Assembly (NCBI GenBank): GCA_963921275.4
Contig: OZ001293.3
Coordinates: 2,400,001-2,464,000 of the forward strand
Reading direction: 5' to 3'
DNA from: an uncultured Hormoscilla sp.
GTDB taxonomy: Bacteria > Cyanobacteriota > Cyanobacteriia > Cyanobacteriales > Desertifilaceae
Length of the DNA: 64,000 nt
Shown here: piece by piece, positions 1 to 64,000 of the stretch
Numbering within the stretch: the first letter of the stretch is position 1
Layout: every line of letters begins with the position of its first letter
Translations under genes and position numbers: made by a program
The notes under the pieces: generated by a model
Databases searched by the model: none
Told to the model about the DNA's origin: nothing
The model's input: only the letters and a program-made list of their open reading frames with translations

Positions 1-74
1 GCGATAATTACGATCCATGCTCAGATAACTGGGCAGCAGCAAAAGTGGGGCAGTCCGTGCCACCGGCCACCTAA
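1..74 (-). pseudogene. 3' continuation of the conserved cyanobacterial membrane-anchored hypothetical gene interrupted at 75-1952 (runs off the window edge)
   Basis: Reverse strand reads (I)RWPVARTAPLLLLPSYLSMDRNYR and joins in frame to ...VVNLPYPMI of 1953-2289 when the insert and one TAA are removed. Confidence 0.85.
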
Positions 75-234
75 GGGACTTGCGGTTTAATAATGTACCA
101 ACGACTTCGCTACTGGACTGTCTGGGTTAAACTTGCAAGCACGGCCCGGCTAAAGTTCAAAACCCCCGCCTAATCAGCTTAAGTCGTCTTAAGACGACTG
201 AGGTTATTCGGTACTTTATTTCTGCGCAAGTCCC
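75..234. mobile_element. 160-bp MITE, copy 1
   Basis: TIRs GGGACTTGCG...CGCAAGTCCC, flanked by TAA on both sides, internal palindrome AGTCGTCTTAAGACGACT, no ORF. Confidence 0.85.
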
Positions 235-300
235 TAAAGGTCTAGGAAGGGCTCTTGTAAATGCCCAGGAGGTAGTCCGCCTGGGCAGCGGAGGCTACTA

Positions 301-1305
301 CTACTTGGCGGCGTAGATCGCCCAATCGTAGGCCGCCCGGGCGATCTGAGCAATCACCTGCTCCTTCGTGTCGAACGACGCCTTGTTGCAGTTGTAGACC
401 GCGATGACGAGAACCTCTCCATCGGGGAGGCGGATCCATCCGACATCGTTGACCGAGTCATGACCGGTTCCGGTCTTGTCACCCACAACAGTGCCCGGCG
501 GCAACATGCCCTGCAAACGGGCTTTGCCGGTGCGGGTTTGCTCCATAATGTCGATGAGAACTTCGGTGCGCTCTTTATCGAGAACTTTATTCGCCATAAA
601 CTTCGACAAGAGCTGCACCATGGCGTCCGGCGTGGTCGTGTCGCGCTCGTCGTCCCAGAAGGAACTGTTGTCGAGCGGGCGAAGGAAGAAGTCCTCGTCT
701 TGCTCATTGAGGAACTCTATGACTTCGTCAAAGTTGTCAAGATCGTAGGCATCCATGAACAGGTCGTTCAAATTGCGTTCAACGCTGATTTCCTCGACAC
801 CCTGCTCTTGCACCCACGCCTCGACGCCTTTGGGGCCATACATGAGGCGCATCATCGTGTTCGGAGTGGTGTTGTCGCTGTCAACAATGGCCGTCCAGAT
901 GAGATTGTAGAGCTTGGTCGTCGTTGGCGCCTGCGGGAACGTCAGGTTCACCGGCGACAGCACGGATAAGTCTTCATCGGTGATGGTGATCTGCTCTTCG
1001 AGCGTCAGTTTGCCTTGCGAAACAAGGTCGAGCGCCTCCATCGAAACGGGTATCTTCACGGTGCTCATCATCGGGAACCGATGATCGCCGTTGATGAGCG
1101 AGATCGGCTCTTCTCCTGCAAAGGCGATGCTCGCCCCAACACCGCTGTCCACTGGCTCAGGTACTTCGTCGTCCACAGTCTGGGCGATACGGGCCACCTC
1201 GGCCCGAAGCGTTTCCAGGCTATCGGCGAATGCTGGTTCAGGTCCTCCTACGACTTGAACCAAAGCTACGGATAGGAGGATAAGGAGGATAAGGGTTCGT
1301 TTCAT
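301..1305 (-). CDS. Secreted class A beta-lactamase-like serine hydrolase
   Basis: Signal peptide; motifs FPMMSTVK (SxxK), SDN, DTTTP, DKTGT; acidic insertion in the omega-loop region. Confidence 0.85.
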   Translation of the reverse strand: MKRTLILLILLSVALVQVVGGPEPAFADSLETLRAEVARIAQTVDDEVPEPVDSGVGASIAFAGEEPISLINGDHRFPMMSTVKIPVSMEALDLVSQGKLTLEEQITITDEDLSVLSPVNLTFPQAPTTTKLYNLIWTAIVDSDNTTPNTMMRLMYGPKGVEAWVQEQGVEEISVERNLNDLFMDAYDLDNFDEVIEFLNEQDEDFFLRPLDNSSFWDDERDTTTPDAMVQLLSKFMANKVLDKERTEVLIDIMEQTRTGKARLQGMLPPGTVVGDKTGTGHDSVNDVGWIRLPDGEVLVIAVYNCNKASFDTKEQVIAQIARAAYDWAIYAAK

Positions 1306-1562
1306 GATCTACTTCTCGAAGGTGTCAAGTTTTCTTCCGTAAATGGGCCGCTCTATTTGCAGATCGCCCCGTGAGGTCCTCAGGCAAATCAGGATTGGCA
1401 TCGTCTCCCAAATCAACGCTATGCAAGGAGCTACGATCATAAAGTAGTCCATAAAGTGGGGGATGTCAATGAACTCGTGCTGCTGAATTCCTATCGGGCG
1501 AGCACGGCGAGCACTCAAAAGCTAAGGTGCAATTCGGTAACCCATCGTTGTACCGGTATGTT

Positions 1563-1722
1563 GTCTAACTCGTTATTGGAGTGAACTGTTCCGCATAACA
1601 CCCATATTTGGGGGATTAGGTGGCAAATTTTCTACCTAACTACCCGATTGAGGTGTTTAGGTGGAAATACGCCAGCCTAACGTCCCTATTAGGGTGATTA
1701 GGTAGACGAGTTCAGTATAATC
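1563..1722. repeat. About 41-bp periodic imperfect palindromic repeats (CTAAC...TTAGGT)
   Basis: gtctaac 1563, gcataac 1593, acctaac 1634, gcctaac 1675; the last three are each followed by ...TTAGGT. Confidence 0.5.
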
Positions 1723-1792
1723 ATCCCTCCTATGAGCACTTGAATTGCTTAGGGTTTGTTTATCATCCTGGTTGGTGTACTACCCGATGCAA

Positions 1793-1952
1793 GGGACTTG
1801 CGGTTTAATAATGTACCAACGACTTCGCTACTGGACTGTCTGGGTTAAACTTGCAAGCACGGCCCGGCTAAAGTTCAAAACCCCCGCCTAATCAGCTTAA
1901 GTCGTCTTGAGACGACTGAGGTTATTCGGTACTTTATTTCTGCGCAAGTCCC
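1793..1952. mobile_element. 160-bp MITE, copy 2
   Basis: Same sequence as 75-234 apart from one visible substitution (cttaag/cttgag). Confidence 0.85.
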
Positions 1953-2289
1953 TAATCATCGGATAAGGCAAGTTAACTACATAGATCAACCCAGCTGCAC
2001 CCAACAACAGGGCCGCTGGCCACTTCATTTTGCTCAAGGCCGACGGTGGACGGTTAGCTTTAGCAGCTGCTTTCAGGGCTTTTTCGCTAAACTGGGGAAA
2101 CACATCGACAACTGTGTCTCGCAGTTCTTCCTCTTGGGCGGGGTCGCCTTTTTGCAGACGCAGCTTTTCTAAGCGCTCCATCACAATCGACTTCTCGGTT
2201 TGGCTTAACCTATCTGTGCCAGCACATTGGTCAACTTCTGCTCGCAGGATAAAATAAGCACGCTTATTCAGACGGGATATCGATTTCAC
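1953..2289 (-). pseudogene. 5' part of conserved cyanobacterial hypothetical membrane-anchored protein, disrupted by the composite element
   Basis: ORF 1897-2289 has a TM segment then NLPYPMIR and runs into the MITE. Confidence 0.8.
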
Positions 2290-2562
2290 CCCTACTGCTC
2301 TTGTGATGAAAGTATTTTGAGTTTATTATTTCATCGATAGAATATCAACCGCATTTATAATCGTGCCAGTTGTCAATTGTGAATTGAGCACCGGCGATCT
2401 AAAGACAGCTGCTCATAGGGCAACCAGCGTCGGTCACCGAACGGGCGATCGGGCCGGGCGGGTGTTTGTTCGAGTTGGAAGCCCTTGACAGGGATGATAG
2501 AATGAGGAAATTATAGCCTCAAGTGACACCGCAGGCGAGTTATATGTTGAAATATCTACGCA

Positions 2563-4456
2563 ATGCAAGGCTTGGTAAAATTTCTTTTCGCGACATCAGA
2601 TCTTACTGTGGCGCATTTTATTGCTGAGTATACCAGTGCTGTTGCTGGGGCAATATGTGACCTACAGAAAGGCCCGTTCGACGCTGCTGGAAACAGCCAG
2701 CCAAAATCTTACCGAAAGCGCGATCAGAGAGGGTAGTCGTATTGAAGAGGCGATCGCCGCTTGGCAAAGCAACCTGCTGACAGGGACGAAAACCTCACTA
2801 TTGCAGTCTGGTAACCTAGAGGCATCTGCACAATACTTAAAGCATCTGGCATCTTTATGGCCAGTGGACTGTCTGCAATTACAGGATATCAAGACGGGGG
2901 CGATCGCCGCTAGTACCTGTGGCGATCGGACTATCGCCCCAGTGAAGTTGTCGCCTCCAGACAAGGCAGCGGTACAGGTAGTATTGCCAGAGACAGCATC
3001 AGCTAGTGAGATTGATTAGCAAAACCAACTTGACTTGATTTTGAGTGCGCCTGTCTCTGACAAGCAGGGGAATGGACACCTCCAGTTAGTGGTTGAGTCG
3101 GTTTTGCCGCTATAGGTGACAGATGAGCCTAAGTCTCTGACAGGCTATACGGTGGAGATCGACCAAGATGGCACTATTATAGCCCATCCCGACTTAGAGC
3201 GGGTGGGACAAAATATTGCCTCCGAGAAAAATGGGGAGACCCGGAAAAGACTCTCAAGTCTGGTCAAAAATGCGATCGGGGGGGAAAAATATTTTCAGCA
3301 TGTCTCTGGTTTTGATGATAGCGGCAAGGAATTACTGGCGGGCTACAGTGCGATCGACAGTCCCACAGATAGGACTAACGGCAAATGGGTGATTTTAGTT
3401 GTCACCAGATTTGGATAACGCTCTGTTTGGTTTCCAAGAAATCCTGCGAAGTCTGATCGATCCGATCTTACTCTTGATTGCGGCTAATCTGGTGGCAACC
3501 CTAATTCTGGCACAGGACCTGGCGCGTCCGATGGAAAAACTGGGAGAGTATGCCCGCAATACCGAAGGCCAGGAAGCAACGGATCCCATCCTCCACAATT
3601 TTAATATCAAAGAGTTCAATCAACTAGCTCTGGCCCTTAACAGTATGGTCTCGTGCCTGAAAGCTTGGGCCGAGGAGTTGATTTCGACATGGCAAGAAGC
3701 CAAAGTAGCTAACCAGCTGAAAAATGAGTTTCTCGCCAGTATCTCTCACGAGTTGAGAACACCCCTCAATACTATTATTGGTTCCGTGCGCTTGGTACTG
3801 GATGACTACTGTGATGATAGAGAGGAAGAAAAGCTGTTTCTGCAACAGGTGTATGATGGGACGATTCGCCTGCTGGAAATTATTGATGATATTCTCGACC
3901 TCGATAAATTTGAAGCGGGTACTCTTTCTGTCGATCTGGAACGGGTCGATCTGCTAGAGGTACTCAAGGAAACAGTCAATTTACAGATGGTTCAGATTCA
4001 GCAAAAAAGCTTACAGTTGAATTGGCATAAGTCCACAGAGGCGATCGCAGTCCAGGCCGATCGGGCCAAGCTCAAGCAGGTGTTCCTGAATGTCCTGAGT
4101 AACGCTATTAAGTTCACTAAAACTGGCAGCATCACCATTACCACCCGGATAGCAGCCCCAAGCTCTAGTTCTGAGGGTGAAACCTATGTTAATGTTGCTA
4201 TCCTAGATATTGGCATTGGTGTTGACAAAAGTAATCAGTCTAAACTGTTTCAGCCCTTGTGATGGCTGATGGTAGCAGAACTCGTGAGTTTGGAGGTGCA
4301 GGACTGGGATTAGCAATTTCGCGGAACTTGATGGAACTTATGCATGGCAGCATTACTCTCTCTAGTGAGGGTAAAGATCAGGGCAGTACAGTCGAGATCG
4401 CATTGCCTGTGATTAAAACTTCGCTGTTACCTAAACCCACATCATCCCCACCCTAA
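2563..4456 (+). pseudogene. Membrane sensor histidine kinase (Cache-type sensor, HisKA, HATPase), fragmented
   Basis: Fragments 2621-3019, 3116-3418, 3399-4262 (SHELRTPL, NAIKFT) and 4259-4456 ([10 protein letters not shown]) separated by stops and frameshifts. Confidence 0.85.
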
Positions 4457-4540
4457 AAGGTGGGGCTACACAAACAAAGCCCGCCTGCCCGGGCTATGCG
4501 GGCGCTGTTACCTAAACCTAGATTCCCTGACAATAAAACT

Positions 4541-5167
4541 ATGTCTTACAGTGATTTTACCCTGACAGAACTGGAAAATAAATTTAACCTGATTATTCAG
4601 GAAAGAGTAGAATTGTTTCCGGCAGTAGAACCTGTCAATCCTAGTCCAATTTTGAAAGAGGTTCTAGCAGAAAATATTCCTCTAGCTTTAGAAATAAATA
4701 CAGAGAAAGCACGATCAAAAATGATAGTGGCTCCAATTTTGATTGAAATCAGGAAAATTTTTCAACGTCAAATCAGCTTGTTTTCAGGAAGAGATTTTAA
4801 TATAGATAAAGAAAAGGGACTGAACGGTAGATGTGATTTCCTCATCAGTCATTCCCCTAGACAGTTGGAAGTTACGGCACCTGTTGCTATGCTAGTTGAG
4901 GCCAAAAATGATAATCTGCAATCGGCAATCCCTCAGTGCATTGCGGAAACGATCGCTGCTCAAATCTTTAACGAACAGAAGCAGAATAATATTCCTTGTA
5001 TTTATGGTGGAGTGACAACAGGAAGTCTCTGGCAATTTCTCAAATTAGAAGCAAATACTGTTTATATTGAGGCTGGAGAACATTTTATTGGTAATATAGA
5101 ATTGCTGCTCGGTATTCTCTCACAGATAATTCATACTACTCTGCCCCGATCGATGTCATGCAATTAA
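4541..5167 (+). CDS. Conserved cyanobacterial hypothetical protein (PD-(D/E)xK-like, MSYSDFTL family)
   Basis: GRCDFLIS...VEAK...QCIAE...YGGVTTGSLWQFLKL motifs. Confidence 0.65.
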   Translation: MSYSDFTLTELENKFNLIIQERVELFPAVEPVNPSPILKEVLAENIPLALEINTEKARSKMIVAPILIEIRKIFQRQISLFSGRDFNIDKEKGLNGRCDFLISHSPRQLEVTAPVAMLVEAKNDNLQSAIPQCIAETIAAQIFNEQKQNNIPCIYGGVTTGSLWQFLKLEANTVYIEAGEHFIGNIELLLGILSQIIHTTLPRSMSCN

Positions 5168-5214
5168 CAATTTTTATCCCAGGGAATAAACATCAAGCTG
5201 TTTTGGGTATTCTG

Positions 5215-5463
5215 TCATTCCCACTCTTCTTCATCCCAACTATGTGTAATAATATTATCGATTAGCAATTGGTCATCTCCATTTTCTGCCATTATCCTAA
5301 ATGCACTTTCCCATTCATGACGAGGGGGCCGTACTGGTGATATCACTAAACGGCTGTTTTCTACGGTAATTTAGACTGTTTTACCGAACCCGCACTCTTG
5401 AAGCATTGGTTTGGGGATTTTTATACATTGCTCCTTGCCAATGCGAATTAACTGGGCTTTCAT
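5215..5463 (-). pseudogene. AbrB/MazE-type antitoxin with internal stop; cognate toxin reduced to a few codons
   Basis: Manual translation MKAQLIRIGKEQCIKIPKPMLQECGFGKTV*ITVENSRLVISP...WDEEEWE*. Confidence 0.7.
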
Positions 5464-5663
5464 TTTTGTTCTCCCATACTCAACTGTCTAAGTGAATACT
5501 TGGTAATTATATCACAATATGACCCTCCCTTCGTCACCGATGACCTTAAGAGACTCATTATCTGACCCTCCCTTCGTCACCTATGACCTTCCGAAAGTCA
5601 TCGGCACATCCGAGATCCTAAATCATAATAATCGGTACCGAATTTCGCCGCAAGTCCCTTAAT

Positions 5664-6036
5664 TCAAAATTGAGATGCTTCCAGATCCTGAGCTTTTTGC
5701 TTGTCGGCGTGAGCCCCCTCAACATCGCCCAACTTACGGCGGGCCTGGCTGCGGAGCCGATAGGCTGCGGGAAAGTTTGGTTTGAGCTTGATGGCTTGAC
5801 TGGTATCAGCGATCGCCTCTTCGTAGTCCTGTAACATCATATTTGCGCGAGCACGTGTGAGGTAAGCATTGGCATCCCGCCGGGTTCTGTTGCAACGCTT
5901 CGTTAGCCCTGCGGCGTCTTCCGCATGCTCTTGTCCTGAAGGACTCGGCATGCGGAAGACACCGATCGAACATCTGAGCGGTCCTCAGGGCATTAGCTTT
6001 GAGGGAGTCTTCCTTTGCTCCCTGTTCGTCACCCAT
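5664..6036 (-). pseudogene. TPR-repeat protein fragment
   Basis: AYLTRARANMMLQDYEEAIADTSQAIKLKPNFPAAYRLR; frame break at a hairpin repeat near 5915-5963. Confidence 0.6.
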
Positions 6037-6178
6037 CCGACGAAGAACCGTACTCCGAATTAGATATTACTTCCCGCCTACCGACTGATTTAAGGGATAA
6101 TAACTCGGCTGATTAAAATCCGCTTGGCCATAGATTTCATAAGTACTTTGCTGCATAGATTTTCTGCCCCTCAGCAAC

Positions 6179-6457
6179 TCATGTTTCATCTTTATACTTT
6201 CTGACTACGAAGGAGTTATCATTCTGGTGAGAACGACTTAGTTCCTGAGCTTGATTAACTGCCGTTTTCAGGTTATCGTAGGGACCGGACCATAAATACT
6301 TCTTCAATAACCGGTCATATCCGGCTAGAGAACCGAACACGACATAATAAACACCATACAGTTCGCCATTACTTCCAGTTATCTTTCTGAGCACGAGCGA
6401 TCCTTTCCTCCTTATCTTAACTTCCCTGCTGCTTCGGAGGCAGTTTTTTGAGGACAT
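6179..6457 (-). CDS. Hypothetical protein
   Basis: 92-aa ORF with no recognised motif. Confidence 0.3.
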   Translation of the reverse strand: MSSKNCLRSSREVKIRRKGSLVLRKITGSNGELYGVYYVVFGSLAGYDRLLKKYLWSGPYDNLKTAVNQAQELSRSHQNDNSFVVRKYKDET

Positions 6458-6578
6458 TGCTTGAGTAATGTATTACCAGATACATTTTTTTGAAGATATC
6501 CTGCTAATATTCATAAGTAGATTGAGAAAATTCTTCGAGGCGGTTGGGTGACAATAGTGACAAGATTATCTGTAGAGT

Positions 6579-6678
6579 ATGAGCAATGGTGTGGTTGGGA
6601 AAATCGGCTATGAAGCTAAATCGGCATCTGTTGGCCATATTGATAGCATCACATCCAAGGCGATGGGATATAGTATAC
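6579..6678 (+). CDS. Exon 1 of AbrB-family (membrane AbrB duplication) protein
   Basis: ATG 6579 (alternative ATG 6663) is open to the intron 5' end and joins 9917 in frame: ...MGYSI-P-QIAKIS. Confidence 0.65.
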
Positions 6679-6916
6679 GTGCGATTCGTTTAGCGTAAAC
6701 TAACTTGACACAAGTCAAGGAGGGGGACCGCTACCGGGATTTCGTAAGTCCCGAGAACTTACAGGTGATGGTGGTGAAAGCCCGCCCCTCCAGGTGCAGG
6801 AGTGACAGCACCCTCCCCACGGTAGCGATGGCATCAATCCGTGAAGCGGGAAGGAAAGGCGCTATGGCTGGGAGCCTAGACCGGTCATCGTCGAGCAAGT
6901 AACTATGATGAGCGTA

Positions 6917-7750
<834 letters not shown>

Positions 7751-8113
7751 TAAGCGAAGGTTTGCAACGTCGTAAAGCCTATCCAGTGTAATAAGGCTGA
7801 TACACTGGCCCAAAAAGGGAAAGGATACTGGTCATTGGCGGATGTATACCCGACCAATAAGCACTGACAATAAACCCGGCGTAGAGAACCCGTCTAAGGT
7901 TACGACCAATCATCTGTAGGAACGAAGTAACCCGGTTGTAGCACTCTCCATCACCGGTCGATAGATGGAGTAGCCACCACAGGCGTAACATCTGCTCTCC
8001 GGAAGGCAGGACGCAACTGGGGGAGATTGAGTGGAGAAGCAAATGCCTGTCTGTAATGGATAGGATAAGCTGACGCCCTCACGGTCTCGTCAATTGTGAA
8101 GTTGTAAGTAGTA

Positions 8114-9910
8114 GTGAATATGTCACGGAACTTAGTCGAAAGACAAGAGTATGAATGGAAGACTGTCGCCTGGCGAAAGCTGGAAAGGATAGTTTTTAAG
8201 CTGCAAAAGCGAATTTACAGAGCGGCACTGGAAGGTAATAAGCAGAAGGTTCGTAAGCTCCAAGGATTACTAAATAGGTCATGGTCCGCGAAGATGATAG
8301 CGGTACGGCAGGTAACACAACAAAACCAGGGAAAGAAGACGGCTGGTGTGGATGGTGTGAAAGCACTGACCCCAAAAGAACGTATCGAACTGGTAGGTCA
8401 AATCAAAGTTACTCGAAAGGCGAAGGCAAAAGCCACACGAAGAGTGTGGATACCGAAGCCACGAAGGGAGGAGAAGCGGCCATTAGGAATACCAACGATG
8501 CACGACCGCGCACTTCAGGGATTGGTTAAAGAAGCGCTAGAGCCTGAATGGGAAGCGTATATGGAAGCCAATTCCTACGGGTTTAGACCAGGTAGGGGAT
8601 GTCATGATGCAGTTGCAGCGATATTCGCTAGCATCAGTCAAAAATCGAAATGGGTGTTAGATGCGGATATTGCGAAGTGTTTCGACGAAATTGACCATTC
8701 CGCGCTCCTAAAGAAATTGAATACTACGTCACCAATCCGTAAACAAATACGGGCATGGCTAAAAGCTGGGGTGATGGACCGGGGAAGGATGGAATCCACA
8801 GAAGCCGGAACTCCCCAAGGTGGGGTTATATCTCCATTACTAGCCAATATAGCTTTACATGGGCTGGAAGGGGTAGTAATGGGTCTCGCTCACACAAAAA
8901 GAGAGAAGGAGAAGTTAACCGTAGTAAGATATGCGGATGACTTTGTGGTAATACATAATGACCGGTCGATGATTGAGGAAGCTCAAGGAGTGATTGAGGA
9001 GTGGTTGAAGGGAATAGGGCTGGAGCAAAAAGCCGAGAAAACGAAGATATCCCACACATTGGAAGGAGAGAGCCCTGGATTTGACTTCTTAGGGTTCAAT
9101 ATCCGACAATATAAAGTAGGGAAACACAGAAGCGGCAAACTCTGTAACGGAACCCCCCTAGGATTCAAGACCCTAATCAAGCCTAGCGATAAATCCATAA
9201 GGAATCATAAAGAGCAGCTATCAGAGATAGTTCGCCGCCATAAAGGGGCACCGCAAACGGCCTTAATAGCAAGACTAAACCCGATGATAAGGGGATGGAG
9301 CAACTATTATAGGACGGTGGTAAGTAAAGAAACTTACAGCTCTATGGATAACTACTTATGGAAGTTGTTATGGCGATGGGCAAAGAGAAGACATCCTAAC
9401 AAAACGGGCAAATGGATTGCTAGTAAGTACTGGGGTATGACCGGGAAAGACCGGTGGAGGTTCGCTGGCAAGTCTAAAGAAGATGGAGGAATGAAGCTAA
9501 ACCGATACTCTGAAACTGAAATAATCAGACACGTAAAGGTTAAGGGGACAGCTAGCCCGTTTGACGGTAATCTGGTTTATTGGAGCAAAAGACTGAGAAA
9601 AAGCCCGGATGTGAGCGCTAGAGTTATCAGACTGCTAAAAGAGCAGGATGGTAAGTGTGTGCACTGCGGACTGAAATTCAAAGATGGCGACAAATGGGAG
9701 GTTGACCATATTCTACCAGTTTCTAAAGGAGGTAAAGACTGGTATACCAACCTACAGTTGCTGCATGATTATTGCCATGATGTAAAGTCTGCCAGAGATG
9801 GTGACAAAGGCCGTATCCATGACAAGGATGGCGAAACTGAGGAGCCGGATGAGGTGAAAGTCTCACGTCCGGTTCTGAAGACGAGTCGGCGGGGTGACCC
9901 GTTGGCTTAG
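8114..9910 (+). CDS. ltrA: Group II intron reverse transcriptase/maturase with C-terminal HNH endonuclease
   Basis: RPLGIPT, SYGFRPGR, GTPQGGVISPLLANI, YADD, X domain RGWSNYY, C-x2-C...EVDH...NLQLLH. Confidence 0.95.
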   Translation: MNMSRNLVERQEYEWKTVAWRKLERIVFKLQKRIYRAALEGNKQKVRKLQGLLNRSWSAKMIAVRQVTQQNQGKKTAGVDGVKALTPKERIELVGQIKVTRKAKAKATRRVWIPKPRREEKRPLGIPTMHDRALQGLVKEALEPEWEAYMEANSYGFRPGRGCHDAVAAIFASISQKSKWVLDADIAKCFDEIDHSALLKKLNTTSPIRKQIRAWLKAGVMDRGRMESTEAGTPQGGVISPLLANIALHGLEGVVMGLAHTKREKEKLTVVRYADDFVVIHNDRSMIEEAQGVIEEWLKGIGLEQKAEKTKISHTLEGESPGFDFLGFNIRQYKVGKHRSGKLCNGTPLGFKTLIKPSDKSIRNHKEQLSEIVRRHKGAPQTALIARLNPMIRGWSNYYRTVVSKETYSSMDNYLWKLLWRWAKRRHPNKTGKWIASKYWGMTGKDRWRFAGKSKEDGGMKLNRYSETEIIRHVKVKGTASPFDGNLVYWSKRLRKSPDVSARVIRLLKEQDGKCVHCGLKFKDGDKWEVDHILPVSKGGKDWYTNLQLLHDYCHDVKSARDGDKGRIHDKDGETEEPDEVKVSRPVLKTSRRGDPLA

Positions 9911-9916
9911 TTTAAT

Positions 9917-10989
9917 CACAGATCGCAAAAATTAGCACGCAGCTAGCAGTTGCCATTGTAGCAGGCTTACTATGCAACTGGCTGTATGTTCCAGTAGGTT
10001 GGCTAATCGGTCCCATGCTGGTGGGAATTGCCTATGCTCTGATCCAGGGTAACCCCCAACCGCTACCAGCAGCTTTTATGAGCGTGGGGCAAGCAGTAAT
10101 TGCGATCGCCACCGCTGCTGGCTTTGACTACGAGACATTGGCAAAGGCAACAACCTATGCAATACCGCTACTACTATGTATAATAATCACTGGCAGCCTG
10201 AGTTTGTGCAACGGCTACCTGTTATGGCGCTGGGCTGGTATTGATTGGGCTACGGGTTTTTTGGGTTCTATCCCTGGTGCCAGTCATAGTCTGGTGGCCA
10301 TGAGTGAAGAAATGGGGGCTGACGCGATCGCAGTTGCCCTACTTCAGTATATACGGGTGTTGCTAGTAAGCTTAATCATACCAACTCTAGCTAGCTTATT
10401 TTTTCCCATCGACGCAAGCGCCCCAGCTGTAACAACCATACCAACAGAAAGCCACCTACCAATGTGGTTGAACCTATTCGTCCTAGTTGCCTGCGGCGGC
10501 TTAGGAATTTGGGGGGGACGCTGGTTACGCTTGCCCGCGTCGATGTTCTTAGGTCCCTTTCTGGCCGGGCTAGTCGCAGTTTGGACCCTGCCACAGCAGT
10601 TACAGATGCCCGATGTCTTTTTCACAGCAGGACTGCTGCTAGTGGGACTCTCCATTGGTCTCAAGTTTGACTGGGAAACCACCCGCAAACTTTTCAAAGC
10701 GGTTTTGCTGGAGGTAGCTTTAGTGATACTATTGATTCTGATTTGTCTGGGAGTGGGATATGAGTTCCATCTGGTCACGCAAGTTGATACAATGACCTCC
10801 GTATTAGGTTGCACTCCCGGAGGGATAACTGCAATGATAGCTACTGTTATCCAGCTGGGTGGTGATTCTGGGTTAGTGCTAGCGATGCAGATGACCAGGA
10901 TGTTGCTGATTCTGCTGATTAGCCCTATTTTAGCGACTTTAATGGTTCAAAAGGCTGCTAGTTACGATTGTGAATCTCAGGGTAAATAA
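9917..10989 (+). CDS. Exon 2 of AbrB-family integral membrane protein
   Basis: Frame is open from 9919; PVGWLIGPM, PGASHSLVAMSEEMGAD, PGGITAM motifs; multiple TM segments. Confidence 0.8.
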
Positions 10990-11914
10990 AAACGAAGTAC
11001 AGAAGGTTTTCCTGAATAATTGTGGAGAGATTGCCATGAATATGATGACAGCAGATAAATTACAGAGGGATTATTTACTCAATGACAAGCAGTGGTTGTC
11101 AATTTTGGACGGGGCCAAAAGCAGGCTGGAAGAGGACGGTTACTGGATATTTTAAGCCGGAAACACTGACAGAACGACTGTGCTGGAATTGGCCGATTGT
11201 TTCGGAAAGCGCCAAAGTCACGTACTCACAGATGGAGATGGCATTCACGAAGTTAGTACCAAGTCATATCACAAAAAAACGACAATTGTCAAGCAGCAAT
11301 ACCTGGGCAATACCAACAAAGAGCATAAACTGCACACATATGGAGTATATCTTGATGGAATAGCCAAAACAAAAGAAAGTCGTTTAGTCTCGGTTGTGCC
11401 ACCAGTACTGGTGCTAATGCTGCTGGCGCAGCCAGCAGCATCAGGCGGTGCTAGTCTGGTGTTGGACAGCAAACAGATGTTAGAAGACGCGCTGCACCAA
11501 GACCATGAGCTAGTAAAAGTATTGTTGCAGCCCTGTGTAGTCTATTCCCGAGATGACCAATGTGCAAGAACCCCAGTTTTTACCCGCATCGGTCTTGAAG
11601 GTTGGAGTATTCGCTGGCGTTATGACTTTGCAACTCTGGTAGAAGAGGATGCCTGCGATGCCCTCAAGCTTTTCTATGACAAGTACATATCCAACCCCAA
11701 GTACCTGAAGCGTTTTGAGTTACAAGCAGGAGATATTTTGGTGGTGGACAACTTGAGATGCATTCACGGTCGAGAAGCATTTACGAACTATCCAGAGAAA
11801 CCCCGCTTGCTGCGTAGAGTATGGGTTGGCGCGAAGGAGCAGCTGTTTGTGAACCCTCTGGGTCAAGCACAGCATAAACGGGTTTACGATCAATATCAGT
11901 CCTATAGCTGCCTA

Positions 11915-12809
11915 GGGCGTGTCATCAGTTAGATTAACGATATGGGTCCCCACCAAAAATATATAACAAGATGATTGAGTTGACAACCAGGATATATTGG
12001 TGTGATCTAAGAGGGTAAAGGTTAGAGCAGGAGAATTTGAGAAATGCGTCGCTATGCTTTAAGAGATGACCAGTGGGAGAGAATCAGGGACCTATTGCCA
12101 GGTCGGGAGGGTTATGTGGGGGGGACAGCTAAGGATAACCGCTTATTTGTCTATGCTGTCTTGTATCGATATAGAGCTGGGATACCTTGGCGGGACTTAC
12201 CCGAGCGATTTGGGGACTTGAGGGTAATTCATACGCGCCATAGTAGGTGGTCAAAATCCGGGGTATGGGAAAGAGTATTCAAGGTACTTGCGTCCGATGC
12301 CGATAACGAATATGCGATGATTGATGCCACGATATAAAGGGCTCATCAACATAGTGCAGGTGCTCAAAAAAAAGATTGCGACCAAGCCATCGGACGCCGT
12401 AAAGGGGGTTTGAGTACCAAAATTCACGCGACCTGTGACGCATTGGGGAACCCAACGGGTTTTCATTTAACAGCCGGTCAAGCTCACGATTTGGAAGGGG
12501 CTGATGTGTTACTTGATAATATTAAGGCTGATGCGTTACTCGCAGACAAAGCTTCTGATGCTGACGAACGGGTTTTGAAACGTCTTGAAGCCCAGCAATG
12601 CGAACCTGTGATTCCGCCTAAATCCAATCGAAAAGAACAACGCCGTTATGACAAATATCTATACAAAGCACGTCATTTGATTGAGAATTTTTTTGCCAAA
12701 CTCAAGCAATATCGAGCCATTGCCACCCGTTACGATAAGAGGGCTCAGAATTTCTTGGGTGCTATCTACCTGGCTGCTACTGTTGTTTGGCTTAACTGAT
12801 GACACGCCC
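11915..12809 (+). mobile_element. IS5-family (IS427-like) insertion sequence
   Basis: TIR GGGCGTGTCATCA...TGATGACACGCCC with TA duplication in a CTAG site. Confidence 0.9.
12044..12799 (+). pseudogene. IS5 transposase (orfA/orfB with A-run slippery site), premature stop at 12335
   Basis: MRRYALRDDQW...GIPWRDLPERFG; IDATI*RAHQHSAGA; orfB ...RAIATRYDK. Confidence 0.85.
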
Positions 12810-12947
12810 TAGAAGTAGAAGCCAGAAAACCTTTGATTAAAGTCTCGACAGGTATCCGACTGAACCCAGACAGCCAAGCGATCGCTTCGAGACTGTTGTT
12901 TGACTCTTAGAGATCGGCCAACTGACAACCCACAACCCACAACTGAC

Positions 12948-13904
12948 ATGGTATATGCTTTCCTAACATGCGCCCTGTTGCTATTCACCATGTTGGTGAC
13001 AGTCCCCACTCAGGCTGTTGCCGACAGTTTAGCAGCAATTATCGATGACAACGCCCAGGTAGAAAAAGTGGCCACAGGCTTTGAGTTTACAGAGGGACCA
13101 GTTTGGGACGATGTTGGCTTCCTACTATTTAGCGGTATTCCCGCTAATACTATTTATAAATGGTGGGCTGCTGAGGAAAAACTAGAGGTATTTCGTCACC
13201 CTTCTGGAAATGCCAATGGCAATACTCTCGATAGTTCGGGGCGCTTGCTGACTGCGGAGTATGGTAACCGTCGCATATCGCGCACCTCCAAGGACGGCAC
13301 TGTGGTGACAGTGGCCAGTCAATACGATGGGAAACCGCTGAATAGCCCCAATGACTTGGTAGTTAAGTCAGATGGAAGCATCTACTTTACCGACCCTTTC
13401 TACAGCCTGAGATACTACAATCTCCAGAAACAGCCCGAAGAACTGGGGGTCTACGGTGTCTATCGGATAGCACCGAATGGGATAGTGACTCTCCTGGTTA
13501 AGGACTTTGCACGTCCGAATGGCATTGCCTTTTCGCCAGACGAGCAAAAACTCTACGTTAATGATTCCTAAAAAAGTCACATTCGCGTCTTTGATGTGAA
13601 GCCAGACGGCACCCTGACCAACGGACGTATTTTTGCCCAAGTGAAGGACTCCAGCAAACCGGGCGGACCAGATGGCATGAAAGTAGACTTGCAAGGGAAT
13701 GTATACTGTGCTGGACCGGGGGGACTGTGGGTTTTCTCACCGTCGGGCAATTTGCTGGGCATTATTGAAGTGCCAGAGGTTCCGACTGCTAACCTGGCAT
13801 GGGGCGACAGTGACTACAAAACTCTCTACATTACGGCAAGAACTAGCCTTTACCGAATTCATCTCAAAATCCCGGGGGGACGATCGGGACTAATCCCGTT
13901 CTAA
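12948..13904 (+). pseudogene. SMP-30/gluconolactonase family protein with in-frame stop at 13569
   Basis: FTEGPVW, LNSPND, PNGIAFSPD, GPDGMKVD; both halves are in the same frame. Confidence 0.85.
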
Positions 13905-13954
13905 TAAATCTCGCCATTTGGGCCATTGTTTTGTTCTTGAGGATAGCAGCAGAA

Positions 13955-15086
13955 ATGAAAATTGATAGTAACCGCCAAAGTGGAAAACGCTCGGTATTAA
14001 TATTGAGGAGCGATCGCACCCATGTTGACCTAGATCTAGTTCTGGCTGGTTGGGCAGAAATGGGCATAAAAACTGAGGTTTTTCATGTCAACAGGCTGAT
14101 GAATGGCGAGGTAGATTTTGATGATTTCATCAAAAAATTTCACTAAAAAATTTCACTGGTCAGAAATAGGGGCGATCGATCTGCGCTATTGCCGGGGGAT
14201 GCCGCGAAATTGGGATAAAGGATATCAGCAGATTTTTCACAAGCTGAAAGAATTTCTGGAGTTACAACAAGCAGCAGGGAATGCTATTGCCGTCAATCCC
14301 TCTTTTGAAACCTTACATTGGGTACTTGACAAAGCTGGTTATCTCTCAGAAATGCAGCAAAAGGGAATTCCGACTATTCCTACGGTTATTTGGCCCCCAT
14401 CTTCAGAGGAATTTGATTTGCTTGATTATTTTAACCGTAATGGGGTCGATCGCATCGTCTTAAAGCCAGCCGTTGGTTCGGGAACAAATGGATTAGAATT
14501 CATTAACAGAGTTAAGGGATAAAACGATCAATATGAAGTAAAAAAATATAGTAGAGATGGGAACGATAGCGGGTTACAAAAAATCATCATCTTAGAAGGC
14601 GATCGGCAGTTGCGCAGTCATTTGATAGATTACCGCCAGCGCCATAAATTACCAATACTAGTGCATAATTTTGAGGAAATCCAAGGCGAAATCTCAGCAG
14701 TATTTATTAATGGCGAACCCCATTTCGTCGAACGGACATTAGGAGAAAATACGGGAATTGCTCATGAAAAATTTGGTGGAGAAAATATATTTATTCTTCA
14801 GCCGCCACTAGCATGGCAAACCTGGGCCCACAAAATATATCAAGCCTTACCAGATGTAGCCAAAAACACGGTGTCCCTGAGGATAGATATGTTTGAGCGT
14901 CCAGATGGGGAATTAATTCTGAGTGAAATTGAAGGTGCATCCCATCGAGTATTATTCCCCGAAACACTCAGCTATTACAAAGAAGATCCTACAGGGGAAA
15001 AACAAGAAATGTCAAAACTGGAGTTAAGGGAGATTAGTTTAGTCAAAAAATATATAGAAACATTATCTCAAATGGCAGGAATGTAG
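13955..15086 (+). pseudogene. ATP-grasp (RimK/glutathione synthetase-like) ligase, disrupted
   Basis: DKAGYL, IPTIPT, VLKPAVGSG, GEISAVFING, RIDMF...LILSEIE; 13-bp duplication 14132-14157 and stop at 14520. Confidence 0.7.
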
Positions 15087-15237
15087 CAGTTTACTCATTT
15101 CATTTCTGTTATCCCATTCAGTAAGTAGTTCGTAATGATGTAATCCGCGAACTGCTTTTTTTAATGTTAGACTATATCGGTGGAAGATGGATGGCGTAGA
15201 CGCACCGTGCGATCGGGAGCTATGAGAACGCAGTAAA

Positions 15238-16089
15238 ATGACAAAAGGGAAAACAATGGACAACGCGGTACGCCGAAACTATCGCTACATCAAGGTGCAT
15301 CCGATCGCAGGTGCGATCGGGGCCGAGATCCAAGGGGTGGATCTGGCAGAACCCCTCGAAGGTGAAGTCGTTGAGGAGATTCGCCTTGCCTTTCTCGATC
15401 ACTTAGCAATCTTTTTCGCTAATCAAGAACTCACCCCCCACCAACAGCTTGCCTTCGCCCAGCAGTTTGGTCAGACAATGGAATACCCACTGATCGAGGG
15501 ACTGCCCGAATGTCCGCAGATAACACCGGTGGTCAAGCTGGAGCACGAGCGGATGAACTTCGGCGGCATATGGCATTCCGATACCACCTATCTGGAGCGT
15601 CCGCCGATGGCGAGCATCCTCTACGCTGTTGAGATTCCGCCCTACGGTGGCGACACCCTTTTCGCCAACCAGTACATGGCTTACGAGACCCTCTCGGAGG
15701 GTCTGAAGAAGACTCTCGACGGACTCGTCGGCATCAACACCTCGTCGAAGGCCCATGCCTTCCTAGGGGAAGCCAGTCCAGAGCAGGAGGTGATAGTCGG
15801 AGCCCATCCGGTCGTGCGCACGCACCCAGAGACTGGGCGGAAGGCCCTTTACGTCAACATTAATCACACAAAGCACTTCCAGGGGTGGACAGCGTCCGAA
15901 AGCCGACCTCTGCTCGACTATCTCTTCGAGCACCAAGTCAGACCGGAGTTCACCTGCCGCTTTCGCTGGCAGCGCGGTTCCCTCGCCTTCTGGGATAATC
16001 GCTGCACCCAGCACAACCCGGTGAATGACTATCACGGGTTCAAACGCATCATGCATCGCGTCACATTAGCTGGCGACAAGCCGTACTGA
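15238..16089 (+). CDS. TauD-family 2-oxoglutarate/Fe(II) dioxygenase
   Basis: IGAEIQGVDL, WHSDTTY, GGDTLF, HPVVRTHPETGRK, WDNRCTQH. Confidence 0.9.
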   Translation: MTKGKTMDNAVRRNYRYIKVHPIAGAIGAEIQGVDLAEPLEGEVVEEIRLAFLDHLAIFFANQELTPHQQLAFAQQFGQTMEYPLIEGLPECPQITPVVKLEHERMNFGGIWHSDTTYLERPPMASILYAVEIPPYGGDTLFANQYMAYETLSEGLKKTLDGLVGINTSSKAHAFLGEASPEQEVIVGAHPVVRTHPETGRKALYVNINHTKHFQGWTASESRPLLDYLFEHQVRPEFTCRFRWQRGSLAFWDNRCTQHNPVNDYHGFKRIMHRVTLAGDKPY

Positions 16090-16346
16090 GTTCCAGTCAG
16101 CCTTATGGAACCGGGCGATCGCGATGAGCATTTCGCGACATCTTTGGAAAATCCCCGCGACGGGAAAGCCTATCAGGGAAAGACTTCCAGGCACTAGACA
16201 TCTAGCAGCCTTGCAAATGGTATAACAAGCAACAGAACCCAATAACGGTTGCGTGCTTTCCTCTCTTGTGAGGTAGCGCACTGCGGGTTCCCCCGTCCGT
16301 TAGTTAAACGTAAACTTAGTCATAAACTCAGAGCAAATACTCTAAC

Positions 16347-17492
16347 ATGGAATATCGATATCACGGTACAGATATAGATGGACCTACCCTCAATCCAGAG
16401 GAACTGTACGTTCGCAATAGAAACCTGAACGACCTGATTGGTAATTTTACATTTACCGGGGCCATCTATCACTTACTGACGGGCAAAGATCCGACTCCAT
16501 TCCAAGAACAACTTCTCGATCGCTATCTTGCCAGTGCGCTTTCTTCTTTAACAGAGGATGATGCAGTCATAGAAGTGATTAAAACTGTAGTCGCCTCAGG
16601 TGCAACCTATTCTCAGGCAATTATTGCCGGGTTAATGGTTGACAAAACGAAATCATTTGAACAGACGATCGCTGAGTTTGACCTAGAGGCAATAGGACTG
16701 TCTCGAGACAGTTCTATTGGACTATATTATGTCGGTCTAATTCCTTCCTTAATGGTTATTGCGCTCGAAAAAAACCCGTGGATTAGTGATGCGAAAATAG
16801 TTAACTTGACTGGGGGTAAAGACTATATCGAAGCTGTATTTACGCTCTGTACTAACAGAAATTTTAGCAACTCAACTGAGAGAAAAATATTCAACGATAT
16901 TATGGTTAGCTTGCACGCCGGCTGGGGGTTTCTGGCTCCCTCAGTCATGTTACCCCGGGTTGCCACCAGTACCAGAGTTCCTATCGACCAAGCGATCGCA
17001 GCTGGTTTTACAGGTGCAGGACCGTCCCATGTTGGAGCCTGCGAAAAAGCAATGGAGTTCTTCACTGCCATCCACAAACACTGTTCGGGAGATATAGAAG
17101 CAGTGGCGATCGAGATGGTGTCAGAGCGCCTGGCCAAAAAGGAAAAGATCCACGGTTTTGGACACCCAATGTTTAAGGTAGATTCAAGGAACCCTCGTCT
17201 ACGGTCAATTATATCGGAGATCGATCTGCGATCGGACTTTGTTCAAATTTACGATATTACGGCACAGTTTTTGAACGAGAAACTGGGAATTTATCCAAAC
17301 ATTGATAGCATTAGCGCTGCAGTATTTTTGTCTCTGGGAATGAGACCCCCCTATGGAACGGGACTATTCCTCTGTTCGCGCACTTCGGCAATGGTTGCTC
17401 ATATTCTGGAGCAAAAAGATAAACCTCCTTTTGGTGCCACCAGTGAGGAGATTCGCAAATGGTTTGGCCCCTTTGCTGTCGGCGTGAAGTGA
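16347..17492 (+). CDS. Citrate synthase-like (citrate/2-methylcitrate synthase fold) enzyme
   Basis: GPSHVGA, GFGHP, DSR, YPNID motifs. Confidence 0.8.
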   Translation: MEYRYHGTDIDGPTLNPEELYVRNRNLNDLIGNFTFTGAIYHLLTGKDPTPFQEQLLDRYLASALSSLTEDDAVIEVIKTVVASGATYSQAIIAGLMVDKTKSFEQTIAEFDLEAIGLSRDSSIGLYYVGLIPSLMVIALEKNPWISDAKIVNLTGGKDYIEAVFTLCTNRNFSNSTERKIFNDIMVSLHAGWGFLAPSVMLPRVATSTRVPIDQAIAAGFTGAGPSHVGACEKAMEFFTAIHKHCSGDIEAVAIEMVSERLAKKEKIHGFGHPMFKVDSRNPRLRSIISEIDLRSDFVQIYDITAQFLNEKLGIYPNIDSISAAVFLSLGMRPPYGTGLFLCSRTSAMVAHILEQKDKPPFGATSEEIRKWFGPFAVGVK

Positions 17493-17781
17493 AAATTAAT
17501 AGGGGAGACATGGAAAAACCCAGTCTCTCAAGGCGATAGCGCCAGCACTGATCGAGTTCCAATTAGATGTGATCGGGTGCTGGCGGCGGCTTGAGAGGGG
17601 ATTTATAAAAAAAAGATTAAGAAAAGAAAAGGTAGGACAATCCGATGACATAATCAGAGAGATTGGTTGTGAGAGTGAGTACACCGCGCTCAGAAGCGAT
17701 CGGACAGACCGCTGGCAGGGGGATAGGCAGCAAACAGTTGTCTCCCATGGCTAACAGGGTTCGTAAATATAAAGGAGGGAA

Positions 17782-18603
17782 ATGGAAATGGTACAAGATA
17801 TAGAATTTCAAGCAGAACTGATTAGTGAAATCCTGGATTTAAAAAAGAAGGTATTGCCAGGATACTTTGCAGAACCAAGAATGAAGACAAGGCTTTATGA
17901 AGCAATCTGCTATGACGTTCTGCTTTATGACAGATTGTTACGCAAGTACGGATGTCAGCGTCGCGGAGCGATATATCTGGGCGGACATAAGGGGGAAATA
18001 CTGTTAGCATTAGTTTTATTAGGATTCAAGAAAATTATAGTAGTCGAGCCACAACCGGAATTATTTAAGCAGCTCCAAGAGCGGATTACTGTAGTCAATC
18101 AATTGTTAAGTAGTTACGACAGGCTGATTGACGGCGATCCATTTACCTCGATCGAGGTTTTTCAGAGTGCCATTGGTGCTATAGATGGCGAAGCAGAACT
18201 GTATGTGACATCAAAAACGCAGCTAAGTTCGCTCTTCAAACCAAAAGCAGAAGTGTTCAATGAGGAAAAGGTTTATTCAGAGGTAGAAGTAAGTAACAAA
18301 ATCATGGTCCCGCTCAAAACAGTTGACAGGATAATAGAAGAGTCTTCAGGAGAGATATCGGAGTTTAATTTTCTCTGCATGAACATTCAAGGAAGCGAAT
18401 TAAAAGCTTTGGAAGGGGCTAAAGAAACACTCCCTCACCTACAGGAAATCTATCTGGAAAAAAGTCTGGGATCTCGCTATGAATATTGTCCGCACCCGGA
18501 AGAAATTGACGAATACCTAGTAGATCGTAATTTTGTCAAAGTATGGGCATACTTTCCGCAAAACTATGGAGTCAGTTTCGATCTGTACATCAATCAAAAT
18601 TAA
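17782..18603 (+). CDS. FkbM-family methyltransferase
   Basis: IYLGGHKGE, VEPQPE, SSLFKP, MNIQGSELKALEGA. Confidence 0.8.
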   Translation: MEMVQDIEFQAELISEILDLKKKVLPGYFAEPRMKTRLYEAICYDVLLYDRLLRKYGCQRRGAIYLGGHKGEILLALVLLGFKKIIVVEPQPELFKQLQERITVVNQLLSSYDRLIDGDPFTSIEVFQSAIGAIDGEAELYVTSKTQLSSLFKPKAEVFNEEKVYSEVEVSNKIMVPLKTVDRIIEESSGEISEFNFLCMNIQGSELKALEGAKETLPHLQEIYLEKSLGSRYEYCPHPEEIDEYLVDRNFVKVWAYFPQNYGVSFDLYINQN

Positions 18604-18618
18604 TCGGCAAATAGCAGC

Positions 18619-18713
18619 GGGTGTGGTCATGCATGCGTTGCATTAGTAGGGTGGGCACCGCCCACCAGTAGCCGGTTTTGTCTTTTTTTTACCAACTGGT
18701 TTTGACCACACCC
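18619..18713. mobile_element. 95-bp MITE with 9-bp target duplication
   Basis: TIR GGGTGTGGTCA...TGACCACACCC flanked by AATAGCAGC on both sides. Confidence 0.75.
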
Positions 18714-18749
18714 AATAGCAGCTTTATACGTGAAACTTACTGACAGTAT

Positions 18750-20195
18750 ATGACGAGTACGCAAGACAGTGAAATAGCAATATCTAAACAATGGTGGCTC
18801 CTATTTGCTGTGAGTTTAGTAACGTTCGTGTTCTCGCTAGATGTGCATATTGTAAATTTGGCTTTGCCAACACTGGTAGAGGATTTGCATAGCGATTTTG
18901 CCACGGTTGAGTGGGTTCCTCTAAGTTATTCCCTTGTGCTGGCGGTCCTAGTGCTTTGTGTGGCTCGCTTGGGGGACATGTGGAGCAAGAAATGGCTCTA
19001 TATAATTGGACTCGCAGCATTTACCGCCAGTTCATTGGTGTGTGGAACCGCCACGACAATTTACTTATTGATCGCAGCACGGATATTTCAGGGACTTGGA
19101 GCCGTGTTTATTGCAGTACTCTCGCCCGCGATCGTGACAGAGGTGTTCCCTGATGCCAAGCGAGGACTAGCCCTGGGGATTATTACTAGCACGGGTTGGG
19201 CGGGCGTATCATTGGGACCGACGGCAGGAGGAGTGCTTATAGAGCACTTGGGTTGGCGTTCAGTTTTCTTGGTTAACGTGCCAATTTGTTCGATCGGCTT
19301 ACTGTTGGCGATGCTGACAGTTCCCAGGGGCAGTAGCAATAGGTCAAAAAAGGATTTTGATTTTTGGGGATCGTTGCTTTTGGCGATAACCTTGATCTGT
19401 TTTTTACTGGGGATGACACGCCTACAAGAAGAGGATTTAGGTGGTAATATAACCCTGGTTTTACTGGCGATCGCGGTAATTGGTTGCGTTAGTTTTTTGT
19501 GGTCTCAGAAGCAATCAGATCGACCATTGCTGAACCTGAGTTTATTTAGATCGCTGGAATTAAGTTTCAGTCTACTGTTAAGTTTTATTGGCTATATTTT
19601 TAACAGTTGTGTAATTTTCATTTTGCCCTTTTTTCTGGAACTCGTTAAGCATTATTCCGAACAACAAGTGGGGTTATTGATAGCGGTGCTACCTATATTA
19701 GGAATCTGTGTAGGCCCTGTAGCTGGCTCCCTGGCCGATCGTTTTGGCGAAAGAAGCATTAGTACGATCGGAATGACATTATTACTGATCAGCTGCTTGA
19801 CAATCAGCACCTTTAGCCAAGAGTTGACGGTTGAGGGCTATTTATTGCGGATGATCCCTTTTGGAATCGGTATCGGTTTGTTCCAACCCCCTAACCAAAG
19901 TGCGATTATGGGCAGCGTACCTCCACAATATCTCAGTGTTGCCTCCGGACTCTGGTTCTTTTCACGAGCCTTAGGTCAGGTTATGGGTATAACGCTGATA
20001 GGCATTCTGTTTTCGCGCTTAAGTGCTAGCCAAGTCCCAGCAGACACCACATTTTCAGTGACAACAGCGCCAGTTGAGGCTTTAGTATTTGGAGAACAAG
20101 CAAGTTTTCACATTATCTCTGCCATTCTTCTCCTTGCGGTAGTTATATCTGGATTCCTATGGCAGCGGTACAATCAAGCGCTCAGATTAAGGTAA
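18750..20195 (+). CDS. MFS efflux transporter (DHA2/EmrB-QacA type)
   Basis: LDVHIVNLALP, RLGDMW, ARIFQGLG, GWRSVFLVNVP; about 14 TM. Confidence 0.9.
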   Translation: MTSTQDSEIAISKQWWLLFAVSLVTFVFSLDVHIVNLALPTLVEDLHSDFATVEWVPLSYSLVLAVLVLCVARLGDMWSKKWLYIIGLAAFTASSLVCGTATTIYLLIAARIFQGLGAVFIAVLSPAIVTEVFPDAKRGLALGIITSTGWAGVSLGPTAGGVLIEHLGWRSVFLVNVPICSIGLLLAMLTVPRGSSNRSKKDFDFWGSLLLAITLICFLLGMTRLQEEDLGGNITLVLLAIAVIGCVSFLWSQKQSDRPLLNLSLFRSLELSFSLLLSFIGYIFNSCVIFILPFFLELVKHYSEQQVGLLIAVLPILGICVGPVAGSLADRFGERSISTIGMTLLLISCLTISTFSQELTVEGYLLRMIPFGIGIGLFQPPNQSAIMGSVPPQYLSVASGLWFFSRALGQVMGITLIGILFSRLSASQVPADTTFSVTTAPVEALVFGEQASFHIISAILLLAVVISGFLWQRYNQALRLR

Positions 20196-20315
20196 TATCC
20201 AGATTAATCAATTGTCTTTTGTATTAAGAGAAAAAATAATATGCTTCTAATAATAGAAATCCTTTTCAATCAGTGTCAACCCTGGCATGTTCGGGTCATA
20301 AATTTTGCTTGTCAA

Positions 20316-20667
20316 TCAATTACTGCGAATTCTTAGCCTTCCTTGTGATGCCGTAGCAATGGCCCCCGCCTGTAATTCCCGATCGTAACGCATGAGGACT
20401 TCGAGACAAACCGCTGCTTGTTGCTTGGCGGCTATATTGACCAAACGGATAATTCCGCAGTGAGGCTGACCGCGAACTATTGCTATTTCACCGAAATCCT
20501 TGTCAAGTGTAATTAAAATACGTCCTTCACGGTAGGCTATTGCCAAAATTTCACCAATCCCCTGGATCTTATAGCCATTCCCCTGCATAGATCGTATCAT
20601 AACTATAGGTTTGCAATTCTGCACGAACTCCACCCCAAACGCACGTGTCAAGTAGCAGTTTGCTCAT
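20316..20667 (-). pseudogene. DUF5615 PIN-like toxin, disrupted
   Basis: MSKLLLDTCVW...GEWL* then GRILITLDKDFGE...HCGIIRL in another frame. Confidence 0.75.
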
Positions 20668-20912
20668 TTGCTTTCTATCAGTAATGGTTCCACTCGCTCG
20701 TGACTGACTAATTTATATGCATAGACCAGGCAAGCTTGGATATCTTCTGGTTCTAACCAAGCATAATCCTCTAAAATGGTTTCTGGAGTGTCCCCTGCTG
20801 CTAACATTCCTAAGATATGTTCTACTGCCAAACGACGACCCCGAATTATCGGTTTGCCGTTGAAAATTTTGGGGTTGACAGAAATCCGTTCTAATAGTTT
20901 TAAATCGTCCAT
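20664..20912 (-). CDS. DUF433 antitoxin-like protein
   Basis: RISVNPKIFNGKPIIRGRR...ILEDYAWLEPEDIQACL. Confidence 0.85.
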   Translation of the reverse strand: MDDLKLLERISVNPKIFNGKPIIRGRRLAVEHILGMLAAGDTPETILEDYAWLEPEDIQACLVYAYKLVSHERVEPLLIESK

Positions 20913-21065
20913 CGGTCAAAAATAAATTATTTGTTTCTCTTCCATTATAGCCTCAATTTACTTGGCAGTACCACTTGATATGGGCGATCGCTTATGTTTT
21001 ATGAGGAGTGGGAAGTAAGAAGTGGAAAGTGGGGAGAGAACGCCATAGGGTAGGCGGAATACAAC

Positions 21066-21143
21066 GGGTGTGGTCAAAACCTGTTGATCCTCATGATCTC
21101 TCCCAGTCGCCGGATCCTTGTGCAACTACTTTTGACCACACCC
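21066..21143. mobile_element. 78-bp miniature inverted-repeat element, same TIR family as 18619
   Basis: GGGTGTGGTCAAAA...TTTTGACCACACCC; no clear TSD. Confidence 0.55.
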
Positions 21144-21375
21144 CCAACGGGCCAAGACCTGTTTTCAACCCCAACCGAGAGGTTTTCAACCCCAACCGAG
21201 AGGTTTTCAACCCCAACCGAGAGATTTTCAACCCCAGAGGTTTTCAACCCCAACCGAGAGGTTTTCAACCCCAACCGAGAGGTTTTCAACCCCAATTGAG
21301 AGGTTTTCAACCCCAACTGAGAGGTTTTCAACCCCAACCGAGAGGTTTTCAACCCCAACAGTGGGGCACCGGTTA
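21144..21375 (+). repeat. 21-bp tandem array (GGTTTTCAACCCCAACCGAGA)x~10 with conserved flanks
   Basis: Read directly; related copy at 42429-42622. Confidence 0.9.
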
Positions 21376-21741
21376 ACAGCTAGTAGGTGCCGGTTGAGAT
21401 AAAAGTACCCTAGAACTGCCCCAATACCTCTCGGATAGCGCGATAACTTATCGGGTGATCCCCCCAAACCCCCCCAACGAACGCGGGGGGTTTGGAGGGG
21501 ATCCGCCGCAACAAATGCATGACCACACCCGAATAAAACCTGTCCGGAGCGAGGGGGAAACCCAAACCGACATTGTAGGGATCCCCGTCAGGGCATTCCA
21601 CTTCCACGGGACGAGCGGTGACCCCGTACCATGCAGAGTGGCTCTCGATCGGAGATAAATGTAAATAAATGGAAATATATAACTATAGGATGAGCAACTA
21701 TCATCCCCAAAATAGGCAACGCCCATTGTTCCTGTCAAGCA

Positions 21742-21768
21742 TTAGCACTCTAGGGCAGAGAGTGCTAA
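21742..21768 (+). promoter_or_regulatory. CIRCE element (HrcA operator)
   Basis: Perfect TTAGCACTC-N9-GAGTGCTAA upstream of groEL. Confidence 0.95.
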
Positions 21769-21793
21769 AGTAGCTAATGGAAACAATATGTAG

Positions 21794-23461
<1,668 letters not shown>

Positions 23462-23604
23462 TCCCAGATCCGCTTTTTTTACTGTCAGAAGCCCGCATAC
23501 CGGTGATTGACTCTTAGCAGAGCCTCTATCTTCTCCTTACCAGGTTCAGCCTGGTAAGGAGGGTAGGAGGCTCTGCCTCCGTGGAGGCCAGAGGCCAAGG
23601 CATT

Positions 23605-23820
23605 GTCCCCTGATTTGCACAAGGTCTCGTCCCCTATAGCGCGGTCCATCTCCTGGCTGATTATTGCGTGCTCTCCTCTCCGCACTCGCTTAGGCGCACG
23701 GCTGGCGCCCCACATCGCGCAGCGTGGCGGCAGCCATGCGTAGCGCCATCCGTGCTTCGGGATGCGCCGATGCCCATCATAGTCCCCACCGCTAGCAACT
23801 TCTTCCATCCACTGATTCGG
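23605..23820 (-). pseudogene. Degenerate fragment of a GH19 paralog
   Basis: QWMEEVASGGDYDG...NNQPGDGPRYRGRDLVQI is similar to the adjacent gene; interrupted by a GC-rich insert. Confidence 0.6.
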
Positions 23821-23835
23821 TATATCTCGCGGGGA

Positions 23836-24948
23836 TTAAAGAGCTCGATAAAATTCTTCGGCGATCGCCGCAATATGGGCTGCGCGATCGAGACGATTGA
23901 CAATGCGTCGGGCATTGTAAAAATCTCGGCGGGAACCCCAGATATATCGACCCAACCTGTGATTGGTAAAGGTTCCATCCCGCATCCCGATTACCAGGAT
24001 CTTGGCGGCGATCTCTGGTTCGGCTGCTTTTTCTGGAAAATTCACCAGATCGATTCCCAGGCGACGAGACCAATCTGTATAATTTCGCCGTCCCGTGATT
24101 TGCACAAAGCCTCGTCCCTTATAGCGAGGTCCATCTCCCGACCGATTATTGCCCAAGTCCGATCGCCATTCATAGGCCCAACCGCTAGCTAATTCTTCCA
24201 TCCACTGTCCTAGACGAGATTCATGTTCCGCTGTTGCCAAAATGTAGGCGATTTGCCCCAGATCGATCACGCCATTGATATCGCAGGACCGCAGGATTAA
24301 AGGAATCGACTCCCAAGCATAGGGATGCAGTTCCCGGTAGGGAATCGAAGCGATAATCCTGTCCAAATTCAGAGAACTGATCAGGTTATTATAGGGCAGA
24401 TACACTTCTATAGGTTCGTTCCATAATAATGACCAGGTTTCCTGACCCACAATGCCATCGGCCACTAGACCCCGACTATTCTGGAAATTCTTCACCGCAT
24501 TCAGGGTATTGGGTCCAAACAACCCATCCGATAGTTCAGACGGTCCCATAAACCCCTCTTTTTTCAGTAGGTCCTGAAGGGTTCTGACTTCCGGAAGCAA
24601 CTGAGGATAATCAATGCCATCCCGGATCCGGAGTACAGCATGTCTTCTCAGCTTCCCCGAGGTTGCCTCTTTGGCCTTGAACAAGGCGTCCCAAATGTAG
24701 CTCCAGACTACCCCATCCGCAATTAAGCTGCGACTTTCCTGGAAACGTTTCACCGCTGCCTCGGTTTTTGGTCCAAATCGGCCCTCACCGGTCTCGTTTC
24801 TCCCTATCCACCGGTCAAACACGGTCGCCTTGTCCTTCAGAAATCCCAGTTCGATCAGTAATTTTTGCAGCAGCTTGACTGACTCTCTTAACTCAGGGTA
24901 GTCTATGCCATCTCCCCGACGCAGGACTGGATATTCGTTGGTTAACAT
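23836..24948 (-). CDS. Two peptidoglycan-binding domains plus glycoside hydrolase family 19 (lysozyme/chitinase-like)
   Basis: FGPKTEAAVKRFQ...ADG x2; AYILATAEHES, GDGPRYKGRGFVQITGRRNY. Confidence 0.88.
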   Translation of the reverse strand: MLTNEYPVLRRGDGIDYPELRESVKLLQKLLIELGFLKDKATVFDRWIGRNETGEGRFGPKTEAAVKRFQESRSLIADGVVWSYIWDALFKAKEATSGKLRRHAVLRIRDGIDYPQLLPEVRTLQDLLKKEGFMGPSELSDGLFGPNTLNAVKNFQNSRGLVADGIVGQETWSLLWNEPIEVYLPYNNLISSLNLDRIIASIPYRELHPYAWESIPLILRSCDINGVIDLGQIAYILATAEHESRLGQWMEELASGWAYEWRSDLGNNRSGDGPRYKGRGFVQITGRRNYTDWSRRLGIDLVNFPEKAAEPEIAAKILVIGMRDGTFTNHRLGRYIWGSRRDFYNARRIVNRLDRAAHIAAIAEEFYRAL

Positions 24949-25322
24949 TGATGTCGTGCTCCCTTTAGTTTCCTTCCATCCAATTTATCACAACCGTAGG
25001 GCGGGCGGATCGCCTGCCCGGGAAGGCGATTTTTCCCCCGTGCAATCACACGATCCATCGCTAAGAAGCCAGATTAACTCACACTATGGGCTGGTGTAAG
25101 ATAGAATAGGGGCAGCAGCAATAGGCGATCTACCCCACCGCCATCGACATGGGGTTTCTGGAACCCGATATCCCCACCAACGACTATAATTTGCCATCAC
25201 GGAGCTTTACTTTGAAACTATAACAATCACAAATCGCTAAACTGGAAAACTTTCTGGAAAAATTTAAATCCGAGACCTATCCGGATCCCTCTTCTCTTTT
25301 ACACACTCAAATTACGCATCAA

Positions 25323-25832
25323 ATGTTCGCTAAGTTCGTGCAACTTTTTCCTTTGTCACCCCATGCTAAAATATTGGATATCGGATGCGGTCAAGGGGTG
25401 GCTCTGCAATTATTTAAAAGTCAAGGCTTTGACCCGATCGGCATTACCCTCAACAGTCAAGATGTAGCTGTCTGCCAGCAAAGAGGTTATCAAGTCTATG
25501 AAATGGATCAATCTTTCTTAGACTTCGCCGATGCATCCTTTGATTTTGTCTGGTGCCGACATTGTCTCGAACACAGCATCTTTCCCTATTTTACCCTAAG
25601 TGAAATCCACAGGGTTCTCAAACCCCAAGGATATCTTTATATAGAATTACCTGCCCCTGATACCAGTTGTAAGCATCAGGCGAATGGAAATCACTACAGC
25701 GTTTTGGGAAAAAACATGTGGACGGAATTAATTAAGCGATTGGGGTTTGAAGCTTTGCAGGTTTTTGATATCAACTTTCATACGCCTATGGGTCCGGATA
25801 TATATTGGGCGATGATTCAGAAAAAGCTTTAA
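25323..25832 (+). CDS. Class I SAM-dependent methyltransferase (frame open further upstream, to a stop near 25221)
   Basis: ILDIGCGQG, SFDFV, EIHRVLKPQG. Confidence 0.8.
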   Translation: MFAKFVQLFPLSPHAKILDIGCGQGVALQLFKSQGFDPIGITLNSQDVAVCQQRGYQVYEMDQSFLDFADASFDFVWCRHCLEHSIFPYFTLSEIHRVLKPQGYLYIELPAPDTSCKHQANGNHYSVLGKNMWTELIKRLGFEALQVFDINFHTPMGPDIYWAMIQKKL

Positions 25833-25875
25833 TTTGGAATTGGGGATGGAAAATTGCCCCATTTTCCATTCCCAA

Positions 25876-27446
25876 TTATAGGCTGATTCTTTGAATTCGC
25901 TGATTCCGCATTTCAGGATAGCGATCGACTATATTCTTGTTTAAGTAAATACACTTACCTAGATGCACCCGTTCTGCATGCATGTTACTAAGCAGTAGCT
26001 TTTGAGCGATCGTTTGTTCTATTTCACATCTGTCTGATTCTGAATAATATTCTAGATACAGAATATCGATATTTTCTACTACTGTCATTAGATCTTTGAG
26101 AATTGGGACTTCACAACCGGCAGTGTTGATTTTCAAAATGGAAATGTTCTGCAAATTGAGACGCTGCATTTCTTTGGCAGTCCGTACCAGTTGAATTGAT
26201 TCCCTTATGTGACTTGCTGACTGACTTGCCATCACCGTGGCGAAATTACCCGCTCCTTTGTACAATGTTACTTCATTTTTGTCCCGATCGAACAGGCCAT
26301 AGGGAAAAACCTGGATCCGATCGAAGTCTTTCGTATTCTCTTTCAAGTAGGCAAAGTTCTCTGGTGATGGTTCATAGCAGTAGATTTTGCTCTGGGGATG
26401 GCGTTGCAGAAATATAGGGCCGTAGCACCTATGTTAGCTCCTACATCGATAATAGTTGTTGCCTGGTAATTAGGCAAATGGATGATGGGATAATTTTTGC
26501 CATAAAAAACATTCAAGATCTCATCCCCTCTTGTCCGCGGGTGCAGAAATAATACTTCTCGATCCTGCACCTTGATTCTCATTTTTTCCGCCGAAAATTT
26601 TCCATTCTCTTTCCCCGGCCCTCGATTATATTTATCGATTAAATAAGCGAGATTTGTCTCTTCTATTTGATTCGCTAAAACATGTAATTTCCTTTCCTCT
26701 TCTGGCATCCCTTCACCAGTCTCGGCCCGCACAATTTGTTTGTCGAAGTTGTTTCCTGGATATCTAATGTATTCCACTGTCTCTATGGGAATTTTCTCTA
26801 TCTTAAAGAATCTCCATAAATACTTCTGATAGGCGCAATCTTCACGTCCGACTTGCCTATATACTAAATCCTCCGGATATCCCTCGATGAATTCATGGCA
26901 TTCCCTTCTTATGCATAGGTCGAGTACTATCGTGTTCTCGACCGCCAGTTTCCACTTCTGATTGACTTTATCTTTAATTTTGACTCCTGTCTTGATCCCA
27001 TCAAGTCTGTTTTTCGGTAAGTGAATTGTTCGATCTCCTAGGGCGAAACTTCCGTCGGCATTTGACGAATCAGGGTCATAATTTAAACCCATAAAGCACA
27101 CATAGATATGTTCTGGCAAATAGAGATCGTCGTCATCACAGAAAAATAATATTTCTCCCTGATAATTTTTCACTCCTGTATTTCTGGTCGCTGATAGACC
27201 TCTATTTTGGGAATGATTTATTATCTTAAATGGATATTTTTTCCCGACAAACTGACTCAGATAATATAATGTATTATCTGTCGAACAGTCTTTCACGGCA
27301 ATGATTTCTGATTTGACTTCCTCTGGGCGATCGCAGTTAGCATAAAAAAAATCTATGCTCTCTATTATACTCTGGATCGTCCTGTTGATTACGCCTCTTC
27401 TTTCGCAATTATATGTCAATATTATCACTGAAAATGAACTTACCAT
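25876..27446 (-). pseudogene. GT2 glycosyltransferase-FkbM methyltransferase fusion, frameshifted near 26400
   Basis: SVIILTYN, NRGLSATRN, FCDDDD; IIDVGANIG; downstream ILKINTAGCEVPIL lies in another frame. Confidence 0.75.
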
Positions 27447-27535
27447 TGTTTTTATCTCTTCTGCTTTTTCACTGGGGGGATATTTTATATCAAAGTCGAT
27501 TTTTCCATCCCCCTATTCGATTTTTCGCGCAGCGA

Positions 27536-28744
27536 TCATACTACATCTGCAATTACCTTTAGCAGGCGATCGACCTGTTTTTTCCAGGTCAAGTCTTGCA
27601 TGAATGCTACTGCTGCTTGACCCCGTTTTTTTGCTGCTTCCCGATCATTATACACTTTTTCCAGATTTTCCACCACTTCCTCAACGTCAGACTCTCCCCA
27701 ACCTTCTACTCCCGGGAATATGGCCGTGGGTTGCACTGCATCCTGCTTTCTGAGAGGATAACAATGGTCCTCTGCGATTATGTCTAGATGACCAGTGTTC
27801 CCTGAGATGATTGTCGGTATGCCACAGGCCAGACATTCCATCGCTGCCAGATTTGTTCCTCCTTCACACCTGTTGGTAAATACGGCCACATCTGCTTCCC
27901 GGATAATCTGTCCTACCAGATGATTGGGAAGGGGTCCGATATCTATTACCGCCTCACCGGGAATGCCATTTGCTACTAACCATTCGGTAATTCGCAAGCG
28001 CTTATCCTGGGTTACCTGGGGCAATCCTACCACATTTCCCGTCTGTTCTAGTCCGGCCATAAACTGGGGCCAAAAGTTGTGCCACGCTGTGAGTAGCAAT
28101 GCCTCGGAATGCCTCTGTTGGAAACCCTTGAAGGCCGCGATCTCGATATCCTGACCTTTCCGATATTCTAGCTTGCCTCCTGAGAAGATGACAAATCGAT
28201 CGGCAAATAGGTTTGATTTGGGGGCGGGATGGAATATGGTCGGGTCTATGCCTTGGAAGATCGCTGCTACATGGTTTAGTCCATAGCTTTTCAGGACTTC
28301 CGCGTTCCAGGTCGAACCTCCTACTATCAGATCGTAGCTTTTCGCCTTGGCGATCGCATCTGGAGTCAACCAAGTATTCTCAAAGAAGATCATCGCCACC
28401 GTCGGTTCCCCTGCCACATTTCTCGTTATTTTCGTCCTGAAGTTATTTCCATAGGACCGCAATACTGGGACATTGAAACCAATTCGCTTGCCTGGGTTTT
28501 GGTCGATCAATCTCTGAATCTGCTGCTGCTTGGCCATTAGAGGAAGAAGTAGCATCTGATGCAGGGGATTTACCAAGTCAGACGTTGTTTTTGGGCTACT
28601 TAACAATAGTAGCTCAAATCCCGGCTTTTGTCCCAATTGCAGGGCTAAGTTCAAACCATACACCTGCCAACCGCTTCTATACCCCACAGGCCAGTCAATT
28701 GCTAGTCCTTTGATTTTATCTGTTTCTGACCTTTCCTTGACCAT
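27536..28744 (-). CDS. GT4 glycosyltransferase (probably the C-terminal module of a broken TPR-GT gene)
   Basis: GGKLEYRKGQD, NRCEGGTNLAAMECLACGIPTI; upstream WQSVFAKVASAL remnant and a 43-bp duplication. Confidence 0.8.
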   Translation of the reverse strand: MVKERSETDKIKGLAIDWPVGYRSGWQVYGLNLALQLGQKPGFELLLLSSPKTTSDLVNPLHQMLLLPLMAKQQQIQRLIDQNPGKRIGFNVPVLRSYGNNFRTKITRNVAGEPTVAMIFFENTWLTPDAIAKAKSYDLIVGGSTWNAEVLKSYGLNHVAAIFQGIDPTIFHPAPKSNLFADRFVIFSGGKLEYRKGQDIEIAAFKGFQQRHSEALLLTAWHNFWPQFMAGLEQTGNVVGLPQVTQDKRLRITEWLVANGIPGEAVIDIGPLPNHLVGQIIREADVAVFTNRCEGGTNLAAMECLACGIPTIISGNTGHLDIIAEDHCYPLRKQDAVQPTAIFPGVEGWGESDVEEVVENLEKVYNDREAAKKRGQAAVAFMQDLTWKKQVDRLLKVIADVV

Positions 28745-28971
28745 ACTATCCGTTTATTTTATCTGTTTCTGACCTTTTCTTGACCATACTATCCGTTGTC
28801 TGTGCTTTTGGCAAGCTGCCTAGGGCCGATGCTACCTTAGCAAACACAGATTGCCACTTAACATCTAACTTGTCCTGATGGACAGCACACGAGAGGTTAC
28901 TTCGTTCCCTAACAACATTTCGCGATACCTTTAGGTCCACACTATACCCCGGGAGCTATTTGAGTACTATA

Positions 28972-29983
28972 ACTCAAGTTGCGACCTATAAAAATTGGAT
29001 ACAAAAAGCTATGATAAAGAGAATTATTTTCAACTCTAATCCCTTAGATGTAACAGCATGAATTGACTTGGGAAACAAATTGGTGATTCGACTAAAACAG
29101 GTTTCAACTTGTTTTCTTGTTACTTTTTGTATATATTCAAAACAAGAATATTCTTTTCTTTTTGAGTTCTTTTTTCGCAAAGGTTTTAACATTATACTTG
29201 ACGACTCTTTTAGTAAATCCTCTAATTGATAATCATTATAAGCTTTATCTCCATAAACTATTGAATTTGATGGTAAGTCAAAGCCAAAAGATTGCAAAAC
29301 TTTAACATCATTATAACTACCAGGATCTAGATAAAATTCTATTGGCTTTCCATTTTTGTTTACCAACATATGAACTCTTAATCCATAAAAATAACGTTTT
29401 TTACTGGCAATATACCCTCGATATTCTTCCTTGTTATAAATTTGGCATCTATCAATCCTAATATTATCACATACTGGCACCGGGAAACTATCAAGAATAT
29501 ATTCTTGACCCGGATTGAGCTCTTTAAATGTTTGAGCTATAACTTGGAAGAAAAACATCCAAATTGGTTCCTCAATATTGTGTAATCGACGATTGAACCT
29601 ACTTTTACTTAACAGATTTTTTATATACTTGTGTTCGACCATAAATTGACAAGAGCGATCGTGGTGTCCTCCGAAAAAATATGCAGCAACTAATCCGACT
29701 GTCATCACTTCGGCATTGTTCATTTTTACTTGTGGATCTTCTTTTATATTTAACGCTTTTAGTAGCTCGTCACAAAGAACAAAAATTGTTGTAATCATAT
29801 CTTCCATCATCTACATCCCCCAGCAATTAACTATTATTTTAGTACATTATAACCTATAAACAGCCAACCCGCCGTCTAGCACAAAAAAAATATAATTTTG
29901 TATCAAAAGCTACGAAATATCCCAAATATCTGTAAAGTCTAAGTGGGTAATTCATATTTTTTTTAATAGGTCGCAACTTAGGT
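28972..29983 (-). mobile_element. IS982-family element, copy 1
   Basis: TIR ACTCAAGTTGCGACC / GGTCGCAACTTAGGT; 7-bp TSD TACTATA. Confidence 0.92.
28986..29810 (-). CDS. IS982 transposase
   Basis: LSKSRFNRR, ILDSFPVPVC, YFYGLRVH, GDKAY, RKQVETCFS. Confidence 0.92.
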   Translation of the reverse strand: MMEDMITTIFVLCDELLKALNIKEDPQVKMNNAEVMTVGLVAAYFFGGHHDRSCQFMVEHKYIKNLLSKSRFNRRLHNIEEPIWMFFFQVIAQTFKELNPGQEYILDSFPVPVCDNIRIDRCQIYNKEEYRGYIASKKRYFYGLRVHMLVNKNGKPIEFYLDPGSYNDVKVLQSFGFDLPSNSIVYGDKAYNDYQLEDLLKESSSIMLKPLRKKNSKRKEYSCFEYIQKVTRKQVETCFSRITNLFPKSIHAVTSKGLELKIILFIIAFCIQFL

Positions 29984-30444
29984 TACTATATTAGCCAGAG
30001 TCTAAAACTAATACTAGCTACCATTTCCTTTTTAGGCCAGCGCATATAGCCTTATTTCGCTGGTTCCTTATAACGAGGCTTGCACATGTTTGCCTGCTCT
30101 AACCTTGGATATCTTTCCTAGCGGCGTCACCGGCTTAGGCTGCCAGTTATCCTACATTTGAGTCCTCGCTTAGCACCACGATGATGTCGCTTCGTAGCAC
30201 CGAGGACCGGTGTCACCCCCGTACCTGGGGGGAGGGGAATTTAACCCCCATGCGGTCAGAGTTCCCGGCTAATGAAACCGGGCTAGCGTTCCGTGTTTGA
30301 CCACGTTAGGCTAGAACGAATCGCACAAACTCATTAAGGGGGCATAGCACATGATGTTTTTGTTTGCACTATCAATATTATACCACGCGCGAGAATATAT
30401 TTCCTGAAAAATATATAAATTCCTGGAAATCATACTTTAGTTAT

Positions 30445-31273
30445 CAACAGTCAAATGCTGGTAAAGCATCTCCCGTGGTTAGCACTTGTTCTATCCCTGA
30501 TATCGTAGCAAACAAGCGTTTCAACTCTAGAGGACAAGCAACGATCGCCTTCCCCCCCTTTCTTGCACTGCACTCACGTACCGGATAAACTGGATCGAGT
30601 CCCCATATCCTTGTTCCACATGTAGGAATATGGTCCCTCCTGCTAATGAAGATCCATCCCAGAGAGGTCGATCGATGGACAGGGAATTTTTCCGGGCGAA
30701 CTCACTCCATTGCCAGCGCCACTCACATTCCGCAAAGCCATTTTGCAAGTCCCCCGATAGCAATAATGCCATGCCGAGATAATAATGGGCTTCCGCGTAG
30801 TCTGGTTCTAATCGCCTGCCGGTAATGCCCGATCGCCTCTGTAATATTTCTCTGTTCCTGATAGGCACTGCCCAGGTTACAATGATCTACAGCAGAGTCC
30901 GGTTCCAGTTGATGGCCTTCCGGAAATAAGCGATCGCCTCATCTATCTTGCCCTGTTTTTCTAGGACTAGACCTATGTTATTATGTGATTTATAACTATT
31001 TTTGCCTTTTGAGGCTAGGGACTGCTCGTATAATCCGAGCGCCCGATCGTACCGGCCCCGAGCATAGGCGATATCCCCTAGTATGTGAAGCGCATCTGCA
31101 TGGTTAGGTTCCTGCCCGAGTATGTCAAAACATATCTGTTCTGCTTTCCTTACCTTTCCTGTTTGGTAATGGACAACTGCCTCATAAATTAATTGAGAAT
31201 CTCCTAATTTAGAGTTAACTTGCTTTGCTCTCCTGCCCACTTTTTGTTTTTGCCTTTTGCCGCGCTTTGCCAT
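30445..31273 (-). pseudogene. TPR-repeat / glycosyltransferase-type protein N-terminal part, fragmented
   Basis: TPRs (PNHADALHILG, HNNIGLVL), then PLWDGS...EQGYGDSIQFIRY; several frameshifts. Confidence 0.75.
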
Positions 31274-31397
31274 TTTGCCTTTCCCGTGCTTCTATGTTCT
31301 TTTATCACTCGGTTCTCATCAGCGTTCGCCTCTCTTCCTACCCCAGACTAAGATTGCTAATTGCTAATTCTTATTATCTAGCCAGCTCTAACATATC

Positions 31398-31799
31398 TTA
31401 CCAGAAACTCTGCATCTCGCCAGTCACTGGTCGCTTATCATCCCGTCCCGATTTTTCCGGCCGTGCCCCCCCCCGGGTTTTCGCCGTCCGGTGGGCACGG
31501 TAGGTGCGCAACGGCCCCGGTATCTGAGTATTTGTGACTATTGATCTTAACTGTCTCATACCACTACCAACTGTAGGATAAGCCAGATTGGTCGCAATTG
31601 TCAAGAGGCGATGTCTATCACTCAATTGAGCGATATGATTGCCTGTTTCGTAAACAGCAGCCATCGGTAAAAGAAATGATGTCTCGTCATTGAGAAGCAT
31701 TTCAAATTTATTCAATACTTCCTCTCTTGAATTATTCATATTGGGAATATTCAGGAACTCACAAAATATAGAGGTGTCAACAATTGCAACGGCTTTCAT
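31398..31799 (-). pseudogene. PIN-like protein downstream of AAA ATPase, C-terminally degenerate
   Basis: AIVDTSIFCEFL...LLPMAAVYETGNHIA, after which similarity appears lost. Confidence 0.55.
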
Positions 31800-31814
31800 C
31801 CACTAATCTCCATC

Positions 31815-33149
31815 TCAGCCACGAATACTAGCTAACCATTCCATTGCTTTTCGCTTCTTCTCTTCGCTTCCGGGATGGTATTTGACAAACCTTTCTAGCA
31901 AACCCAGTGTCATCAACTGTCCAACAGTACCTTGAGCAATCAATTCAGGGTAGTCTGGAATATCTCGTAATCGTACAAGTTGACTCGAACCATCATCGGG
32001 ACTGCGATAGCAAAAGACCATTTCTGGCACAGCCTCATCAGGTAGAGCATCAAGCAAGGCAGGATTATGGCTACTAATTAGAACTCGCAAATGACGTGTT
32101 TGTGCAATATTATAAATGCGCTTAAGTAAACCTTCTGCTCTACTGGGATGTACGCCATTATCAACTTCTTCAATGACAACAATGCTTTGTTCTGGAGCCG
32201 AAAACATGATCGCTGCAATTGACAGAACTAACAATGTCCCATCTGAGAGGGTTGTTGCATCATAGACAGCGGAGATGCCACCAAAGGTTTCAGTTAGCTG
32301 CAACATAACTTCCCCACGAGCAGTTTCAATAAAGCCGATCTCTTCAATATCTTGTTCTGGAAGACTTCTAACAAATTCTAATATCTCAGCCTTAATATCT
32401 GATTTTTGGCAGAGATTATAGAGAACACCAGAGATATTTTCTCCATGTTTTTCGAGCAACCGATCTGCTTTGTGACCATAATAGCGCATTGCATTAGGTT
32501 CGGGCTCCAGAAAAACGATGCCACTCAACCAACGAACATAATTATCGGCAATTCGAGGGATTTTTGTTCGACTCTCTTGATGTTCTGGACGGAAACGAAT
32601 CTCACTCAATAACTGTGTAAAAATTGCCATGTGGCTACTGCATGGGATTTTGGGCTTATTCCCACCACGTGCAAAATTTTTATATTCTACTAAAACATCG
32701 CTACCTGCCCCTTGAGGTTCACTGGTAATTTGGTATAGGGGAACGGTTGATATTGGGGCTATAATTTTTTCTTGAGTAACATGGCACTCTCCTTCATTGT
32801 CAAGCCCCAGTTCGATCTCGAAATGAGTCCAGTTTTCCAACTCTAAGGTTTCAACATCACAGGAAATTTGAAATAATTTTGCTCCTCCGTATCCAAGATT
32901 ATCAACTTTACCTCTAAAGGGCATTTCCCTCTGTTGATGAGTGTGGCCGAGAAGGCTTAATCTCTCGCCTTTGGCAAGTCTTGCCAGTAATCTGAGGGCT
33001 TCAATGAAATTGCTTTTACCTGATGCATTAGCTCCAATCAAAACGGTTAAAGACGCCAAGGGCAAAACTCCAGATCGATAGCTTTTAAGGTTTTTTACTT
33101 GAATCTGGGTAATCACTTTGATTGCTCCATTTTTATTGATATTACTCAA
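31815..33149 (-). CDS. AAA_21/ABC-type ATPase (AbiEii/PARIS-like architecture)
   Basis: Walker A GANASGKS, LSDGT, Walker B VIEEVDNGVHP, SSHNP. Confidence 0.85.
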   Translation of the reverse strand: MSNINKNGAIKVITQIQVKNLKSYRSGVLPLASLTVLIGANASGKSNFIEALRLLARLAKGERLSLLGHTHQQREMPFRGKVDNLGYGGAKLFQISCDVETLELENWTHFEIELGLDNEGECHVTQEKIIAPISTVPLYQITSEPQGAGSDVLVEYKNFARGGNKPKIPCSSHMAIFTQLLSEIRFRPEHQESRTKIPRIADNYVRWLSGIVFLEPEPNAMRYYGHKADRLLEKHGENISGVLYNLCQKSDIKAEILEFVRSLPEQDIEEIGFIETARGEVMLQLTETFGGISAVYDATTLSDGTLLVLSIAAIMFSAPEQSIVVIEEVDNGVHPSRAEGLLKRIYNIAQTRHLRVLISSHNPALLDALPDEAVPEMVFCYRSPDDGSSQLVRLRDIPDYPELIAQGTVGQLMTLGLLERFVKYHPGSEEKKRKAMEWLASIRG

Positions 33150-33158
33150 ATATTGAAC

Positions 33159-33202
33159 GGAAGCATCTCAATTTTTTTAAAGATAAAAATTGAGATGCTT
33201 CC
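33159..33202. terminator. Perfect 18-bp inverted repeat (terminator or operator)
   Basis: GGAAGCATCTCAATTTTT...AAAAATTGAGATGCTTCC between the tRNA 3' end and the ATPase start. Confidence 0.5.
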
Positions 33203-33359
33203 ATCTCCGTCATCTACGCCTGCCCTTTAGCAGATGCACCGGTTGGGTTAAGGGACGAAACCCAACTTACGCACTGCCCATCATGGTGGTAATAAACCGG
33301 TTTGGTTTCTTATGTTAACCGGTTAGGTTGAGGGACTTACCCAACCCAAGTATAATTAA

Positions 33360-33447
33360 CGGAGAGGGGGGGATTCGAACCCCCGATAGGGTTTTAGCCT
33401 ATAACGCATTTCGAGTGCGCCGCATTCAACCGCTCTGCCACCTCTCC
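33360..33447 (-). tRNA. tRNA-Ser(CGA)
   Basis: Reverse complement GGAGAGGTGGCAGAGCGG...CTCGAAA anticodon loop, long variable arm, GGTTCGAATCC; CCA not encoded. Confidence 0.93.
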
Positions 33448-33598
33448 AGGTATAGTTATTCTACTATTTTGCTTATTTTAACTCAAGGGACACGCTGCGC
33501 TGAAAATCTGGCTGCTTAGTACAATCTGTTACTCCACTCCTTATCCCAATATCCTATCACAGAAATATCATAGAAATATAGAATTTGAGGAATTTGTC

Positions 33599-33943
33599 AT
33601 GAAATACACATTTGACATCCTCGGCGTATCGCCAGTTTGGCATTTTTTTAATCACCAGCAAGAGAAGCAGGAACACCAACCCCGTGCTGGTGCGGAATAT
33701 GTGGGCAGCTACCATTGTACCCTGGATGCCTTTCTGGAATCGGTCGAGACAGTGCCTCGGACTCGCGGTTGGGAATTCGATCGGGTGGTGGACAGCGTCA
33801 TCGGCTATTGGATGAAAAACTCCGATAGCATCCGGCATTGGAAGCGGCGCTTGCAAGATGCTGGCGATCAGAACCTGTTAGTGGCCCGGGTAGCCGATGT
33901 TCATTCCTTGAAGACTGAGTTTGAATCTCTCTTGAATGGATGA
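33599..33943 (+). CDS. Conserved cyanobacterial hypothetical protein
   Basis: MKYTFDILGVSP...YHCTLDAF...WKRRLQDAG. Confidence 0.7.
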   Translation: MKYTFDILGVSPVWHFFNHQQEKQEHQPRAGAEYVGSYHCTLDAFLESVETVPRTRGWEFDRVVDSVIGYWMKNSDSIRHWKRRLQDAGDQNLLVARVADVHSLKTEFESLLNG

Positions 33944-34061
33944 TGGGCGATCGGGTAAAGGTATTCAATCAATTATGGGGTAGAAACCTGGTTTCTCGCC
34001 AGTAGCCCAGAAACCTGTTTTTTCCCATATACCTGGTTTCTTAATTCTTGATTGAATCGAA

Positions 34062-35333
34062 CTATACCGCAGCCGCCGACTGACTCAATGCTTCCTTCAA
34101 CAACTCAGCCTTATCCGTTTGTTCCCAAGGCAATTCCAGATCCGGGCGACCGAAGTGGCCGTAAGCAGCCAATTCCTGGTAAAAACGTCCGCCGCGTTCC
34201 CCTGGCAGGTTGCGCAAATTAAACGTCTGCATAATTCCTGCTGGGCGGAATTCAAATATCTTCTTGACCGCTTCCAACAGGCTATCTTCATCTACTTTGC
34301 CCGTACCAAAGGTCTCAATCAACATGCTCACAGGACGGGCCACCCCGATGGCATAGGACAGCTGCACCTCACATTTTTCTGCCAACCCAGCAGCCACAAT
34401 ATTCTTCGCCGCATACCGACAAGCATAAGCCGCACTGCGGTCTACCTTTGTGGGGTCTTTTCCAGAGAACGCGCCGCCACCGTGACGGGAATAGCCGCCA
34501 TAGGTATCGACAATGATTTTACGCCCCGTCAAGCCCGCATCCCCTTGGGGACCGCCAACCACAAATTTCTCCGTCGGGTTCACCAGAAATCTGGTTTGAT
34601 CGTCAGGCTTCACATCAATATCTGCGAAAGTGGGTTGCACCACAGCTGACCACAGGTCTTCTTTAATCTTTGCCTGCACGGCTGCTTCATCAGTAATGTT
34701 ACCAATGGTCGGCGCATGTTGGGTAGAAATCAGAATCGTGTCGATTCCCACAGGCCGTCCGTCTTCATAGGCCACCGTCACCTGACTTTTACCATCCGGA
34801 CGCAGGTAAGGCAATTGTCCCGTTTTACGCACCGCTGCCATGCGCCGACAAATCCCATGGGCCAAACTGATCGGTAAAGGCATCATTTCGGGAGTTTCGT
34901 TGCAGGCGAAGCCAAACATCAAACCTTGATCTCCGGCACCCACAGAGTCCAGCTTCTCTTCCGATTTTTCCGGAACGGTAGACATCTCCCGTTGTTCCTG
35001 GGCGCTGTTCACCCCTTGGGCAATATCAGGAGACTGTTCGTCTAAAGCAATCAAAACTGCACAGCTATTGGCAGAAAACCCACTATCGGCACCCAAGTAA
35101 CCAATCTCAGTTATTTTTTTCCGCGCTAGATTGATAAAGTTAATTTGAGCCTTGGAAGTAATTTCACCCGTAATCAAGACTAAACCTGTATTGACCACAA
35201 CTTCCGCGGCTACCCTACTGGTGGGGTCTTCGGTCAACAATGCATCCAGGATCGTGTCTGAGATTTGATCGCAGATTTTGTCTGGATGTCCTTCTGTAAC
35301 TGATTCGGAACTAAATAGATAACGACGTGTCAA
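34062..35333 (-). CDS. metK: S-adenosylmethionine synthetase
   Basis: [26 protein letters not shown]. Confidence 0.97.
34961..34979. repeat. 19-nt micro-repeat inside metK
   Basis: CCGATTTTTCCGGAACGGT, encodes TVPEKS on the coding strand. Confidence 0.85.
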
Positions 35334-35411
35334 GGATATCTCCTTTCTTTGCTAAATTCTATTTTCTTGCCTACCACCCCTGCCGATCTGCGATCTCGGG
35401 GCGATCCCACT

Positions 35412-36152
35412 TTACCTTATCACTTGCATTTCCTCTACGCGGGTGATCGCCACCTCTGCCTTTTCCAGCTTTACTGTACCGGTCCATCCCCAGCTGACCC
35501 CCACCACTCCTGCTGCACTGGCTGCCCGTCCCATATCAAAATCCGCCTGAGAATCTCCTACCATCAAGGTCTGCCCTGGTTCTACGCCCAACTGCCTACA
35601 GGCTTCCTGAAATAGTTTCGGGTCTGGCTTACTCAAGCCTGGAACCACTCCCATCTGTAAGCTTACGTAAGACTCCAGAGCGTATGTCTTAACAAAATCT
35701 TTAACATTTTCCGTGCGATCGGACGATACAATACCCACTTTCACCGCTGCTGTCCCAAGAGATTTCAGCAGTTTCGCCATACCCTCAAATATAGGCGTCA
35801 GGGTAGCCTTCCGCTGCATATACCTGTCTGCTTCGTCAAAGGCGGAACCGACAATTTCCAGAGATGCAATCCAATCCAGACCAGTTTCTGCTACGTAAGC
35901 AGCGGCAGCAATTTCATTTTCCCGACGGCTTCCCACCGCCATTAACCCCCCAGGGTTCAATTGATTTTCCTCCAGTCCGAACGCCATCAGTAGCGGTTCT
36001 CCCACACCCGGAATTTGGGCATCTATCAGGCGCGCGCGTTTCCGGCCCAGGTTGCGCAAAAAAGCTTCTGAATTTGCCAGGGTGCCATCCTTATCAAAAA
36101 TCACTGCCTCGATCTGAGGGAATGTTACCGCACCACATTTAATTCTTACCAA
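35412..36152 (-). CDS. HAD-family hydrolase
   Basis: IFDKDGTL, KPDP, MVGDSQAD. Confidence 0.9.
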   Translation of the reverse strand: MVRIKCGAVTFPQIEAVIFDKDGTLANSEAFLRNLGRKRARLIDAQIPGVGEPLLMAFGLEENQLNPGGLMAVGSRRENEIAAAAYVAETGLDWIASLEIVGSAFDEADRYMQRKATLTPIFEGMAKLLKSLGTAAVKVGIVSSDRTENVKDFVKTYALESYVSLQMGVVPGLSKPDPKLFQEACRQLGVEPGQTLMVGDSQADFDMGRAASAAGVVGVSWGWTGTVKLEKAEVAITRVEEMQVIR

Positions 36153-36223
36153 TTAACTTACTCCACTCAAATAGCTCAAAATGTAGGGTGGCACGCAATG
36201 GCCACCCTACTTCCAAGCTATAC

Positions 36224-37507
36224 CTACTCAGCCGAAACCAGCTCTGACTCCTTCTGCTCCGTCGCAGCGGGTAATTCTTCTGTCCCAGGGGGGATTTCAG
36301 AGGAAATCTCATCTGATGTCTCATCTGATGTCTCATCTGATGTTTCAGCTGCCATCTCATCTGATATCTCTGCTAGCGTTGCCGCTGCCATCTCATCTGA
36401 TGTCCCTGCTGGCGTTGCCGCTGCCGTCTCATCTGATGTCTCTGCTGGCGTTGCCGCTGCCATCTCATCTGATGTCTCTGCTGGCGTTGCCGCTGGCGTT
36501 TCCGCTGCTGTCTCATCTAACGTCTCTGCTGGCGTTGCCGCTGGCGTTTCCGCTGCTGTCTCATCTAATGTCTCTGCTGCTGTCTCATCTGCTGGTTGTT
36601 CCCCTTCCTGTTGAGAGCGCAGTTTTTGGCGATACTTTTCTGCCATTTCTTCGGCCTTGTCGTAAACCAGCTGAGGATTTTTCACCATATCCCCCGGTTC
36701 TGGCTCCAACTGTTTGGTGGAAAGTGATATCCTGCCCCGTTCCGCATCCAAGTCAATGATCATCACTTTGATTTCATCATTAACATTGAACACGCTGTGA
36801 GGGGTATCGATGTGGTCGTGGGAAATTTCCGAGATGTGCAGTAGGCCGCTGACACCGCCAATATCGATAAATGCACCATAAGGTTTGAGTCCCCGCACCG
36901 TACCGATGACCACTTCGGTGACTTCCAAGCGGTTCATCTTCCGTTCCACTAGCGCTCGTCTGTGACTCAGGACTAGCCGGTTCCTTTCTTCATCTACCTC
37001 CAAAAACTTCAGAGGTAGCTCTTCTCCCATCAGATCGTCTTTATTTTTGCGGGTACTGATGTGAGAACCTGGAATAAAGCCCCGCAACCCTTCTATTCTG
37101 ACTAAGGCTCCGCCCCGGTTGGTCGCAAATACTTGCGCTCGCACCGTTGCATCTTCGGTCTGCAACTGTCGCACCCGTTCCCAAGCCCGCATATACTCTA
37201 TCCGGCGAATGGAAAGGGTCAGTTGTCCATCTTCATTCTCATCTGTCAGGATAAAAAACTCTCGTGTCTCATTTGACTGCAACACTTCCTCGGCGGCTTC
37301 TATCCTGTTGATTGACATTTCCTGAATTGGTATGTATGCAGCTGTTTTAGCACCGATGTCAATCAGAGCGCCCCTCGGCTCCAGATTAAATACCGTTCCC
37401 GCGACTATGTCGCCGGGACTAAAGTGATAGTCGTACTTGTCGAGTAGGGCTGCGAAATCTGCATGAGTGAAGCCTATGTCTGTAGCCGTTATTTGCTGAT
37501 TGACCAT
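36224..37507 (-). CDS. rpsA: 30S ribosomal protein S1 with long repetitive acidic tail
   Basis: Three S1 domains (GALIDIGAK, GFIPGSHIS, SGLLHISEIS) then about 125 aa of A/E/T/D repeats. Confidence 0.93.
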   Translation of the reverse strand: MVNQQITATDIGFTHADFAALLDKYDYHFSPGDIVAGTVFNLEPRGALIDIGAKTAAYIPIQEMSINRIEAAEEVLQSNETREFFILTDENEDGQLTLSIRRIEYMRAWERVRQLQTEDATVRAQVFATNRGGALVRIEGLRGFIPGSHISTRKNKDDLMGEELPLKFLEVDEERNRLVLSHRRALVERKMNRLEVTEVVIGTVRGLKPYGAFIDIGGVSGLLHISEISHDHIDTPHSVFNVNDEIKVMIIDLDAERGRISLSTKQLEPEPGDMVKNPQLVYDKAEEMAEKYRQKLRSQQEGEQPADETAAETLDETAAETPAATPAETLDETAAETPAATPAETSDEMAAATPAETSDETAAATPAGTSDEMAAATLAEISDEMAAETSDETSDETSDEISSEIPPGTEELPAATEQKESELVSAE

Positions 37508-37684
37508 GCTTATTGTTTCCTGGATGATTCTACTCCTTATTTTTTTGGTGTCTTTTACTTTCTGGACGCTTCTCCGTGGGAGCCGCCCCAGCCATTAGTC
37601 CAGACATATTATCATACCGTAATTTACCCGCTGAGTGCAAGCTTTATAACTCAGCGGGTAGAATTTTTGCCAAATAATCCTGTC

Positions 37685-38284
37685 CTAGGTCGGTTTTTCC
37701 TTGTCAACCGCTACCTCAGTTAACGATCCTGGTGATGAGGCTGGCAGAGTTCCAGTTGTGACATTGCCATGATAGATGTGAGCATCTGCCGATTTTTCCG
37801 GAACGGTATCTTTGAGCAGGCGCATCAAACTTGCCATTTCCAGAGCACTCATGGCATAGTCCCAGCCGAGATTGCTTTTAATGCCCGCCCGTTCCAAGGC
37901 TTGCTGCATGGTATCCGTGGTCAACACGCCAAATATCACTGGCACTCCCGTCTGTAAGGCCGTGGCCGCAATCCCCTTGGATACCTCAGCTGCGACATAG
38001 TCAAAATGGGGAGTTTGACCCCGGATCACGGCACCCAAGCAAATTACGGCATCATAGCGATCGCTCAGCACCAGTTGACGGGCCACGATGGGGATTTCCC
38101 AACTGCCAGGCACCCAAGCATAATCTACTTGAGTGCCATTAGGATTGATATCGACCCCGTGGCGTTTCAAGCAATCTTGACATCCAGCTAACAGCTTGCT
38201 TGTGACCAGGTCGTTGAAGCGACCGATCACAATGGCAAACCGTAATGATGAAGTCCGTGAGAAGGTTCCCTCGAAAACTGTCAT
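37685..38284 (-). CDS. ribH: 6,7-dimethyl-8-ribityllumazine synthase
   Basis: [27 protein letters not shown]. Confidence 0.95.
37789..37807. repeat. 19-nt micro-repeat inside ribH
   Basis: CCGATTTTTCCGGAACGGT (TVPEKS). Confidence 0.85.
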
Positions 38285-38398
38285 TTTATTTGTTAGTGGT
38301 CAGTTGTCCGTTGCGTAGTCCGGGCCGATCGATCGCCTGTCCCTGATGGGTCACTGGTCACTGGTCACCGCTGGTCACTGTGTACCGGTCACCACTGA

Positions 38399-38417
38399 CC
38401 GATTTTTCCGGAACGGT
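38399..38417. repeat. 19-nt micro-repeat, intergenic psbZ-ribH
   Basis: CCGATTTTTCCGGAACGGT. Confidence 0.85.
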
Positions 38418-38447
38418 TCGCACACGGCTACGCCTGCGCTAAATTGC

Positions 38448-38636
38448 TCAAGCCACCAAAAAATTCAAGGCACCGACAATAATAACTAGGAGTACCCAGA
38501 TCCCAGAGCCGAGTAAGATCAGGTTTTTGGATTGCTCGGAGTCTTCAGGGGAAGCATAGGCGACGGGTACACCCACCACCATGACGAAGGACATTATTAC
38601 CAGAGCAGCTAGCATAAGTTGGAATATGATTGTCAT
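38448..38636 (-). CDS. psbZ: Photosystem II protein PsbZ
   Basis: 62 aa, FQL...[15 protein letters not shown]...LNFLV. Confidence 0.95.
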
Positions 38637-38839
38637 GTTTGCTCTCCTAACAACAGCGTCTGACTGGACTATACCAGTACAGCTAGCAATCGATCGCTAC
38701 CAAACAATGATACCTCGATCGTAGACTTTTTCCTAGCCACATCTGGTAACGCCCGTACACAAACTCGGTTCCGGTCACTCAGTCTGGTACGGGGTTTGGC
38801 CTTAACCGGTGGGTGTAGAAAAGGAATTCGGAGCGACAT

Positions 38840-41554
38840 ATGGATTTAATTTTGTGCCATACCACAGCTGATTTTGACTGTTTAGGGGCAGCAGTGGGGC
38901 TAACAAGACTGAAACCAGGGTCAAAGTTGGTGCTTACTGGCGGTTCTCATCCGACTGTGCGAGATTTTTTGGCACTGCATCGGGATGAGTATGCCCTGAT
39001 CGAACGTCGGGCAGTTAATCCCAAATTGATTCGTTCTCTATCGGTGGTGGATACCCAGCAGCGCGATCGCCTGGGTAAGAGGGCGGAGTGGTTGGATTTA
39101 TCGCAGTTGTCGGGAGTAGAAGTCTACTCCCATCACCGGTCGGTCCAGGGAGATATTCGGGGGACTTATATTCAGATAGAGTCAGTGGGCGCGACCACCA
39201 CTCTCATAGTAGAACAGTTGCAGCGAGCACAGATCAGTCTCACCCCAGCAGAGGCAACGGTAATGGCTTTGGGGATCCATGTGGATACAGGTTCTCTCAC
39301 TTTTGACTCTAGTACAACCCGAGATGCCTTAGCCTTGGCCTGGTTGATGCAGCAGGAGGCCAGGTTGTCGGCGATCGCCGATTATGTTTCGCCTAGTTTA
39401 TCTGGCCAGCTGCAAGAGTTGTTAACGGTAGCGCTGGAGAACTTACAGGCGGAAACGGTAAGCGGTCACCAGGTAGCTTCGGTGTTGCTGTTAACTGATG
39501 GTTTTGTGCCGGGGTTGTCTAGTCTGGCAACGCGACTGCTGGAGTTAACCGATGCTGATGCCTTGCTGCTGGGATGTCGGTATCCTGCCAAGTCTTCCGG
39601 AGAAGAACGCTTGAGTGCGATCGGGCGATCAGGCATATCAGGCACGGATCTCAATGAGATTTTCGGACCTCTGGGAGGCGGCGGTCATGCCCAAGCGGCC
39701 TCTGTAACCTGGCGCGGAGAAGATCCACAGACAATTTTTGCGCAACTGCTAGACCAACTGAAAGCCCAAATTCCTCAACCCCTTACGGCCCGGGAGTTAA
39801 TGTCCTCCCCAGTCCGCACAATTTTACCTCAAACTACGATTCGCGAAGCAAGTAGAATTCTGCTGAGATACGGTCATTCCGGTTTATTCGTGGTGGACAC
39901 CGTTCCGGAAAAATCGGTCGGTCAGTTGGTGGGAATTATCTCCCGGCGAGATATCGATCTTGCCCTACACCACGGTTTTTCTCATGCCCCAGTCAAGGGT
40001 TACATGACTTTGAACCTGAAAACAATTACTCCTGATACCGGACTCAGAGCGATCGAGTCTCTAATGGTGACCTATGATATCGGGCGCTTGCCAGTTTTGC
40101 AAGCTGGTCAGTTGGTAGGCATTGTCACCCGCACTGATGTGTTGCGCCAGCTGCATACCGAACAGATCCAGGCCAAACCAACAGCAAAATTGCCCTTGCA
40201 AGCATGCTTGCTGCCAGAGTTGCGTTCGCGCCTCAAAGAGCAACTCTGGCATATCCTCAAGATGGCCGCCAATGCCGCTGTTAGTCGCGGTTGGCATCTG
40301 TACCTAGTCGGTGGCGCAGTCCGAGATTTACTCTTAGCAGACAGTGAGGATATAGTGCTCCTACAAGATATTGATTTAGTTGTGGATGGCTTTCACCGTT
40401 CTGCTGATGCCGGTGCAGGAGTAGAACTAGCAAAAGAACTACAACAACTCTACCCAGCGGCCCGTTTGCAAGTGCATGGACGTTTTCAAACTGCTGCCTT
40501 GCTATGGCACAAAGACCCCGAATTAGATAATCTCTGGGTAGATATTGCCACAGCCAGGACTGAATTTTATCCCTATCCAGCTGCTAACCCAGAAGTAGAG
40601 GCAAGTTCGATTAGTCAGGACCTCTATCGTCGTGATTTTACCATCAATGCCTTGGCATTGCGGCTCACGGCACCCCATGCGGGTGAATTGTTAGATTTAT
40701 TTGGCGGTTTGCTAGATTTAGATGCTAAGCTAATTAGAGTTTTACACGCCAATAGCTTTATTGAAGACCCCACCCGCATTTATCGCGCCGTCCGGTTTGC
40801 TGTCCGCTTGGGGTTTGAAATTGAATCCCAGACTGAAGCATATATCCATTATGCCATAGAAAGTGGCGTGTACGATCGCTCTGTCGCTGAAAATAGCCGA
40901 GCCCCAGCCTTAGAAACAAGGCTTAAGAATGAGTTAAAATACATCTTGCAAGCGCCTTACTGGAAACCAGCTTTACAGATATTGGGTGATTTAGGAGCGT
41001 TACGCTGCATTCATTCTACTCTGGAATTGAACGAGCAACTCTGGAAACAGATGCGCTTGGTCGATCGCTGTTTGCGGCGGTTCGGCAAATTTGAGCTGCA
41101 AATTCCCCCTTGGCAAATGCTGCTAGAAGTTTTGGTTACTCAGATACTACCAGAGGAACGGGGCAAGGTAGCGACAAATCTCCAGTTACCTGCCCAGAGT
41201 ATTGCGCGACTCAGTCAGCTTGACATTGTAGCATCAGTTGTGCTAGAAAAATTGCTCCTAAGTCAGCGTCCTAGTCAGATACTGCAACTGTTGCAACCCT
41301 ATGATGTGGCTACTTTAATTTTAATTGCAGTCGGGAGTCAGAGAAGCGTAAGACAGAAAATTTGGCGTTATTTAACGAAATTTGCGCAAGTTAAATCCCC
41401 CTTGAATGGAAAAGACCTCAAACAGTTTGGTTATCAACGGGGACCTCAGTTTAAGCAAATGCTGGATGCTTTATTGGTGGCGAAGCTGGATGGCATAGTG
41501 GGCGATCGGGCGTCAGCAGAGGCTTATCTAGCAGAACATTTCCCCCTGAAATAA
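38840..41554 (+). CDS. DHH-CBS-tRNA nucleotidyltransferase (A-adding type / poly(A) polymerase family)
   Basis: ADFD, GGGH, two CBS domains, LVGGAVRD...[17 protein letters not shown]. Confidence 0.9.
39899..39917. repeat. 19-nt micro-repeat inside a CBS domain
   Basis: ACCGTTCCGGAAAAATCGG (TVPEKS). Confidence 0.85.
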
Positions 41555-41809
41555 AAAGCAGTTTATAGTAATCACGAAGAGTGATTTCCAGGCGCGAAGC
41601 AGGGAGAGTCGTTTGTAGCCCGATATCGGTCACCATTTAGGGTGCGGCTACACGAACAAAGCCCGCCAGCGCGGGCTAGAGTATTAAAAATTCTTAGGTT
41701 GGGTTTCGTACCTCAACCCAACCGGGTGTATCTCATTTTTGGCGTAATAGTATTATAATGAGATCGGCTAGCTTTGCGCTCAGCCATCGTCGATACTCGT
41801 AAACCAGCT

Positions 41810-42250
41810 ATGATGAATTTAGCTAAATGGTCGGTCTCCGACTATCATCGCATGATTGCAGCAGGAATAATGGGCGATCGCCGTCTCGAACTTATTGCTG
41901 GAGATATTATTGAAATGAGTCCCGAAGGTCCATTGCACAGTTCGCGCATTAGAAAAGGGGCTAACTATCTGCGCCGTATTTTCAATGATTTTGCCCTAGT
42001 TTCCGAAGCTCATCCGATTACCCTGTCGAACTCTGAACCAGAACCGGACATCGCGATAGTCAGGCTGCCAGAATCTAGATATGACCATCGCCATCCTGCC
42101 CCCGATGATATTTTCTGGTTAATTGAAATTGCCGATAGCACCTTACATAAAGACTTGCACGATAAAAAACATCTTTATGCGCGATCAAATCTCTCTGCCA
42201 GAAGGTATTTTTACTGTTGGGTCCAGAGAATCGCAGTCCGTTCTCTTTAA
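41810..42250 (+). pseudogene. Uma2-family endonuclease, C-terminally degenerate
   Basis: WSVSDYHRM, ELIAG, EPEPD, LIEIADSTL; the expected EYW motif is missing. Confidence 0.75.
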
Positions 42251-42428
42251 CTATCAGAGGTTCTGCTACCATCCATTATTCCTCAAATTCAAGTCATAAC
42301 CATTTTACCAGCCTGTCGTGTCTGGGTGCATCCCGTTTTTGTAATATAGCCCGCCCTTCGGCTAACGCAGCGCGGGCTATATTACATGCATCATCGATGC
42401 ACCCGGCTATCAACGAGCGCACCCAATC

Positions 42429-42622
42429 TAACCGGTGCCCCACTGTTGGGGTTTAAAACCTCTCGGTTGAGGTTTTAAACCTCTCGGTTGGGGTTTAAAA
42501 CCTCTCCGCTGGGGTTTAAAACCTCTCCGCTGGGGTTTAAAACCTCTCGGTTGAGGTTTAAAACCTCTCGGTTGGGGTTTAAAACCTCTCGGTTGGGGTT
42601 TTAGTGGTCTTGCACCCGTTGG
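42429..42622 (-). repeat. 21-bp tandem array x~8, same family as 21144-21375
   Basis: Unit GGTTTTAAACCCCAACCGAGA with the same flanks CCAACGGG..CAAGACC and CAGTGGGGCACCGGTTA. Confidence 0.88.
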
Positions 42623-43223
42623 CAACCGTTCACCGTTTCCTGTAAAGAGTTCCCCACTAATACAACTACTTTTGACCACACCCCTCCCTTCTCCCTTCTC
42701 CCTAACCGAGAAGTATTGGCCCCACCCTCGTTCCCACGGCTCAGGGGTTTGTTGCAGTTGGGTAACTGAGTTTTGAAGAAGCCAGTCGTCATAGTCATGT
42801 GATTGACAAAAGATCTTGGATTGCCAGATCTTTATAAAATATAGTGATCCTAAATCATTTGTGTAAACATTCTGCCAGAGCAGCGCCCAAACCATTGGGG
42901 GGTAAGGATTTCAGCCCCGTGTCCCTCGGTAGTGCAAGTAGCGCCCTGCATCTCCTCTTTTGTGCGATTAGCGCTTCGGTGGAGACGCCGCACCAGGAGA
43001 CGCCGCACCAGGAGATGCCGCACCGGGGAACACAGCCCGAACCAGATCTTGAGACTCTTCACCCCGTCCCCTTGGCTTAAGTACCATTGCCCCTAAATAC
43101 CTTTTTTCCGTGAGCCAAGTAACTATAGAGTTGTTTATCCCGTCTTCCTCTCCCCAGAAACTAATCGATTGGGTAACCAAGTTATAATAACTTTTGTTAA
43201 GATACCCAACCCCCAAACTGTTG

Positions 43224-43565
43224 ATGAATAATCCGGTTGTTTACGCATTTTTAGTTGGCAGGGCCCTAGCAGAAGCTCTCGGCGAGCAGCTACAATATAC
43301 CCTGACAGATGCCGCCAGTGCCCTGGGTAAGTTCGATGCCGAGCAACGGGAACGCTGGCGCAACTTTGCTGAGCAAGTGATGGCGCGAGCCGACCAGGCC
43401 CAAGCAGCAGCAACGCTTCGGACAAATCCGATTTTTCCGGAACGGTTCGCCGTTGCCCCCAATGGTACCCAGCCATCGGACCTGCAAGAGATAATCGATA
43501 AACTGCGGGCAGAAACCGCTCAGTTACGAGCTGAGTTGCAACGCTATCGCTCGCGCTCAGCATAA
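43224..43565 (+). CDS. Conserved cyanobacterial protein upstream of ABC1 kinase
   Basis: AFLVGRALAE...KFDAEQRE...IDKLRAE; contains the micro-repeat at 43428-43446 in the opposite orientation (PIFPER). Confidence 0.8.
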   Translation: MNNPVVYAFLVGRALAEALGEQLQYTLTDAASALGKFDAEQRERWRNFAEQVMARADQAQAAATLRTNPIFPERFAVAPNGTQPSDLQEIIDKLRAETAQLRAELQRYRSRSA

Positions 43566-43604
43566 ACTCATTCTCTCTGGACAGAGACCAAGCATTTTGA
43601 AACT

Positions 43605-45299
43605 GTGGAACCCATGGAAAAAGCCTATAACGATCGGGCTTATCGGTGGAATCGCCCCAAATATTCTCGTCACCGGCGATTCCTGGATATCTGGGCCTTT
43701 GTTTGGCTGTTACTGGGCGGATTCTGGCTGAACGGCAAACCCTGGAGCTACCAGGGTGGTATGACTTCCGACAAGAAAAAGGTCAGACGCCGCGAGCAAG
43801 CGGTCTGGATCCGCGAGAGCTTTTTGGATTTGGGCCCTACATTTATTAAGGTAGGGCAGTTATTCTCCACTAGAGCCGATCTATTTCCCACTGAATATGT
43901 AGAAGAACTCTCTAAACTGCAAGATAATGTGCCAGCTTTTGGCTACGAGCAGGTGGAGGAGATCGTCGGCCAGGACTTAGGTAAGAATATCACCGAACTA
44001 TACCGCAGTTTTGACCCCATACCCCTGGCAGCAGCTAGCTTAGGTCAAGTCCATAGGGCTATGCTACACACTGGCGAAGAGGTAGTAGTAAAGGTGCAAC
44101 GACCGGGGTTGCGGCAGCTATTTACCATAGATTTGGGCATTCTCAAGGGCATTACCCGCTACTTTCAAAATCATCCTCGATGGGGTAGGGGTCGCGACTG
44201 GCTCGGCATTTATGATGAATGCTGCCGGATCCTCTGGCAAGAGATAGATTATCTTAATGAAGGTCGCAATGCCGATACCTTTCGCCGCAATTTTCGCTCT
44301 TGTAGCTGGGTGCAGGTTCCCAGAGTGTACTGGCGCTATACATCAGGCCGCGTTCTCACCTTGGAGTACATCCCGGGAATTAAGATTAGCCATTACGAAG
44401 CACTAGAAGCAGCGGGTCTCGATCGCAAGACTTTGGCCCAACAGGGTGCCAAGGCCTATCTGATGCAAATCCTCAACAATGGCTTTTTTCACGCCGATCC
44501 CCACCCGGGGAATATTGCAGTTAGCCCAGAAGGGGCGCTGATATTCTATGATTTCGGTATGATGGGGCAGATCCAAGCGCTCACGAGGGAGAAACTCCTA
44601 GATACCTTTTTTGGCATTGCCCAAAAAGACGGAAACCGAGTGATGAATTCCCTGATCGAGTTAGGTGCCTTAGCCTCTGTCGAAGATATGGGACCGGTGC
44701 GGCGATCGATCCAGTATATGCTGGATAATTTTATGGATCGGCCCTTTGAAAACCAGTCGGTCAATCAAATCAGTGATGACTTGTATGAGATCGCCTACGA
44801 CCAGCCTTTTCGCTTTCCGGCCACCTTTACCTTCGTGATGCGGGCCTTCTCTACTCTAGAAGGTGTTGGTAAGGGCCTAGACCCGAAGTTTAACTTTATG
44901 GAGGTAGCAAGACCGTTTGCCACGCAGATTATGACCAATGGAAACTCTACGTCAGGAAATGACCTGTTTAGCGAACTTGGCCGTCAAGCTGCCGAGGTGA
45001 GTAATACGGCCTTGAGTCTGCCGCGACGCCTGGAGATGACCCTCGATAAGCTAGAACAGGGAGATATCCGCCTGCGGGTCCGTTCTACGGAAACAAATAG
45101 GCTGATTAGACGCCTCAGTAGCGTTAATATGGCAACTAATTATGTATTGTCGATCGGTGCTTTGACATTATCAGCTACAATACTCTTTGTCAGCGGTTAT
45201 CCAGGGTTAGCGGTGGTGGTGATGGCAGGAGCGACAATATTAGCAGTCGTTCTGTTCCGCCTGCTCCGCTCCATCAGCCGTCTGGATCGTATGCCTTGA
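43605..45299 (+). CDS. ABC1/AarF/UbiB atypical kinase
   Basis: LGPTFIKVGQ, AAASLGQVH, VKVQRP, FFHADPHPGN, DFGM. Confidence 0.93.
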   Translation: MEPMEKAYNDRAYRWNRPKYSRHRRFLDIWAFVWLLLGGFWLNGKPWSYQGGMTSDKKKVRRREQAVWIRESFLDLGPTFIKVGQLFSTRADLFPTEYVEELSKLQDNVPAFGYEQVEEIVGQDLGKNITELYRSFDPIPLAAASLGQVHRAMLHTGEEVVVKVQRPGLRQLFTIDLGILKGITRYFQNHPRWGRGRDWLGIYDECCRILWQEIDYLNEGRNADTFRRNFRSCSWVQVPRVYWRYTSGRVLTLEYIPGIKISHYEALEAAGLDRKTLAQQGAKAYLMQILNNGFFHADPHPGNIAVSPEGALIFYDFGMMGQIQALTREKLLDTFFGIAQKDGNRVMNSLIELGALASVEDMGPVRRSIQYMLDNFMDRPFENQSVNQISDDLYEIAYDQPFRFPATFTFVMRAFSTLEGVGKGLDPKFNFMEVARPFATQIMTNGNSTSGNDLFSELGRQAAEVSNTALSLPRRLEMTLDKLEQGDIRLRVRSTETNRLIRRLSSVNMATNYVLSIGALTLSATILFVSGYPGLAVVVMAGATILAVVLFRLLRSISRLDRMP

Positions 45300-45340
45300 T
45301 ATATTGTTAAATTGCTGTTTTCATCTGCCAACTCTTATTT

Positions 45341-46081
45341 ATGAAATGCTTCTTTAAAGGTCTAACTGATACAGGAGTTGTCCGTTCTGTCAATCAAGAT
45401 CATTACTATTGTGATGGGGAAGGGCGATTTTTTATCGTGGCAGATGGAATGGGAGGCTATACGGGCGGTCAAGAAGCAAGTCAGATAGCAACTGCCACCA
45501 TTGCCAGTTATCTGCTCGACAAGTGGGATAGTTCCGACCCATCCCCAAATCTGCTGGAGGAGGCGTTAAAAAAGGCAAATCAAGCAATCTTGCTCGATCA
45601 ACAGCAGCATCCAGAACGATCGGATATGGGAACAACCATCGTGGTGGTGATGTTTAGAGAAGATCAACACCGACCCTGGTGTGCTCATATTGGAGATTCT
45701 CGCCTCTATCGGTTGCGGGGACATGACCTAGAGCAAATTACTGAAGATCATACTTGGGTGGCCCGTGCTGTGAGTTCGGGCGATCTCAGTCCCGATCTGG
45801 CCCGGACTCATCCTTACCGTCACGTATTGTCTCAATGTCTGGGTCGCGATGACTTGGACGAAATCGAAGTCCAATCCCTAGACGTGCAAGCAGGCGATCG
45901 CCTACTTCTTTGCAGTGACGGATTGACTGAAGAACTATCTGACCACCAGATTGAGTCTACACTCAAAACCATTCGCGCCTGTGACAAAGCTGTCCAAACT
46001 CTGATTGACACCGCCAAAGAGAAGGGCGGACGGGATAATATCACTGTAGTAATTGTGATGATTGACGACAATTCCTATTGA
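45341..46081 (+). CDS. PP2C-family Ser/Thr phosphatase (PphA-like)
   Basis: NQD, VADGMGG, HIGDSR, LCSDGL, GGRDNIT. Confidence 0.92.
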   Translation: MKCFFKGLTDTGVVRSVNQDHYYCDGEGRFFIVADGMGGYTGGQEASQIATATIASYLLDKWDSSDPSPNLLEEALKKANQAILLDQQQHPERSDMGTTIVVVMFREDQHRPWCAHIGDSRLYRLRGHDLEQITEDHTWVARAVSSGDLSPDLARTHPYRHVLSQCLGRDDLDEIEVQSLDVQAGDRLLLCSDGLTEELSDHQIESTLKTIRACDKAVQTLIDTAKEKGGRDNITVVIVMIDDNSY

Positions 46082-46420
46082 AAATTGTTGCAAATTAGGG
46101 AATGATAGGGGTTGTTGACGATCAGTTGATGGTCATAAATATTTATATATGACTAGACGATAGTCTAATGCTACACGCACTTCTTATTAGCAATTAGCAA
46201 CCATCATCCCGAAAAGACAGAACTAACCTCAGAAACAATCAGTTTCTGGGGTATTTTGTTCGTTATGAGCATCTTTACTCATAACAACTTGCTAAAACTA
46301 AATTAGTTGCTGGTATCGAACTATGGTCAATATGTCAAATAATTGTTATATTTTGTAATATGAAGAGCCCAATTGACTCTGGCCATAGGATTAGAGCATC
46401 ATTTCATTTGGGAGAAAATC

Positions 46421-46603
46421 ATGAATCAGCCTATAGAACTGTCTTTGGAGCAGCAATTTTCCATCCGCTCTTTCCAGAGCCAAGTGCAGAAAATGAGTCG
46501 GGAGCAAGCTCAGGAATTCTTAGTCAAGCTCTATGAGCAAATGCTCGTGCGCGAAAATATGTACAAGCAGTTTATCAAGTACGAGTGGGGATTGGAACCT
46601 TAG
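46421..46603 (+). CDS. nblA: Phycobilisome degradation protein NblA
   Basis: LSLEQQFSIRSF...MSREQAQEFL. Confidence 0.93.
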   Translation: MNQPIELSLEQQFSIRSFQSQVQKMSREQAQEFLVKLYEQMLVRENMYKQFIKYEWGLEP

Positions 46604-46674
46604 CTCCGAGATAGAGATTAGGGTGATAATGTAGGAGAGTCCGAAATTTACCAAACCCTAAAATTGTAGCTCCT

Positions 46675-47580
46675 ATGTTTAAGCGTGCTTTAATCTCTAC
46701 GGATTTATCGGACGGTTTGCATCGGCTAGTAGATTTTGTGCCAGCTCTGGCTGCCAGTGGTTTGCAGCAGATTGTTTTCCTGCATACTGTGCCCCTGTGG
46801 CAGGAGGGGAGAATCCCCAGGGAAGACACGGAAAAAATACAGAGTGCCAAATCGCGCCTATCAATGGCACAAGTTCCTTCCGGAGTTGATGTTAAAGTTG
46901 AGGTCTTCACCTCTAATAAACCCCATGAGGCGATTTTGCAGACCGCCGAAACCTACCAGTCAGATATCATTATCTTGGGTGCTTCTACCCAGAATCTGCT
47001 TAACGAAAAGCTGTTTGGTTCTACCAGTGTGACTGTATCTCAGCAAACGGAAACGCCGTTGATGGTGCTGCGCCCCCGGCTGGTCTCTATCTACACCACC
47101 GAGGAGCTTTCCCTGCGCTGTCAGCATCTGTTCCGCTATTTGATGATTCCTTACGATGGCAGCGACTCAGCTGATTATTTGGTCCAACAGATTAAGCAAT
47201 ACGCCCAAGACCGCCCGTCGGGACTCTCCCATTGTCTGCTTATCTGGGTAGTTGAGGAGGGAGGGATCAGGGAACTGCGCAAGCATGAAGAATTGCAACT
47301 TGCCCACGAAACCCTCGCATCAGTTAAAGCCGATTTGTCACAACTAGACTTGGAGGTAATTGTGGAGGTGCGGCAAGGAGATCCCCTGCCGGAGATTTTT
47401 AATGCGGTTCTCGAACATGATATCGCGGCGATCGCCATCACCTCTTTACGGCACAACAAGTTACTGGACTGGTCAGTTCCCAGCTTTAGTAACCAGCTGC
47501 TGCGTCGCAGTTGGTATCCGATCGTCTTTTTCCCGCCCCCACGCTGCGCGAAAAATCGCGAGGGTCATCATCGTGGTTAG
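46675..47580 (+). CDS. Universal stress protein (tandem USP domains)
   Basis: ALISTDLS, FGSTS, PYDGS. Confidence 0.85.
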   Translation: MFKRALISTDLSDGLHRLVDFVPALAASGLQQIVFLHTVPLWQEGRIPREDTEKIQSAKSRLSMAQVPSGVDVKVEVFTSNKPHEAILQTAETYQSDIIILGASTQNLLNEKLFGSTSVTVSQQTETPLMVLRPRLVSIYTTEELSLRCQHLFRYLMIPYDGSDSADYLVQQIKQYAQDRPSGLSHCLLIWVVEEGGIRELRKHEELQLAHETLASVKADLSQLDLEVIVEVRQGDPLPEIFNAVLEHDIAAIAITSLRHNKLLDWSVPSFSNQLLRRSWYPIVFFPPPRCAKNREGHHRG

Positions 47581-47810
47581 GAATTGCCGCTATCGGAATC
47601 GGAGGAGGAAAAAGAAACTGAATCATCCGATTCCAGTTTAAGTATAATTTGCGGTTGCAGCTTGTCAAGCTCTTGCTTGAGCAGTTCTTTACTCAGGCTA
47701 GGTTGGCTCTCTGGCAACAGCTGCCCATCATCCGACGTCTTCCGCGTGCTCTTGTCCTGAAGGACTCGGCACACTCCAGACACCGCCCCGTGATTGTGCA
47801 ACGCCGAAAT

Positions 47811-47832
47811 TTTTATAGGTCGCAACTTGAGT
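47811..47832. mobile_element. Solo IS982 terminal repeat
   Basis: TTTTATAGGTCGCAACTTGAGT followed by TATCCTA. Confidence 0.65.
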
Positions 47833-47842
47833 TATCCTATAA

Positions 47843-49024
47843 TTATCTGCTTCCACAGCATCCACCTATATGGATTTCCCCCAGCAGCATCTCCCGCATC
47901 GCACCTGTCACCCTGGGAACGTTACCTGCTATACCATTATAGCGCCAGTAGGCCAAGACTGCAAAGGCGATCGCTTCTTTATATTCGGCATTCAAACCTG
48001 CTTCATCTGTTGTTAACACCGGTACTGTCCCCAACTGTTTTTGCAAACGCTGTCGCAGGTAGAGATTGCGGCTACCTCCTCCACACAACAGCACTTCCTC
48101 TGGCATTTGCGGTAAATATTCCCGGTAACTCTGGACTATTGATGCTGCTGTCAGTTCTGTCAGAGTTGCTAGTATATCCTCCTGTTTGACTAGATCATTC
48201 TTTTTCACATCTGTCAAACATTTCTCTAAGAATTGAGCGCCAAATTCCTCCCTGCCAGTTGATTTTGGGGGTGCTTGTTGAAAAAAGCTGTGTCTTAGCC
48301 ACTGGTTTACTAGGGGAGTACAGGGTACGCCCCGTGCTGCCCACGCACCATCAGGATCGTATGTTAGGGCGCCACCTGTGAACTGCTGCACTGCTAGGTC
48401 TATTAGCATATTACCCGGACCTGTATCCCACCCCCAAACTTTTTCCAACTGCGCCACTGGCCCGGCTGGCAAATAGGTGAGGTTGCCAATGCCACCTATA
48501 TTTTGGATACAGCGACTAACTGTGGGATTTCCCAATAAATAGGCATCTACTCGCGGTACTAGTGGGGCTCCCTGTCCGCCTGCGGCCAGGTCGGCCTTTC
48601 GGAAGTTACTCACTGTCGTTATCCCTGTCTGATGGGCGATCGCCTCTCCTCTCCCTAATTGGATACTATAACCCAATTGGCTGCTTGTGCCGGACTGGCG
48701 AGCCGCTGTTTTTCTGGGAGGGCGATGATATATTGTTTGACCGTGGGAACCGAGCAATTCCGCTTTCCCATTCCCTGCTTCCAGGGTTAGGGCTGCGTTC
48801 CCGAATGCTTCTGCGATCGAGTCGTCGAGCGCTGCTAATTCTAGCATAGTCATGGCTGCTCCGCCACCTACTGCCAAAATTTTTGCTTTCAAACCTGCTG
48901 CATATAGATATGTTTGAGCTGCTATCAGTTCAACTCGTATATTTTCTTCCTGACCTGCAATTTCTACCATTGCGGCATCTATTCCATCCACTGACGTGCC
49001 ACTTATCAGTCCTATTACTCGCAT
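47843..49024 (-). CDS. anmK: Anhydro-N-acetylmuramic acid kinase
   Basis: [43 protein letters not shown]. Confidence 0.95.
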
Positions 49025-49060
49025 TATTCCCCAACTCTCAGCTTCCGTTCCTTAGAAAAT

Positions 49061-49771
49061 TCAATAATAACTCGATCCACTTGGCAATCTCTTAATGTCC
49101 TTATTGGCCCCTATTAACACCATTTTAGCACCTTTTCGGAGTTTTGTATTTCCCGTGGTATTTATTTCTAATTTTTGGTTTTCACTTAAGGCAATCAAAT
49201 TGAGACCATAACTGCTTTTCAGTTCTATTTCTGCTAGGGTCTTACCCTCAAATTATGCTGGCACCAATACTTCCACTATGCTATAATCTGTATCTAGTTC
49301 CAAACCTTCTAAAATATTTGGTTGCGTGAGGGATCTGGCTATTTCGCAACCCATTTCATGTTCCGGGAAAAATACCAAATTAGCTCCTACTTTTTTGAGC
49401 AGTTTTTCATGAATCTTTGAAGATGCTTTTGCTATCACGTAATTCACTCCTTTTTCCTTCAAATTCAACACCGTGATGACACTTTCTTCAAGATAATTGC
49501 CTATTGCTACGATCGCGGTATCAAATTCAAAAATTACTGCCTGCTTCAGGGCCAAAGGATCGGTTGAGTCTAATTCTAGCACGTGAGTCGCGATCTCGTC
49601 GTTTGCTGCTTTATCCACGCACTTATCATTCGAGTCAACCCCCATTACCTCATATCCCATGCCATACAATGTAGCACAGACTGCTCGACCAAACCTGCCC
49701 AAACCAATGACTGCAAACTGCATACTTTCTCGGCGCCGACTGCGGAATAAACTCATAGATGATAAATCCAC
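49061..49771 (-). pseudogene. ktrA: TrkA/KtrA K+ uptake NAD-binding subunit with internal stop at 49253
   Basis: IGLGRFG; the TrkA-C frame continues past the stop (FEGKTLAEIELKSSYGLNLIAL). Confidence 0.8.
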
Positions 49772-49798
49772 TGTCTCACCCCTTTTCTATCTTCATAC

Positions 49799-51147
49799 TT
49801 AACCGATTAATAAATTTTCCTCTGGGTACCGGACGATCTGAGGTTTTGTGTTTCCCCGAAATACCGCCATCAGCAGCAACACCCCTACTCTCCCCACATA
49901 CATTGTTCCGATCAATACCAGTTTAGCACCGAGGGGCGCACTTGCTGTAATCCCTGTAGATAGGCCCGTAGTCTCAAAGGCGGACACTACTTCAAAAAAG
50001 CTATCTATGAAATTGAAGCCTTGCTCTATTGCTGTTAGGGTAAATAAAGTGGTGGCCAAAATTACCACTAACATAGATCCTACCACGACGCCAACGGCTT
50101 TCAGAATTAATGTCGTGGGAATCTGTCGTTTATAGCATATCACTTCTTCCTCTCCTTTGAGTGCTGCTCTGGTACAACTGACCAATATTCTGGATGTGGT
50201 GGTTTTAATCCCCCCACCAGTGCTGCCCGGACTCGCCCCGATCGACATCAGGGCTATGGTAATAAATAACGACGTGATCGTCATCTTGCCCATGTCGATC
50301 GTGTTGAACCCTGCAGTCCGACTGGTGACCGATTGAAACCACGCTGCCATGAGTTTTTCTCCTAAGTTTAGCTCGCCTAGGGTTTCGGGATTGTTAAATT
50401 CTGTTTGGAAAAATGCGATCGCCCCCAATACCAATAGAAATATCGTGGTACTGGTGACCATTTTGAAATGCAAGGAAAAACAACTGCTTCTACGGCGACT
50501 GCGGTCTTGACACCATTGATATAGTTCCATTATCGCTTGATATCCCAAACCGCCAAAGATAATTAATAAAGTTATTACCAGGTTCAAAATTGGCGCACTC
50601 ACATATCCGACCAGACTATCGCTAAATAGACTAAAACCCGCATTATTGAAGGCACTTATGCTATGAAATATTGATAGCCACAGTCCCGGTATAAATCCAT
50701 AATCTGGTACGAATACTAGCAGCAAACCAAATACTCCAGTCAGCTCAAAAATTAACGTAACGGCAATAATAGATTTGACTAGCTGGCCGACTCCCGCTAT
50801 TCCTTCTACATCCAGGGATTGTTGTAGGGCTACCTTATCTCGCAAGCCTAATTTTCGCCCTAGCAGCAGCAAGAGAAATGTGTTCGCAGTCATGTACCCC
50901 AAGCCGCCAAATTGAAACAGGATGCAAATAAACAGTTGCCCCAAAAAAAGTAATATTGGCTGACATCCACTATGGATAAGCCGGTGACGCATACAGATGA
51001 TGTAGCGGTAAATAATGCTTTAATTAGGTAATCTAAGGGGCCCGCGATCGCCGCATCCGGATTAATAACAAATGGCATCATTAACAGACCGGTACTTAAG
51101 GCGATCGCCCCCAGTAAACTTAAGCAAATAGTTCTCGAAACCGTCAT
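49799..51147 (-). pseudogene. ktrB: TrkH/KtrB K+ uptake membrane subunit, frameshift near 50945
   Basis: FTATSSVCVTGL in one frame; SAFNNAGF, SRTAGF, GSTGGGIK in another. Confidence 0.8.
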
Positions 51148-51314
51148 TTTTTAGTTGCTAATTGCTATTTTTTAGTTGTTATTTTTTAATTGTAGGTTGA
51201 CTGCTGACAATCTCTGACTTCTGAAAGGGCTAAAGCCCAACAACGAACAACTACTCACTACCCACCGCTGACACGATCGCATTTTATTAAATCATAAACT
51301 ATTGACAAAGAACC

Positions 51315-51462
51315 ATGAATCAGACAAGTTCTGAAGAAATTAAGGAATTTTACGATGCTTCCTCTGGTCTGTAAGAGCGGGTTTGGGGAGAACCTATGCA
51401 CCACGGCTACTATAGCGAAAGCGGTCGGGAAAGAAAGGACCGGCGTCAGGCCCAAATCGAGA
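51315..51462 (+). pseudogene. N-terminal relic of a gamma-tocopherol methyltransferase-like gene
   Basis: Manual translation IKEFYDASSGL*ERVWGEPMHHGYY...KDRRQAQIE. Confidence 0.65.
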
Positions 51463-51516
51463 GCCCCATTCTGCCCGGCATTCCTGGACTGAGCAGAGGT
51501 CTCCGCTATGGAGATA

Positions 51517-52131
51517 TCAAGCAACGATCGCCACCGTGTTACTGGGAATGGCCATTCCTGCTTGGTTGAAGGCAATGACACGATACTTTAAGGTTTTCTC
51601 CTGCTCTTGCCGGAGTAATATAATCGAGGTCGAGGTCGATGTGGCCACCGTATTCCAAATGTCGAATTCCGGATCTAACTTCTCTACCTGATAACCTGCC
51701 ACTTTTCCGCCATCGGACCGGGATGACCGCTGCCATCTTAACTCGATCGTACCAGGATATAGGCGCACGGCTTGTAATGAACGCGCTGCCCCGGGAATTT
51801 ATAGGGGAGTTGGGGCGGAACGTCCAGCCCAACCCAGCAGCTTCAGCTTCTCAGAGGATAATTGTGTAACAGCCTCGGCATAACGCAGGTTCTGCTTCAT
51901 GATCGCAACCAACTTTTTCAGCATATCCTCTTTTTTTTTAAGCGCCTCCTCTACTACGCTCCTGGCAGTAGATAACTCTTGCTGGCTGTTCTTAAATTCC
52001 CCCAGGATAGTTTCCATCTCGTTGGGGGGGACTATCGGTGTTGGATAGATCTCGCTGTGGGCGGTGAACCCTCGAATCATGCTTTCTGCTAAAGCTGTGA
52101 TATTTGCCTCTGAAACGGGAAATCTTGCCAT
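51517..52131 (-). pseudogene. Fibronectin type III domain protein, frameshifted near 51800
   Basis: MARFP...YAE, then ELRW..DGGKVAGYQV..YRVIAFNQAG..PSNTV. Confidence 0.7.
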
Positions 52132-52289
52132 TTTGGCCTCCTGTTTTCTTTATCTCTAGTCTTGTAGAATACACAAAAAATGAAAAATCTGCTCTGCCGA
52201 CAGGATCTGATCGTGATTTCAGAAGCCATTGACAGCCAGCTTCTAACCATGCTAGTCGATCCACGGACCACAAAGGGAGCAGGGAGAGG

Positions 52290-52532
52290 TTGGTGCTTAT
52301 TGGTTGAGTGGTTATCCGCCTTAGCGATAACCGGTCTAGGCTACCAGTCATGGCGCCTTTCCTACCCGCTTCACGTATTGATGCCATCGCTACCATGGGG
52401 TAGGTGCTGTCACGAGAGCAGAGTCGGGGTGGAATTTCACCACCATCATCTAAAAGTTATCAGGGCTAATAGTACCCTGCTAGCGGTCCCCCGCCGACTT
52501 ATCACCGGTGGTTTACACTAAACTCATCGCAC
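52290..52532 (-). mobile_element. 5' fragment of a group II intron related to the outer intron at 6679
   Basis: Reverse complement starts GTGCGATGAGTTTAGTGTAAAC and shares GGTAGCGATGGCATCAAT..GTGAAGCGGG.AGGAAAGGCGC; no domain V. Confidence 0.75.
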
Positions 52533-52758
52533 ACCCACATAGTATATCATAACTCTGGCCAAGGCAGGTTAAGAGTTGGGGGTGAAGACCTAGAATAAAT
52601 CCATTCCGAGGAGGGTAGTTCAGGCCACAAGAGGTTAGAAATATTGAGTAATCTTGCTCAAATATGTGAAATTGACTTATTCTTGGCAAAAGTAAGCTTA
52701 ATATGAGAGGGAATTGACCTATTCGCGCCAATAATCTGCTAATTTTTGGCTATAATAG

Positions 52759-53795
52759 CTATAATAATAGGTCAGAATAGCGCTCTTATAGGTCACAATG
52801 AGCTATAATAGGTCAGAATAGATATATTCTCGGTCAGAATATACTTATTTCGGTCGGAATAGCGCTATAATAGGTCGGAATGGATGGGGTCGAGCCGGGA
52901 ATCGCTTCCCGACCCTCCCTTGAGGAACCGGACTTGCGATTTTCACCGCATCCGGCTACTGGGTACTAGGCCCTTTTCATAGGTAGACTTAATAGGAATT
53001 ACTTCCGTTAGCCCTTGCCGCCTGTCTTTTCTTCCCTTTCCTGGTTTAGCGAGTGGTTGTTCTGATAACCGTTAGTATCACCATTTTCAAGTCAGTTTTA
53101 CCAGTTATCCATACCTTATCCTCCACTTGCGTTTCGGATTAGTTCCGTGGCTTTTTAGGATTACTCATTCCAGCAGCTTCCTAGTATCACCGACCCACGT
53201 CAGCGCTGGCTACCCAGCATCATCTACATTACTGTAGATGTTATCCCAGGAATTACCCCGGGCATTCGCTTCTTGGGCCATCCCTCCCCCCGTGGCTTGC
53301 GCTTAACATCTAACTTGTCCTGATGGACAGCACACGAGAGGTTACTTCGTTCCCTAACAACATTTCGCGATACCTTTAGGTCCACACTATACCCCGGGAG
53401 CTATTTGAGTACTATATTAGCCAGAGTCTAAAACTAATACTAGCTACCATTTCCTTTTTAGGCCAGCGCATATAGCCTTATTTCGCTGGTTCCTTATAAC
53501 GAGGCTTGCACATGTTTGCCTGCTCTAACCTTGGATATCTTTTTTAGCGGCGTCACCGGCTTAGGCTGCCAGTTATCCTACATTTGAGTCCTCGCTTAGC
53601 ACCACGATAATGTCGCTTCGTAGCACCGAGGACCGGTGTCACCCCCGTATTTGGGGGGAGGGGAATTTAACCCCCATGCGGTCAGAGTTCCCGGCTAATG
53701 AAACCGGGCTAGCGTTCCGTGTTTGACCACGTTAGGCTAGAACGAATCGCACAGACTTATTATAGGTCAGAATAGCGCTCTTCTGGATCAGAATC
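52759..53795. repeat. Degenerate 20-21-bp tandem array (GGTCAGAATAGCGCTATAATA-like) split by intron copy A
   Basis: Units at 52780-52881 and 53753-53795. Confidence 0.7.
52882..53752 (-). ncRNA. ORF-less group II intron (copy A)
   Basis: GTGCG 5' end at 53752; domain V AGCCGGATGCGGTGAAAATCGCAAGTCCGGTT; ends ...GACCCCAT(CC). Confidence 0.9.
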
Positions 53796-53900
53796 GATTT
53801 ATTCAAAGTCTTCACCCCCAACCCCTAACTTTCCACCAAGCCGTGTATCCTAGGTAAAGAAGACCAACCCCTAAAAAATCTATCCCTTACAGAAGATATT

Positions 53901-54290
53901 ATGGCTACATTTAACGTAGATACACCAGCAGAACTATCCGATGCCATTACCAATTCCGCGAATAACGGTCAGGCAGATACCATTAACATCACGGGAGATA
54001 TTACCCTGACCGGGTTGCTACCCCTTATTGAAGAAGACGTCCAACTCACGATAAATGGGAACGACAACACCATTGATGGCAACGACCAATACCGGCTGTT
54101 TTTTGTCAGAAGCGGTACAGTCAATTTCAATGACCTGACCAATTTGGAGTCTCTCCGGCTGGACGGCAACCAACTGACTGGCAGCATCCCGACGGAGTTA
54201 GGGAACACCCTCATTGGTGGCTCGAGAAAGGATCACCTCTATGGTGCCCTGTTTGTCTTTAACGGGACCGTCAGAATGACAAACTCTCAG
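53901..54290 (+). pseudogene. Mosaic surface-protein remnant including one orphan LRR unit
   Basis: MATFNV...IDGNDQYRLFFVRSG, then NLESLRLDGNQLTGSIPTELGN, then a GGSRKD RTX-like piece. Confidence 0.6.
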
Positions 54291-54291
54291 T

Positions 54292-54404
54292 ATAGCATAA
54301 AAAATAATTTTATGTATCAGAGACGAAAAAAACCTAAATATCCGTAAAGTCTAAGTAGGTAATCCATATTTGTTAAGATTTTTTAAATAGGTCGCAACTT
54401 GAGT
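54292..54404. mobile_element. Divergent IS982 end remnant
   Basis: Similar to 59360-59462; ends GGTCGCAACTTGAGT + TATGATA. Confidence 0.65.
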
Positions 54405-54748
54405 TATGATAGACCTAGGTGCGACTCGTTCCGGCGTAAGTCAGAAATATGACGATAGTCGGGCTAGTATTACACCAGCACCTCTACAGAAAAATACAAG
54501 AGAAACCAAAAAATGAAGCATAATACCAATGCCAACACCATGGTAGTAGTGGATGCCTCCCTAGAAAACTACCAGCAGCTTATAGACGGCATCCGGCCTG
54601 GGGCCAAATCTTTCCTCTTAGACCTTCGGTCCGATGGCATCAAACAGATCGGCGAACTTCTCCGACAGCATCAAGAAACAGAGGTTCTGCACCTACTTTC
54701 CCACGGCAGCCCTGGCTGTCTGTATCTGGAAAACTCCCAACTGAGTTT

Positions 54749-55619
54749 GGATGGGGTCGAGCCGGGAATCGCTTCCCGACCCTCCCTTGAGGAACCGGAC
54801 TTGCGATTTTCACCGCATCCGGCTACTGGGTACTAGGCCCTTTTCATAGGTAGACTTAATAGGAATTACTTCCGTTAGCCCTTGCCGCCTGTCTTTTCTT
54901 CCCTTTCCTGGTTTAGCGAGTGGTTGTTCTGATAACCGTTAGTATCACCATTTTCAAGTCAGTTTTACCAGTTATCCATACCTTATCCTCCACTTGCGTT
55001 TCGGATTAGTTCCGTGGCTTTTTAGGATTACTCATTCCAGCAGCTTCCTAGTATCACCGACCCACGTCAGCGCTGGCTACCCAGCATCATCTACATTACT
55101 GTAGATGTTATCCCAGGAATTACCCCGGGCATTCGCTTCTTGGGCCATCCCTCCCCCCGTGGCTTGCGCTTAACATCTAACTTGTCCTGATGGACAGCAC
55201 ACGAGAGGTTACTTCGTTCCCTAACAACATTTCGCGATACCTTTAGGTCCACACTATACCCCGGGAGCTATTTGAGTACTATATTAGCCAGAGTCTAAAA
55301 CTAATACTAGCTACCATTTCCTTTTTAGGCCAGCGCATATAGCCTTATTTCGCTGGTTCCTTATAACGAGGCTTGCACATGTTTGCCTGCTCTAACCTTG
55401 GATATCTTTCCTAGCGGCGTCACCGGCTTAGGCTGCCAGTTATCCTACATTTGAGTCCTCGCTTAGCACCACGATGATGTCGCTTCGTAGCACCGAGGAC
55501 CGGTGTCACCCCCGTACCTGGGGGGAGGGGAATTTAACCCCCATGCGGTCAGAGTTCCCGGCTAATGAAACCGGGCTAGCGTTCCGTGTTTGACCACGTT
55601 AGGCTAGAACGAATCGCAC
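54749..55619 (-). ncRNA. ORF-less group II intron (copy B)
   Basis: Near identical to 52882-53752; 871 nt including the terminal CC. Confidence 0.9.
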
Positions 55620-56056
55620 AGATCCTCTAGGAGATTACGCCTCTACCCTGCAGAAGTGGAAGGTAAAACAACTCCTACTCTACGGCTGTAACGTCGCCGC
55701 CGGAGATGCAGGAGAGGAGTTGATGACTAAGCTACAGGCCCTGACCGGGGCATCCCTCGCCGCCTCTACTACCCCGGACAGGGGCAGCAGCCCGGGGCGG
55801 AAATTGGAAGTTGGAGTGGCGAACTCCGGGGATGAAAACTCCCTTAGCATTGTCCGCAGAAGCTCAGATGGCCTATGGGGGCATATTGATCTCCCAGCAG
55901 GAGTATCAGGCCTTAAGGGCTCTCTATCAAAGCACCAATGGAACTTCTTGGAGTAACAATACAGGCTGGCGGGACTGGAATTTCAACAGCGCAATTCCCC
56001 CCGAAGCTTCTGTTGTTAATGGTTGGCGTGGGGTGACGGTAGCTAGCAACAGGGTG

Positions 56057-56822
56057 ATAAGGCTCACCCTAAACTCCAACCAACTGACTGGCAGCATCCC
56101 GACTGAGTTAGGGAATCTTTCCAATTTGGATGATCTCTTGCTGTCCTTCAACCAACTGACTGGCAGCATCCCGACTGAGTTAGAAAATCTTTCCAATTTG
56201 ATTCGTCTCTTGCTGCACTCCAACCAACTGACTGGCAGCATCCCGACGGGGTTAGGGAATCTTTCCAATTTGGAGGATCTCTGGCTGTACTCCAACCAAC
56301 TGACTGGCAGCATCCCGACGGAGTTAGGGAATCTTTCCAATTTGGAGGATCTCTGGCTGTACTCCAACCAACTGACTGGCAGCATCCCGACGGAGTTAGG
56401 GAATCTTTCCAATTTGATTCGTCTCTTGCTGCACTCCAACCAACTGACTGGCAGCATCCCGACGGAGTTAGGGAATCTTTCCAATTTGATTCGTCTCTTG
56501 CTGCACTCCAACCAACTGACTGGCAGCATCCCGACTGAGTTAGGGAATCTTTCCAATTTGGAGGATCTCCAGCTGTTCTCCAACCAACTGACTGGCAGCA
56601 TCCCGACGGAGTTAGGGAATCTTTCCAATTTGCTATCTCTCTTTCTGGAAGAGAACCAACTGACTGGCAGCATCCCGACTGAGTTAGGGAATCTTTCCAG
56701 GTTGCGATTTCTCCGGCTGTACTCCAACCAACTGACTGGCAGCATCCCGACTGAGTTAGGGAATCTTTCCAATTTGGAGTTTCTCCAGCTGTCCGACAAC
56801 CAACTGACTGGCAGCATCCCCC
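56057..56822 (+). repeat. 11 x 72-bp plant-type LRR units
   Basis: Constant NQLTGSIPTELGNLSNL with a variable 7-aa strand. Confidence 0.92.
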
Positions 56823-58450
56823 AAGAGGTTCTAGATTTGAGGGTCTTAAAGCGATTGGAAAACCCCCCTTATGTTTTAACCGAGATTCCCGACGTCCAAC
56901 TCTTGCTAGGTAATAACCTCAACATAGACATTAGCGCAAATTTCGGCGACATCAATAACAACATCGACAATTACACAGCTACCGGTTTACCAGGGGGCGT
57001 AACGATCAACAGTCGGGGAGTTATCAGCGGTACCCCTACTACCGCAGACACCTTTACCGTGACGGTAGCCGCCATCGACGGAGCGAGAAATCGAGGGACA
57101 GATACCTTTGACATTGTTATAGAGAACTCCCCTCCTACCGATCTAGAACTCAGCAACAGCAGCATTGATTCTAACTCTCCATTGGGTGCAGTCGTAGGGA
57201 CTTTCTCTACTACCGACCCCAACGAGGGAGATAGCTTTACCTACATGCTTGTCTCCGGCAACAATGCCTTTACTATAGTAGGGGACCAACTGCTAACTAA
57301 CAGTTCTTTGGACTTTGAGACTCAGTCCAGTTACAGCATCCGCGTCCAGACTACTGATGCTGGTGGGCTTAGTTACTCGGAGGCTTTTACTATTAATGTC
57401 AACAATGTCAACTCCTCTCCTACCGACCTAGTCCTTAGCAGCAGCAGCATTGATTCTAACTCCCCTGATAATGCAGTCGTAGGGACTTTCTCAACTACCG
57501 ATCCTGACTCTTCCGATACCTTTACCTACCAGTTAGTCGGAGGCGCTAGTGCCGATGATAACGACGCCTTCACCATAGAAGGGAACTCACTGCAAATTAA
57601 CAGTTCCCCTGACTTTGAGAGAAAATCGAGTTACAGCATCGGCGTCCAGACTACTGACTCTACTGGGAACAGTTACTCAGAAGCCTTGACTATTAGCGTC
57701 AACGATGTCGGCGAGTCTCCTACCGACCTAGTCCTTAGCAGCAGCAGCATTGATTCTAACTCTCCATTGGGTGCAGTTGTGGGGACTTTGTCTACTACTG
57801 ACCCCGACGAGGGAGATAGCTTTACCTACATGCTTGGATCGGGCAACAATGCCTTTACTATAGTAGGGGACCAACTGCTAACTAACAGTTCTTTGGACTT
57901 TGAGACTCAGTCCAGTTACAGCCTCCGCGTCCAGACTACTGACTCTGCTAGTAATAGTTTTGAGGAGGTCTTGACTATTAATGTCAACGATGTCGGCGAG
58001 TCTCCTACCGACCTAGTCCTTAGCAGCAGCAGCATTGATTCTAACTCCCCTGATAATGCAGTCGTAGGGACTTTCTCAACTACCGATCCTGACTCTTCCG
58101 ATACCTTTACCTACCAGTTAGTCGGAGGCGCTAGTGCCGATGATAACGACGCCTTCACCATAGAAGGGAACTCACTGCAAATTAACAGTTCCCCTGACTT
58201 TGAGAGAAAATCGAGTTACAGCATCGGCGTCCAGACTACTGACTCTACTGGGAACAGTTACTCAGAAGCCTTGACTATTAGCGTCAACGATGTCGGCGAG
58301 TCTCCTACCGACCTAGTCCTTAGCAGCAGCAGCATTGATTCTAACTCTCCATTGGGTGCAGTTGTGGGGACTTTGTCTACTACTGACCCCGACGAGGGAG
58401 ATAGCTTTACCTACATGCTTGGATCGGGCAACAATGCCTTTACTATAGTA

Positions 58451-59462
58451 ACTCAAGTTGCGACCTATAAAAATTGGATACAAAAAGCTATGATAAAGAG
58501 AATTATTTTCAACTCTAATCCCTTAGATGTAACAGCATGAATTGACTTGGGAAACAAATTGGTGATTCGACTAAAACAGGTTTTAACTTGTTTTCTTGTT
58601 ACTTTTTGTATATATTCAAAACAAGAATATTCTTTTCTTTTTGAGTTCTTTTTTCGCAAAGGTTTTAACATTATACTTGACGACTCTTTTAGTAAATCCT
58701 CTAATTGATAATCATTATAAGCTTTATCTCCATAAACTATTGAATTTGATGGTAAGTCAAAGCCAAAAGATTGCAAAACTTTAACATCATTATAACTACC
58801 AGGATCTAGATAAAATTCTATTGGCTTTCCATTTTTGTTTACCAACATATGAACTCTTAATCCATAAAAATAACGTTTTTTACTGGCAATATACCCTCGA
58901 TATTCTTCCTTGTTATAAATTTGGCATCTATCAATCCTAATATTATCACATACTGGCACCGGGAAACTATCAAGAATATATTCTTGACCCGGATTGAGCT
59001 CTTTAAATGTTTGAGCTATAACTTGGAAGAAAAACATCCAAATTGGTTTGTCAATATTGTGTAATCGACGATTGAACCTACTTTTACTTAACAAATTTTT
59101 TATATACTTGTGTTGGACCATAAATTGACAAGAGCGATCGTGGTGTCCTCCGAAAAAATATGCAGCAACTAATCCGACTGTCATCACTTCGGCATTGTTC
59201 ATTTTTACTTGTGGATCTTCTTTTATATTTAACGCTTTTAGTAGCTCGTCACAAAGAACAAAAATTGTTGTAATCATATCTTCCATCATCTACATCCCCC
59301 AGCAATTAACTATTATTTTAGTACATTATAACCTATAAACAGCCAACCCGCCGTGTAGCACAAAAAAAATATAATTTTGTATCAAAAGCTACGAAATATC
59401 CCAAATATCTGTAAAGTCTAAGTGGGTAATTCATATTTTTTTTAATAGGTCGCAACTTAGGT
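58451..59462 (-). mobile_element. IS982-family element, copy 2
   Basis: Same TIRs; TSD TATAGTA. Confidence 0.92.
58465..59289 (-). CDS. IS982 transposase (E to K change in the RKQVETCF motif)
   Basis: Near identical to 28986-29810 but reads RKQVKTCF. Confidence 0.88.
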   Translation of the reverse strand: MMEDMITTIFVLCDELLKALNIKEDPQVKMNNAEVMTVGLVAAYFFGGHHDRSCQFMVQHKYIKNLLSKSRFNRRLHNIDKPIWMFFFQVIAQTFKELNPGQEYILDSFPVPVCDNIRIDRCQIYNKEEYRGYIASKKRYFYGLRVHMLVNKNGKPIEFYLDPGSYNDVKVLQSFGFDLPSNSIVYGDKAYNDYQLEDLLKESSSIMLKPLRKKNSKRKEYSCFEYIQKVTRKQVKTCFSRITNLFPKSIHAVTSKGLELKIILFIIAFCIQFL

Positions 59463-60779
59463 TATAGTAGGGGACCAACTGCTAACTAACAGTTCTTTGG
59501 ACTTTGAGACTCAGTCCAGTTACAGCCTCCGCGTCCAGACTACTGACTCTGCTAGTAATAGTTTTGAGGAGGTCTTGACTATTAATGTCAACGATGTCGG
59601 CGAGTCTCCTACCGACCTAGTCCTTAGCAGCAGCAGCATTGATTCTAACTCCCCTGATAATGCAGTCGTAGGGACTTTCTCAACTACCGATCCTGACTCT
59701 TCCGATACCTTTACCTACCAGTTAGTTGGAGGCGCTGGTGCCGATGATAACGACGCCTTCACCATAGAAGGGAACTCACTGCAAATTAACAGTTCCCCTG
59801 ACTTTGAGAGAAAATCGAGTTACAGCATCGGCGTCCAGACTACTGACTCTACTGGGAACAGTTACTCAGAAGCCTTGACTATTAGCGTCAACGATGTCGG
59901 CGAGTCTCCTACCGACCTAGTCCTTAGCAGCAGCAGCATTGATTCTAACTCTCCATTGGGTGCAGTTGTGGGGACTTTGTCTACTACTGACCCCGACGAG
60001 GGAGATAGCTTTACCTACATGCTTGGATCGGGCAACAATGCCTTTACTATAGTAGGGGACCAACTGCTAACTAACAGTTCTTTGGACTTTGAGACTCAGT
60101 CCAGTTACAGCCTCCGCGTCCAGACTACTGACTCTGCTAGTAATAGTTTTGAGGAGGTCTTGACTATTAATGTCAACGATGTCGGCGAGTCTCCTACCGA
60201 CCTAGTCCTTAGCAGCAGCAGCATTGATTCTAACTCCCCTGATAATGCAGTCGTAGGGACTTTCTCAACTACCGATCCTGACTCTTCCGATACCTTTACC
60301 TACCAGTTAGTCGGAGGCGCTGATGCCGATGATAACGACGCCTTCACCATAGAAGGGAACTCACTGCAAATTAACAGTTCCCCTGACTTTGAGACCCAGT
60401 CCAGTTACAGCATCCGCGTCCAGACTACTGATGCTGGTGGGCTTAGTTACTCGGAGGCTTTTACTATTAATGTCAACAATGTCAACGAGTCTTCTACCGA
60501 CCTTAACTTCAGCAATACTCGTCAATCCCTAACTCTCAACCCCCAACCCCTAACTTTATCACTCTTTGAGAAGGAGGAGGAGGACACTCTGATCGGCAGG
60601 GAGGGAAGAGATCGCGTCTACGGAAACCATGGAAGAGATCGCGTCTACGGAAACCATGGAAGCGATCGTCTCTACGAAGGATCAGAGGCCAATATTTTTG
60701 TTCTGGAGTCGGACATGATGGGTACTATCATAGACTTTGAAGATTATACGGACGGGGCTGAACGCGATCGGGCTGGACG

Positions 60780-60797
60780 CGATTTTTCCGGAACGGT
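60780..60797. repeat. Micro-repeat (18/19 match) inside the surface-protein tail
   Basis: CGATTTTTCCGGAACGGT. Confidence 0.75.
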
Positions 60798-60972
60798 AGA
60801 TTTGGCTCACGTCTATCAGGGCCTAGATACCTTGATTAACTTTGAAAGGGACACCCTGGTCACCCTACAGGGGATTTCAAAGATTTACGTGAGCGATCAG
60901 AATAGCACTCCTCTCCTACCGACCTAGAGCTCAGCACCGCAGCATTGTCGTATTCGTGGGGACTTTCTGGCA

Positions 60973-62310
60973 GGTTATAGTAGTCAAAGGCGAGCAAGGC
61001 GAGGTTAGGCCATAAGCCATAAGCCATAAGCCATAAGCCCCAAACCCAAGGCCCCCCAAAAAAACTTCAAGAGAACACTTGACAGTCAGAAAGGAAATGG
61101 GTTATGGTAGTCAAACGCGAGCAAGGCGAGGTTAGGCCATAAGCCATAAGCCATAAGCCATAAGCCCCAAACCCAAGGCCCCCCAAAAAAACTTCAATAA
61201 AACACTTGACAGTCAGAAAGGAAATGGGTTATGGTAACCTAAGTTGCGACCTATTAAAAAAAATATGAATTACCCACTTAGACTTTACAGATATTTGGGA
61301 TATTTCGTAGCTTTTGATACAAAATTATATTTTTTTTGTGCTAGACGGCGGGTTGGCTGTTTATAGGTTATAATGTACTAAAATAATAGTTAATTGCTGG
61401 GGGATGTAGATGATGGAAGATATGATTACAACAATTTTTGTTCTTTGTGACGAGCTACTAAAAGCGTTAAATATAAAAGAAGATCCACAAGTAAAAATGA
61501 ACAATGCCGAAGTGATGACAGTCGGATTAGTTGCTGCATATTTTTTCGGAGGACACCACGATCGCTCTTGTCAATTTATGGTCGAACACAAGTATATAAA
61601 AAATCTGTTAAGTAAAAGTAGGTTCAATCGTCGATTACACAATATTGAGGAACCAATTTGGATGTTTTTCTTCCAAGTTATAGCTCAAACATTTAAAGAG
61701 CTCAATCCGGGTCAAGAATATATTCTTGATAGTTTCCCGGTGCCAGTATGTGATAATATTAGGATTGATAGATGCCAAATTTATAACAAGGAAGAATATC
61801 GAGGGTATATTGCCAGTAAAAACGTTATTTTTATGGATTAAGAGTTCATATGTTGGTAAACAAAAATGGAAAGCCAATAGAATTTTATCTAGATCCTGGT
61901 AGTTATAATGATGTTAAAGTTTTGCAATCTTTTGGCTTTGACTTACCATCAAATTCAATAGTTTATGGAGATAAAGCTTATAATGATTATCAATTAGAGG
62001 ATTTACTAAAAGAGTCGTCAAGTATAATGTTAAAACCTTTGCGAAAAAAGAACTCAAAAAGAAAAGAATATTCTTGTTTTGAATATATACAAAAAGTAAC
62101 AAGAAAACAAGTTGAAACCTGTTTTAGTCGAATCACCAATTTGTTTCCCAAGTCAATTCATGCTGTTACATATAAGGGATTAGAGTTGAAAATAATTCTC
62201 TTTATAATAGCTTTTTGTATCCAATTTTTATAGGTCGCAACTTGAGTTATGGTAGGAAAACGCGAGCAAGGCGAGGTTAGGCCATAAGCCATAAGCCATA
62301 AGCCCAAGGC
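60973..62310 (+). repeat. 127-bp tandem promoter-like repeats (about 2.5 units; third unit split by IS982)
   Basis: Units start at 60973, 61100, 61227; contain (GCCATAA)n, an A-tract and TTGACA-N18-TATGGT. Confidence 0.8.
61237..62247 (+). mobile_element. IS982-family element, copy 3 (transposase frameshifted, 61410-62233)
   Basis: Same TIRs; TSD TATGGTA; one A missing near 61820. Confidence 0.92.
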
Positions 62311-62339
62311 CTTAAGCCCCAGGAGAGAAAATAGAGTAA

Positions 62340-64000
62340 ATGGTTAAACTACTTGCTGTCCCTATTCATTTAGATGCACTATATTTACCTAAGGCGAAGT
62401 ATGTCACGGGGCCAATGGCGGACTTTACCCGTTTGCCATACTTCGATGCGGAACTAGGGCGTGATATTAATCCAGAAACTCCTTATTTAAGTGAGGCGAT
62501 TCTGTCCAGCCGTTTCAAGACCAGCAGTTGCGCCTGAAAACGGGAATACACCTGCACTGGGCACTGCCGGATGCTTTAACGCGAGCTGGTCATCAGAATA
62601 ATGTCACGATTTTTCCGGCAGTGCCCAATCGCTGGCTTGTCACCCGGAGTCGCGGGGGCTCTAATGAAAAGCAGTGGGTTGTGGAAAGTGATTTTCTGTC
62701 TACAGAAAACCCAGGTAGTGTCAATTATCCTTACATTCCCGCCCAAATGGAGACTATCCAGTCTGGGCGTCCCTTCCGTTACTTGGGGCGGAACTTGCCC
62801 CTTGAGGCATGGCAGCCTACAACCAGCACAACAGATGGCAGCTATTTGACCTTACTGACAGCAGTGGGTTATGGCGAACCGACTTTTGCAGCTTTTTACC
62901 CCAACTGTCATAGTGTATTTGGTTTCTATGATTCATAGTGTATTTGGTTTCTATGATGCGGATTACGATGGCCAAGCCCCATCCACAGACCTACGCTACG
63001 ATATTGTTGGCTGGTATGCTTCTCAGGATAGCGACGAACTCTATAAACAGAGCCAGGGTTGGGCTTCTGGGGAATGGTCAACTTCGATCAAAGAGAGTTT
63101 TGGTTGGACAGTAGATGACGCATCTGCGGCGGGACCGGCACCTCAGAGAATGCTCTGCTATGCACAAATCACATTTGCTTCTTCATCCGATACAAGTCAC
63201 CCAAATCTAGCTTCGGCAGACACGGGGGTCAGTGTTGGGAATACGGCAACAGAAGCCCTAGCAGCGCACCTGGGCAGTCTTAATATCGATCGGGTGGGGA
63301 TGTCACGGGACGATCTGGAAGATTTGCTAGAGGCATTGCAGTTGGCAGACCACTTGGAGCAACAACGCTTGGATGTAGGACCAAAGTTTAAGGAAGGCCG
63401 ACACACAAATACGTTCCGCGCTCTGATTCCTGGGAAGCTATGGACTGTTCGACGAGAAGGGGATAATTCTGAAGGCGCTGATGTGGCTCGGGCTCAAGGA
63501 GAAGCTAATTTACCTGCCGGTTTAGCCGCAGCTTTAGATCGACTCAACAGTCTTCAGTCTGACTACGATCGCGCTCAACAAGAATTAGAAGATCGACGCA
63601 CTCAGACCTTTGTCGATTGGTATAAATACATGGTGTGCGTCTATCCCCCGGAGATCAGTCGCGAAAGCTATCCGGATATTGATGAAGTCAAGTACTTCAT
63701 TGAGGAAAAAGACATCAGGCCATTACGAGATTTGGAGGCAAGAACCGGGACGTTTGTTGTTGATGATTCTGGTAGCGTTCTTCAACCCCAGGATGCTGGT
63801 GATACCCTTGCCCATCGGCTGAAACAAGCCCTGGAAACAGTAAAACAGCTACTGACGAGCAATGCTGCAGCCAACCTGGTTCTTCAACCCCTCGGGCCCC
63901 CTCGTTATTATCTGCCCGAGGAACCGGTGGTGCTCTTAACTGGTAGCGCGGCGACACCGGGCGATCGCCACGGTCAAGATGGTCGGCTGCATCCAGAGGG
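62340..64000 (+). pseudogene. Large uncharacterised protein (GIHLHWALPDAL family), frameshifted, runs off the window
   Basis: Frameshift near 62510, 25-bp duplication 62908-62957; motifs FPAVPNRWLV, WVVESD, GEPTFAAFYPNC. Confidence 0.65.

Follow-up and report, generated by a model that had tools for sequence, protein, structure and literature searches.

A probable composite transposon built of two ISAzo13-type MITEs with an apparent integron remnant in a Hormoscilla chromosome

Introduction

MITE-bounded units carrying resistance-type genes have been documented mainly for Tn3-derived MITEs on clinical plasmids. In the TIME-COMPs and the IMU, pairs of such MITEs surround blaGES-5, blaKPC-2, qnr or tet(A) on enterobacterial plasmids, and the part of the report cited here states that its authors knew of no non-Tn3 MITE-bounded structures of this kind in Enterobacteriaceae (PMC13367494). 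Related systems include the MITE-flanked class 1 integrons of Acinetobacter (review PMC10969869) and the Nezha MITEs of Anabaena and Nostoc, for which ISNpu3 is the presumed partner (PMC3184786). Chromosomal integrons have also been described in Cyanobacteria, in a study whose cited part reports integrons as absent from 243 alphaproteobacterial genomes (PMC4889954).

Here, a 64,000-nt stretch of DNA from an uncultured Hormoscilla sp. (the window) was analysed together with the rest of its source genome (G000) and four other genomes of the genus (G001 to G004). We concluded that positions 75-1952 of the window are probably a 1,878-bp non-autonomous composite transposon, made of a pair of ISAzo13-type MITEs and an integron-remnant cargo, with the history proposed below.

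Results

Architecture of the unit

Two copies of a 160-nt MITE, both on the forward strand at 75-234 (MITE1) and 1793-1952 (MITE2), enclosed 1,558 nt and differed at one position only, an A/G difference inside the internal palindrome. The sole direct-repeat family found in the repeat scan (73-237 and 1791-1955, 165 nt, 99% identical) corresponded to this pair, in agreement with the first-pass annotation, which had described two nearly identical 160-bp MITEs in direct orientation. In each copy, the left end GGGACTTGCGGTTTAATAATGTACC and the right end, the complement of GGGACTTGCGCAGAAATAAAGTACC, formed inverted ends of 26 nt, the arms of which were 81% complementary. The 160 nt contained no noteworthy ORF or transposase gene. 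Likewise, no transposase was found inside the cargo by means of the ORF list and the family profile search, the beta-lactamase being the sole family match there, as had been claimed earlier.

MITE1 was preceded by TAA at its left end, GGGACTTGCG, and followed by TAA after its right end, CGCAAGTCCC, while MITE2 had CAA before GGGACTTGCG and TAA after CGCAAGTCCC. Since the outer flanks of both copies were TAA, this trinucleotide (72-74 and 1953-1955) brackets the whole unit, and the proposed TAA duplication was thus found in place. The inner TAA next to MITE1 (235-237) would, in the composite model, be half of the duplication made by insertion in the donor. As the copies have the same orientation, the outermost ends, that is, the left end of MITE1 and the right end of MITE2, constitute a proper left/right pair.

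A search of the 7.03-Mb genome returned four matches to the MITE, of which two were full copies and the other two were of 40 nt or less. No further copies of the cargo were found in G000, and only one insertion site of the unit is known.

The insertion site and the soundness of the assembly

The host gene was interrupted at a TAA. Its 3' piece (a', 1-71, reverse strand) was recognized by alignment to an intact copy and reads RWPVARTAPLLLLPSYLSMDRNYR, while the first ~112 codons (b') lie at 1956-2289 and the promoter or upstream region at 2290-2429, both on the reverse strand. It had been suggested that removing the unit would rejoin the gene in frame. This was borne out by the upstream paralogue, which reads ...NLPYPMIRWPVARTVPLLLLPSY, as do the relatives with a single TAA. 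The accompanying claim that the unit splits one host gene held for the sister species G002 and G003, in which the unit occupies the same TAA and the single host-gene copy is split. It failed for G000, where the interrupted "gene" was a 5' partial tandem duplicate, and an intact 447-aa copy adjoins the window just upstream.

Empty sites were found in G001, which has an intact 483-aa ORF at the site, and in G004, where the junction is uninterrupted; in both, the halves of the host gene are contiguous. These two sites and the intact copy of G000 carried a single TAA (CCACCTAATCATCGG). Consequently, three of the five genomes of the genus had the full unit and two were empty. The 447-aa protein matched no Pfam family and its N-terminal 413 aa matched no NCBIfam family.

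Short repeats may mislead assemblers, and the Logan unitigs did merge the MITE copies, with roughly double depth in run X2, so that an artefact across two identical repeats was considered. The chance of it was judged negligible, as the unit was present in three independent assemblies (G000, G002 and G003), and the contigs of two runs upheld the structure. The X2 contigs spanned MITE1, cargo and MITE2 with 0 differences, those of run X4 extended from MITE2 into b', and the b-a' duplication junction was covered in both runs (a and b being the parts of the intact copy that correspond to a' and b'). In the Logan contigs of X2 and X4 the cargo, MITE2 and the duplication junction showed 0 differences. 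The a'-MITE1 junction was seen in X4 record 12 only, which reaches 28 letters into MITE1 and falls below the 31-letter bridging rule. Run X5, of low depth, and runs with only small shares of the words were set aside. In a sponge-metagenome run, segment a was joined directly to the MITE.

The partial duplicate of the host gene

The duplicated segment started 24-34 nt upstream of the window and terminated with the upstream region of the interrupted copy (2290-2429), and positions -24 to 74 relative to the window were 97% identical to -619 to -521 of the intact copy. The a' piece had one mismatch with G003 and one with G004 over 96 aligned positions. The probable ATG start of b' was changed to ATA in G000 only.

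Comparison of the intact copy with G003 revealed an abrupt change of divergence. Only 3 of 315 positions differed in -1000 to -680, while 11 of 60 differed in -679 to -620, 22 of 336 in the coding part of b, and 22 of 128, with 35 additional gap columns, upstream of b. We propose that the intact copy was restored by a diverged patch of ~650 nt (-679 to -30), which was probably acquired from elsewhere; its junction was supported by contigs of two runs. Among the sampled genomes, no allele was closer to the intact 5' patch.

In formal terms, the arrangement a-b-a'-unit-b' amounts to a tandem duplication of ~595 nt whose junction is sharp. It could therefore also reflect an old in situ duplication of the host-gene 5' end that preceded the insertion, with one copy lost in the relatives and no imported patch. 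We regard this as quite improbable. The two copies in G000 differed at 24 of 336 coding positions, and by 16 mismatches and 23 gap columns upstream, whereas only 10-11 of 336 positions set the interrupted copy apart from its single-copy counterparts in G002, G003 and G004. Given this closeness, an old duplication would need several independent losses. Moreover, the diverged tract began at -679, i.e., 60 nt before the duplicated segment, as predicted for a one-sided homologous crossover. Entry of a'-unit-b' into a recipient with an intact gene, by a Campbell-type or duplication-generating event, was ruled out as well, since the two b copies differed throughout and the first copy was nowhere donor-like. 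Restoration by a diverged patch remained the preferred reading of the intact copy.

The MITE family and its parent insertion sequence

The MITE appears to be derived from an IS of the ISAzo13 family, with which it has in common an end motif and 3-bp duplications. The motif, GGGACTTGCG-N3-WAATW-N3-TACC, is accompanied by a duplication of 3 bp, mostly TTA or TAA, and at least 122 cyanobacterial stretches contained it. The flanks of 127 distinct ends were TTA or TAA in 95 cases, CAA in five and TTG in four. When 56 end pairs were considered, the spacing was 90-170 nt in 48 and 1,179-1,324 nt in five of them. Nostoc records also contained elements of 121-170 nt that bear the motif. The partner IS was represented by a 1,321-bp copy (L069) coding for a 398-aa protein, which matched PF07592 (E 1.6e-78) and NF033519 (252 bits, cut-off 200). 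Its score with the IS630 model, 55 bits, was under the cut-off of that model (100). The IS ends, GGGACTTGCGGGAAAATAAGATACC, were compared with GGGACTTGCGGTTTAATAATGTACC and GGGACTTGCGCAGAAATAAAGTACC of the MITE, the comparison being one of the ends only.

All six full IS copies examined, five in G004 and one in G003, were flanked by 3-bp duplications (TTA, TTA, TTG, TAA and TTA, TAA, listed with the five of G004 before that of G003). Since the parent IS duplicates varied 3-bp targets, the CAA flank of MITE2 is a legitimate target. The elements of the window were thus recognized as genuine MITEs, as assumed in the first-pass annotation. They fall within a family of TIR-bearing elements of 90-170 nt that are flanked by TTA/TAA duplications, and sister species have a cognate ISAzo13-family IS.

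A genome search for full IS elements with matching ends gave a divided answer. Intact 398-aa transposase frames were found in two sister species, G004 (nine) and G003 (one), while G000 contained fragments only. None of the 39 PF07592 matches in G000 was an intact full-length frame, although at 96.7% completeness of this genome the absence is not proven. The closest remnant there, and the sole close one, was 87 aa long with 89.7% identity. With no intact cognate transposase in G000, the unit would now be immobile in this genome. The earlier statement that the MITEs "are mobilising" cargo was therefore too strong, the more so as a single insertion site is at hand.

IS5-family elements were rejected as the partner of the MITE; they gave 69 PF13586 matches in G000, but their ends, GGGCGTGTCATCAG, were unlike those of the MITE. 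Other end pairs (L021, L018 and L046) were dismissed as transposase carriers after inspection by eye, as they contained tandem repeats or ATP synthase genes.

The internal sequence of the 160-nt MITE was searched for in the 122 end-motif loci and in 41 relatives, and both searches returned a match at the same locus only. This variant being restricted to the two copies described here, the copies may stem from one, without two independent insertions.

The cargo as an integron remnant

The earlier description of the cargo as a beta-lactamase-like gene was right but incomplete, as the cargo appears to be a piece of a chromosomal integron of cyanobacterial type, consisting of two intI codons, an attI-like region and a gene in the first-cassette position. 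The attI-like or integrase-promoter region (1563-1736, forward strand) contained repeated half-sites CCTAAC...TTAGG, an outer core site GTCTAAC (1563-1569) and TATAAT near 1721. Among 401 genomes searched, nine others had a matching element (E down to 3.6e-31). In G303, the counterpart (70-78% identity, blastn E 1.6e-12) is separated by 82 nt from a full integron integrase downstream of it (TIGR02249, 440.7 bits, cut-off 265), and cassettes with GTCTAAC...GTTAGAC/GTTAGGC sites are located on the opposite side of the element. An attI function of 1563-1736 is thus likely, judging from its position and the GTTRRRY-type sites.

An intI N-terminus followed the element in five of the ten tested loci that carry it. 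At the position corresponding to the window junction, L206 and L207 read ATG CAA CCT CCT CCC AAA AAG CTG, and alignment with them identified ATG CAA at 1787-1792 (forward strand) as the first two integrase codons, truncated by MITE2. Nothing else of an integron integrase gene was left in the unit, and none of the five genus genomes (G000 to G004) gave a TIGR02249 match over the cut-off. The beta-lactamase gene and the intI start point in opposite directions, the gene being transcribed away from intI. The 63 nt 3' of this gene (238-300, reverse strand) contained a hairpin GCCCAGG...CCTGGGC, but no attC-like pair RYYYAAC...GTTRRRY on inspection, so the cassette status of the gene is putative. 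An attC site may have been situated beyond the insertion point of MITE1.

Of the 401 genomes of the order that were searched, only G000, G002 and G003 contained the entire cargo, and no donor integron with this cargo was found in these genomes or in the metagenome scan. Among the 80 loci kept from that scan, only two were returned at 64-66% identity. L228, the closest metagenomic homologue (66%), is in an ordinary proteobacterial chromosomal context with no integron, and L229 is a 1.4-kb contig almost devoid of flanks. An ORF of 69 aa with a TTG start (1309-1518, reverse strand) encodes a hydrophobic product directly upstream of the beta-lactamase gene and in the same orientation. Its status as a gene is uncertain, and homologues were found only in the same unit of G002 and G003. 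No promoter-like sites were detected within the cargo, all four sites of the promoter scan being in 2228-2361, and a search of positions 1-2600 against Rfam at E up to 1 gave no match.

The beta-lactamase-like gene

The ORF at 301-1305 (reverse strand) encodes a class A beta-lactamase-family protein of 334 aa with a signal peptide. The protein matched Pfam Beta-lactamase2 (PF13354, E 1.2e-40) and scored 202.4 bits with NCBIfam bla_class_A (NF033103), a narrow margin over the cut-off of 200. The G+C content of the ORF was 56.5% compared with 47.1% for the window, so that the cargo was indeed GC-rich and class A beta-lactamase-like, as noted earlier. The catalytic motifs STVK, SDN, VERNLN and KTG were present in the translation, and the Glu of VERNLN occupies a position that we take to be equivalent to class A residue 166 in the standard numbering. 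This Glu is absent from most members of the protein's own family, which thus may not be one of true beta-lactamases. Scores with the named resistance families were far under every cut-off, and the protein has an insertion of ~40 aa that is unalignable to solved enzymes.

The two closest proteins (91% and 85%) belonged to Hormoscilla sp., and the next (70%) to Roseibium hamelinense. The cargo gene is therefore probably of alphaproteobacterial descent, its nearest kin outside the genus being alphaproteobacterial, and the earlier view of the cargo as foreign was upheld. The nearest extra-generic kin are thus in a group for which the cited part of PMC4889954 reports no integrons.

Positive selection on the gene was considered and rejected; dN/dS was 2.2 for the whole gene and 2.5 for its C-terminal half, but binomial p values were only 0.04-0.11. 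It was also observed that changes in the gene cluster within the family-specific insertion. The G000 allele, compared with that of G002, has a six-residue deletion.

Divergence of the unit and its flanks

Between G000 and G002, the unit without the variable beta-lactamase patch had 13 mismatches in 1,650 nt, while the flanks had 178 in 3,532 nt (Fisher p 3e-17). The divergence of the unit between the species was thus about six times below that of the flanks, which suggests a recent exchange between species. Constraint on the unit, rather than recent exchange, could in principle have the same effect.

Discussion

Proposed history

The following sequence of events is proposed. In a donor cyanobacterium, one MITE would have inserted at a CAA in the 5' end of intI and another at a TAA located 63 nt beyond the stop codon of the beta-lactamase gene. 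A transposase acting in trans would then have mobilized the entire unit by its two outermost ends, and the unit would have landed in a TAA of the 447-aa host gene in the lineage of this genus. Subsequently, homologous recombination through the flanks may have exchanged the unit among species. In G000, the ~650-nt patch (-679 to -30), comprising a diverged intact 5' end and promoter, would later have been added directly upstream and restored the ORF, the interrupted copy remaining as a decaying fragment.

The same end product, including the direct orientation and the flanks TAA...TAA and CAA...TAA, would result from two steps, in which a solo MITE first inserted at the host-gene TAA and the cargo with the second MITE was then gained through homologous recombination with incoming MITE-bearing DNA, either circular or linear. 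This route is in keeping with the restriction of the 160-nt variant to these two copies, and it has been proposed for MITESen1-bounded units in the cited part of PMC13367494. We consider it unlikely, as no solo MITE was found at this TAA in any of the five genomes of the genus, and a MITE-bearing donor molecule is required, which would itself need an explanation.

A replicative cointegrate, in which a small circle with one MITE and the cargo fuses into the target and the MITE is duplicated, like IS26-type translocatable units or Tn3-type cointegrates, also predicts that direct repeats enclose the donor DNA and that a target duplication flanks the unit, both of which were observed. However, the cognate transposase is of the ISAzo13 family, with a sub-cut-off IS630 match, and cut-and-paste is the mechanism generally assumed for IS630-type elements. 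Neither a resolvase nor a res-like site was seen, and simple insertions with 3-bp duplications were found in all five of the nine full G004 copies that were examined. Such an event was accordingly rated as very improbable. One-step movement of the composite by its outermost ends is the route that we favor.

A broader reading can be put forward tentatively, although we doubt it more than we trust it: ISAzo13-type MITE pairs might be the cyanobacterial counterpart of integron mobilization units, taking loaded modules of attI plus the first gene out of chromosomal integrons and carrying them to other chromosomes. The gene would have passed from an alphaproteobacterium to a cyanobacterial integron, then to a MITE composite and to sponge-associated cyanobacteria. 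The module would have spread recently among species, being ~99% identical against a genome difference of ~5%, and the host-gene damage in G000 would have been undone when a foreign intact 5' end was captured, one of its joins being homologous and the other illegitimate. If this were true, the beta-lactamase-like enzyme would be useful in the sponge-associated habitat.

The locus may provide a tangible case, open to dating, of a gene crossing phyla and then species. The apparently repaired host gene would be a natural example of an insertion bypassed without excision. As an intact transposase is present in sister species, a simple test system is available.

Comparison with known systems

The homologue of 1563-1736 in G303 resembles the chromosomal integrons of Cyanobacteria, as treated in the cited part of PMC4889954, in that it precedes a full integrase and has an attC-like cassette array on the opposite side. 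In contrast, the window has a remnant only, and the genus is without an integrase over the cut-off. Among class A beta-lactamases, the PER/VEB-like subclass A2 was nearest. The cargo protein has the Ser-x-x-Lys, Ser-Asp-Asn and Lys-Thr-Gly motifs and the Glu166 equivalent. It differs from these enzymes by its ~40-aa insertion and its scores under the named-family cut-offs, and its activity is putative. With respect to the ISAzo13-family IS, the partner IS protein was above both curated cut-offs (PF07592 and NF033519), while the element of the window has no transposase and its G000 relatives are broken.

Compared by description, the Nezha MITEs are similar in their length of ~130-170 bp, in ends resembling an IS of another species and in the presence of filled and empty sites between relatives. 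Cargo is not reported in the cited part of that work (PMC3184786), whereas the MITEs of the window carry one. The Acinetobacter units, as summarized in the part of the review cited, likewise have a MITE pair around integron material with a beta-lactamase gene, but there the pair encloses a complete integron, intI1 and cassettes included (PMC10969869). The unit described here has two intI codons, an attI-like region and one gene, and its integron type is cyanobacterial and chromosomal.

The unit also resembled the TIME-COMPs and the IMU, as presented in the cited part of PMC13367494. In both cases, two transposase-less copies surround a resistance-type gene, the duplication lies outside the unit and empty sites can be traced. 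A transposase would act in trans in both, although for the unit of the window this movement is presumed by analogy. The same two routes, composite movement and a circle entering a resident MITE, are debated for both. The TIME-COMPs and the IMU belong to the Tn3 family, are replicative, produce 5-bp duplications, have res sites in some cases and reside on clinical plasmids, whereas the present unit is of the ISAzo13 family, has 3-bp TWA duplications and resides on a cyanobacterial chromosome. Structures of this kind were therefore already known as MITE-bounded composites; what is new is the transposon family and the cyanobacterial host, with one transposition event documented. The same logic is found here in a new setting, that of ISAzo13 with its 3-bp duplication, on the chromosome of an environmental cyanobacterium and with cargo that seems to come from a chromosomal integron.

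Structure and insertion site of the unit

A single direct-repeat family was detected in the first 4 kb of the window, with copies at 73-237 and 1791-1955 that were 165 nt long, 99% identical and bounded by inverted ends of 26 nt. The first MITE was flanked by TAA on both sides (TAA, GGGACTTGCG...CGCAAGTCCC, TAA) and the second by CAA and TAA (CAA, GGGACTTGCG...CGCAAGTCCC, TAA); the left TAA of the former and the right TAA of the latter therefore flank the whole unit (75-1952). One convincing gene was located between the copies, at 301-1305 (-), and the unit contained no transposase. The Hormoscilla genome studied (G000; 7.03 Mb, 7 contigs, searched whole) carried only these two full MITE copies. 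Among 41 genomes (G000 and 40 relatives), full-length matches were recorded in three members of one genus (G000, G002 and G003), each time at the same locus, and the 160-nt internal sequence was absent outside the unit locus in these genomes and in the listed end-motif loci searched. The G003 copies had different internal deletions of 42 and 32 nt, and their retained parts were identical to the G000 copies or differed at one position. Repeats, TAA flanks and family matches thus agreed with the first-pass annotation, which had described a MITE pair enclosing a class A beta-lactamase-like gene without a transposase. Its reading of the unit was right in kind but needed three corrections.

The first correction concerned the host gene, thought to be simply split by the unit. 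As the window begins within the structure, its 5' part lies outside (negative coordinates, upstream of the window start). An intact host-gene ORF of 447 aa was located directly upstream, at -1530..-187 (-), and was uninterrupted across the site (...NLPYPMIRWPVARTVPLLLLPSY). In a self-comparison, segment a of this copy (-619..-521) matched a' (-24..74) at 97% and segment b (-525..-30) matched b' (1951-2429) at 88.5%, which gives the order a-b, a'-MITE-cargo-MITE-b'. The interrupted "gene" of G000 is a 5' partial duplicate of ~595 nt adjoining the intact copy; the junction reads ...CAACCAGCG followed by ATCGACTTGCTC, and the probable ATG start of the interrupted copy is now ATA. No Pfam family was found for the intact protein and no NCBIfam family for its N-terminal 413 aa.

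The possibility of a mis-assembly was checked by comparing Logan contigs with the extracted locus L022 (window = L022 - 1197). Contigs of the runs X2 and X4, both possibly derived from the assembly's own source, covered the b-a' junction (L022 1045-1202) with 0 differences. X2 covered MITE1 via the cargo to MITE2 (1405-3017), likewise with 0 differences, and X4 covered MITE2 to b' (2988-3303) and the a'-to-MITE1 junction (1173-1299, with just 28 letters inside the MITE). A contig of X6, a sponge metagenome from a separate study, linked L022 674 to 2988, joining segment a straight to the MITE, which is the G002-type state. The contigs matched the G000 structure, and the unit was also present in the G002 and G003 assemblies.

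Filled and empty sites in the genus

The proposed TAA-duplicated insertion into one gene was upheld by the relatives, in which the site was empty in G001 and G004 and filled in G002 and G003, and by the intact G000 copy, which reads straight through. G001 has an intact 483-aa ORF, and G004 retains a single TAA. G002 has one copy of the gene, split as body-a, MITE-cargo-MITE, b', while G003 carries the unit on a rearranged 10.9-kb contig.

The G004 gene was struck at another place by a distinct ~1.2-kb IS (L048 5157-6364, G004:C1) with ends ACGCGATGTGCAAC..., a 246-aa open frame and apparent AAGGTA flanks; the host gene was therefore struck twice independently across five species. On G003:C278 (L035 5300-10893), the gene body to the window equivalent of 1679 was inverted relative to the flanks, with a fragment of a C-5 cytosine methyltransferase (180 aa; PF00145, E 1.1e-32) at the breakpoint.

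The beta-lactamase-like gene

The gene at 301-1305 (-) matched Pfam Beta-lactamase2 (E 1.2e-40) and NCBIfam bla_class_A (202.4 bits, cut-off 200), and its G+C content was 56.5% vs 47.1% for the window. Proteins at least 89% identical were encoded in the same 3 of the 41 genomes, the next best match being 36%. The nearest proteins were from records source-named Hormoscilla sp. (91% and 85%), followed by the alphaproteobacterium Roseibium hamelinense (70%); a metagenomic homologue (66%) lay in an ordinary proteobacterial chromosomal context. In G003, codon 17 of the gene is a stop, and three codons are missing from the Glu-166 region.

Between G000 and G002, window 576-875 contained 30 mismatches and 21 gap columns, coinciding with a family-specific ~40-aa insertion unalignable to solved class A enzymes. 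These between-species differences were clustered, mostly non-synonymous and included an 18-nt indel; the C-terminal half showed 30.5 non-synonymous vs 3.5 synonymous changes, an excess that was not significant. Six residues were missing from the G000 allele, including a Gly-Gly near-invariant in the family. A 69-aa hydrophobic ORF (1309-1518, (-)) stops 3 nt ahead of the beta-lactamase start; it was identical in G002, had an in-frame 12-nt deletion in G003 and had no homologue elsewhere in the sequences searched.

The cargo as an integron remnant

The 1,555-nt cargo was compared with 401 genomes of the order. Matches were obtained in 12, the whole cargo being found in G000, G002 and G003 only; the other nine matched only window ~1562-1768, at 69-78% identity. 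This element has repeated CCTAAC...TTAGG half-sites followed by TATAAT. In G303, an integron-bearing genome of the order, 82 nt separated it from a complete integron integrase gene downstream (336-aa open frame; TIGR02249, 440.7 bits, cut-off 265), and on its opposite side stood a series of small ORFs in one orientation, with GTCTAAC...GTTAGAC or GTTAGGC sites between them. This locus (G303:C137, L225/L218) is apparently a complete cyanobacterial chromosomal integron with an integrase frame, an attI-like element and cassettes, among which a toxin-antitoxin-like pair and an acetyltransferase-like ORF were recognised by eye.

An integrase N-terminus followed the element at 5 of 10 tested element-bearing loci, and short ORFs at such loci gave weak matches, to integron-integrase models only. 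The window aligned with these loci as far as ATG CAA (1787-1792), where MITE2 begins and the others continue with CCT CCT CCC AAA AAG CTG (MQPPPKKLL). The conserved block ends in GTCTAAC (1563-1569), a GTTRRRY-type core site on the opposite strand, and the beta-lactamase gene is oriented away from it, which puts the gene where the first cassette of a truncated cyanobacterial integron would stand. No attC-like site was found in the 63 nt kept downstream of the gene, which makes it only a candidate cassette. Judged from its sequence, the cargo is a remnant of a cyanobacterial integron and not merely a gene, which was the second correction. None of the five genomes of the genus contained an integron integrase over the cut-off, so the platform is not native to this genus. 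In a published survey, integrons were recorded in Cyanobacteria and in 0 of 243 alphaproteobacterial genomes (PMC4889954).

The MITE family and its cognate IS

About 13 loose MITE-end matches were found in G000, every one flanked by TTA/TAA-type triplets. Public genomes contained at least 122 stretches with the pattern GGGACTTGCGNNNWAATWNNNTACC; judged by their record titles, nearly all the matches listed were cyanobacterial. The 127 distinct ends at these loci included 95 bordered by TTA or TAA, 5 by CAA and 4 by TTG, and 56 end pairs were spaced by 90-170 nt (48), 511-526 nt (3) and 1,179-1,324 nt (5). The search for a full IS with MITE ends succeeded: L069, a locus from a record titled Hormoscilla sp., contained a 1,321-bp copy of the ISAzo13 family encoding a 398-aa protein (PF07592, E 1.6e-78; NF033519, 252 bits, cut-off 200), and full copies were present in G004 and G003. 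All full copies examined (5 of 5 in G004, 1 of 1 in G003) had 3-bp direct duplications, in order TTA, TTA, TTG, TAA, TTA and TAA.

Intact 398-aa frames numbered nine in G004, one in G003, and none among 2 matches in G002 and 39 in G000; G001 had no match. The sole close transposase remnant in G000 was 290 nt long (94% identical; 87 aa at 89.7% identity). The third correction was that the unit, proposed to be mobilised in trans, appears from these frames to be immobile in G000.

The IS5-family elements of G000 were rejected as MITE partners because their ends differ. They are numerous (~880-900 bp, 69 PF13586 matches, several near-identical subfamilies, ends GGGCGTGTCATCAG), and one lies inside the window (12398-12793).

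Further solo ends of the MITE family, with TAA and TTA flanks, were seen inside the window at 5634-5658 (-) and 6.3 kb before its start, at C1:2393735. Window 5211-5762, containing two ~30-nt repeats (TGACCCTCCCTTCGTCACC...), was missing at the corresponding place in G002 and G004. In G001, end pairs 660-1,030 nt apart (L021 1501-2532, L018 749-1526, L014 867-1526) enclosed long internal tandem repeats and not a transposase. Tandem arrays of 7-8 units of ~1.25-1.35 kb each were seen in L032 5026-16021 (G004:C10) and, judged by end-copy spacing alone, in L033 (G002:C2); each L032 unit combined internal 21-nt repeats with one solo 27-nt MITE left end, in uniform orientation throughout the array, and an ORF of ~288 aa that matched a Uma2-family domain (PF05685, E 7.5e-14).

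Proposed origin and spread

In the simplest account, a MITE would have inserted in a donor cyanobacterium behind intI codon 2 at CAA, an acceptable target because the IS duplication TTG is CAA on the opposite strand. A second MITE would have entered a TAA 63 nt beyond the beta-lactamase stop. A transposase acting in trans could then have joined the two outermost ends (left in the first MITE, right in the second), moving the 1,878-bp unit into the host-gene TAA, which was duplicated. Homologous recombination between a resident solo MITE and a MITE-bearing molecule would give the same product and is a less likely route; a solo-MITE state was seen in none of the five genus genomes.

Following such composite transposition, the unit may have spread further. 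Outside 576-875, G000 and G002 differed in the unit by 13 mismatches in 1,650 nt (0.8%) vs 178 in 3,532 nt of the flanks (5.0%; Fisher's test, p = 3e-17), which fits a recent between-species exchange via the flanks.

The intact G000 copy differed from G003 at 3/315 positions in -1000..-680, 11/60 in -679..-620, 22/336 in the coding part of b and 22/128, with 35 gap columns, in its upstream part. In the coding part, the interrupted copy showed just 10-11/336 differences from G002, G003 and G004. The diverged tract, running from -679 up to the junction at -30, probably represents an intact 5' end imported from an unsampled lineage. It would have been set before the native interrupted copy by homologous exchange at its left border and illegitimate joining at its right.

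Comparison with known systems

The MITE-bounded unit itself was confirmed. In the literature searched, nothing beyond a general IS survey treated ISAzo13 together with MITEs, and Nezha is a MITE known from cyanobacteria (PMC3184786). The movement of resistance genes by MITE pairs is already established: class 1 integrons of Acinetobacter are MITE-flanked (PMC10969869), and the Tn3-derived TIME-COMPs include the integron mobilization unit, which carries blaGES-5, and others that carry blaKPC-2 (PMC13367494).

Follow-up and report, generated by a model that had tools for sequence, protein, structure and literature searches.

The proliferation of group II introns is central to the hypothesis of spliceosomal intron and retrotransposon origins, and the only well-studied bacterial case, to the best of our knowledge, comprises 28 copies. 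For Thermosynechococcus elongatus, 28 introns have been described, 17 of them ORF-less in four families, and the ORF-less IIB1 introns (TeI3 families F3-F6) are mobilised by TeI4 reverse transcriptases (RTs); experiments demonstrated trans-mobilisation of ORF-less IIB1 introns with diverged EBS, as well as selection for A at position -15 of the target (Mohr, Ghanem and Lambowitz 2010, PMC2882425). An EBS2a-IBS2a pair takes part in target recognition by EcI5 and Th.e.I3 (Monachello et al. 2021, PMC8643678), tandem integration of EcKTE56.groEL has been recorded in a plasmid assay (Mob DNA 2025, PMC12584367), and Arthrospira platensis, with 101, carries the most group II introns among the prokaryotes surveyed (Miura et al. 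2022, PMC8919778).

The window, i.e. the whole 64-kb stretch of DNA that was analysed, contains two full copies of a group II intron without an ORF, at 52882-53752 and 54749-55619, both on the minus strand and both exactly 871 nt long, starting with GTGCG and finishing with GACCCCATCC. Relative to the family consensus, the former has 5 differing sites and the latter none. The original prediction had listed three copies, the third being a truncated one at 28857-30326. The truncation was borne out, but this copy is not contiguous: intron nt 1-343 lie at 29984-30326 and nt 337-451 at 28857-28971 (both on the minus strand, with the intron truncated past nt 451), and the two parts are divided by an IS-like insertion of ~1.0 kb at 28972-29983 (minus strand, boundaries approximate), in which an ORF for a DDE transposase (DDE_Tnp_1) occupies positions 28986-29810. 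The 7 nt present on either side of this IS look like its target duplication.

Judged by its sequence, the 871-nt element belongs to the group II introns of the IIB1 / chloroplast-like (CL, Thermosynechococcus-type) class and lacks an ORF. Group II introns characteristically have a 5' end GUGYG and a 3' end AY. The first bases are GTGCG in 137 of the 138 full copies found in the genome and GTGTG in the remaining one, whereas the 3' end, ...CCCCAUCC, is CC and departs from the usual AY. Self-nested copies and empty sites both define this boundary; among related introns, the sister 835-nt family ends in ...GACU and the relative found in a congener in ...AGCC. Domains 5 and 6 were recognised by the Rfam model RF00029 at 52884-52960 and 54751-54827 (minus strand) at 44.4 bits, the gathering score being 40, and the catalytic AGC as well as the bulged A of domain 6 are visible in the alignment, while RF01999 (D1D4-2) reached 21.4 bits (E 0.064), short of its gathering score of 36. 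The absence of an RT was confirmed, the longest stop-to-stop frame on both strands of the consensus being 58 aa.

In the 52882 copy, EBS1 (AGACUC, intron nt 324-329) lies in the terminal loop of a hairpin at 53424-53429, and EBS2 (UAAGG, nt 257-261) together with an EBS2a U (nt 255) two bases upstream at 53492-53498, all on the minus strand. The layout described for EcI5 and Th.e.I3 is kept: three nucleotides, U-U-A, separate the helix from EBS2, the middle one being EBS2a, with an A 3' of it. The helices flanking EBS1 and EBS2 are kept over the 55 sequence clusters of the EBS region that coexist in the genome, and the loops vary. Single-sequence folds of this region did not exceed shuffles in stability (z -0.2 and +1.0), and the hairpin presenting EBS1 does appear in them. 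The 5' exon targets, running from IBS2 to IBS1, are located at 53753-53767 for the 52882 copy (last letters AAGUCU) and at 55620-55634 for the 54749 copy (last letters GGAUCU), again on the minus strand; at least 10 paralogs have no intron at the latter site.

When the intron was compared with the whole genome by blastn, 138 full-length (1-871) matches of at least 98% identity were obtained, representing 106 distinct sites (site clusters), along with 26 partial HSPs of at least 95% identity. Counting one site per cluster, the logo of the 106 insertion sites reads G-R-G-U-Y-U before the insertion point and A after it, which complements EBS1 AGACUC: -6 is G in 92, -5 is A in 64 and G in 35, -4 is G in 78, -3 is T in 83, -2 is C in 78 and T in 23, and -1 is T in 91. 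Likewise, EBS2 UAAGG matches target positions -13 to -9 (C in 72; C in 61 or T in 33; T in 70; T in 64; A in 66), and the positions with two common letters face a G or U of EBS1 or EBS2, where a G·U wobble is allowed. A genome-wide copy count and an insertion-site logo had been put forward as the check, which came out as predicted, and the pairings of AGACUC with GAGUUU, AAGUCU and GGAUCU proposed for the three copies in the window are arithmetically right and, over all 106 sites, far beyond chance. Of the 106 sites, 81 have A and 13 have G at +1, as expected if EBS3 is U; a putative EBS3 nucleotide U probably pairs with +1 (A, sometimes G). The A at -14 that would pair with EBS2a is present in only 48 of the 106 sites (45%), so that this pair is often not formed, unlike what is described for EcI5 and Th.e.I3. 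Position -15 is A in 76 of the 106 sites, and the little protein recognition of the target except for this A is shared with T. elongatus. No logo information was found beyond -16 or +2 in the 106 clusters.

The base-pairing rule is further supported by covariation, since other introns in the same genome have other EBS and matching other sites. The sister family of 835-nt ORF-less introns, represented in the window at 6917-7751 (plus strand), where it is nested in the sense orientation in domain 1 of the RT-encoding intron at 6679-9916, has 72 full copies in 54 site clusters; its EBS1 is UGCACU and its EBS2 UCUAG, and its logo reads R-G-U-G-Y-A, with Y-U-A-G-A at -13 to -9. For 27 smaller EBS combinations (44 sites), IBS1 pairs 6/6 in 27 sites, 5/6 in 16 and 4/6 in 1, the mean IBS1 pairing being 5.59 for cognate and 4.15 for non-cognate combinations. 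Across lineages, -14 covaries with EBS2a, in keeping with the pair described for EcI5 and Th.e.I3: an A as EBS2a goes with T at -14 in 12 of 14 cases, C with G in 3 of 3 and G with C in 3 of 3.

Insertion is exact to the base. Empty paralog sites read GAG(T/G)ATCT directly joined to AAACTCAG, without duplication, and the empty site of the nested 835-nt copy is likewise exact and free of duplication. One contig from a related organism, found in a public sequencing run, spans locus L011 by joining position 1500 to 2373; a single different letter stands where 872 positions (the intron and the next base) are skipped, and the flanks are about 97% identical. The signs that would speak against RNA-guided insertion were absent: target-site duplications were not seen, the sites are complementary to the EBS, and most flanks are unrelated. 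Head-to-tail arrays occur at C1:824934/825805 and C1:5447656/5448527/5449397, with ...CATCC at the junction immediately followed by GTGCG..., the sequence that re-homing of a second copy to the 5' junction of an already filled site, through an EBS3(U)-G wobble, would produce. Whereas the EcKTE56.groEL arrays come from a plasmid assay, these are natural chromosomal arrays, to which unequal recombination may have contributed.

We consider it very probable that the 871-nt intron is a non-autonomous retroelement, which spreads by RNA-guided reverse splicing and is copied by the RT of another intron. The excised intron RNA would find its DNA site by pairing of EBS1 AGACUC with positions -6 to -1 and of EBS2 UAAGG with -13 to -9, with additional contacts of EBS2a (U) with -14, loosely, and of EBS3 (U), probably, with +1. 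Reverse splicing would take place between -1 and +1, and the presumed RNA intermediate would then be copied into DNA by an RT from another intron in the same cell. That the RT is supplied in trans we infer from the absence of an ORF and from the 20 near-full ORFs for intron RTs that the genome contains.

The family is young. Exactly 871 nt were found in 122 of the 138 full copies, 61 of these 122 match the consensus at every position, and pairs among the 122 differ by 1.94 nt on average (pi 0.0022). Among 40 other genomes, 4 of them of the same genus, the best match is 91% identical; this relative, from a congener, diverges chiefly in EBS1 and EBS2, to which its own flank is matched. These data support a recent spread of the ORF-less intron to well over 100 chromosomal places, and the 871-nt family is presumably still active today. 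It could alternatively be a recently extinct fossil, one that spread by retrohoming, lost every RT able to recognise it and is now immobile and perhaps unspliced. In keeping with this, domain 4 shows no similarity to that of any intact RT intron, the most similar ribozyme with an RT reaches about 80% identity, and about 9 RT genes of one subfamily were broken by the 871-nt intron itself. Nevertheless, we regard extinction as improbable: besides the low diversity, two variant sublineages have also moved (a variant with 5 changes is found at two unrelated sites, and a variant differing by 2 nt in 20 copies), copies are nested in one another and arranged in tandem, one site is empty in a relative with flanks about 97% identical, 20 near-full RT ORFs remain, and the T. 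elongatus RTs cross-mobilise related ORF-less families (PMC2882425).

The genome encodes 54 RT-like ORFs of at least 350 aa, the 20 near-full ones among them. An ORF-bearing master copy was sought in the genome and none was found above about 80% identity; likewise, no RT-bearing intron there is closer than that to the 871-nt ribozyme. An RT N-terminus lies at most 1.5 kb downstream in 16 of 353 domain-1 segments, and most of these 16 represent neighbouring introns or 835-nt copies nested there. The domain 4 region (intron nt 500-790), compared by blastn-short with the 400 nt upstream and the 3' flank of the 20 intact RT ORFs, showed no similarity, the matches being solely to adjacent copies of the intron itself. 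A candidate helper present in the window is the RT of the intron at 6679-9916 (plus strand), the outer intron of the twintron; its intact intron-encoded protein of 598 aa (8114-9910, plus strand) has RVT_N, RVT_1, GIIM and HNH domains, and its closest solved structure is that of a Thermosynechococcus intron RT (6ME0, E 1.7e-114). The original prediction named this ORF as a possible source of the RT, and in its favour it retains all domains and is the sole copy of a near-identical subfamily (at least 99.5% aa identity) without an antisense 871-nt insertion at codon 471. Yet nothing singles it out, and we think it unlikely to be specifically the helper: its own ribozyme has no blastn similarity to the 871-nt intron past the first bases and shares no domain 4 motif with it, closer ribozymes (75-80%, domains 1-3) belong to RT-bearing introns at C1:6624120, C1:1145540 and C1:1140778, and 19 other near-full RTs are equally possible.

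Multiplication mainly at the DNA level, be it through duplicated segments, through gene conversion among paralogs or by travelling inside other mobile elements, may account for part of the multi-copy site clusters (10 copies at one place in an RT gene, with carriers about 99.7% identical to each other, 6 in LRR paralogs with 5' flanks 98-99.7% identical, where co-duplication or gene conversion may have acted, and 5 nested within other intron copies, so that some may be passengers of other repeats; 32 of the 138 copies are counted as sharing a site cluster with another copy), but as the main process it is scarcely credible, given that the 106 clusters have unrelated flanks, showing no extended homology past about 20 nt and nothing in common but the short stretch that complements EBS1 and EBS2, that ends are base-exact without duplication, that sister lineages have their own matching sites, and that, in the occupied LRR paralogs, identity is 90-98% for the 3' flanks but 99.5-100% for the inserted introns.

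The copies in the window had been described as lying at unrelated loci, which holds for most copies genome-wide but does not fully hold for the two full ones here, as these share one cluster of the multicopy DUF4347/LRR family. The further claim that one copy is antisense in a gene is correct for 54749-55619, which splits the plus-strand ORF of a DUF4347-LRR-Ig-cadherin gene (54513-58540) that is continuous in the paralogs with an empty site; it is incorrect if 52882-53752 was meant, since this copy lies within short repeats upstream of a DUF4347/LRR gene, and its site, with the intron removed in silico, has no spanning frame longer than 54 aa on either strand. At the occupied LRR-paralog sites -5 is G in 6 of 6 (5/6 pairs with EBS1), and at the empty ones it is T in 8 of 10 (4/6 pairs).

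Against ORFs of at least 150 aa, 33 of the 138 copies are sense, 42 antisense and 63 outside, compared with 324, 305 and 371 of 1000 random positions; per site cluster, the numbers are 32, 25 and 49 of 106. A preference for the sense orientation relative to genes is therefore absent among the 138 copies, which show only a mild excess outside long ORFs over the random positions. With 42 of 138 copies antisense in long ORFs, including the one at 54749, many insertions are not removable at the RNA level; the burst thus disrupts genes, and some of these code for possible helpers, about 10 copies being located within intron RT genes.

An element of this kind is already known, and it is the scale that is unusual. 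As in T. elongatus, there is a IIB1/CL ribozyme without an ORF, the families differ mainly in EBS1 and EBS2, and twintrons, insertions into mobile elements and RTs with an En domain occur. In contrast, two ORF-less families have 138 and 72 full copies here, and 55 EBS-region clusters are found side by side; the ORF-less intron is found antisense in RT genes, breaking them, whereas the T. elongatus one is reported in the sense orientation between two start codons; and the 3' end is CC, with trans-mobilisation, demonstrated experimentally in T. elongatus, being what we infer. Like that of A. platensis, this genome is of the filamentous-cyanobacterium type and abounds in introns that are ORF-less or of the CL type. 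By a strict pattern, at least 308 domain-5 motifs were counted on the chromosome, and the introns take up about 6.8% of its sequence; set against the 101 introns of A. platensis, the methods differ and the counts are not strictly comparable. No published prokaryote count above that of Miura et al. 2022 was found in the literature searched, the full-text coverage of which is incomplete.

A broader reading can be put forward only tentatively, at rather less than even chances: this would be the largest prokaryotic group II intron load yet, combined with a SINE/LINE-like hyperparasitism, in which an ORF-less lineage keeps retargeting itself by swapping EBS1 and EBS2 and hits the genes of RTs that may help it. 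Within it, the lineage may have been ORF-less before the congeners diverged, may now be about ten times as numerous as RT-encoding introns, and may by its antisense hits have left one uninterrupted copy of an RT subfamily, the one in the window. If true, this would be a natural, ongoing model of non-autonomous introns overrunning a genome. The hundreds of natural insertions by closely related ORF-less lineages are a dataset for target rules (EBS1, EBS2, EBS2a, EBS3 and tandem re-homing) and put their costs, antisense gene disruption and the destruction of RT genes, on display, the natural EBS variants of the ribozyme could be of use in gene-targeting design, and the organism, if culturable, could serve as an experimental system for ongoing intron invasion.

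As regards strand, 64 copies are on the plus and 74 on the minus strand, and orientation per 0.5-Mb bin has no clear relation to GC skew, the cumulative skew itself being weak (range about 10,000 over 6.9 Mb). The IS that divides the truncated intron copy is repeated in the window at 58439-59464 and, inverted, at 61230-62259.

Two full copies of the 871-nt ORF-less group II intron were located by a repeat finder and alignment on the minus strand of the window, at 52882-53752 and 54749-55619, together with a third, partial copy on the same strand at 28857-30326. The original prediction took the third copy to be truncated, which it is, yet it is additionally split: intron nt 1-343 are followed by an insertion of about 1.0 kb and then by nt 337-451, the rest of the intron being missing. 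The insertion contains a DDE transposase ORF (28986-29810, Pfam DDE_Tnp_1), and the 7 nt present on either side of it look like its target duplication. This IS-like element of about 1.0 kb has three copies in the window, 28972-29983, 58439-59464 and, inverted, 61230-62259, the latter two lying in the cadherin-repeat region downstream of an LRR gene. The Rfam model of group II domains 5/6 (RF00029) gave four window matches above gathering score: 52884-52960 and 54751-54827, both minus-strand and both scoring 44.4 bits, and 7673-7750 and 9840-9916, both plus-strand. The consensus of the 871-nt intron is protein-free, its longest frame on either strand being 58 aa, and the predicted lack of a reverse transcriptase (RT) was thus confirmed. 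The best explanation for this element is the one proposed originally, a non-autonomous intron spreading by RNA-guided reverse splicing with an RT supplied in trans.

The 871-nt intron was searched against the whole genome (assembly size 7.03 Mb; the window is C1:2400001-2464000, C1 being the chromosome) by blastn. The search returned 674 HSPs, 164 of them at ≥95% identity and all of these chromosome-borne; 138 of the 164 span all 871 nt, and the other 26 are fragments from copies that are truncated, interrupted or nested. Exact length (871 nt) was found in 122 of the 138 full copies, of which 61 are identical to the consensus, and the mean pairwise difference among the copies is 1.94 nt (pi 0.0022). 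The 54749 copy is the family consensus, and the 52882 copy differs from it by five changes, all G>A or C>T (nt 102, 103, 144, 209 and 210; two GG>AA). The same five-change variant is also present at an unrelated site, C1:894011, therefore it has moved too. A search of 40 further genomes from the order turned up no near-identical copy; the best match, from one of four congeners, is 91% identical. Judged by these identities, the burst is recent and specific to this lineage. Five copies are inserted in other copies of the same intron, between nt 768 and 769, where the host sequence reads ...AAGTCT/ACCTATG... (slash, insertion point). These self-nested copies fix the ends of the element unambiguously as GTGCG...GACCCCATCC, with no duplication of the target. 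The 3' end is CC, as opposed to the usual AY; a sister ORF-less family of 835 nt ends in ...GACU, and the congener's relative in ...AGCC.

The flanks of the 138 full copies were grouped into 106 clusters, and one site per cluster was taken for the insertion-site logo. The information is limited to positions -15 to -9, -6 to -1 and +1: A at -15 (76 of 106), C at -13 (72), C or T at -12 (61 and 33), T at -11 (70), T at -10 (64), A at -9 (66), G at -6 (92), A or G at -5 (64 and 35), G at -4 (78), T at -3 (83), C or T at -2 (78 and 23), T at -1 (91), and A or G at +1 (81 and 13). The EBS1 segment AGACUC (intron nt 324-329) pairs with target positions -1 to -6, and the two-letter positions that face it, -2 and -5, stand opposite G and U, bases that can form wobble pairs. 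The copy count and logo, put forward in the original prediction as a check, therefore bear out its assignment of EBS1. EBS2 is UAAGG, intron nt 257-261; a neighbouring conserved loop was considered for this role and dropped, as comparison with the 835-nt family puts EBS2 in GUUAU-AAGG-AACC.

The 835-nt family is about 78% identical to the 871-nt intron over nt 1-500, and its 72 full copies, one of which is nested at 6917-7751 in the window, fall into 54 site clusters. Its EBS1 loop is UGCACU versus AGACUC, and its EBS2 segment UCUAG versus UAAGG; its site logo reads R-G-U-G-Y-A at -6 to -1 and Y-U-A-G-A at -13 to -9. Genome-wide, the EBS1/EBS2 region falls into 55 sequence clusters with conserved helices and variable EBS segments. 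We examined the pairing of 27 further EBS combinations at 44 sites, taken from hits with a defined 5' end. EBS1-IBS1 pairing of the intron with its own 5' exon was 6/6 at 27 sites, 5/6 at 16 and 4/6 at one, with a mean of 5.59 pairs for cognate and 4.15 for non-cognate exons; the corresponding means for IBS2, of five pairs, were 4.16 and 2.85. In the 91% relative from the congener, most differences fall in EBS1 and EBS2, and these segments pair with the 5' exon of that relative. In addition, the base two positions 5' of EBS2 changes in step with -14 (A-T 12/14, C-G 3/3, G-C 3/3, T-A 107/200); we read this as the EBS2a-IBS2a pair of IIB introns (PMC8643678), which only 48 of the 106 sites of the 871-nt family satisfy. 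Site logos, EBS/IBS covariation and exact empty sites form a large natural dataset that supports RNA-guided targeting.

One such empty site corresponds to the copy at C1:3288762, in the locus C1:3287262-3291132, which is sense-oriented and interrupts a gene with a pPIWI_RE_Z domain in its 5' part. A related organism, with flanks about 97% identical, lacks the intron here: one of its public runs yields a contig that bridges the site, one other letter replacing 872 skipped positions (the intron and the next base). The pPIWI-RE island to which the interrupted gene belongs is a defence-like module.

The 54749 copy interrupts one of a large set of paralogous genes, in which an N-terminal DUF4347 precedes LRR, Ig-like and cadherin repeats. 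The intron occupies the equivalent position in six paralogs; in ten or more others the ORF reads straight through the site, on the strand antisense to the intron. Target duplications, named in the original prediction as evidence against it, were sought at the empty paralog sites, and none was found there, as at the self-nesting site. At position -5, all six occupied paralogs have G, giving 5/6 pairs with EBS1, and eight of ten empty ones have T, giving 4/6, which fits pairing-dependent homing. The occupied paralogs may alternatively carry the intron through shared ancestry, as identity among them is 98-99.7% in the 5' flank and 90-98% in the 3' flank (introns, 99.5-100%). The original prediction of an antisense, gene-disrupting copy holds for the 54749 copy and fails for that at 52882, where frames of only 39 and 54 aa cross the site, in short repeats upstream of the DUF4347/LRR family. 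This family (55811-58540 and paralogs) has about 20 or more members, with LRR units of 72 nt and cadherin units of 300/585 nt, and is a recurrent intron target.

Gene orientation was counted after removing each copy in silico and considering frames ≥150 aa. The 138 copies gave 33 sense, 42 antisense and 63 in no frame, the 106 site clusters 32, 25 and 49, and 1000 random positions 324, 305 and 371, respectively; no transcribed-strand preference was found in these sets.

Supply of the RT to the 871-nt intron in trans is a well-founded inference, and a trans-acting RT has experimental precedent in T. elongatus (PMC2882425). The suggested helper, encoded at 8114-9910 (+; 598 aa; RVT_N, RVT_1, GIIM, HNH), belongs to a group II intron running from 6679 (GTGCG) to about 9916 on the plus strand, with the 835-nt copy nested in its domain 1; sister RT introns lacking the nested copy read GAGCGTA/AAGCGAAGG at that site. 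Among solved structures, the T. elongatus intron RT 6ME0 is closest to this protein (E 1.7e-114). The frame runs through domain 5 into domain 6 (9840-9916), so that its last 24 or so codons overlap the catalytic RNA. Codons 1-471 are matched in eight other copies (99.6-99.8% amino acid identity) and codons 468-598 at nine loci (97.7%). The break at codon 471 in these sister genes is an antisense 871-nt intron (for example C1:1058395-1061059 and about eight similar loci), the sites forming one flank cluster of 10. The insertion is absent at the equivalent window position, 9526, and the window RT is the only uninterrupted member of its near-identical subfamily. The insertion is also lacking in four relatives that are more distant (82.8-84.3% amino acid identity) and align over all 598 codons. 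Genome-wide, 54 RT-like ORFs ≥350 aa were found, 20 of them near full length. None of the ribozymes around these 20 exceeds about 80% identity to the 871-nt intron, those nearest to it being at C1:6624120, C1:1145540 and C1:1140778, and no domain 4 similarity was found between it and their introns; each of the 20 is a candidate helper.

This kind of element is already known; what stands out is how large the burst is, how many lineages have been retargeted and that copies lie antisense in RT genes. A strict domain-5 pattern occurs at 308 chromosomal sites, with none in the reversed sequence or on six small contigs; 146 of them have 871-family sequence and 88 the domain 5 of the window's 835-nt copy. 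The Rfam search gave at least 151 matches (150 of 867 first-look candidates scored), and sequence similar to the window's three introns makes up 6.8% of the chromosome (469,142 bases). A survey covering 1,790 representative bacterial genomes counted at most 101 group II introns in any one of them (PMC8919778), although the counting methods differ. Two head-to-tail arrays of the 871-nt intron, of two copies at C1:824934-826675 and three at C1:5447656-5450267, keep the original 5' exon at the upstream junction, with the G of the following copy at +1. Such junctions match those obtained experimentally with another IIB1 intron and ascribed there to an EBS3(U)-G wobble (PMC12584367), a reading that fits the G at +1 in 13 of the 106 sites.

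Contig C3 (31.4 kb) has a G+C content of 17.6%, compared with 47.4% for the chromosome, and may be foreign or a contaminant. Within the window, tandem arrays of a 21-nt unit (GTTTTCAACCCCAACCGAGAG) at 21140-21399 and 42417-42643 are mutually inverted and about 21 kb apart. A tRNA with a long variable arm lies at 33360-33447 on the minus strand (RF00005, 58.8 bits), and a 12-nt periodic repeat at 36277-36612 has a 108-nt register with 17 overlapping copies.
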